IMG/VR virus record: IMGVR_UViG_3300010052_000209 | Coordinates: 1 to 24,951 of that record | Length of the DNA stretch: 24,951 nt | DNA from: a virus | Taxonomy: Duplodnaviria > Caudoviricetes | Reading direction: 5' to 3' (one strand) | In this document: positions 1 to 24,951 of the stretch, in pieces | How positions within the stretch are numbered: the stretch's first letter is position 1 | Layout: every line of letters starts with the position of its first letter | Made by a program: the position numbers and the translations under genes | The notes under the pieces: model-generated | Told to the model about the DNA's origin: nothing | The model's input: only the letters and a program-made list of their open reading frames with translations | Databases searched by the model: none

Positions 1-642
1 TCATGCCGCGCCGCGCAGGATGCGGCGGGCCTGGAACGGCGGAATGATGGCGGTGATGTGGGCCGCCCAGCGCAGCCGCGCGTCGTGCCGCATGGGGGCG
101 GCGATGCTCTCCAGATCGTAGAGCCCCGGGCGCGCGCCGCGCAGCAGGCGCTTGACCAGCACCTCGTCGGTTTCGAGCTCGACCACGACCACGTGCCCGA
201 GCATGTCCGGGGAGGGCGCGCTGCGCTGGTGCTCGAAGTAGATGATCGCCCCGTCGTCGGCGAAGCCGCGCATGGAATGGCCCACGACCTTCAGCGCCCG
301 GGCCTGGTCGGAGCCGCCGGGCGGGATCGGCACCAACTCGGCAGGGTCGTGGCCGAGAGCGAACAGCACGGTGCCATCGGGGTTGGCTCCCACCGAGCCG
401 ATGACCGGCACGAATCCTTCGATCGCAGGCGTCGCCGCGCCGGCGGCGTCGTAGAGCCATTCGGGGCTGACGCCGAACGCGACAGCATACTCCTTTGCCC
501 GGCGATACGAGAACGGGGCGTTGCCGTTTTCGTTGGACGCGTAGGTATTACGGCTCCAGCCGTATGCGTCCGCAGCTGACGCAGCGGTGTCATAGCCTCG
601 GTCCATACGGGCCTGTTTGAGCCTTTGTGCGCGGCCGTCCAT
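1..642 (-). CDS. CI/LexA-like repressor (XRE HTH + S24 peptidase domain)
   Basis: N-terminal HTH (RLKQARMDRG...TYASNENG); C-terminal S24 motifs VVGHSM (Ser) and VLVKRL (Lys). Start placed at ATG 642 (MDGRAQRLK). Divergent from the operon at 708. Confidence 0.88.
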   Translation of the reverse strand: MDGRAQRLKQARMDRGYDTAASAADAYGWSRNTYASNENGNAPFSYRRAKEYAVAFGVSPEWLYDAAGAATPAIEGFVPVIGSVGANPDGTVLFALGHDPAELVPIPPGGSDQARALKVVGHSMRGFADDGAIIYFEHQRSAPSPDMLGHVVVVELETDEVLVKRLLRGARPGLYDLESIAAPMRHDARLRWAAHITAIIPPFQARRILRGAA

Positions 643-647
643 GGGAC

Positions 648-698
648 TGTAGATAACCTGCAGAGAAAGGTTGCGCAACGAGAAGTAGGTTTCCTACA
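648..698. promoter_or_regulatory. Putative repressor operators, consensus TGTAGG-N3-CCTACA (648-662 and 684-698)
   Basis: Perfect inverted repeat GTAGGtttCCTAC at 685-697 and a degenerate copy GTAGAtaaCCTGC at 649-661 in the divergent intergenic region; palindrome GTTGCGCAAC (670-679) lies between them. Confidence 0.6.
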
Positions 699-707
699 TT
701 CTAGTTC

Positions 708-950
708 ATGGATACGCAAACGCACCACACCCACTCGACCTACGCGGCGCTCCGCTACGGAGGCGCGTCCCAGGCGCGGGCTCAGGCCGAACTGGCCATC
801 CCGCCCGACCAGGCCCGGCAAATGGAGGCGATCTTCCACGTGCCGCGCCCCGGCAAGCAGCTGGACCGCATGCGCCCGCGGTTCGCCCGGCACGGCGAGC
901 ACGTGGCCGCGGTACGCGCGACCGGGGGCTATCCGGTGCTCGCGCGATGA
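708..950 (+). CDS. Small hypothetical protein in the Cro position
   Basis: 80 aa ORF divergent from the repressor, coupled to the next ORF by ATGA overlap at 947-950. Confidence 0.65.
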   Translation: MDTQTHHTHSTYAALRYGGASQARAQAELAIPPDQARQMEAIFHVPRPGKQLDRMRPRFARHGEHVAAVRATGGYPVLAR

Positions 951-1144
951 GAGGCGCCGAGGATGCGGCCGCGGTGGTCGCGGGGGCGCTCAGCCGGCGC
1001 GGCCCGGGGGAGCGGGGGCGGTTCCTGCGCGAACTGCTGGCGCACACGGCGGCAGGTCTGGTGGTGATCGAGGGCGAGGCTGAGGCCTCGGAGGCCGTCT
1101 ACCGACTGGCCGACGCGGTGGTGGCGCGGGGGCTGCGGGCATGA
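947..1144 (+). CDS. Small hypothetical protein
   Basis: 65 aa helical ORF with ATGA overlaps at both ends. Confidence 0.7.
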   Translation: MRGAEDAAAVVAGALSRRGPGERGRFLRELLAHTAAGLVVIEGEAEASEAVYRLADAVVARGLRA

Positions 1145-1710
1145 GGCCAAACCAGCGGAGGGATCCGGCCCGCGAAGCACGCGACCGGCTGCTGCGGCTG
1201 GAACGACGTGCGAAGGCGCAGGCTGAGGCGGCGGCGGTGACCGCGGGCGTGGCGGAGACGGTGGCGCTGGCGCGGGCGCGCGGGGAGGCGATCGTCGACG
1301 GTGGCGCGCGGAAAGCCTATCGTCGACAGACCGGCCTGGACTGGCTGGTGGCCAAGGGGCGCATCGACGCGCGGGCCAAGGCGGTGGGTGAGCGCTATGG
1401 CCAGGCCTACCGGCGCGTGAAGTTGGAAGCGGCGATCCCCTCGACGCTGGACACGCGGGTGCGCGGGCCGTTCGTGGCGCCGTCGATCGAGACGGTGCTG
1501 GCGCACGCGGAGGGCACCGAACTGGCGCGGCGGCGACTGGCGGAGTTCAGGCGCGGGCTCAGCCAGCAGCCGGACCTGGTGGCGGCGTGCGATCTTGTCT
1601 GCGGCGAGGAGAAGACGCCGCGCGAGGCGTCGGAGGGCGAGCGCGAGGCCGGCCGGCTGGAGGCGATCCTCAAGGTGGCGTTGGACATTCTCGTGGCTGG
1701 CGCACGCTAG
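1141..1710 (+). CDS. DUF6456/GafZ(GafA)-like late activator or Q-like antiterminator
   Basis: Motifs TGLDWL..KGRI...AVGERY...Y, ARRRL, DLVCGEE and LKVALDIL resemble DUF6456 proteins as I recall them; located directly upstream of a late promoter, like lambda Q. Confidence 0.65.
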   Translation: MRPNQRRDPAREARDRLLRLERRAKAQAEAAAVTAGVAETVALARARGEAIVDGGARKAYRRQTGLDWLVAKGRIDARAKAVGERYGQAYRRVKLEAAIPSTLDTRVRGPFVAPSIETVLAHAEGTELARRRLAEFRRGLSQQPDLVAACDLVCGEEKTPREASEGEREAGRLEAILKVALDILVAGAR

Positions 1711-1712
1711 AA

Positions 1713-1765
1713 TGTTCCTTATTTGTTCTTGACTTTCGCGCGCGAATTTGAGAGAGTTCAGTTAG
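1713..1765 (+). promoter_or_regulatory. 53-bp promoter cassette copy 1: LexA box (1714-1728), -35 TTGACT (1729-1734), palindrome TTCGCGCGCGAA, weak -10
   Basis: tgttccttatttgttcttgactttcgcgcgcgaatttgagagagttcagttag; 48/53 identical to copies 2 and 3; GTTC-N7-GTTC is the alphaproteobacterial SOS box. Confidence 0.85.
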
Positions 1766-1886
1766 TCGCGAAGAGTGTGCCCAGCGGGCGCGACCTTCGC
1801 GGACGGGCGCGCCAGTGGAGTGAGGCGAGAGGCCGAGAGGCCGAGAGGCCTTGGCCGCCAGCCAGCCTGTAGGTGATGGCCTGAGG

Positions 1887-2087
1887 TCACCAATGAGGGC
1901 GTTGTTCGTCGGTGTCGTCGGCCTCGCCCGCCACGGGCGCGGCCTCGGTCTCCCGAGCCTCCAGTGCGCGATTGTGCCATCGCATCGCCTCGTCGATGAG
2001 GCGGCTGCGGTCGCGCATGTTGTCGGTGGCGGCGGCGAGGCGGAGCAGGCCATCGGCCTGGCGGCGATAGTCATCCTCTGACGGCAT
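1887..2087 (-). CDS. Small hypothetical protein (antisense insert)
   Basis: MPSEDDYRRQADGLLRLAAATD..., ATG preceded by GGGAGAG RBS; helical 66 aa. Confidence 0.6.
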   Translation of the reverse strand: MPSEDDYRRQADGLLRLAAATDNMRDRSRLIDEAMRWHNRALEARETEAAPVAGEADDTDEQRPHW

Positions 2088-2404
2088 TGCGATCTCTCCC
2101 CACAGGGACGCGGTGTGTCGAAGGTACGGGCGCAAGCGATGCCCGGACGCCTAGATCTGCGCCGGATTCGGCCGGCTTTGTGGCGCCGAGCCGCCTGAGA
2201 AAGTCCAACGGAAACAAGGAGCTTCACCATGGTTGAAAAGCCACGGTGGTGAAGTCTCACGTCCCGGCCCTGGAGCATTCGTGGCCGGGCGATGGCGCCA
2301 GTCACCACAGCGCCAACGACCGGCAGGCGGCGTGATGCGTCGCTGGCGGCGATCGCCAGCGCGGCGACAGGAACCCCGGAACAACTCGATAGAGGAACCT
2401 AGTC

Positions 2405-2914
2405 ATGGTGGAGAAGGCGACCGGGGGGCCGCGGAAGGTCCCAGCGGAGCGGGCGCCGAGGGCGTCCCAACCGACGAAGGGCGTGTGTTTCAGCGCCGCG
2501 GTGGCGCGACGGATCTGTGCGCGGCTGGCGGAGGGCGAGCCGTGGTCGAAGATCTGCAAGACCAGGGGAATGCCCGCCTATTCGACGCTGTACTCGTGGC
2601 AGAAGCAGCAGCCTGGGTTCGCGGAGCAGGTGGCGCAGGCGCGGCAGCAGGGCGCGGACTACTGCGCCGACCGGGCGCTGGAGGTGGCCGAGCGCACGAC
2701 CAAGGAGACGATCCAGCAGGACCGCCTGTTCGTGAGCACCCTGATGAAGCGGGCGGCCCTGATCGCACCGCAGACCTGGGGCGGGAAGGGTGGCGGCGCC
2801 AAGGACAAGCCAGCGAAGGTGGAGGTGGTCTTCCGCGTCCGCCACTTCGAGCGGGTGGTCGGGCCGGACGGCAAGGCGTTCGTCCGCGAGATCGAGCCGG
2901 AGGGCGAGGCTTGA
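2405..2914 (+). CDS. Terminase small subunit
   Basis: HTH-type ICARLAEGEPWSKICKTRGMPAYSTLYSW typical of Sf6-like TerS; GAGGA RBS; overlaps TerL start. Confidence 0.85.
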   Translation: MVEKATGGPRKVPAERAPRASQPTKGVCFSAAVARRICARLAEGEPWSKICKTRGMPAYSTLYSWQKQQPGFAEQVAQARQQGADYCADRALEVAERTTKETIQQDRLFVSTLMKRAALIAPQTWGGKGGGAKDKPAKVEVVFRVRHFERVVGPDGKAFVREIEPEGEA

Positions 2915-4314
2915 GCGCGGCGAAATCCAAGGCGAAGTCCAAGACGGGGACGAAGGCCGGCGCGAGCGCGCCCGAGGTCGTCGCCGAGCCCATGCACAAG
3001 CTGCCGCTTGAGTGGCGGCCGCGGCCTTACCAGGTGGACCTGTGGGAGGCGCTGCTGGGCGGTGTGCGGCGGGCCGACGTGGTGGCGCATCGCCGGTGGG
3101 GCAAGGACGAGGTGGCGTTGCACTGGGCGGCCTGGGCGGCGTGGCAGCGGCCCGGGAGCTATTGGCATTTGCTGCCGGCGATGTCGCAGGGACGCAAGGC
3201 GATCTGGGATGCGGTGAACCCGCACACCGGCCGGCGGCGCATCGAGGAGGCTTTTCCGGACGTCATGCGGCCGACGTTCAATGAGAGCGAGATGCAGGTC
3301 GTTCTGGGCAACGGCTCGACCTGGCAGGTGTTGGGCTCGGACAATTACGACGGCCTGGTGGGCGCCTCGACGGCCGGGGTGGTGATGTCGGAGTGGGCGC
3401 TGGCGAAACCAGAGGCCTGGGCGCACATCCGGCCGATCCTGCTGGAGAACGACGGCTGGGCGCTGTTCCTGTGGACGCCCCGGGGGCGCAACCACGCGGC
3501 GCGGGCCTTCGAGAGCCGGAAGGGCGATCCGGAGTGGTTCTGCCTGAAGTCGCCGGCCACGGAGACCGACGTGTTCACGCCCGAGCAGCTGGCGCGGGAG
3601 AAGCGCGAGCTGATCGCCGAACTGGGCTCGGAGGAGGAGGGCGTGGCGCGGTTCGCGAGCGAGTACCTGGTGGACTTCGATGCGGCGGCTCCCGGCAGCT
3701 ACTACGCCAGTCTCCTGGGCGAGGCGGAGCGTGCGGGGCGCATCGGGCGCGTGCCGGTGGATCCGGCGTTGCCGGTCGACACCGCCTGGGACCTGGGCAT
3801 CGACGACTATACGGCGGTCTGGTTCTTCCAGCAGGCCGGGCGCGAGGTGCGGGTGGTCGACTATTTCGAGACCAGCGGGGAGGGCCTGCCGGCCATGGTT
3901 CGCCGCGCGATCGGCGAGCGGCCCTATCTGTGGGGGACGCACCACCTGCCGCACGACGTGATGGTGCGGGAGCTGGCGAGCGGGCGATCGCGATACGAGA
4001 CGTTGCAGTCGCTGGGGCTGACCCGCATCAGCGTCGGGACGGCGACGGATCCCGAGGAGCGGGTGAACGCCGCGCGCCTGATGATCCCCACCTGCTGGTT
4101 CGACGCCGAGCGTTGCGCCGCCGGGCTGGAGCGGTTGCGGGCCTATCGCAAGCGGTGGAACCGGGCGACGCACAGCTATGGCGGGCCGCTGCACGACCAG
4201 GCCAGCCATGGCGCTGATGCGTTCGGGGAGTTCGCGCTGAACCGCAGGGGGGCGACGACGGCGCGTGAGCCCGGCCGGCGGGCGGCGCACGGCGCGCTTT
4301 CGTGGATGAGCTGA
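2911..4314 (+). CDS. Terminase large subunit
   Basis: PRPYQ, Walker A VAHRRWGKD, Walker B VVMSEW, TPRGRN, nuclease motifs AWDLGIDD, LPHD, SHGADAF. Start TTG 2911 (TTGA overlap) or ATG 2992. Confidence 0.93.
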   Translation: MSAAKSKAKSKTGTKAGASAPEVVAEPMHKLPLEWRPRPYQVDLWEALLGGVRRADVVAHRRWGKDEVALHWAAWAAWQRPGSYWHLLPAMSQGRKAIWDAVNPHTGRRRIEEAFPDVMRPTFNESEMQVVLGNGSTWQVLGSDNYDGLVGASTAGVVMSEWALAKPEAWAHIRPILLENDGWALFLWTPRGRNHAARAFESRKGDPEWFCLKSPATETDVFTPEQLAREKRELIAELGSEEEGVARFASEYLVDFDAAAPGSYYASLLGEAERAGRIGRVPVDPALPVDTAWDLGIDDYTAVWFFQQAGREVRVVDYFETSGEGLPAMVRRAIGERPYLWGTHHLPHDVMVRELASGRSRYETLQSLGLTRISVGTATDPEERVNAARLMIPTCWFDAERCAAGLERLRAYRKRWNRATHSYGGPLHDQASHGADAFGEFALNRRGATTAREPGRRAAHGALSWMS

Positions 4315-4586
4315 GGCGGCGGACGTTAATCGTTCTTCCTTAAGCGCCGTTAAGGCCGTCGGGCCGAGCATGGCATCGTCGGGGGACGCGTTGGCGGCAG
4401 GAGGCCGCGAATGCTGGATGCCGTTCGTCATCTGCTGCACATGATCGAGGATCGCCCGTTCGAGAGCATTGCGGCGCTGATCGCCACGGTGCTGTACCTG
4501 CGCCTGATGATGTCGGGCCCGCGCTACTACTGAGACTCATCCGGCAAGCGGCGCCACAAACGGCGTGGATGTGCGTTTCGGCTGGC

Positions 4587-5056
4587 ATGAGCATCGACAA
4601 AGCCTTTGCCAGCTTCGCCAACAAGACGGCGAAGGTTACCGGCAGCCCTTGGACCTTCGGGGTGTGCTTGCTGCTGGTGATCCTGTGGGGCGGGAGCGGG
4701 CCGGTGTTCGGCTTCTCCGAGACGTGGCAGCTGGTGATCAACACCGGGACCACGATCATCACCTTCCTCATGGTGTTCCTGATCCAGAACACCCAGAACC
4801 GCGACGCCGAGGCGATGCAGGCGAAGCTGGACGACCTGATCCTCACGTCGGCGGCGGCGGAGAACGACTTCGTCGGCATCGAGCGGATGACCGAGAAGGA
4901 GCTCCAGGCGTTGCACGAGCGATGCGTCGAGCGGGCGAAGGCGCACGAGGAGCTGCACGCCAAGGTGCGGGACGAACTCGAGACCCGCGCGGCCAAGCGG
5001 CGGAAGCCTGCCGCGCGCAAGGCGCCGGCCCGCAAGAGCCCGGCGCGGAAGGCCGC

Positions 5057-5060
<4 letters not shown>
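4587..5060 (+). CDS. Low-affinity iron permease family (Fet4-like) membrane protein
   Basis: Signature WQLVINTGTTIITFLMVFLIQNTQNRD..AMQAKLDDLI; Lys/Ala-rich tail. Confidence 0.88.
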
Positions 5061-7153
<2,093 letters not shown>

Positions 7154-7363
7154 GGCCGTTGGGACCGCGGCATGCCGGGTCTCGCGGTGGGGTACGGTCA
7201 AGCGGGGCCTCCTGTTCAGGCGCGCGCCCAGGAAGCCGCATGCGGGTGACCGCCGCCCTAAGCTTGGCTGCGGCAAATCGACGTGACAGGGGCCGGGGCG
7301 CGCTCGACGGGCGGCGCCGATTGTCGCAGGGTCTGCGAACACACCGGCCAAGGAGCGACGACG

Positions 7364-7789
7364 ATGATCCGCAAGGCGAACGCAGTCTGGCAGGGCACGG
7401 GGCGCGATGGGACGGGCGCGCTGAGCTCTCAGTCCGGCGTGCTGAAGGAGACCCCGTACAGCTTCAAGACCCGGTTCGAGGACAGTCCGGGGACGAACCC
7501 CGAGGAACTGCTGGCTGCGGCGCACGCCGGCTGCTTCACGATGGCCCTGGCCTTCGCGATCCAGCGGGAAGGCTTCACGCCGCAGGAACTGTCGACCGAG
7601 GCGGCGGTGTCGCTGGACCAGGACGGCGCGGGTTTCAAGATCACGCGCTCGGCGCTGACGCTGCGGGCCAACGTGCCGGGGCTGAGCGAGGCGAAGTTCC
7701 GGGAGCTGGCCGAGGCGGCGGAGAAGACCTGCCCTGTGTCGCGCGTGCTGAACGCGGAGATCACGCTGGACGCGCTGTTGGAAGGGTAG
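7364..7789 (+). CDS. osmC: OsmC family peroxiredoxin
   Basis: MIRKANAVWQG, YSFKTRFE, GTNPEELLAAAHAGCF, CPVS; AGGAG RBS. Confidence 0.93.
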   Translation: MIRKANAVWQGTGRDGTGALSSQSGVLKETPYSFKTRFEDSPGTNPEELLAAAHAGCFTMALAFAIQREGFTPQELSTEAAVSLDQDGAGFKITRSALTLRANVPGLSEAKFRELAEAAEKTCPVSRVLNAEITLDALLEG

Positions 7790-7805
7790 GCGCGCGCGGC
7801 GCGAT

Positions 7806-7858
7806 TGTTCTTGATTTGTTCTTGACATCCGCGCGCGAATTTGAGAGAGTTCAGTCAG
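7806..7858 (+). promoter_or_regulatory. 53-bp promoter cassette copy 2 (LexA box 7807-7821, TTGACA 7822-7827)
   Basis: tgttcttgatttgttcttgacatccgcgcgcgaatttgagagagttcagtcag. Confidence 0.85.
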
Positions 7859-7919
7859 GGTCGACAACTGCGCTCCGGATGTCATCGGTCAGCCCGATGC
7901 GCCAAAGCGCCGAAGGTGA

Positions 7920-7964
7920 GTTCTTGAGTTGTTCTTGATTGCGCCGAGGCGCCCGGGGTAGCGT
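7920..7964 (+). promoter_or_regulatory. LexA box (7920-7934) with -35 TTGATT and -10 TAGCGT upstream of a membrane gene
   Basis: GTTCttgagttGTTC directly followed by TTGATT-N18-TAGCGT. Confidence 0.65.
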
Positions 7965-7996
7965 CGGTCCCGCGCCACCGGGCTAGGGGCAACATC

Positions 7997-8431
7997 TTGA
8001 GAAGGCCGATTTTACGGGCTGCCGTGGCCACGATCCTTTTCGCGGGTGGAGCGCTTCATTCTCTCTACGAGCTTTGGAGCGGGCTTCGCTTGCTAGAGCT
8101 TTGGGGGCCAGGTGCGTTGCCTCTGTTCCTGCTGGGAGTCGTGATGTGGGCCCTTCCGGCGGGGCTGGTCGCCTCGTTCCTGTTCTGGAGATCGGCGGCA
8201 AAGTCGCGAGGATGGTGCGGCTTATTCTTGAGAGGCGGCGCGGGGATGTGTGGGCTCCTGGGCGCGGCCTTCCTGGGCTTCATGATCTGGAATTGGTCCT
8301 CCACTGAGCAGGCCGTGGAGTGGGACGACATCGTGAGCTTGCTTGGGGCGCCCGCTCTGCTGCTGGGCGCTTGGCTGCTGTCGGCGCCCCTTAGAAGCGG
8401 CAGCGGGCATGCTCACGAACACTCGTCGTAG
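7997..8431 (+). CDS. Hypothetical 4-TM membrane protein
   Basis: Four hydrophobic segments; TTG start after AGGGG RBS; flanked by cassette copies 2 and 3. Confidence 0.7.
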   Translation: MRRPILRAAVATILFAGGALHSLYELWSGLRLLELWGPGALPLFLLGVVMWALPAGLVASFLFWRSAAKSRGWCGLFLRGGAGMCGLLGAAFLGFMIWNWSSTEQAVEWDDIVSLLGAPALLLGAWLLSAPLRSGSGHAHEHSS

Positions 8432-8453
8432 AGGCGTTCTCGCCGCCTGTTGA

Positions 8454-8506
8454 TGTTCGTGATTTGTTCTTGACATTCGCGCGCGAATTTGCGAGAGTTC
8501 AGTCAG
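8454..8506 (+). promoter_or_regulatory. 53-bp promoter cassette copy 3 (LexA box 8455-8469, TTGACA 8470-8475), upstream of portal
   Basis: tgttcgtgatttgttcttgacattcgcgcgcgaatttgcgagagttcagtcag; 50/53 identical to copy 2. Confidence 0.85.
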
Positions 8507-8650
8507 CGTTGAGGACTACGCCTGAAGCGCCGCGGATGCGGGGCTGAGGCGCGAGAGACGCCTTCCAATCTTTTGTCGATGCGGCCTTTGCGGGCCGCCT
8601 CCCACCCGCCGGGCTCGCTCGCGCGGGCCTTAACCCATGGGGCCAAGCCT

Positions 8651-10528
8651 TTGTCCGACGACGATATTCTTGAAGAGGCCAAGGCGGCCTTCCAGCGCGC
8701 GGCCGACGCGGAAGCCGAGAACCGGCGCGAGGCGCTGGACGACCTGCGCTTCGCCCGGCTGGGCGAGCAGTGGCCCGAGCGGGTGCGGCGCGAGCGGGAG
8801 ATGGAGGGGCGCCCGGTCCTGACGATCAACCGGCTGCCGGCCTTCATCCGGCAGGTGGTCAACGATGCGCGTCAGAACAAGCCGGCCATCATGGTCCACC
8901 CGGTGGACGGCGTGGCGGATCCGCAGACCGCCGAAGTGTTCAACGGCCTGGTGCGGCACATCGAACAGAGCTCGGACGCCGAGGTGGCTTATGACACGGC
9001 CCTGGATTTCGCGGTGACCTCGGGCGTCGGCTATTTCCGCATCAACACCCGCTATGCGGGGGACGACGGCTTCGACCAGGACATCGCCATCGAGCGGGTG
9101 GCGAACCCGTTCGCGATCTACGGCGATCCGGAATCCGTGGCCGCCGACAGCAGCGACTGGAACTGCGCCTTCGTGGTCGACAGCCTGCCGCGCGCGGCGT
9201 TCGAGGCGCGCTGGAAAGGCGCGCAGGCGGTGGACTGGGCCAGCGACGACCTGGGGCAGTCCGGCGGCCCGGCCTCGGACGGCGACCGGGTGATGGTGGC
9301 CGAGTACTGGAAGCGCGAGCGGGTGAGCCGCACGATCCTGGCGCTGTCGGACGGCCGGGTGGTGGAAGAGGGTCTATACAAGGCGCAGAAGTCGATGTTC
9401 GACGCCCTGGGCGTGACGCCCGTGGGACGGCCGCGGCAGACGGCGAGCCACAAGGTGACCCAACGGATCCTGACCGGCGCCGAGGTGCTGGAGACCGTCG
9501 ACTGGGCGGGGCGGTTCATCCCTATCGTCCCGGTCTATGGCGAAGAGCTGATGGTGGATGGGCGCCGGCGGCTGCGCAGCCTGGTGCGCGACGCCAAGGA
9601 TCCGCAGCGGATGTTCAACTACTGGCGCACCACCTCGACCGAACTGGTGGCGCTGGCGCCCAAGGCGCCGTTCATCGGGCGCAAGGGCGCGTTCGAGACC
9701 GACAGCGCCAAGTGGGCGACGGCCAACGTCCAGAGCCACGCCTACATCGAATATGACGGCCCTGAGCCGCCCATGCGCCAGCCGTTCGCGGGCGTGCCCG
9801 CGGGCGCGCTGCAGGAGGCGATGAACGCCGCCGACGACATGAAGTCGATCATGGGCCTGTTCGACGCCAGCCTGGGCGCCAGGTCGAACGAGACCTCAGG
9901 CCGCGCGATCATGGCGCGGCAGCGGGAGGGGGATGTCTCGACCTTCCACTACATCGACAATCTGAGCCGCTCCATCCGGCACGCCGGCCGGATCCTGCTG
10001 GACCTGATCCCCAAGGTCTATGCGACGGCGCGCGTCGTGCGCGTTCTGGGGCCGGATGGAGCGGCGGCGTCGGTGGGCGTCGCGCCGGGCGGCCAGGCGA
10101 AGGGGGCCGAGCCGTTGAAGGCGCTGGGCCGGATCTACGACCTGGGGGCGGGCAAGTACGACCTGACCGTTCGCTCGGGGCCGAGCTTCACCAGCCGCCG
10201 GGAAGAGGCGGCGACCCAGATGATCGAGCTGATCCGGGCCTACCCGCCCGCGGCGCCGCTGATGGGCGACCTGCTGGCGCGGAACCTGGACTGGCCCGGC
10301 GCCGAGGAGATCGCGCGCCGGCTGGCGGCGCTGCTGCCGCCGCAGGTGAAGGGCGGGGCGCCCGAGGTCGAGCAGGCCAAGGCGCAGATGGCGCAGCTGG
10401 CCCAGGCGCTGGCGGCGGCGCAGGCCGAGATCGCGAAGATCAGGCAGGACCGGACGCACGAGGCGCGGAAGCTGGAGATCAAGGCCTTCGAGGCCGAGAC
10501 CAATCGGATGAAGGCGGCGCAGCGCTGA
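8651..10528 (+). CDS. P22-like portal protein
   Basis: DDLRFARLGEQWP, RPVLTINRL, IPIVPVYG, VRDAKDPQRMFNY, SNETSGRAIMARQREGD, GKYDLTV..GPSFTSRREE. Start inferred at TTG 8651. Confidence 0.9.
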   Translation: MSDDDILEEAKAAFQRAADAEAENRREALDDLRFARLGEQWPERVRREREMEGRPVLTINRLPAFIRQVVNDARQNKPAIMVHPVDGVADPQTAEVFNGLVRHIEQSSDAEVAYDTALDFAVTSGVGYFRINTRYAGDDGFDQDIAIERVANPFAIYGDPESVAADSSDWNCAFVVDSLPRAAFEARWKGAQAVDWASDDLGQSGGPASDGDRVMVAEYWKRERVSRTILALSDGRVVEEGLYKAQKSMFDALGVTPVGRPRQTASHKVTQRILTGAEVLETVDWAGRFIPIVPVYGEELMVDGRRRLRSLVRDAKDPQRMFNYWRTTSTELVALAPKAPFIGRKGAFETDSAKWATANVQSHAYIEYDGPEPPMRQPFAGVPAGALQEAMNAADDMKSIMGLFDASLGARSNETSGRAIMARQREGDVSTFHYIDNLSRSIRHAGRILLDLIPKVYATARVVRVLGPDGAAASVGVAPGGQAKGAEPLKALGRIYDLGAGKYDLTVRSGPSFTSRREEAATQMIELIRAYPPAAPLMGDLLARNLDWPGAEEIARRLAALLPPQVKGGAPEVEQAKAQMAQLAQALAAAQAEIAKIRQDRTHEARKLEIKAFEAETNRMKAAQR

Positions 10529-10575
10529 CCGTAGCGACGGGCCCGCAGCATGGAATTCGAAGGAGGCAGGTGAGG

Positions 10576-11262
10576 ATGGCAAAACCCCTGGGAGCCATGC
10601 GCGCGGCGGCGAGCCAGCGCATCGCAGGAAACGAGCTGCAGCTGCGGGGCGCCACGGCGCCGCGAACGGGCGGCGGCGAGATGTTCCCAAATCCATTCAC
10701 GACGCCGCCGCAGGTCGATCCGCGGAGGACCTATCAACCACCATCGGCGCGAGATCGGATTGGGCCGCCGCGGAAGGGAACGCATGTGACTGTCCGCGCT
10801 TACGACATTCCCAACCTGCCTGGGCCGCAGCAGCACATGTATGTCGAGTACGATGACGGGCGCGAACAGTTGATCGCCCGCGGTGGGCCTTCGGCCGAAG
10901 GAGATACCTTTGTCCCGAGCAGCTTGGCGGGACGTTTGCGCGTCGTGGGCGGAGTTGTGCCCGCGACGCAGAGCAAGGACTACGGCAAGGGCGAGAGGGT
11001 CGTTTTTCGGGGCTTCGCGCCGGATATGTCGGCGCAGGAAGCCGCCGAACCCGCGCGGCGCAACGGCCGGGCGCTTCAGGAGCAGCCGCGACAGTATGGA
11101 ATCTGGCGGGACAATTCGAACAGTTTCGCTGCCGATGCGGTGGAGCCGCTATTCGGTATCCGGCCGGGTTCCGCGTGGCGGACTCCAGGCCACGGCAATA
11201 CGCTAACGAAAGCGCGTGGCGTGCACTCTTGGTACGTGCCGGCCAGAGAGTCGATGCGCTAG
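10576..11262 (+). CDS. Putative cargo/toxin with a permuted papain-like (NlpC/P60) fold
   Basis: AGGAGG RBS; His motif HMYVEY..RGGP and Y....NSNSFA resemble permuted papain-like enzymes with Ser at the Cys position; N-terminal leader similar to ORF 12754. Confidence 0.55.
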   Translation: MAKPLGAMRAAASQRIAGNELQLRGATAPRTGGGEMFPNPFTTPPQVDPRRTYQPPSARDRIGPPRKGTHVTVRAYDIPNLPGPQQHMYVEYDDGREQLIARGGPSAEGDTFVPSSLAGRLRVVGGVVPATQSKDYGKGERVVFRGFAPDMSAQEAAEPARRNGRALQEQPRQYGIWRDNSNSFAADAVEPLFGIRPGSAWRTPGHGNTLTKARGVHSWYVPARESMR

Positions 11263-11621
11263 CCCGCTCTGGGCGGTTGATTGAGCGCCCGCGCCAGCAG
11301 CAGGTAGAACCCCAGCAGTGGGATGCCGATCAGAAACACCATGAACGGCAACAGGAACATGAGGCCCATCGCGGCGATGTCCGAGGACTGCATCTCCCGA
11401 TTCACCACCCAACCCAGATAGATGGGCCACGCGAGCGGAGCGAGGATGATCGCCAGGTGCAGCGGCAGCGGGCCACGCGCCCGTAGCGCGGTGATCATCC
11501 ACCAGACCGACGCCAAGACGGAGGCCGAAAGGGTGGCAAGAGCCATGGCGTGGTCACCCAGCGCCACCGTCAGGCCCACGGCGGCGATATAGGACAGTCC
11601 CGGAAGCAGATAGATGCGCAT
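11259..11621 (-). CDS. Hypothetical 4-TM membrane protein (candidate immunity)
   Basis: Very hydrophobic 120 aa; convergent with ORF 10576, sharing a CTAG stop overlap. Confidence 0.7.
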   Translation of the reverse strand: MRIYLLPGLSYIAAVGLTVALGDHAMALATLSASVLASVWWMITALRARGPLPLHLAIILAPLAWPIYLGWVVNREMQSSDIAAMGLMFLLPFMVFLIGIPLLGFYLLLARALNQPPRAG

Positions 11622-11634
11622 CGCGGCTCGGTGT

Positions 11635-11649
11635 GTTCTGAATTTGTTC
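11635..11649. promoter_or_regulatory. LexA (SOS) box
   Basis: GTTCtgaatttGTTC, 13 bp upstream of the 11621 start codon and about 300 bp upstream of the scaffold gene. Confidence 0.7.
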
Positions 11650-11944
11650 CTAGCGTAGTCACCTAGCTCGCCAGCCGCAAGTCGGCAGAGCCGCGACTAC
11701 GGAAAGGGCGAGCGTCTACTGTACAGTGGCTTCCTGCCCGACGTCTCGGCCCAGCGCCTGACGAGGCGTCGGAGCCTTGAGCCGCGCCTCCGCTTCTGAT
11801 TTCGGCCCAGAGCGATCGAGGGCAGCCCGCACAAGGCGTGGGCCGAAGCCATCGTCGATGCGGCTTCACCCTCCTTTCCGACGTCGCGGACGCGGCCGTT
11901 CGAAGATCACGAGCGCCTTCAAGCGCACAAACCAAGGGAACATC

Positions 11945-12754
11945 ATGCAATACGAAGAGCCCGAGCTGATGGGCGACGACGCCGTGCGCGCCGAGCACGA
12001 AGGCCTGTTCGAGGCTGACGACGTGCTGGACGCGCCGGATACGTTCGAGGTCGAGCTCGATGGCGAGGTCCATACCCTGCCGATCGCGCTGAAGGGCGCG
12101 ATCCTGCGGCACGCGGACTATACGCGGAAGACCCAGGATCTGGCCGACCAGCGACGCGCGTTCGACGTCGAGCGCCAGGCCCTTGCCGACGATCGCCGAT
12201 CGGTTCGCGGCGCATCGGCCGATCGCGGCGTGCTGGCCGCGCTGGATCACCAGCTCGAGGCCTTCGCGGAGATCGATTGGCGCGTGCTGGGGCAGGAAGA
12301 TGCAGAGCGCGCCCGTGACCTGTGGGCCAGCTTCCAGGAGACCCAGGCGCTGCGGGACCAGTTCGCCTATGCGCTGGCCCACCATGAGAACCGCGAGGAA
12401 TTGCGCGCCGCCCGTGAGGCGGCCGAGGAGATGGCCGCGGCCGGCGCGCAGCTTCGCGAAGAGATCGACGGCTGGTCGCCGGAAGTGGCGGCCAAGCTGA
12501 TCGACTACGGCCAGGCTTTCGGGGTGACGCTGGAGGAGTTTGCCCAGATGGCCGATCCGCGCCTCTGGAAGCTGCTGCACCGGGCTTGGCGCGCCGACCA
12601 GGCCGAGCAGGGCGACGCCGACGCGCAGGCCGCCACTGTCCGCCCGGCCGTCACGGTTGGCGGCGGTGGTGGGACCACGGCGGGCATGCGCGACGAACTG
12701 GGGACGCGCGAGTGGATGCGCCGTCGCAACGCCCAGATGGCTGGAGGCCGCTGA
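11945..12754 (+). CDS. Capsid scaffolding protein
   Basis: Acidic, helical; VELDGE...L..ADYTRKTQDLA motif typical of podovirus scaffolds; between portal and coat. Confidence 0.8.
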   Translation: MQYEEPELMGDDAVRAEHEGLFEADDVLDAPDTFEVELDGEVHTLPIALKGAILRHADYTRKTQDLADQRRAFDVERQALADDRRSVRGASADRGVLAALDHQLEAFAEIDWRVLGQEDAERARDLWASFQETQALRDQFAYALAHHENREELRAAREAAEEMAAAGAQLREEIDGWSPEVAAKLIDYGQAFGVTLEEFAQMADPRLWKLLHRAWRADQAEQGDADAQAATVRPAVTVGGGGGTTAGMRDELGTREWMRRRNAQMAGGR

Positions 12755-13320
12755 TGGCGGGGCAGGGAAATCCGGCTCTCGGGCGCCTCACCCAGGCGGC
12801 CAATCGTGTGGTGGCCGACAACGCCAAGGCGTTTCGCCAACTCACCGGCGAGGGCCTGTCGCTGGAGGAGCGCGCCAAGCGCCCCTGGGACTTTCCGGCC
12901 AAGGAGGCGGTGACGCGTCGTATCGCGCAGGAGGAACTGGACCGCGCAGGGGGCGGCCACAACGACATCCGCGACGCGATGCGGCATGCTCAGTGGTCGC
13001 AGCGGACGGCGCAGGCCGTCGGGCCGCTGTATGCGGAGGTTGCTGGGATAGCGCACGAGGCGAAGAACCTCGCCGACAGCATCGCCAGCCACGGTACGCA
13101 CGGTCCCTACGACACAGTCGGACGCAATCCCATGCCGACGCCGGGCGAGACGATGAGCGAGAGCCTGATGGATCTGCGTAACAACGCCGAGGGACGACGG
13201 GCCGCGCGGGAAGGGCGGCCGATCGACATGCAGCGATTGCAGACGGCTCCAAAGCAGACCGTCATGGGCGCGCTTGTCTATCAGCCCCGGTCGGGGCTGA
13301 CGTTCTCGGCCCGCCGCTAG
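12754..13320 (+). CDS. Putative toxin with a DUF6973/Wnt-like (lipocone-type) domain
   Basis: Motifs HNDIRDAMRHAQWS, AHE, ESLMDLRNNAEGR (compare Wnt MNLHNNEAGR); TGATG-coupled to the scaffold gene. Confidence 0.65.
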   Translation: MAGQGNPALGRLTQAANRVVADNAKAFRQLTGEGLSLEERAKRPWDFPAKEAVTRRIAQEELDRAGGGHNDIRDAMRHAQWSQRTAQAVGPLYAEVAGIAHEAKNLADSIASHGTHGPYDTVGRNPMPTPGETMSESLMDLRNNAEGRRAAREGRPIDMQRLQTAPKQTVMGALVYQPRSGLTFSARR

Positions 13321-13406
13321 GGCGCGGGCGGCCCCGGGTAGTGGTTGGCGTCTTGCCAAGTTCACTCTCTGTTCGCATACTCAAGGTTGTTGAAGGGGAG
13401 TGGGCT

Positions 13407-13856
13407 TTGGCGTCGAGTATCGGAGACACGGGCAGCGGCGTGCCGCGCCGAGGGTTTCTGTCGCGAGCTCTGCGGTTCGCGGCCGGGCTGCTGGTCGGCG
13501 CGGCGTTCTTGCCTGGACTGTTCCTGCTCGATCTGGGAGCTGCATATGCGCTCTCGTCGACGCTATTGAGCGGACCGCGTGGCGACTCTGAGATGCGAGG
13601 CGCCGATGTCTCCGCGGCGGGCGGTGTGCGGCTGGATTTCAGCAACAAGACCCAAGCCTTGCACGTGGTGTGTCGTGATACCTGCGACGACCTAACGGTC
13701 AACGGCAACGCCAGCGGAGAAGTCGAGGTCCGTGACGTCAAGGGACGCCGGATCGTGGGGCGTGAACGCACACAGTTCCCGTCGCAATTGCTGCGCGCGA
13801 AGGCGTGGCTGATCGAGGGGCGGCCGTTGACGATCCGCGAGGGGGGATGGTCGTGA
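13407..13856 (+). CDS. Membrane-anchored protein with CxxxCDDL motif (candidate immunity 1)
   Basis: N-terminal TM and CRDTCDDL; TTG start after GGGGAG. Confidence 0.6.
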   Translation: MASSIGDTGSGVPRRGFLSRALRFAAGLLVGAAFLPGLFLLDLGAAYALSSTLLSGPRGDSEMRGADVSAAGGVRLDFSNKTQALHVVCRDTCDDLTVNGNASGEVEVRDVKGRRIVGRERTQFPSQLLRAKAWLIEGRPLTIREGGWS

Positions 13857-14326
13857 AGTTCACCGCCTTCCGAGCTGGTCTTCTGACCGGCCTGATGATG
13901 GTCCTCGGCCTCGCGGGGATAATCTGGTGGTCGAGCCACGGGCAGCCGACCGCGCCTTACGCCTTTGAAGGGACAGTCGTCGGCGCAGACGTCGGTCGTC
14001 ATGGCGGCCGTCAGGTCGAGGTGACAGACCGGGGCTATGCGATAGTGCGGCAGAGCTGCAACGGTGCATGTGACGACCTTTCGTACAGGCGTTCCGCCGG
14101 CGACAGCGTTGTCGCTGTCCGCGTCCTCGACGCGAACGGGAGCTGTATTGTCTGCAGTGAGGGCATTTACGTGACGGGGGGCATGCCTTCCGCGAGCAGC
14201 ATCCGCGTGGGCGGCGCCGACAAGCTGGAGGCGCGCAGCGGTTCCGTGGCGCGACAGCCTGATGGCTCCATGCGGGTCCAAGGCGAGGAAACGGTGCTCG
14301 GCCCCGCGCCAGGCCCGAAGCCCTGA
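13847..14326 (+). CDS. Membrane-anchored protein with CxxxCDDL motif (candidate immunity 2)
   Basis: N-terminal TM and CNGACDDL; overlaps the upstream stop. Confidence 0.65.
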   Translation: MVVKFTAFRAGLLTGLMMVLGLAGIIWWSSHGQPTAPYAFEGTVVGADVGRHGGRQVEVTDRGYAIVRQSCNGACDDLSYRRSAGDSVVAVRVLDANGSCIVCSEGIYVTGGMPSASSIRVGGADKLEARSGSVARQPDGSMRVQGEETVLGPAPGPKP

Positions 14327-14617
14327 TCGAACGGCTTTAGTCCTCGGGGGCAACCCGAAGCGAGGCTGCATTGGCCTCGACGACGACATTGCAGCGGACT
14401 CTGCGCCTGCAGACGACCCGCTGCCCGATGATCTGACTGATCCCGCGGCCTGCATGTCAGGCCGCGCCCGCCGCCCGTGGTCTCCGGCGTGTCCGGAGGA
14501 CCCCGCGGGCGGGACCTACCTCTTCCGCCGCCGCCCGTAGAGGCGAGACGCCCGAGCACGCGCCGCGGCGCCTGGGGCGCCCGTGCGGCTTTCAAACCCA
14601 GATCTCAAAGGACAGAC

Positions 14618-15808
14618 ATGGCCAATACCATCCTGACCGCCACCGCGGTGACGCGGGAGGCGCTGCGCGTACTGCACCAGAAGCTGAACTTCGTGGGCAC
14701 GATCACGCGCGACTATGACGAACGCTTCGCCCAGCAGGGCGCCAAGATCGGCGACACCCTGAAGATCCGCCTGCCGAACCAGTACACGGTGCGCACCGGC
14801 GCCGCGCTGGACGCCAAGGACCTGGCTGAAAGCTCGGTCGACCTGAAGGTGGAGAAGCAGAAGGGCGTCGACCTGAACTTCACCTCCACCGACCTGACCC
14901 TCAGCCTGGACGACTTCTCGGAGCGGGTGATCGAGCCGGCCATGAGCGTGCTGGCGGCCAGCATCGAGGCTGACGCCATGAGCATGTACAAGGACGTCTG
15001 GAGCCAGGTGAGCGGCACGACGAACTTCGCCAAGGTGCTGCAGGCGCGCAAGGTGCTGGTCGACAATCTGGCGCCGCTGAACGCCCGGACCTGCAATCTG
15101 AACACCCAGGACAACGTCGACATGGTCAACGACCTGAAGACGCTGTTCAACGACAAGAGCACGGTCAGCCGCCAAAACCGCGAAGGCTATATGGGCCGCA
15201 CCGCCGGCTTCGACTTCATGGAGAACACGCTGTGGCCGGCGCATACGCGTGGCGCGGCGAACGGCAGCTATACGACCAACACGACGGTAGGCACGCTGCC
15301 GCTGCTGGGCCCCGCAGTGTCGCAGATCACGGTCGCCTCCGGCACGGGGGCGATGAACAAGGGTGACGTCTTCACGATCGCCAACGTCTTCCGGGTTCAC
15401 CCCGAAACCAAGCAGTCGACGGGTATCCTGCAGCAGTTCGTCGTCGCCGCCGACTATGTGGGCGGCGCGGGCCAGGTGTCGATCGCACCGGCGATCGTGC
15501 TGTCGGGCGCCGCGCAGAACGTGGTCATCCCGACCACGTCGAGCACCGCGTCGCTCGTGTTCCACGGCACGGCGAGCGCCGCCTATGGCCTGTCGATGGC
15601 CTATCAGAAGGGCGCGTTTGCCTTTGCGACCGCCGACCTGATGCTGCCGCGCGGCGTCGACTTCGCCAGCCGTGAGGTGTTTGACGGTGTGTCGATGCGT
15701 GTCGTGCGCCAGTACGACATCAACGCCGACAAGTTCCCGTGCCGGCTGGACGTGCTGTACGGGTTCAAGACGATCCGTCCGCAGCTGGCCTGCCGCCTGG
15801 CGAGCTAG
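14618..15808 (+). CDS. Major capsid protein (P22 coat gp5 family)
   Basis: MANTILT...ITRDYDERF...AKIGDTLKIRLP, LSLDDFSERVIEP, AFAFATADL, RLDVLYG; AAGGA RBS. Confidence 0.93.
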   Translation: MANTILTATAVTREALRVLHQKLNFVGTITRDYDERFAQQGAKIGDTLKIRLPNQYTVRTGAALDAKDLAESSVDLKVEKQKGVDLNFTSTDLTLSLDDFSERVIEPAMSVLAASIEADAMSMYKDVWSQVSGTTNFAKVLQARKVLVDNLAPLNARTCNLNTQDNVDMVNDLKTLFNDKSTVSRQNREGYMGRTAGFDFMENTLWPAHTRGAANGSYTTNTTVGTLPLLGPAVSQITVASGTGAMNKGDVFTIANVFRVHPETKQSTGILQQFVVAADYVGGAGQVSIAPAIVLSGAAQNVVIPTTSSTASLVFHGTASAAYGLSMAYQKGAFAFATADLMLPRGVDFASREVFDGVSMRVVRQYDINADKFPCRLDVLYGFKTIRPQLACRLAS

Positions 15809-15815
15809 CGCACCT

Positions 15816-15850
15816 GGGGAGGCGGCGGCGGCGGCCGTCGCCTCTTCCTC
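15816..15850 (+). terminator. GC-rich hairpin after the capsid gene (possible attenuator or stability element)
   Basis: ggggaggcggcggc...gccgtcgcctcttc imperfect stem; no U-tract. Confidence 0.3.
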
Positions 15851-15918
15851 GCGACGCCGCGGAGCGCGCGCGGACGGCCGCCGTCGCCGGACGGCTCAAC
15901 CTCTTCCGGAATTTCATC

Positions 15919-16545
15919 ATGGCGATCACGACCTACGCGCAGCTGCAGGCTGCCGCGGCGAACTGGCTCGTGCGTGCGGACCTGACGGCGCGCATCCCTG
16001 AATTCATCACCCTCGCTGAAGCGCGGCTGAACCGCGTGCTGCGGACGCGCCTGGCCGAGACGGAGGTCGCGCTCACCGCGACCATCGGCGGCCGCTCGAT
16101 CCCCTTGCCGATGGGCTTCACGGAGCCTCTAAGGCTCTGGATCGAGCGGAACGGCGAACGGGTGGAACTTCCGTTCATCGAGACCACGCTGATGGGCGCA
16201 TCCTCGTTGCGGGGCGAACCGCAGGCCTGGACCGTCGATGGCGCGTCGCTGCGTTTCGATCGGCCTTGCGATGAAGCCTATGGCGTCGTGCTGCGGATGC
16301 TGACGGCGTTCGCGCTGTCGGACGCCGTCCCGACCAATGGACTGCTGACCCAGGCGCCCGATGTCTACCTGTTTGCGACCCTCAGCGAGGCTGGACCCTT
16401 CCTGCGCGATGCCGACCTGGCCGGCGTCTACGAGGGCAAGCTGACCCGCGCCATTGAGGAACTGAACGGCAAGGACGCCCGCAGCCGCGCGCCGCGCACG
16501 CTGGGCACCGAGCTGGCCGAACTGATGCTGGAGTGCCGATCGTGA
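15919..16545 (+). CDS. Head-tail adaptor / tail tubular protein A-like
   Basis: MAITTYAQLQAAAANWLVRADLTARIPEFITLAEARLNR...TNGLLTQAPDVYLFATL, typical of podovirus adaptors following the coat gene. Confidence 0.78.
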   Translation: MAITTYAQLQAAAANWLVRADLTARIPEFITLAEARLNRVLRTRLAETEVALTATIGGRSIPLPMGFTEPLRLWIERNGERVELPFIETTLMGASSLRGEPQAWTVDGASLRFDRPCDEAYGVVLRMLTAFALSDAVPTNGLLTQAPDVYLFATLSEAGPFLRDADLAGVYEGKLTRAIEELNGKDARSRAPRTLGTELAELMLECRS

Positions 16546-16790
16546 GCCTCGCGCCCATTGGACCAGGCGCACCCGAGGGCTTGCGCGGCGTTCTGAAGTC
16601 CTTCCACGACGCGCTGGCGGGCGTGATCGCGCCTGGCGCGCCGACGCCGCTGTTCGCGGTTGCCGCCGCGCGGTTGCCGCCTGCGGCGAGCCATCCCCAG
16701 ACCCTGGTGCTCGTCACCGACCTCAACATCCTCGCCCATTCGGACGGGGCCCATTGGATCCGCCAAGACACGGGAGCCGTGATCGTCTGA
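16533..16790 (+). CDS. Hypothetical virion protein
   Basis: 85 aa with SDGAHW motif, coupled overlaps on both sides. Confidence 0.65.
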   Translation: MPIVSLAPIGPGAPEGLRGVLKSFHDALAGVIAPGAPTPLFAVAAARLPPAASHPQTLVLVTDLNILAHSDGAHWIRQDTGAVIV

Positions 16791-17380
16791 TGCCTTCATC
16801 CTGGACGCCATCGCTGCGCTTCGAGCAGCAGTTCACCGGCGAGAACATCAACACCTGGGGCGACCGGCTGAACTCGGTGCTGGGCCGCGCCGACTATGCC
16901 GTCGCCGGCTGGCTGACGAAGCCGCTGACCGGCCACGTCGCCCTGACGTCGGCCAACGACGCGGACGACGAGGCGCGGGCCGCGACGCTGAAGTTCACTG
17001 GTGGGGCAGGGCCGTTCACCGTCACGCTGCCGGCGGTGAGCAAGACCTATCTGGTCTGGAACGCGTGCGCCGGGCCGGTGACGCTGACCACCGGCGCAGG
17101 GCCGTCGCTCACGATCGACCCGGGCGACATCGTCTGGGCCGCCTCGGATGGCGCGGCGGTGACCACGCCGGGCTACGGCGGCGCCTCGATCAAGGACTGG
17201 GTGTCGAGCGTGGCGTGGTCCTACAACGCCGGCGCCCTGCCGGCCCAGACCGGCAATGCCGGCAAATTCGTTCGCACCGACGGCGTCAACGCGAGCTGGC
17301 AAGCCCTCTCGACCGCCGACCTCACCGACTACGCGACTGCCGTGAAGGGCCTCGCCCTGGCGTTCGCCGTCGCCCTCTAG
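16790..17380 (+). CDS. Putative tail fiber anchor / virion protein
   Basis: QFTGENINTWGDRLN and LPAQTGNAGKFVRTDG motifs typical of tail-fiber-related proteins; TGATG coupling. Confidence 0.7.
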   Translation: MPSSWTPSLRFEQQFTGENINTWGDRLNSVLGRADYAVAGWLTKPLTGHVALTSANDADDEARAATLKFTGGAGPFTVTLPAVSKTYLVWNACAGPVTLTTGAGPSLTIDPGDIVWAASDGAAVTTPGYGGASIKDWVSSVAWSYNAGALPAQTGNAGKFVRTDGVNASWQALSTADLTDYATAVKGLALAFAVAL

Positions 17381-17391
17381 GAGATCCCCGA

Positions 17392-17802
17392 ATGCCCGTC
17401 ACCCCGAACAGCATCGTCACGCCGCAGACGCCGAAATCGGCGGTGGCGAGTGCCGCCATCGCACAGGCGACGTTCCCGCCTACCACGACGCCAGCCAATA
17501 CGGTGCTACTGGTCACCGCCGGCGCCAACGGCGGTCGACTGACCCGCTTGCAGGGTTGCCCGCAGGAAACCACCACCGCCAACAACCTACAACTCTACCG
17601 CTCGCTCGATAGCGGTACGAGCAAGCACTACGTGAACGGTGTCGCCCTCACTGCGACCGTAGGGGCGACCGCGCCCGGGGGTGTCGCCGACTTCGGATAC
17701 TCGGACGACAACCCCCTGATCTTAAATGCAAACGAGCGGCTGTATGTCGCAGTCGGCATAGCGAAGTCGGTGACCTTTGTTGCCGAATGGGCGGACTACT
17801 GA
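17392..17802 (+). CDS. Hypothetical beta-rich tail-associated protein
   Basis: AGGAG RBS; LLVTAGANGGRL...PLILNANERLYVA...EWADY. Confidence 0.7.
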   Translation: MPVTPNSIVTPQTPKSAVASAAIAQATFPPTTTPANTVLLVTAGANGGRLTRLQGCPQETTTANNLQLYRSLDSGTSKHYVNGVALTATVGATAPGGVADFGYSDDNPLILNANERLYVAVGIAKSVTFVAEWADY

Positions 17803-18551
17803 TGGGCGGGCGGCTGCGCGGCTTGGTTGCGCAGGCGATGGATGGACGAAAGCGCATCGTCAGAAATCGTGTCGTCTACGCCCAAGCGTACACTAGCGGT
17901 GCCGGATCGACGCCGGCGCAAGCCGTCACCGTGCTTGCCTCCACCTATCTCGTGGGGGCTGGCGCGAACGGGGGCGGCGCCGGCGCCGGCGCCGGCGCGG
18001 ACGGCGGCGGCGGCGGCGGGGCGGCATACCAAGAGTTCATCCTCGCGCCCGGACAAGTGATCAACTACGTCATCGGGGTCGGAGCGCCGGGCTCAGTGCA
18101 GAACCCTGGAGTCGGCGGCGACACCGTTGTGACAGGCCCTACCGGTAGGACAGTTCGCGCTCAGGGAGGCCAAGGGCGTATCGGCGGTCGTGGGAGTGGC
18201 GGCAAGTTCAACTACAAGGGCGGCGACGGAGGTACCTTTGCGGGAATTGGTGTGGGTGCGGGCGGCGCCCCCGGGGCCGCAGAAGGAGGAGATGGCCTGA
18301 ATGGCGGGGGCGGGAGTTCCGTTTCCGGCGGTGGCGGCGGGGGTGGTGCCAACCCGGGAGTCCCATTGGGCACTTTGACAGCCTTTGCGCCCTCCTTCGG
18401 CCGACAAGGAACTGGCAGCGGCACTGTCTTTCCGGCCGCGCCCTACGGGGGAGGTGGTGGAGCGTCCAGTGACGGAGCTGGTGGTGCCAACAAGGGCGGT
18501 GCGGGTGCGGATGGTGTCGTCGTCGTTGTGATGATCGATGTAGATAGGTGA
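17802..18551 (+). CDS. Glycine-rich tail fiber-associated protein
   Basis: VGAGANGGG...GGGGG, GAGADGVVVV glycine-rich domain; TGATG coupling. Confidence 0.75.
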   Translation: MGGRLRGLVAQAMDGRKRIVRNRVVYAQAYTSGAGSTPAQAVTVLASTYLVGAGANGGGAGAGAGADGGGGGGAAYQEFILAPGQVINYVIGVGAPGSVQNPGVGGDTVVTGPTGRTVRAQGGQGRIGGRGSGGKFNYKGGDGGTFAGIGVGAGGAPGAAEGGDGLNGGGGSSVSGGGGGGGANPGVPLGTLTAFAPSFGRQGTGSGTVFPAAPYGGGGGASSDGAGGANKGGAGADGVVVVVMIDVDR

Positions 18552-18916
18552 TCGAAGCGGAACAGTCGTTTGGAACGGCAATAGATAGACTTGGCCCCGC
18601 CCACGCCCCATCGCCAATCTGCGGTCTTCGGCAAGATGACATATGCTCGCTTGCCCATTGCGTCTGCCAAAAGCGCGATTGAAGTGTCGGCGGAGACTAC
18701 TGCGTCAAGATTTTCTATGCTTTAGTGAGCGTTTTCGAAATCCAACGCGCCCGTATCTTTTGGGCGCTGGCTCATGCCCAATGCGCATAGCCTTTTCGCA
18801 AGATCATCTGGCAAGCGAAATCCATTCCGATCGCTGCCAGAAGGCATGATCCCGATTCCGCTGCGAGAGTATGAACCAGAAAGTTGGGATTTAGAGGGTA
18901 GTTCTGCCGTCAACAT
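18552..18916 (-). pseudogene. Remnant of a (TPR-)glycosyltransferase family 9-like gene
   Basis: Single reading frame ...GIGIMPSG...PKDTGALDFENAH*SIENLDAVVSADTSIALLADAMGKRAYVILPKTADWRWG...RLFRF matches the GT9-type C-terminus (DLVISVDT.VAHLAGALGKP...DWRW...RLFRQ); in-frame TAA at 18722-18724. Confidence 0.7.
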
Positions 18917-19345
18917 TCGAAAAAATACAATAAATAATTATTTATATAATAGATCTATTGATGTTTATAAATATAATTATATTGATTAAATCTCATAATT
19001 TATGAAAGGTCGATATGGGGGCGGGGGTGATTTCAATTCCATTTGGTGAAATATATTTGTATATGGCGAGCGAATTGAATTTGATATCCGAACCTTTGCT
19101 CGGTTAGTACAATCAATTGTCCTATTTTTTATCTACCCGTTCCGGGGATTAAAAATTTTGGCTGCAGAGGTCCGCCCGGGATTTTGCGTCGAAACTCGTA
19201 ATATTTCCATCCTTTAAAGAATTTCTATATATTTAATAGAACGATGCAAATGCATGTTATAGCTTTACAATATCAGATGATATTCAAATGTGCGCCGAAG
19301 AAGTTATTCAATTTGCTGCATGTCACCATCGGCGACTAGAATAAT
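18915..19345. other. AT-rich island without a long ORF
   Basis: Runs such as aaaaatacaataaataattatttatataat within otherwise very GC-rich DNA. Confidence 0.8.
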
Positions 19346-19704
19346 TGCGCGTTCGCCGTAGTCTTTGGGCTACATCCACCTAGCCTAACACCGTACTAGC
19401 GTTTTAGGCCACATCTTGTGGCTAGGTTCGGGCCCCCCCGATGGCGCGGATCGCGCGTCTATTTACTTCTAGACGCACTCCTGCCGCAGTCAGCTTTCCG
19501 GCGACAAGGCCCGGACCGTCAGGCGCCCACACAGCCGGTACGTTCGCCACTGGACCTCGTTCCGCGAGCTCTGCCGGCTGCCGCTGAAGCGACGGCACGA
19601 CGCTGACATGCCTGGGATCCGGGCAGACTCCAACTCCACCTCGTGACTTTGCACGCGCCGTCGCATCGGCGGGTGGTCATTTCGCACATTCAAAGAGAGG
19701 CCAG

Positions 19705-20019
19705 ATGGAAAAGGCATTCATGCCCGTGGACAACGCCACGGTGATGGTCGGCGTATCGACGTCGTGGATGGCGGGAGCGATCAAGGGGCGGCCCAGCGGG
19801 CCGTTCCAGCTTCGGCTGTACAATGCGCTTGCGAGCGCGGTGTTCTACCGGGTCGGCGACTCCAGTGTGCAGGCCACCAGCGCCGACGTTCCGCTGCCGC
19901 CGGGCGCGGTGGAGATCATCACGGTCCGCAATGCCGACGCGCGGCCGGACACCCACATCGCGTTCGTGGCCGCGTCCGGGAGCGGCTCCGTGTACGCCTC
20001 GACCGGCAATGGGCTCTAG
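19705..20019 (+). CDS. Hypothetical small virion/tail protein
   Basis: GAGAGG RBS; beta-rich 104 aa; 2 bp before the next gene. Confidence 0.7.
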   Translation: MEKAFMPVDNATVMVGVSTSWMAGAIKGRPSGPFQLRLYNALASAVFYRVGDSSVQATSADVPLPPGAVEIITVRNADARPDTHIAFVAASGSGSVYASTGNGL

Positions 20020-20021
20020 GG

Positions 20022-21692
20022 ATGGTGCTGCATGTCGGGACGAGGGGGCCTGGGCACCTCTCGCGCACGGCGGCCGGCGCTCCCGGGGAGGTCTTCGGGA
20101 CCTCGGCGGCACGCTACAGCGTCATGGGGACCGGCCTCCGAACGCCGGTGCACATGGGCAGTGAGGCCGGCGCGTCGATGCAGACGAACGGCAATGGCAC
20201 GACGGACTATCTGTACCAGGTGACACGCCAGGCCTTCGGCTCGCCTGATTACGTCACCACGGATCATCTGTTCGGCTTCTGCAACTTCTCGCACGGCACG
20301 TCGGGCCCTGAGGCCAGCGGCGGCTGCGACATCACGATCGACGCCTTCAAGGTCTATGTGAACGGCGCCTGGGTTTCGTCTACCGACGTGCCGAAGGTCG
20401 TGCCTGCAGGGGCCGGGGTTCTGCTGAGCGGGTTCTCAGGGCTGAGCATTCCGGCCAACGCGGTGGTGCATTGGATCTGCAAGTTTCACTACAGCGCCGG
20501 CGCCGCGAAGATCCCGGTGTTGTCGGCCAGTGCGTTCTGGAATCCCGGCGGTGTCTCGGACGCCGCGCGGGGGTTCACGACCGCGGGCGGCTACACGACC
20601 GAAATTCCAAGCGATGGTCCGGGCACGGTGCCGACCTGGGCGAACGGGACCGGCGGCCGATCCTGGGGGCCGTCGATGTGCTTCGGAAAGGGCGGGGATG
20701 GTCGGCCTGCCGTCGTCATCGTCGGCGATAGCATCGGCTATGGCGTCGCCGGCGATACCCAGGTGGCCTGTTGGACGGCCCGGCGCGAGTACGGAATGGT
20801 GGGAGTTGGCCTGGACAGCAATGTCGGGGCCAAACGCCTAGGCTATCTGAACCTCAGCGTCCCGGGACAGAGCCCGATCGATGCCGTTGGGGGATGGCGC
20901 TACCGTCCGCGCTGGGAGCGGAAGCTGGACCTCGTGAAGCAGGTGACGCTGCTACAAGGCAAGGCGCCGTTCGACATCATCCTGAGTGAGCACGGCGAGA
21001 ACAGTTGCTCGGCAGCGAAGACGCTGGTGTCCGGCATGCCTGCCTACTACGCGACCTTGCAGGCGGAGTGGCCTGGGCTGCCGATCTACCAGCACGAGCT
21101 CCTCGCGCGCTGCAAGTCGACGGACCAGTTCCGAAGCTTCGCGGGGCAGACGCTGGATCGGAACAGTGACGGCTCGCAGGATACGAACTCCCTGCAGTTT
21201 GCGCTGGGGCACGCCTACAACGGCGGCGTCAACATGGGCGACAAGTGGCTGTTCCAGGCCGCGTTGCAGCCCGGTGGCGCTATCCGTGACGCCGGTTGGA
21301 TCGCTGGCACGATCCCGACATGGCGATATGGCAGCTATGACACGGGGGATGGCCGCGACCGGTTGGCCCTCCGCACATTTGCGACGACGACGACAGGACC
21401 CTACAACGGCGGCACGGCGAGGATGCCGCTGGCGGCTGCGGCCACGCCGGGCATGCACCTTTGCATGGATGGCCAGCCGAACGGCTATGTCGGTGTCTCG
21501 CGTGTCGCGGGGACAGGCGGTCTCGAGGCTGAGATCGTGCCGAACAGCTTCTCGCCCGGCAGTGTCGCCACGGGCGCGAACGTCTGGGAGATCCCGCACG
21601 ATGCGGGTGGTCCGCACCCCAGCGGCCTGATGCATCGCGACGTCTACTCCGCTGCTTTCGTCGACTGGAAGATCGCCCAGGGCTGGGTGTGA
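20022..21692 (+). CDS. SGNH/GDSL hydrolase-domain tail spike-like protein
   Basis: Block I VVIVGDSIGYG, block II NLSVPG, block III EHGEN, block V DAGGPHPS. Confidence 0.78.
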   Translation: MVLHVGTRGPGHLSRTAAGAPGEVFGTSAARYSVMGTGLRTPVHMGSEAGASMQTNGNGTTDYLYQVTRQAFGSPDYVTTDHLFGFCNFSHGTSGPEASGGCDITIDAFKVYVNGAWVSSTDVPKVVPAGAGVLLSGFSGLSIPANAVVHWICKFHYSAGAAKIPVLSASAFWNPGGVSDAARGFTTAGGYTTEIPSDGPGTVPTWANGTGGRSWGPSMCFGKGGDGRPAVVIVGDSIGYGVAGDTQVACWTARREYGMVGVGLDSNVGAKRLGYLNLSVPGQSPIDAVGGWRYRPRWERKLDLVKQVTLLQGKAPFDIILSEHGENSCSAAKTLVSGMPAYYATLQAEWPGLPIYQHELLARCKSTDQFRSFAGQTLDRNSDGSQDTNSLQFALGHAYNGGVNMGDKWLFQAALQPGGAIRDAGWIAGTIPTWRYGSYDTGDGRDRLALRTFATTTTGPYNGGTARMPLAAAATPGMHLCMDGQPNGYVGVSRVAGTGGLEAEIVPNSFSPGSVATGANVWEIPHDAGGPHPSGLMHRDVYSAAFVDWKIAQGWV

Positions 21693-21743
21693 CGTCGGCG
21701 CTCGCCTGACTGGGGCGGGCGCCGCCAAAGTCTGAGAGACCTC

Positions 21744-23276
21744 ATGAAAATTCCATTCGAGTTGCCGCCCGGGCTGAGCGGCGACGATACGACCTATGCC
21801 GCCACCGGCCGCTGGGCGGACGGCTCCAACGTGCGCTTCCGGCTGGGGCGGGCCGAGACCATCGGTGGGTGGGAGCGGCTGATGCGGGAGTCCCTGAGCG
21901 GCGTGTGCCGTGCGGTGTTTCCGTGGACCGACAACAGGGGCGTGCTGAACATCGGCTTCGGCACGCACTCGAAGCTGCAACTGTGGCAGGGCGGGGCGCT
22001 GTTCGATATCACGCCGACGGCGGGCTTCACGGCCGGTGCGATCGATGGGGCAGGCTCGGCGGGCTACGGCACTGGCGCCTACAACGTCGGCGGCTACGGT
22101 CAGCCCTCGGAGACGGACTATTTTCCGCTCACCTGGTCGTTCGGGGCGTGGGGGCAGCAGCTGCTGGCCAGCCCGCGCAACCAGACGATCTTCGCCTGGA
22201 CCAACAACACCGGCACGCCGGCCGCCGCCCTGGCAAATGCGCCGGCGCGGGTCACCCATATGCTGGTGGCGCCGCTGAACGGCGGCTACCAGGTCTTCGC
22301 GCTGGGTTGCAACGAGGAGGTCTCCGGGACCTTCAATCCGCTCTGTATCCGCCATTCCTCGATCCGAGAGAACACGGTCTGGAGCACCGCTGCGAGCGGT
22401 TCGACAGCGCGGGAATACATCCTGACCGGCGGCGGCCGGATCGTGGCCGGGCGGATGTGCGGGCCGTGCATGCTGGTGTGGACCGGTGATGCGCTGTTCC
22501 TGGGGACGTTCGTCGGGGCGCTGAACCAGCCGTGGCGCTTCGATCGCGTCGGCCGCAACTGCGGGCTGATTGGGCCGAATGCCGCGGTGATCGTGGGGCA
22601 GACGGCGTATTGGGTGAGCCCCGACCGTCAGTTCTATCGCTATGTCGTGGGCGGCGAACCCGAACCGCTGCCTTGCCCCGTCCGGCGGGATTTCGCTGAG
22701 GAATTGGCGGCGAGCCAGGGTGACAAGGTCGTGGCCTCGTCGAACGCGGAATTCTCCGAGATCCGCTTCGACTACCCCGACCGGCGCGACGGCTACGAGA
22801 ACAGCCGCTACCTCGCACTGGCGGTGGCCGGACCGGATGCAGGGGCGTGGCACCGCGGCGTGATGGCGAGGACGGCGTTCGTCGACGCAGGGCCTTCGGC
22901 CTATCCGATTGGCGCGACTGCGGACGGGGCGGTCTTCCTCCATGAGCGAGGGCGTTCGGCCGACGGCGGCAGCTTCCGCTGGTTCATCGAGACGGCGGAC
23001 GCCTACCTCGACCCCGAGACGACGCTGCTGGTGCGCGGCCTATGGCCTGACTTCAAGGATCAGGTGGGCCCCGTGACAGTGGATGTCGCGGCGCGAATGC
23101 ATCCCCAGGCGGCCGACGTGGCGATGGCCAGCGCGGCCATGGCGCCCGGCGCCGCACGTGCCGACCTGCTCACGAGCGGTCGGCTCTTCCGCGTGCGTTT
23201 CTCAGGCGAGAGCGCGCCGACGGGCTGCCGCATCGGGACGCCGACCTTCGACGTCGCCCAGACCGGCCAGCTCTGA
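21744..23276 (+). CDS. Tail hub / packaged-DNA stabilization protein (gp10, tail tubular B-like)
   Basis: WADGSNVRF...IGGWE, propeller-like repeats, NCGLIGPNA; size and position typical. Confidence 0.75.
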   Translation: MKIPFELPPGLSGDDTTYAATGRWADGSNVRFRLGRAETIGGWERLMRESLSGVCRAVFPWTDNRGVLNIGFGTHSKLQLWQGGALFDITPTAGFTAGAIDGAGSAGYGTGAYNVGGYGQPSETDYFPLTWSFGAWGQQLLASPRNQTIFAWTNNTGTPAAALANAPARVTHMLVAPLNGGYQVFALGCNEEVSGTFNPLCIRHSSIRENTVWSTAASGSTAREYILTGGGRIVAGRMCGPCMLVWTGDALFLGTFVGALNQPWRFDRVGRNCGLIGPNAAVIVGQTAYWVSPDRQFYRYVVGGEPEPLPCPVRRDFAEELAASQGDKVVASSNAEFSEIRFDYPDRRDGYENSRYLALAVAGPDAGAWHRGVMARTAFVDAGPSAYPIGATADGAVFLHERGRSADGGSFRWFIETADAYLDPETTLLVRGLWPDFKDQVGPVTVDVAARMHPQAADVAMASAAMAPGAARADLLTSGRLFRVRFSGESAPTGCRIGTPTFDVAQTGQL

Positions 23277-23323
23277 AGCTTCCCCAAAAACAAGGACTTC
23301 GGTCCCAGCAAAGGATCAGGTGA

Positions 23324-24199
23324 ATGGTGTTCGGACTTACGGGCAGCGCCAACAAGAGCAAGACGACCACGAGCAGCACCGGCTCGTTCAATACGACGAC
23401 GACACCGGTCGTGCCGGACTGGGCGACGTCGCCGGTTCAGACCGCGACCAACCGCGTCGGCAGCCTGATGAATCTGGATCCGAACGCGCTGGTCGCGCCG
23501 GCCAATCCGCTTCAGCAGCAGGCCGCCGCGACGGCCGGTGGTCTATCCGCGGATACGTCGTGGCTCAATCCGTACATGCAGGCGGACACCCCCTTCGCCT
23601 CGGGCGGCAAGGCCTATGACTGGGTGGGGCGCTATATGAACCCCTACCTGAACCAGGTGGTCGACACGACAGCCGCCGATCTGGACGCCAATGCCGGGCA
23701 GGTTCGCGCGCAGCAGGCGCTCAACCTCGCGGGTTCGGGCGCGTTCGGCGGTTCGGGGGCGGCGCTGACGCAGAGCATGACCGAGGGCGAACTGGCGCGG
23801 GCTCGAGGCACCACGCTGGGGGGTCTGCAGTCGCAGGGCTACCAGATGGCGCTGCAGGCCGCGGCGGGCGACGCCGATCGCGCGACGCAGGCGCGCATCG
23901 CCAATGCACAGATGGCGTTGCAGGACCGCGCGCAGAAGGTGGGCCTCCAGTTCAACTCGGACGCCAACCAGCGCGCCAACGTTGCGGCACAGGCTGAGGT
24001 GGGCGGCGCGTTGCGTGGCGTCGATCAGGAACAGCGCCAGGCGCCCATCACCAACAACCAGCAGATCGTGGCGATGCTTCAGGGTCTGCCGCTGGGCCTC
24101 TTCGCGGGGCAGACGCAGGCGGGCACCAACACCGAGACGGGCACGTCGAAGACCAAGGGCTTCAGCGTCGGCGCCAGCTTCAGCGACGCGAAGGCGTGA
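23324..24199 (+). CDS. Putative DNA ejection / internal virion protein
   Basis: Ala/Gln/Gly/Thr-rich; YMNPYLNQVVD and GAFGGS motifs seen in podovirus pilot proteins. Confidence 0.65.
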   Translation: MVFGLTGSANKSKTTTSSTGSFNTTTTPVVPDWATSPVQTATNRVGSLMNLDPNALVAPANPLQQQAAATAGGLSADTSWLNPYMQADTPFASGGKAYDWVGRYMNPYLNQVVDTTAADLDANAGQVRAQQALNLAGSGAFGGSGAALTQSMTEGELARARGTTLGGLQSQGYQMALQAAAGDADRATQARIANAQMALQDRAQKVGLQFNSDANQRANVAAQAEVGGALRGVDQEQRQAPITNNQQIVAMLQGLPLGLFAGQTQAGTNTETGTSKTKGFSVGASFSDAKA

Positions 24200-24204
24200 C
24201 AGCG

Positions 24205-24477
24205 ATGGTGACACAGTCCGAACGCTTGGCGGCGTTGGAGCAGCGCCTGGGGGATCACGAAGCCCGATGCGAGGAGCGGTTGGCTGAGATCCGAGCGACG
24301 GCGGCGTCGACTCTTCAAGCGGTCGAGGGGCTCAAGAGCCGCTCGTGGGGGATCGCCGCGGCGCTGCTGGCCTGGGCGCTGGCCCAGCTCTGGAGCGCGA
24401 ATGCGACCAAGCTTGAGCGGCTGGAAGCCGCGCGACCGGCTGCGGTGCAGGTCGCCTCGGCGCACGCCGAACACTGA
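24205..24477 (+). CDS. Holin-like protein (coiled coil + single TM)
   Basis: RLAALEQRLGDHEARCEER coiled coil then WGIAAALLAWALAQLW; upstream of the endolysin. Alternative start GTG 24196. Confidence 0.55.
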   Translation: MVTQSERLAALEQRLGDHEARCEERLAEIRATAASTLQAVEGLKSRSWGIAAALLAWALAQLWSANATKLERLEAARPAAVQVASAHAEH

Positions 24478-24501
24478 AAAAAAATTTCCCAGGGGTATGA
24501 A

Positions 24502-24951
24502 ATGACGACGAAACTCTCGGCGCATTTTGCGCTGGAAGAACTCGCGGCGACCCAGCATCGCGGCATCGACAATCGTCCGCCGCCCGAGGTCGTGGTGAGC
24601 CTGCGCGGTACGGCCGCGCGGATGGAAGAGGTCCGCCGGTTGCTTGGTGATCGGGTGATCACGGTCTCCAGTGGCTATCGTTCGCCGGCCTTGAATAGGG
24701 CGGTCGGCGGCGCTCGCGCGTCGGCCCATCTGACCGGCCATGCGGTGGACTTCAATTGCTACGGCTATGGCGTGCCCAAGGCCGTCTGCCGCGCCATCGC
24801 GAACTCAGAGATCGCGTTTGACCAGATCATCGAGGAGGGCTCGTGGACCCATATCTCCTTCGATCCGCAGATGCGCCGGCAGGTGCTGACCAGGACCTCG
24901 GGCGGCCGTTACGTGGTGGGCCTGGGCGAGCCGGAAGGGGTGGTGCGATGA
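24502..24951 (+). CDS. Peptidase M15 family endolysin
   Basis: LSAHFALEEL, SSGYRSPALNRAVGG...SAHLTGHAVD, FDQIIEE..WTHISF. Confidence 0.9.
   Translation: MTTKLSAHFALEELAATQHRGIDNRPPPEVVVSLRGTAARMEEVRRLLGDRVITVSSGYRSPALNRAVGGARASAHLTGHAVDFNCYGYGVPKAVCRAIANSEIAFDQIIEEGSWTHISFDPQMRRQVLTRTSGGRYVVGLGEPEGVVR

Follow-up and report, generated by a model that had tools for sequence, protein, structure and literature searches.

The window analysed here is a whole stretch of viral DNA (IMGVR_UViG_3300010052_000209, 24,951 nt) that carries P22-type head, short-tail and lysis genes together with host-like genes, SOS boxes and toxin-like cassettes, and it raises the question of whether such a cluster is a prophage, the debris of one or a particle that its hosts have kept for their own use. 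The window is a virus-collection record ending without flanks, and flank context was taken from relatives. By ancestry the cluster is a relic of a P22-type temperate phage, fixed beside tRNA-Thr in the Phenylobacterium lineage. Its features are collected in Table 1.

Table 1. Features of the window, with strand and basis of assignment.
Feature	Position	Strand	Basis
CI-like repressor	1-642	-	213 aa; HTH and S24 peptidase family matches
Two operator-like palindromes, TGTA-N7-TACA type	647-663, 683-699		between repressor and divergent ORF
80-aa ORF, cro position	708-950	+	position conserved across loci
65-aa conserved ORF	947-1144	+	sequence comparison
Q/AlpA-like antiterminator candidate, remote GafZ-type	1141-1710	+	structure model, HHalign
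Late-promoter unit, copy 1	1713-1780	+	SOS box overlaps TTGAC-type -35
Terminase small subunit (TerS), Sf6-like	2405-2914	+	family matches
Terminase large subunit (TerL)	2911-4314	+	family match; ATPase and nuclease motifs conserved
Iron-permease family protein	within 4569-7789	+	family match
Hybrid histidine kinase	5057-7153	-	family match
OsmC	7364-7789	+	family match
Late-promoter unit, copy 2	7806-7873	+	repeat of 68-nt unit
SOS box between copies 2 and 3	7920-7934	+	exact box
144-aa membrane ORF	7997-8431	+	between copies 2 and 3
Late-promoter unit, copy 3	8454-8521	+	repeat of 68-nt unit
P22-type portal	8651-10528	+	625 aa; family match
Toxin-like cargo 1	10576-11262	+	leader and permuted papain-like domain
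Convergent membrane partner gene	11259-11621	-	own SOS box 11635-11649
Remnant of second cargo 1 copy	11686-11754	+	70% identical stretch
Head scaffolding protein	11945-12754	+	family match
Toxin-like cargo 2	12754-13320	+	leader and DUF6973
SOS box ahead of cargo 2 partner genes	13360-13374	+	exact box
Membrane-anchored partner genes, paralogous pair	13407-13856, 13847-14326	+	sequence comparison
P22-type coat protein	14618-15808	+	family matches
Head-tail adaptor	15919-16545	+	family matches
Three conserved tail-region genes	16542-16790, 16790-17380, 17392-17802	+	conserved across loci
Hypervariable tail/receptor region	17802-21692	+	Gly-rich ORF, decayed stretch, 104-aa ORF, esterase-like protein
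gp10-like tail hub/nozzle	21744-23276	+	PHROG 3287 virion structural protein
Single ejection-type protein, 291 aa	23324-24199	+	HHalign to phage ejection protein
Holin-like ORF	24205-24477	+	position
M15 endolysin	24502-24951	+	family matches

Head, tail and control genes

The first-pass annotation had described an apparently intact P22-type morphogenesis and lysis set. The genes for TerS, TerL, portal, scaffold, coat, adaptor, gp10-like protein and M15 endolysin are indeed open, but by phage standards the set is incomplete, with a single ejection-type gene and a short portal. The TerL motifs HRRWGKD and AWDLG are present in 40/40 aligned rows, and TerS is the core gene evolving fastest. The portal is about 110 residues shorter at its C-terminus than those of phage relatives; chromosomal-type portals measure 622-641 aa in 18/22 rows versus 726-743 aa in three live phages. 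The barrel of the P22 portal binds ejection proteins (PMC4992974). Missing from the cluster are two large DNA-injection (ejection) proteins. The 291-aa protein corresponds to the first ejection gene (290-303 aa) of phages G745-G747 and was aligned by HHalign (probability 96.7) with the first ejection protein of phage G013:C3, itself a match to the PHROG 4287 DNA ejection protein, while the live phages encode ejection proteins of 303, 666 and 569 aa (G745) or 303, 620 and 679 aa (G747). The interval from the gp10-like gene to the lysis genes is 932-1953 nt in 35/35 rows, duplicates included. Position suggests the names gp10-like and holin. The adaptor and the three genes behind it are matched, order included, by homologs in G745-G747; in the tail/receptor region that follows, with an AT-rich decayed stretch at about 18560-19400, a match to the 556-aa esterase-like gene was seen in 2/56 other rows and to the Gly-rich gene in 0/56. 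The embedded host-like genes were confirmed, and these inserts differ from locus to locus.

The repressor retains the Ser/Lys dyad motifs and has A-N at the position of the A-G cleavage site of LexA/CI. The palindromes beside it, conserved in a 16-locus alignment, are putative operators. The repressor was rejected as a RogA ortholog: length and domains are alike, but its termini differ from the primer-defined ones of rogA (PMC9632790, Table S3). The 80-aa ORF gave no family match, whereas a homolog of the 65-aa ORF (52% identical) adjoins the Q-like gene in the full phage G748. When the model of the Q-like protein (pLDDT 87) was compared with 48,161 chains, Q-engaged and AlpA-loaded complexes ranked 2 and 3 (Z 6.4, rmsd 5.1-5.7, 104-107 aligned); Foldseek returned nothing at E 0.001. 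An assignment as true GafZ was discarded, as DUF6456 was matched in just 1/49 members (E 0.001), and DUF6456 exceeded the cut-off in 0/2 hosts versus 2/3 GTA-positive genomes. The contrast drawn earlier with GafYZ-regulated GTAs is weaker than claimed, the Q-like protein resembling a GafZ homolog weakly (HHalign probability 24, E 8e-4). A scan of 600-2500 found no E. coli-type consensus promoter.

Six exact GTTC-N7-GTTC boxes were counted rather than the five LexA boxes reported before (starts at 1714, 7807, 7920, 8455, 11635 and 13360), versus a mean of 0.48 and a maximum of 3 in 100 shuffles. Three of them sit on late-type promoters, in a repeated 68-nt unit of box and TTGACA, and such units are conserved and re-duplicated. 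An SOS box lies no more than 450 nt before the portal in 31/65 distinct loci and before the gp10-like gene in 0/57. The identical box type precedes recA in 3/3 hosts; the full temperate-phage relative G748 likewise has one before terS, which counts against the GTA-like reading.

Toxin-like cassettes and the question of killing

Swappable toxin-like/partner gene pairs with leaders in common lie between the head genes; those at 10576-11621 and 12754-14326 had been missed in the first-pass annotation. Inserts longer than 500 nt were found in 69/109 portal-scaffold and 73/120 scaffold-coat intervals. Cargo 1 has an invariant His and Ser-Asn, and its best Foldseek rows, H-REV107 and TseH, remain below significance (E 0.08-0.12); Ntox44 and lipase-like domains also occur as cargo. 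The gene after a papain-like one belongs to membrane family 5 or 13 in 18/33 cases and that after a DUF6973-cluster gene to family 0 in 16/22, and 11/12 family 5 partners have their own SOS box. Among 45,798 ORFs, the top non-training matches of the DUF6973-cluster leader profile were papain-like-family members (E 2e-5 to 1e-3); the leader A profile gave a single weak cross-family match (E 0.1), so that only leader B is statistically shown. In architecture alone, namely a common N-terminal part, a variable toxin-like C-terminus and a cognate adjacent partner, the cassettes agree with polymorphic toxin-immunity systems. MuF polymorphic toxins of temperate phages (PMC5576092) similarly place a toxin-like gene and its partner just 3' of the portal, with proposed head loading, whereas the cluster has short leaders, several slots and partners with SOS boxes, and no MuF domain was detected in 90 cargo proteins or the window ORFs.

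The cluster might accordingly make a bacteriocin-like killing particle, likened to PBSX behaviour and MuF-like cargo, in which DNA would be ballast and the output envelope damage or toxin delivery to non-immune neighbours. The frequency of inserts between portal, scaffold and coat, the strict cargo-partner pairing, the Ntox44 and lipase-like cargo, the leader common to cargo families, the hypervariable tail region and membrane-anchored partners that fit envelope targets would all be in keeping with it. We nevertheless regard it as unlikely: an insert is lacking from about 40% of intervals, making cargo optional, the MuF domain is missing, the cargo fold matches are below significance, SOS boxes of their own would be unusual for partners providing standing immunity, and TerL is kept alongside coat in 54/57 coat-positive genomes. 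PBSX of Bacillus subtilis kills. Like BhGTA (VSH-1), it resembles the cluster as a defective phage element with host DNA packaged, but both have unrelated hosts and unrelated structural modules. BhGTA is mitomycin-inducible (PMC9662315).

Inheritance, decay and chromosomal site

Among 121 Phenylobacterium-genus genomes the repressor was found in 111, TerL in 73 and coat in 57, about half, with coat absent in 62; completeness filters are unreported for these genomes, which makes absences in MAGs uncertain. Patchy distribution had been named as a point against domestication, and the outcome is divided: the site is fixed across the genus, but coat has been deleted repeatedly. In at least 11 loci TerL is kept and the head-tail block is gone, with differing end points, which we count against a maintained particle, and some loci are reduced to the segment from repressor to Q. 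Among cultured species, P. kunshanense BUT-10 has an intact block, whereas P. deserti YIM 73061 is without its head-tail block. Beyond the genus, a single query found the cluster in 1/401 sampled Alphaproteobacteria genomes, the centre genome itself.

The tree and dN/dS checks proposed with the first-pass annotation came out in its favour. Coat and murA trees have 10/23 splits in common (random mean 0.3, maximum 3), with no conflict at splits of at least 95%; within the ingroup the Mantel test gave a weak signal with patristic distances (p 0.045) and a non-significant one with raw distances (p 0.13). Coat is under purifying selection, with dN/dS of 0.09-0.22 in 8/9 sister pairs, in which its amino-acid change is about that of murA. 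Pooled dN/dS medians (0.13-0.86) are inflated by a GC3 of 86-93% and were used for ranking only. Internal stops, counted in the best segment only, number 0/109 for coat, 0/90 for TerL and 1/95 for portal matches. Coat alleles are exchanged with live phages, and phage coats nest among chromosomal ones, beside that of the window, which speaks against strict domestication.

These data bear on the view, also improbable in our judgement and to the same degree as a killing particle, that the cluster is a defective prophage of great age that decays slowly and patchily, is now and then refreshed through recombination with live phages, is retained for the sake of the inserted host genes and of its repressor (immunity, silencing) and makes no useful particle. 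The descending gene counts and many independent deletions fit it, as do portals split or shortened in G050, G109 and G138, a coat cut in G004, the nested phage coats, a tRNA-Thr site that still takes other elements, and a TerL dN/dS of 0.39 in headless versus 0.22 in other loci (p 0.02, confounded by distance). It is opposed by the murA-like rate of coat change, the near absence of internal stops, the conserved, re-duplicated late-promoter SOS units and the fact that loss of the large ejection genes and of the barrel is common to intact copies across genera.

Those losses could instead be made good by a co-induced related phage, the cluster supplying its own heads and packaging, with in-place replication or the large ejection proteins coming from the helper. 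P22 mutants can complement one another outside the cytoplasm, and some hosts do carry related prophages (G002, G284, G335 and G013), but most hosts have no such prophage at the locus and a homolog of the second phage ejection protein was found in 0/5 near-complete hosts (a fast-evolving family, searched with no positive control); we consider such dependence quite improbable.

In relatives the cluster has cysE or an MFS gene on one side and tRNA-Thr-murA on the other. Among 34 loci with the repressor, the left flank has cysE in 19, DUF3126 in 19, SRAP in 20 and MFS/MarR in 6, and the right flank reads DUF2239-tRNA-Thr-murA. Integrase and replication families are absent from the window's 30 scanned ORFs, as the first-pass annotation held, and the integrase, replication genes and att sites that it would have taken as refutation just outside were not met with in relatives, where housekeeping genes flank the fixed site. 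Integrase matches there are confined to separate elements (G002, G013:C3, G091, G172 and G292). Candidate left-end att sites were dismissed as chance-level matches of merely 13-19 nt inside the repressor gene; at the tRNA-Thr site other elements have left tRNA duplicates of 51, 46 and 25 nt. The claimed gap of about 500 bp with two tiny ORFs between repressor and Q-like gene measures 498 nt, and that distance is 411-825 nt in 60/60 rows (duplicates included), leaving no room for replication genes. An ordinary inducible prophage with integrase and replication genes beyond the window, suggested by the lambdoid gene order and the unflanked record, is therefore most improbable and already contradicted in relatives by this lack of room, the housekeeping flanks, the integrases confined to separate elements and a left end where no tRNA 3' duplicate was found. 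The att pair, integrase, replication genes, three ejection proteins and full portal barrel of a functional P22-like prophage were not found.

A proposed GTA-like particle and its relation to known systems

We give roughly even weight, for and against, to the reading that the cluster is a domesticated, SOS-induced GTA-like particle descended from a P22-type temperate phage, and it is likely kept by hosts without the usual alphaproteobacterial GTA. Such a particle would package chromosomal DNA in place upon DNA damage and pass it to related cells. The earlier proposal of an independently domesticated short-tailed particle under DNA-damage control gains from vertical inheritance, purifying selection, the host-recA-type SOS box and near-exclusivity with the RcGTA-type marker; it loses through patchiness in the genus, coat alleles traded with live phages and the SOS box before terS in a temperate-phage relative. 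Set against the GTA viriform definition of Kogay et al. 2022 (PMC9662315), the particle proteins are Caudoviricete-derived, endogenisation is full in relatives, where the flanks are fixed, the cluster has no integrase of its own and its left end lacks an att duplicate, and inheritance is mostly vertical, with coat exceptions and with murA as a marker linked to the locus. Counting against this reading, a normal-size head could hold the locus, which is 19-36 kb long, the genomes of the nearest named phages being 33.6-40.5 kb.

In the GTA-like reading, DNA damage would take LexA off the late promoters. The Q/AlpA-like antiterminator, gated by the CI-like repressor, would read through the inserts. 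TerS and TerL would then fill heads from the unexcised chromosome, starting either from a pac-like sequence within the locus or, considering the fast-drifting TerS, more widely, and holin, endolysin and spanins would lyse the producer. A particle whose portal barrel is cut and which has a lone ejection protein would reach the periplasm at most, and ComEC would complete import as in RcGTA, whose DNA leaves the periplasm via ComEC/ComF (PMC12378983). ComEC is present in 5/5 hosts and is also common in controls (10/14). Delivery through one ejection protein is doubtful, since in P22 the channel is incomplete with gp7 alone and some DNA leaks on gp20 loss (bioRxiv 10.64898/2026.09.03.749273). Leader-tagged toxin-like proteins would travel along and limit safe uptake to cells with a matching partner gene.

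With RcGTA and CcGTA (PMC9632790, PMC11150451, PMC9662315) the cluster shares an endogenous, mostly vertical head-tail cluster without replication genes, and a 213-aa HTH and S24 repressor with a Q-like antiterminator. It differs in its P22-type portal and coat, its short tail, a single locus including lysis, a repressor that is not RogA and keeps its Ser/Lys motifs, direct SOS boxes and toxin-like cassettes. No RcGTA-type structural family (GTA_TIM megatron, long-tail module) was detected among the window ORFs, and RogA and GafYZ/GafA regulators were not recognised, given the repressor termini, the DUF6456 result and a Q-like similarity that is only remote. Nearly all cluster hosts are without GTA_TIM: this marker occurs in 2/121 genus genomes and in 0/31 coat-positive Caulobacteraceae versus 103/220 other family genomes, an exclusion that represents one or few events, not 31. 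FpGTA of Faecalibacterium prausnitzii (PMC12946183) is likewise podovirus-like, GTA-type, near-fixed in its genus and partly lost in some strains, but has a Gram-positive host, two loci and packaged DNA shown to be 8.4-8.9 kb long; LexA has 0 occurrences in the main text of that paper. The P22-like Caulobacteraceae podoviruses G745, G746, G747, G748 and G013:C3 have the same head-tail order and coats 64-71% identical, and G748 also carries the Q-like gene, 65-aa ORF, SOS box, TerS and TerL. Unlike the cluster, these phages have early/replication genes, at least 3 ejection genes, longer portals and an integrase (G013:C3 by PHROG, G746-G748 by motif reading). AlpR/AlpA of Pseudomonas aeruginosa and phage Q also combine a CI-like repressor with an antiterminator upstream of lysis functions, with a fold match at a Z of only 6.4; the Alp system is not known to have capsid genes.

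A broader scenario, tentative and weighed as one joint proposition, is that Caulobacteraceae without an RcGTA-type GTA tamed P22-type podoviruses, possibly repeatedly (in Phenylobacterium, the G008 group, the G012 group and G013:C5), each time dropping integrase, replication, inner ejection proteins and portal barrel. The result might be an SOS-induced GTA doubling as a kin-discriminating weapon, its payload being host DNA brought into the periplasm, with leader-tagged polymorphic toxins alongside.

No account of this cluster turned up in the literature searched, which left most subscription papers out of reach. Only a few independent origins of GTAs have been described, and DNA repair is one candidate reason for keeping them; here a sister lineage of model Caulobacter offers a candidate GTA replacement wired to the SOS response, with living phage ancestors at hand for comparison and natural knock-outs among cultured species. 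It thus becomes testable whether loss of inner ejection proteins is the step from podovirus to competence-dependent transfer particle, whether toxins enter P22-type heads by means of short leaders, and whether GTA function was refilled once the RcGTA type was lost.

The locus and its inheritance

Domestication of the cluster, the central claim of the first-pass annotation, is well supported: it occupies a fixed site, carries no replication genes and is under selection. The window record is a virus-collection entry without flanks, and its site was inferred from chromosomal relatives. A TerL scan of species genomes gave 78 loci, of which 74 are 65-86% identical and labelled Phenylobacterium or, more broadly, Caulobacteraceae, Alphaproteobacteria or Proteobacteria. 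The synteny named in that annotation as a check was found, the left flank being mostly nitroreductase-NUDIX-cysE-DUF3126-SRAP and MFS-MarR in 6 of the 34 of these loci that carry the repressor, on which the left-flank counts rest. On the right, relatives share DUF2239, a tRNA-Thr(GGT) oriented toward the element and then murA-DUF2948-hisD; in G008, a family-sample genome whose coat is 59% identical, the cluster likewise terminates at tRNA-Thr-murA. This tRNA is a live integration site, with its 3' part duplicated in G002, G091 and G127 (51, 46 and 25 nt), where the copies flank separate elements, and with a second prophage there in G002. Checked also for int and att, the housekeeping flanks of the cluster showed no tRNA 3' duplicate on the left in the relatives examined, and matches to four integrase queries were restricted to the separate tRNA-site elements, the full phage G013:C3 and a nearly emptied locus in G292 (and G172). 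The repressor-to-Q-like distance of 411-825 nt in 60/60 relative entries, duplicates among them, agrees with the gap of about 500 bp, without room for replication genes, that had been read from the window.

Among 121 Phenylobacterium genomes the coat was found in 59 (57 of close type), TerL in 73, including 54 of the 57 with a close-type coat, and the repressor in 111, some of these being 57-67% paralogs in other contexts. Of 30 chosen genomes, 26 had both coat and murA in full; trees of the two genes for these 26 have 10 of 23 splits in common, against a mean of 0.3 and a maximum of 3 after shuffling, and conflicting splits were absent at 95% support and numbered five at looser cut-offs. The Mantel rho was 0.57 overall and 0.30 (p 0.045) among 22 ingroup genomes, where raw distances gave no significant correlation. 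Coat dN/dS was 0.09-0.22 in eight of nine sister pairs and 0.54 in the ninth, with coat dN near murA dN; the fastest-evolving core gene is TerS. Both comparisons, proposed earlier as checks, came out on the side of domestication.

The window groups with G298 and G011 in the portal and TerL trees, with long-portal phages falling outside, whereas the coat tree nests these phages beside the window; this disagreement shows that modules are sometimes swapped. Separate branches, with phages in between, are formed by the G008 group, the G012 group and G013:C5, and domestication may have occurred repeatedly, possibly independently for the G013:C5 copy.

Comparison with complete P22-like phages

The full phages G745, G746, G747 and G013:C3 have the head-tail order of the cluster and coats 64-71% identical, and additionally carry early and replication genes. 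These phages have at least three ejection genes (sets of 303+666+569, 303+620+679 and 845+160+221+300+707 aa); in the cluster, the interval between gp10-like and lysis genes is below 2 kb in 35/35 entries (duplicates included) and contains the first ejection gene only. Of the apparently intact P22-type morphogenesis and lysis set described initially, head-tail and lysis genes are present and the ejection set is reduced to a single gene. The portal measures 726-743 aa in these phages versus 622-641 aa in 18 of 22 chromosomal-type entries; of the other four, one has 653 aa, two are truncated and one is split. Ejection proteins of P22 find binding sites on the portal barrel (PMC4992974), so the losses of ejection genes and of the barrel match each other. 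A P22 study assigns the outer/periplasmic channel to gp7 and gp20 and the inner-membrane part to gp16, gp7 by itself giving an incomplete channel (bioRxiv 10.64898/2026.09.03.749273). With the large ejection genes missing, the portal short and these channel roles, the cluster cannot be an infecting phage. The missing link between phage and cluster is G748, a record in which the Q-like gene, a 65-aa ORF, an SOS box, TerS and TerL occur together with a portal of 667 aa and, by motif reading, integrase- and primase-like genes. As the prophages of G284 and G335 show, a mosaic phage pool is the source of the cluster terminase and head.

Names such as gp10, holin and cro are putative and follow gene position.

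Features of the window and of related loci
Record or locus	Position	Feature
Window	left end	CI-like repressor on the minus strand, then two small ORFs, Q-like gene, TerS, TerL
Window	middle	three host-like inserts after TerL, then P22-type portal, scaffold, coat
Window	right part	adaptor, tail genes, gp10-like protein, one ejection-type protein, holin-like ORF, endolysin
Window	12715-12745	scaffold C-terminus; some leader B variants (M/L-T-x-x-D-W) are similar to it
Window	18560-19400	AT-rich (GC 44-46%); an interrupted frame on the minus strand presumably resembles the C-terminal part of a glycosyltransferase; slot holds an intact 540-556-aa glycosyltransferase gene in several relatives
G013:C5 (L193-L194)	389500-422000	distinct copy with SOS boxes, sister of phage G013:C3; different TerL, Ntox44 cassette, reduced ejection genes
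L306	9699-13500	scaffold gene in two copies, each followed by a different toxin-like cassette; nine SOS boxes in a 17-kb stretch
G008 (L179-L180), L183-L186		second cluster lineage; Q-like gene replaces repressor cassette; SOS box before portal inverted
G050, G078		same second lineage; gene we take to be GcrA-like, in repressor-cassette position
G284 (L292-L293), G335 (L302)		full prophages; TerL 57-58% identical; other head type
L283, L285, L287, L290, L291		headless; repressor, Q-like gene, TerS, open TerL and spanin/lysin remnants retained
L208 (G237)		many internal deletions; Q, TerS and TerL absent; portal, scaffold and coat shortened; tail and lysis genes open

SOS boxes and putative cargo

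The window holds six exact GTTC-N7-GTTC boxes (0.48 expected), the Caulobacter LexA consensus (PMC12700426), so that the LexA-type boxes noted before are confirmed and their number rises from five to six. An identical box lies upstream of recA in 3/3 relatives. Three of the six belong to a 68-nt repeated unit in which the box adjoins a TTGAC-type -35, and eight loci hold 42 boxes in 215 kb versus 4 in 145 kb of flank. Of 65 distinct loci, 31 have a box before the portal and about half are without that copy. This late-promoter box probably predates domestication, since the full phage G748 has one too, and was probably duplicated afterwards.

The repressor keeps its Ser and Lys motifs in 38/38 entries, with A-N at the usual cleavage site, and two conserved palindromes separate it from the divergent ORF. 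RogA was rejected as its identity: length and domains agree, and the sequence ends differ from those in supplementary Table S3 of PMC9632790. The Q-like protein is, as modelled, similar to Q and AlpA with a modest Z score, and has weak similarity to GafZ, itself an antiterminator (PMC11150451). The contrast drawn earlier with GafA/GafYZ-regulated GTAs is accordingly blurred by the Q-like protein.

Inserts above 500 nt occur between portal and scaffold (69/109 entries), scaffold and coat (73/120) and coat and adaptor (32/119), mostly as pairs of a co-oriented toxin-like gene and its cognate membrane-anchored partner, the latter often with an SOS box of its own. The toxin-like domains are papain-like, DUF6973, Ntox44, lipase-like and glycine-zipper, and short leaders are shared among unrelated domains, significantly for one leader. 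Judged by its genes, this cargo has a polymorphic-toxin architecture, with putative toxicity, partner binding and capsid loading; it resembles the MuF polymorphic toxins of PMC5576092 in architecture and position but lacks a MuF domain. Locus L306 suggests that cassettes move through scaffold-anchored duplication. More speculatively, leader B variants could mimic the coat-binding helix of the scaffold.

Losses and relation to known gene-transfer agents

At least 11 loci have an open TerL without the head-tail block, with varying deletion end points, among them L001, the nearest TerL relative of the window; G262, G311, G346 and G212 retain little except repressor-to-Q. TerL dN/dS is 0.39 in headless loci versus 0.22 (p 0.02, confounded by distance). 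Some headless loci (L283, L285, L287, L290, L291) may serve a purpose of their own as a terminase-plus-lysis module, or may be a mere decay stage. The predicted particle is dispensable or costly, and these repeated head-tail losses are the chief support for an old defective prophage slowly decaying, a reading we consider unlikely. The patchy distribution once named as the sign of an ordinary prophage was found in part: the coat is present in 59/121 genomes and repeatedly lost, and its site is fixed and its tree mostly congruent with the host.

As to a candidate domesticated gene-transfer agent, reading of the genes found the origin, endogenisation and vertical descent listed in PMC9662315, whose definition also includes head capacity, packaging and delivery. 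The cluster is not the first podovirus-like candidate, because FpGTA has already been described (PMC12946183). Literature searches found no description of this cluster, which supplements of GTA surveys could list. ComEC, required by RcGTA for import out of the periplasm (PMC12378983), was found in 5/5 hosts and 10/14 controls. The coat was not found outside the family in 400 class-wide genomes. The RcGTA marker GTA_TIM is present in 2/121 genus genomes, one of which (G258) carries the coat as well, and in 103/251 family genomes, with 0/31 among coat-positive ones (three of the 31 being distant matches). This exclusion represents few evolutionary events and fits a replacement of the RcGTA type by the cluster.

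Follow-up and report, generated by a model that had tools for sequence, protein, structure and literature searches.

Short terminal peptides that target unrelated cargo are exemplified by the signal of the T4 internal proteins, the cargo-loading peptides of the encapsulins and the PVC leaders. Gene-transfer agents and tailocins, in turn, are domesticated phage structural clusters with a conserved neighbourhood and lysis genes, and with no recurring integrase or replication gene. Capsid-mediated delivery of toxins has already been proposed for the MuF systems; in the portions of the two sources available to us, the case is built from gene-context arguments and the precedent of SPP1 gp7 rather than from a shown route (PMC3482391, PMC5576092). 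According to the same portions, these systems combine portal-adjacent toxin genes in the head module, variable C-termini, adjoining immunity candidates and proposed capsid loading, and they include prophage remnants (PMC5576092, PMC3482391).

These MuF features recur in the locus described here, a window of 24,951 nucleotides that carries a P22-like head-and-tail cluster with two toxin-like genes, ORF A and ORF B. Their cassettes lie beside portal or terminase genes in the head module as do those of the MuF systems; however, Pfam and PHROG searches of ORF A and ORF B returned no MuF match, as the earlier note had expected, and their N-terminal regions span 44-67 residues. The shared part is instead a motif of about 20 residues, the cassettes use three slots rather than one, the element is apparently vertically inherited and the partner proteins are membrane-anchored. 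The chassis is of the podovirus type, whereas 86% of phage MuF proteins are siphoviral in the part of the survey accessible to us (PMC5576092). The locus differs from gene-transfer agents and tailocins in its P22-like head and short tail, its retained CI-like repressor and the polymorphic cassettes in its head operon, and the likeness of its leaders to the T4, encapsulin and PVC peptides is one of description.

The P22-like head-and-tail cluster

At the left end of the element, a CI-like repressor with HTH and S24 domains (1..678, minus strand; Pfam HTH_3/Peptidase_S24, phrog_4), present in 17 of 20 upstream loci, is followed on the plus strand by the terminase small (2405..2914; PF20901, phrog_1482) and large (2911..4314; phrog_2) subunits, a P22-like portal (8573..10528; PF16510, E 3e-200), a head scaffolding protein (11945..12754; phrog_3927, E 6e-27), a P22-like major capsid protein (14618..15808; PF11651, phrog_283), an SU10-type adaptor (15919..16545; PF24175), a virion structural protein that from its position and size is probably the tail nozzle (21744..23276; phrog_3287, E 5e-45) and an M15 peptidase endolysin (24502..24951; PF08291, phrog_894). 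The ATPase and nuclease motifs of the large terminase subunit are intact, and its four motif patterns are kept in all 22 full-length copies. The only ejection-like gene (23324..24199, plus strand) encodes 291 residues; its nearest Atlas clusters are viral, with a P22_gp7 cluster at 0.85 serving as a lead only. A gene for a large ejection protein is absent from 30 of 30 loci, in which the biggest ORF between nozzle and lysin has at most 370 residues; the cluster differs in this from phage VvAW1, where such a gene is present. In what is a weak test, two large ejection proteins of related prophages used as queries matched none and one of five genomes, respectively.

The portal and cluster were matched in 101 of 197 genomes of the genus Phenylobacterium, mostly once per genome. 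The cluster lies beside tRNA-Thr and murA (all 23 loci selected because they extend to murA contain tRNA-Thr) and has the same chromosomal neighbours in most of the loci long enough for checking. Portal and nozzle distances track those of murA (rho 0.67 and 0.84), the chassis genes, lysin included, are under purifying selection (dN/dS 0.24-0.39), and no integrase or replication gene recurs around the cluster, single-occurrence neighbours not all being annotated. Like the gene-transfer agents, it is a conserved and apparently vertically inherited structural cluster; it is likely a domesticated P22-type phage element. A literature search, with most subscription papers outside its reach, returned no published account of it in Phenylobacterium. 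Other slots of the element gather unrelated host and mobile genes.

N-terminal motifs shared by unrelated domains

The earlier note had pointed to an LG-type pattern at the start of two ORFs of the head module, and both ORFs and the pattern lie where it placed them. ORF A (10576..11262, plus strand) starts 47 bases past the portal stop, and the ATG of ORF B (12754..13320, plus strand) overlaps the scaffold stop. The two leaders (L5-T27 of A, 10588..10656; L9-T31 of B, 12778..12846; both on the plus strand) match without gaps at 8 identities over 23 positions and are predicted to be helical, spanning residues 5-24 in A at low confidence (pLDDT ~60) and residues 7-22 and 24-31 in B (pLDDT 86-91). 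The match had been said to need statistical support, and the pair by itself is indeed marginal: pairwise BLASTP of A against B did not report the leader alignment, its ungapped BLOSUM62 score is 31, which 258 of 10000 shuffles also reached, and among the 435 pairs of gene starts in the window 2 score as high (one of them possibly the A/B pair itself). The match becomes clear once relatives of B are used. A profile of this motif, M1, built from 15 B-family leaders only, gave 16.8 bits for ORF A, 24.3, 18.4 and 10.3 bits for three other A-family proteins and 25.9 bits for a hydrolase, whereas 1474 N-termini taken as controls from these loci scored 4.4 bits at most; the controls include many orthologues and are therefore not independent. 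As a feature of the sequences, the leader shared by ORF A and ORF B is real. Further, one A and one B protein have a 65-column leader in common, with a cross-family score of 200 where the next pair scores 79.

The notion of one conserved leader has to be given up, while that of a shared N-terminal motif stands: there are at least two motif types, M1 and M3, and a minor third, M4. M1 and M3 are found on eight unrelated C-terminal families, and each, when trained on a single family (M1 on B, M3 on A), detects other families far above the 1474 controls. Among 23118 six-frame ORFs, all six matches of at least 14 bits beyond the known families were plus-strand gene starts directly after scaffold or coat; later blind matches fell on further families, namely HExxH genes and glycine-zipper-like proteins. 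The leader counts exclude a B row whose start had been miscalled (L170), as well as 15 hits to partial domains. On this basis, M1 is present in 16 of 26 B-family and 4 of 67 non-redundant A-family proteins and M3 in 54 of those 67, while 5 of the 26 B proteins have none of the three motifs. The leaders are rich in Pro and Gly, with short motifs, and M3 sits 10-60 residues from the protein start. Comparison of the M1 and M3 profiles gave no significant likeness (E 0.33); the link between them rests on fused hybrids (e.g. L292, P0072). M3 was also considered as a mimic of the C-terminal helix of the scaffold, but this likeness was not significant (E 0.18-0.32), nor was that to the termini of other core proteins.

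The chassis does not dictate the type of leader: genes with M1 and genes with M3 are found in sister loci and even within a single locus (L217). Since M1 is largely restricted to a 13-member clade and two further loci, the agreement of co-resident genes largely reflects shared ancestry. Where leader residues within a genome are identical, their codons agree in 11 of 29 cases for M1 and 6 of 15 for M3, compared with 72-78% for portal orthologues between species; the leaders are therefore not recent DNA copies, and the motifs are kept as protein. Cassettes free of M1, M3 and M4 also occupy head slots (H14 hydrolases 9/9, H13 3/5, Ntox44 3/4).

The earlier note had proposed testing whether leader hits keep to these clusters, and they do not. 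Most of the HExxH family is located away from the cluster; the family bears the leader in only 6 of 30 loci and does not track the portal, which is found in 15 of 29 HExxH genomes as against 101 of 197 across the genus. One genome (G418) has a leader-bearing gene and no match for portal or terminase. By reading, with 3 partial genes excluded, HExxH genes are intact in 11 and broken in 2 cases in genomes with the portal, and intact in 8 and broken in 5 in those without it, a difference too slight to convince. In a genus-wide search with M1, all six strong matches were training members, whereas of 12 weak ones a single match (G504) was a real orphan cassette and 11 were noise-like.

Candidate toxins and their membrane partners

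ORF A (228 residues) is organised as the leader, a Pro-rich linker and a domain modelled (pLDDT 85) as a permuted papain fold of the NlpC/P60 type, with His87 ahead of Ser181 at the nucleophile position. The eight top-ranking fold matches are all to papain-like proteins or peptidases, with TseH first (Z 7.5, rmsd 4.2, 128 residues aligned) and including a deSUMOylase (Z 7.4, rmsd 3.1, 114 aligned); these scores are modest, with all Z values below 8. Pfam, PHROG and PDB sequence searches recovered nothing, and neither did the viral fold library at E <= 0.001. In the available parts of their description, TseH and Tox-Act1, permuted NlpC/P60 effectors of the T6SS, likewise have a His near the start, a later nucleophile motif and a membrane-associated partner (PMC12994826). 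However, the catalytic Cys of this group is replaced by Ser in every readable A protein (58 of 67 by pattern and 7 more on reading, the remaining 2 being truncated ahead of the motif) and none has Cys, so that activity may differ or be absent. ORF A is a candidate envelope-acting toxin. At approximately 11668..11760 on the plus strand the sequence also shows the remnant of another A-family gene (partial A-domain profile match 'WIN|20').

ORF B (188 residues) couples its leader to a helical DUF6973 domain (PF22322, E 9e-9; 35.4 bits against a cut-off of 27) with the RH..HE..D motif, its conserved columns including R77-H78, H101-E102, D140 and N144. The top fold match is BteO (Z 8.0, rmsd 5.5, 109 residues aligned, 23% identity), which Foldseek and sequence searches did not see; a PDB sequence search and Foldseek came back empty. 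In the accessible text on the BteO-BtiO T6SS pair of Bacteroides fragilis, R143-H144 and H167-E168 are essential, with the same 24-residue spacing as in B (PMC12541434); the later Asp residues were aligned by eye. BteO further has an N-terminal TM helix, T6SS delivery and an OmpA-like immunity protein, as far as that text goes (PMC12541434), whereas the leader of ORF B is soluble and its partner belongs to another family. ORF B is a candidate periplasm-acting toxin. By eye, a signal peptide and a TM stretch are absent from both ORFs. The two domains had been called unrelated and enzyme-like: the former is upheld, while the latter is uncertain, given the Ser of A and the non-enzymatic nature ascribed to BteO, the nearest solved fold of B, in the part of its report at hand (PMC12541434).

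The earlier note's polymorphic-toxin architecture is borne out by the common N-terminal motifs, the eight C-terminal families, the movement of cassettes between post-portal, post-scaffold and post-coat slots, and the family-specific membrane neighbours. The N-terminal trafficking part is shared by exchangeable C-termini, though not on all cassettes, and the co-variation of the adjacent candidate immunity gene with the toxin domain is one of gene linkage. Each toxin-like family has its own adjoining membrane protein family (A 28/34, B 16/17, hydrolases 14/14, Ntox44 3/4), and the HExxH genes have a lipoprotein-like partner in 24 of 30 cases by eye. In the window, the candidate immunity partner of A is a small multi-TM protein encoded convergently (11259..11621, minus strand), and 28 of 34 loci have such a convergent TM gene after A, whichever of the two slots A occupies. 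ORF B is followed by two paralogous candidates on the plus strand (13341..13856, start uncertain, and 13853..14326), which are single-TM proteins with a Cys-paired outer domain; the second displays the QxCxxxCDD signature that is invariant in all 16 aligned B-partner proteins. All 32 fetched locus records with A or B, some of them duplicates, adjoin cluster or cassette genes. Several lineages are devoid of cassettes, and leader-only and domain-deleted remnants are present (L127, L192). In more distant loci, lysozyme and pesticin domains occupy the same slots.

Proposed capsid loading and competing explanations

The reading we favour, still somewhat on the doubtful side, is that swappable toxin-like cassettes with membrane partners reside in a likely domesticated P22-type cluster, and that the shared helix loads them into the particle for delivery to the envelope of competitors. 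We infer that A and B would be loaded as follows: the cassettes would be co-expressed with the head genes upon induction, the leader would dock on a head component while the particle assembles, the toxins would leave through the short tail into the target periplasm, and the membrane partners would shield the producer cell. Alongside this presumed co-expression we note the overlap of the post-scaffold gene with the scaffold stop. Both BteO (PMC12541434) and Tox-Act1 (PMC12994826) are described, in the accessible parts of these sources, as toxic in the periplasm only. A bolder version, which we consider doubtful, is that a genus-wide domesticated podophage that has lost its DNA-injection channel is now a capsid-based secretion system, in which a short helical tag with AL-x-x-AP-[KR][KR] at its end loads unrelated antibacterial proteins, chromosomally scattered ones too, into the head for periplasmic delivery. 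The tag would then be a portable signal for loading proteins into a P22-type capsid. Against loading count the many motif-free cassettes and the independence of the HExxH family from the portal; moreover, with the terminase intact in 22 of 22 copies, DNA packaging fits equally well. If the tag does load cargo, a head-based route would join the tail-based phage-derived weapons, and a minimal packaging signal would be gained. Capsid-mediated toxin delivery becomes directly testable here, as the element is chromosomal and widespread, its head looks intact, a candidate tag of 20 residues recurs on eight unrelated domains, and cognate partner genes are present.

Instead of being loaded, the proteins might be bacteriocins released by lysis, with the late operon providing for expression, the lysin for release and the Pro-rich leader with its short helix for outer-membrane uptake, which we regard as unlikely. 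The N-termini of colicins are unstructured and serve the crossing of the target outer membrane, and the Pro/Gly-rich leaders, the envelope-located partners, the selection on the lysin and the leader-bearing HExxH cassettes off the cluster, some of them in genomes that have lost their head genes or gave no match for them, would agree with such a role. However, the proteins are small (about 150-280 residues) and lack a receptor-binding domain, the A family keeps to head-module slots in all 32 records, and in one genome (G249, a single case) that lacks the stretch from portal to coat through deletion, the orphan with the leader is a split gene.

We give a similarly low probability to hitch-hiking or addiction cassettes that act in the producer or its lysate, through stabilisation or abortive infection, with a chaperone, a protease or the protein's own domain as the binding partner of the leader. 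Since the B leader is predicted with high confidence as well ordered, it may do no more than pack against the domain behind it, and the motif-free cassettes, the portal-independent HExxH family and the unrelated genes accumulating in other slots point the same way; but a single leader on unrelated folds speaks against self-packing, and partners facing the membrane or periplasm, opposite toxin-like proteins without an export signal, fit attack from outside.

It is improbable that the element is a gene-transfer agent in which A and B serve as minor virion proteins of variable type and help to breach the recipient envelope while DNA is delivered, killing being secondary. The intact terminase motifs, the mostly single match per genome, the conserved neighbourhood, the host-tracking divergence and the lysozyme and pesticin domains in the same slots are what such an agent would present, whereas the missing large ejection protein (including the weak query test), the lineages without any cassette, and the cognate partners and Ntox44 domain, unexpected for entry enzymes, are not. 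Most improbable is a leader that is a passive relic, retained as a 5' end giving only the translation start while recombination swaps the domains behind it: whole-leader swaps, the remnants noted above and the linkage of leader types to lineage would accord with this, but the motif residues are retained despite divergence at synonymous sites and in the adjoining linker, and M3 lies 10-60 residues from the start and is also found on unlinked genes.

A modular leader on unrelated toxin-like proteins

ORF A (10576-11262; 228 aa) lies directly after the portal gene, and the start of ORF B (12754-13320; 188 aa) coincides in part with the stop of the scaffold gene. The N-terminal pattern that an earlier note had read in both is indeed present, with 8 identities over 23 ungapped positions. 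Taken as one pair the sequence match is weak: BLASTP reported no leader alignment of A with B, 258 of 10000 shuffles scored as high, and so did 2 of the 435 pairings of gene starts within the window. Statistical support for so short a match comes from a profile trained only on 15 B-family leaders (motif M1, roughly L-x-x-L-R-x-x-A-x-x-x-[IV]-A-x-N-A-x-x-L). It gives ORF A 16.8 bits, three further A-family proteins 24.3, 18.4 and 10.3 bits, and one alpha/beta-hydrolase 25.9 bits, whereas the 1474 control N-termini, taken from those same loci, reach 4.4 bits at most. The leader common to A and B is real.

Among 111 non-redundant proteins, counted with profiles that include their own training members, M1 is carried by 4/67 A-family, 16/26 B-family and 2/5 H13 hydrolase proteins. 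A second motif, M3 (L-[ST]-x-x-[ED]-x-A-A-L-x-x-A-P-[RK]-[RK]), is found on 54/67 A-family, 5/26 B-family and 1/4 Ntox44 proteins, and a third, M4, on seven A-family proteins; all three are absent from the nine H14 hydrolases. The polymorphic-toxin architecture proposed earlier stands, while a single universal leader does not (M1 on 4/67 A; H14 0/9). With an A-only M3 profile, members of the B and Ntox44 families score 13-30 bits, and the two highest-scoring "controls" are new post-scaffold cargo genes; across 23118 six-frame ORFs, all six hits of at least 14 bits beyond the known families begin directly after scaffold or coat. One A and one B protein have a 65-column leader in common. In two hybrids recovered as blind hits (locus L292 and protein P0072), M1 continues directly into the AL-x-x-AP-[KR][KR] end of M3; alignment of the M1 and M3 profiles revealed no significant likeness (E 0.33). 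In total, eight C-terminal families bear M1 or M3 and, judged from such comparisons, the leader is modular. At identical leader residues within genomes the same codon is used in 11/29 and 6/15 cases, compared with 72-78% in portal orthologues; selection at the protein level is the simplest reading, though cargo genes are also weaker in codon bias.

A third leader type (LL-x-P-x-DL...W) occurs on A-family genes of one clade (loci L129 of genome G002, L177, L178 and L236); the L129 B gene has a stretch similar to it by eye that did not score. Two post-scaffold mini-ORFs keep the leader with the domain gone (L127:16364-16525 and L192:18010-18180, both minus strand).

The P22-like chassis

A P22/SU10-like podovirus module fills the window, with repressor, terminase, portal, scaffold, coat, adaptor and M15 lysin genes, a 510-aa structural protein and one 291-aa ejection-like gene; the best phage records are <50% identical. 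The portal is matched in 43/401 genomes of the family and in 101/197 of Phenylobacterium (including the unpublished genome G508), with a single match in 90. The murA-DUF2948-hisD-UPF0262 block lies at most 7 genes downstream in 30/49 loci with downstream sequence, tRNA-Thr(ggt) is present in 23/23 loci selected for reaching murA, and host genes (cysE/DUF3126 or MFS/MarR) stand a few genes from the left end in 16/20 upstream loci. Recurring neighbours include no integrase or replication gene, single-occurrence genes being only partly annotated. Core genes have a median dN/dS of 0.24-0.39 (150 pairs per gene, simple counting), terminase motifs are intact in 22/22 copies, and distances correlate with those of murA for portal and nozzle (rho 0.67 and 0.84) but only at 0.27 for coat. 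The nozzle-to-lysin span is 1.2-2.3 kb across 30/30 loci and in none holds an ORF >370 aa, whereas a 10.9-kb gene takes up this position in phage VvAW1. From location, history and this short span we infer a domesticated prophage that no longer has large injection proteins.

More distant P22-like clusters (L152 in G219 and L138 in G006; portal identity 42% and 67%) occupy the same tRNA-Thr/murA site, which may therefore also be an integration hotspot. The terminase-portal interval varies across the genus; in the window (4587-8431) it holds host-like inserts, namely an iron permease family protein, a hybrid histidine kinase, OsmC and a membrane protein. The stretch 18550-19450, which separates the glycine-rich gene from the esterase pair, is AT-rich (GC 44-46% vs about 68%) with no convincing ORF; glycosyltransferase- or methyltransferase-like inserts take its place in other loci. 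Next (19705-21692) come a gene of 104 aa and an SGNH-esterase-like one of 556 aa; the 104-aa family recurs in several slots ahead of varied large proteins, such pairs possibly being exchangeable tail-spike modules. At locus L217/L237, scaffold and A are each present twice and B once, together with a second fragment of coat, reflecting either tandem duplication or an assembly chimera.

Cargo domains and membrane partners

The A model resembles proteins with a permuted papain fold (TseH: Z 7.5, rmsd 4.2, 128 aligned); His87 is present, Ser181 occupies the usual Cys position, and no A-family member shows Cys. ORF B is DUF6973, with BteO as top fold match (Z 8.0, rmsd 5.5, 109 aligned), a match that Foldseek did not recover; its RH and HE pairs have the same 24-residue spacing as those that BteO requires, according to PMC12541434. 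A and B exchange among post-portal, post-scaffold and post-coat slots. Two alpha/beta-hydrolase families, Ntox44 (described in Pfam solely as a bacterial toxin) and glycine-zipper-like proteins also occupy these slots, as do pesticin and lysozyme in distant loci. Between the convergent TM gene and scaffold, the remnant of another A-family gene (11668-11760, plus strand) is likely the scar of a cassette replacement. The glycine-zipper-like family (13 members) adjoins an opposite-strand gene family (16 members) in the post-portal slot; M1 and M3 are absent from it in ten loci (L001, L004, L116, L121, L154, L155, L159, L161, L163, L203), and M1 is present in P0072.

Each cargo family pairs with its own neighbour family: a convergent TM gene for A (28/34), a single-TM family for B (16/17), 2-3-TM genes for the hydrolases (14/14) and a separate membrane family for Ntox44 (3/4). 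PMC12541434 and PMC12994826 confine the toxicity of BteO and of the permuted NlpC/P60 toxin Tox-Act1, respectively, to the periplasm. The cargo proteins are likely envelope-acting toxins and their partners membrane immunity proteins. This reading does not account for the membrane partner beside Ntox44, a predicted RNase.

Proposed capsid loading and its rivals

T4, encapsulin, PVC, colicin and GTA offer analogies. In the literature searched, neither the element nor the leader nor DUF6973 was described. The system would work much as do the MuF "phage packaging" toxin systems, which PMC3482391 proposed and PMC5576092 surveyed; the cassettes are not members of the MuF family, just as the earlier note's analogy had it. 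The system is a variant of head-module polymorphic toxins within a likely domesticated phage element.

Only the architecture is directly established. The likeliest reading, if somewhat short of an even chance, is that on induction the cassettes would be made together with head proteins, the predicted leader helix would dock on a head component, the particle would free the cargo in the periplasm of a competitor, and the membrane partners would shield kin. That the element serves capsid secretion is rather doubtful. The evidence against capsid loading is substantial: the motifs are missing from many cassettes that occupy these slots, M1 is largely limited to a single clade of 13 and two further loci, M1 and M3 coexist on similar chassis, and no core protein bears a significant likeness to the motifs. 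Further, an HExxH family is independent of portal presence (15/29 genomes vs 101/197 in the genus, no excess). The cassettes are unlikely to be bacteriocins released by lysis, with the leader as an uptake motif, and hitch-hiking or addiction cassettes are given the same low weight; GTA entry proteins are quite improbable, and a passive relic leader is slightly more so.

The HExxH genes, found by blind whole-genome searches, lie mostly away from the cluster; the varied C-termini anticipated for leader homologues are borne out, and their confinement to these clusters is not. A toxin-like HExxH gene is paired with a lipoprotein-like gene in 29/197 genus genomes (for example, unlinked at L292:2075-2650, minus strand, and L323:1432-2040, plus strand); by eye, partners are lipoprotein-like in 24/30 loci, and 6/30 loci bear M1 or M3. 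Leader-bearing copies occur in five genomes: G507 has the cluster, G504 has the terminase with a partial portal, G249 lacks the genes from portal to coat and its orphan gene is split, G264 has a split terminase close to a contig end, and G418 had no match. The G249 locus (L354, contig C13) is a naturally deleted element in which terminase is kept, portal to adaptor are absent, the lysin was not found and a truncated nozzle is fused to the end of the ejection-like gene. In G437, G186 and G304 the HExxH copies lie directly upstream of portal and have a different N-terminus common to the three.
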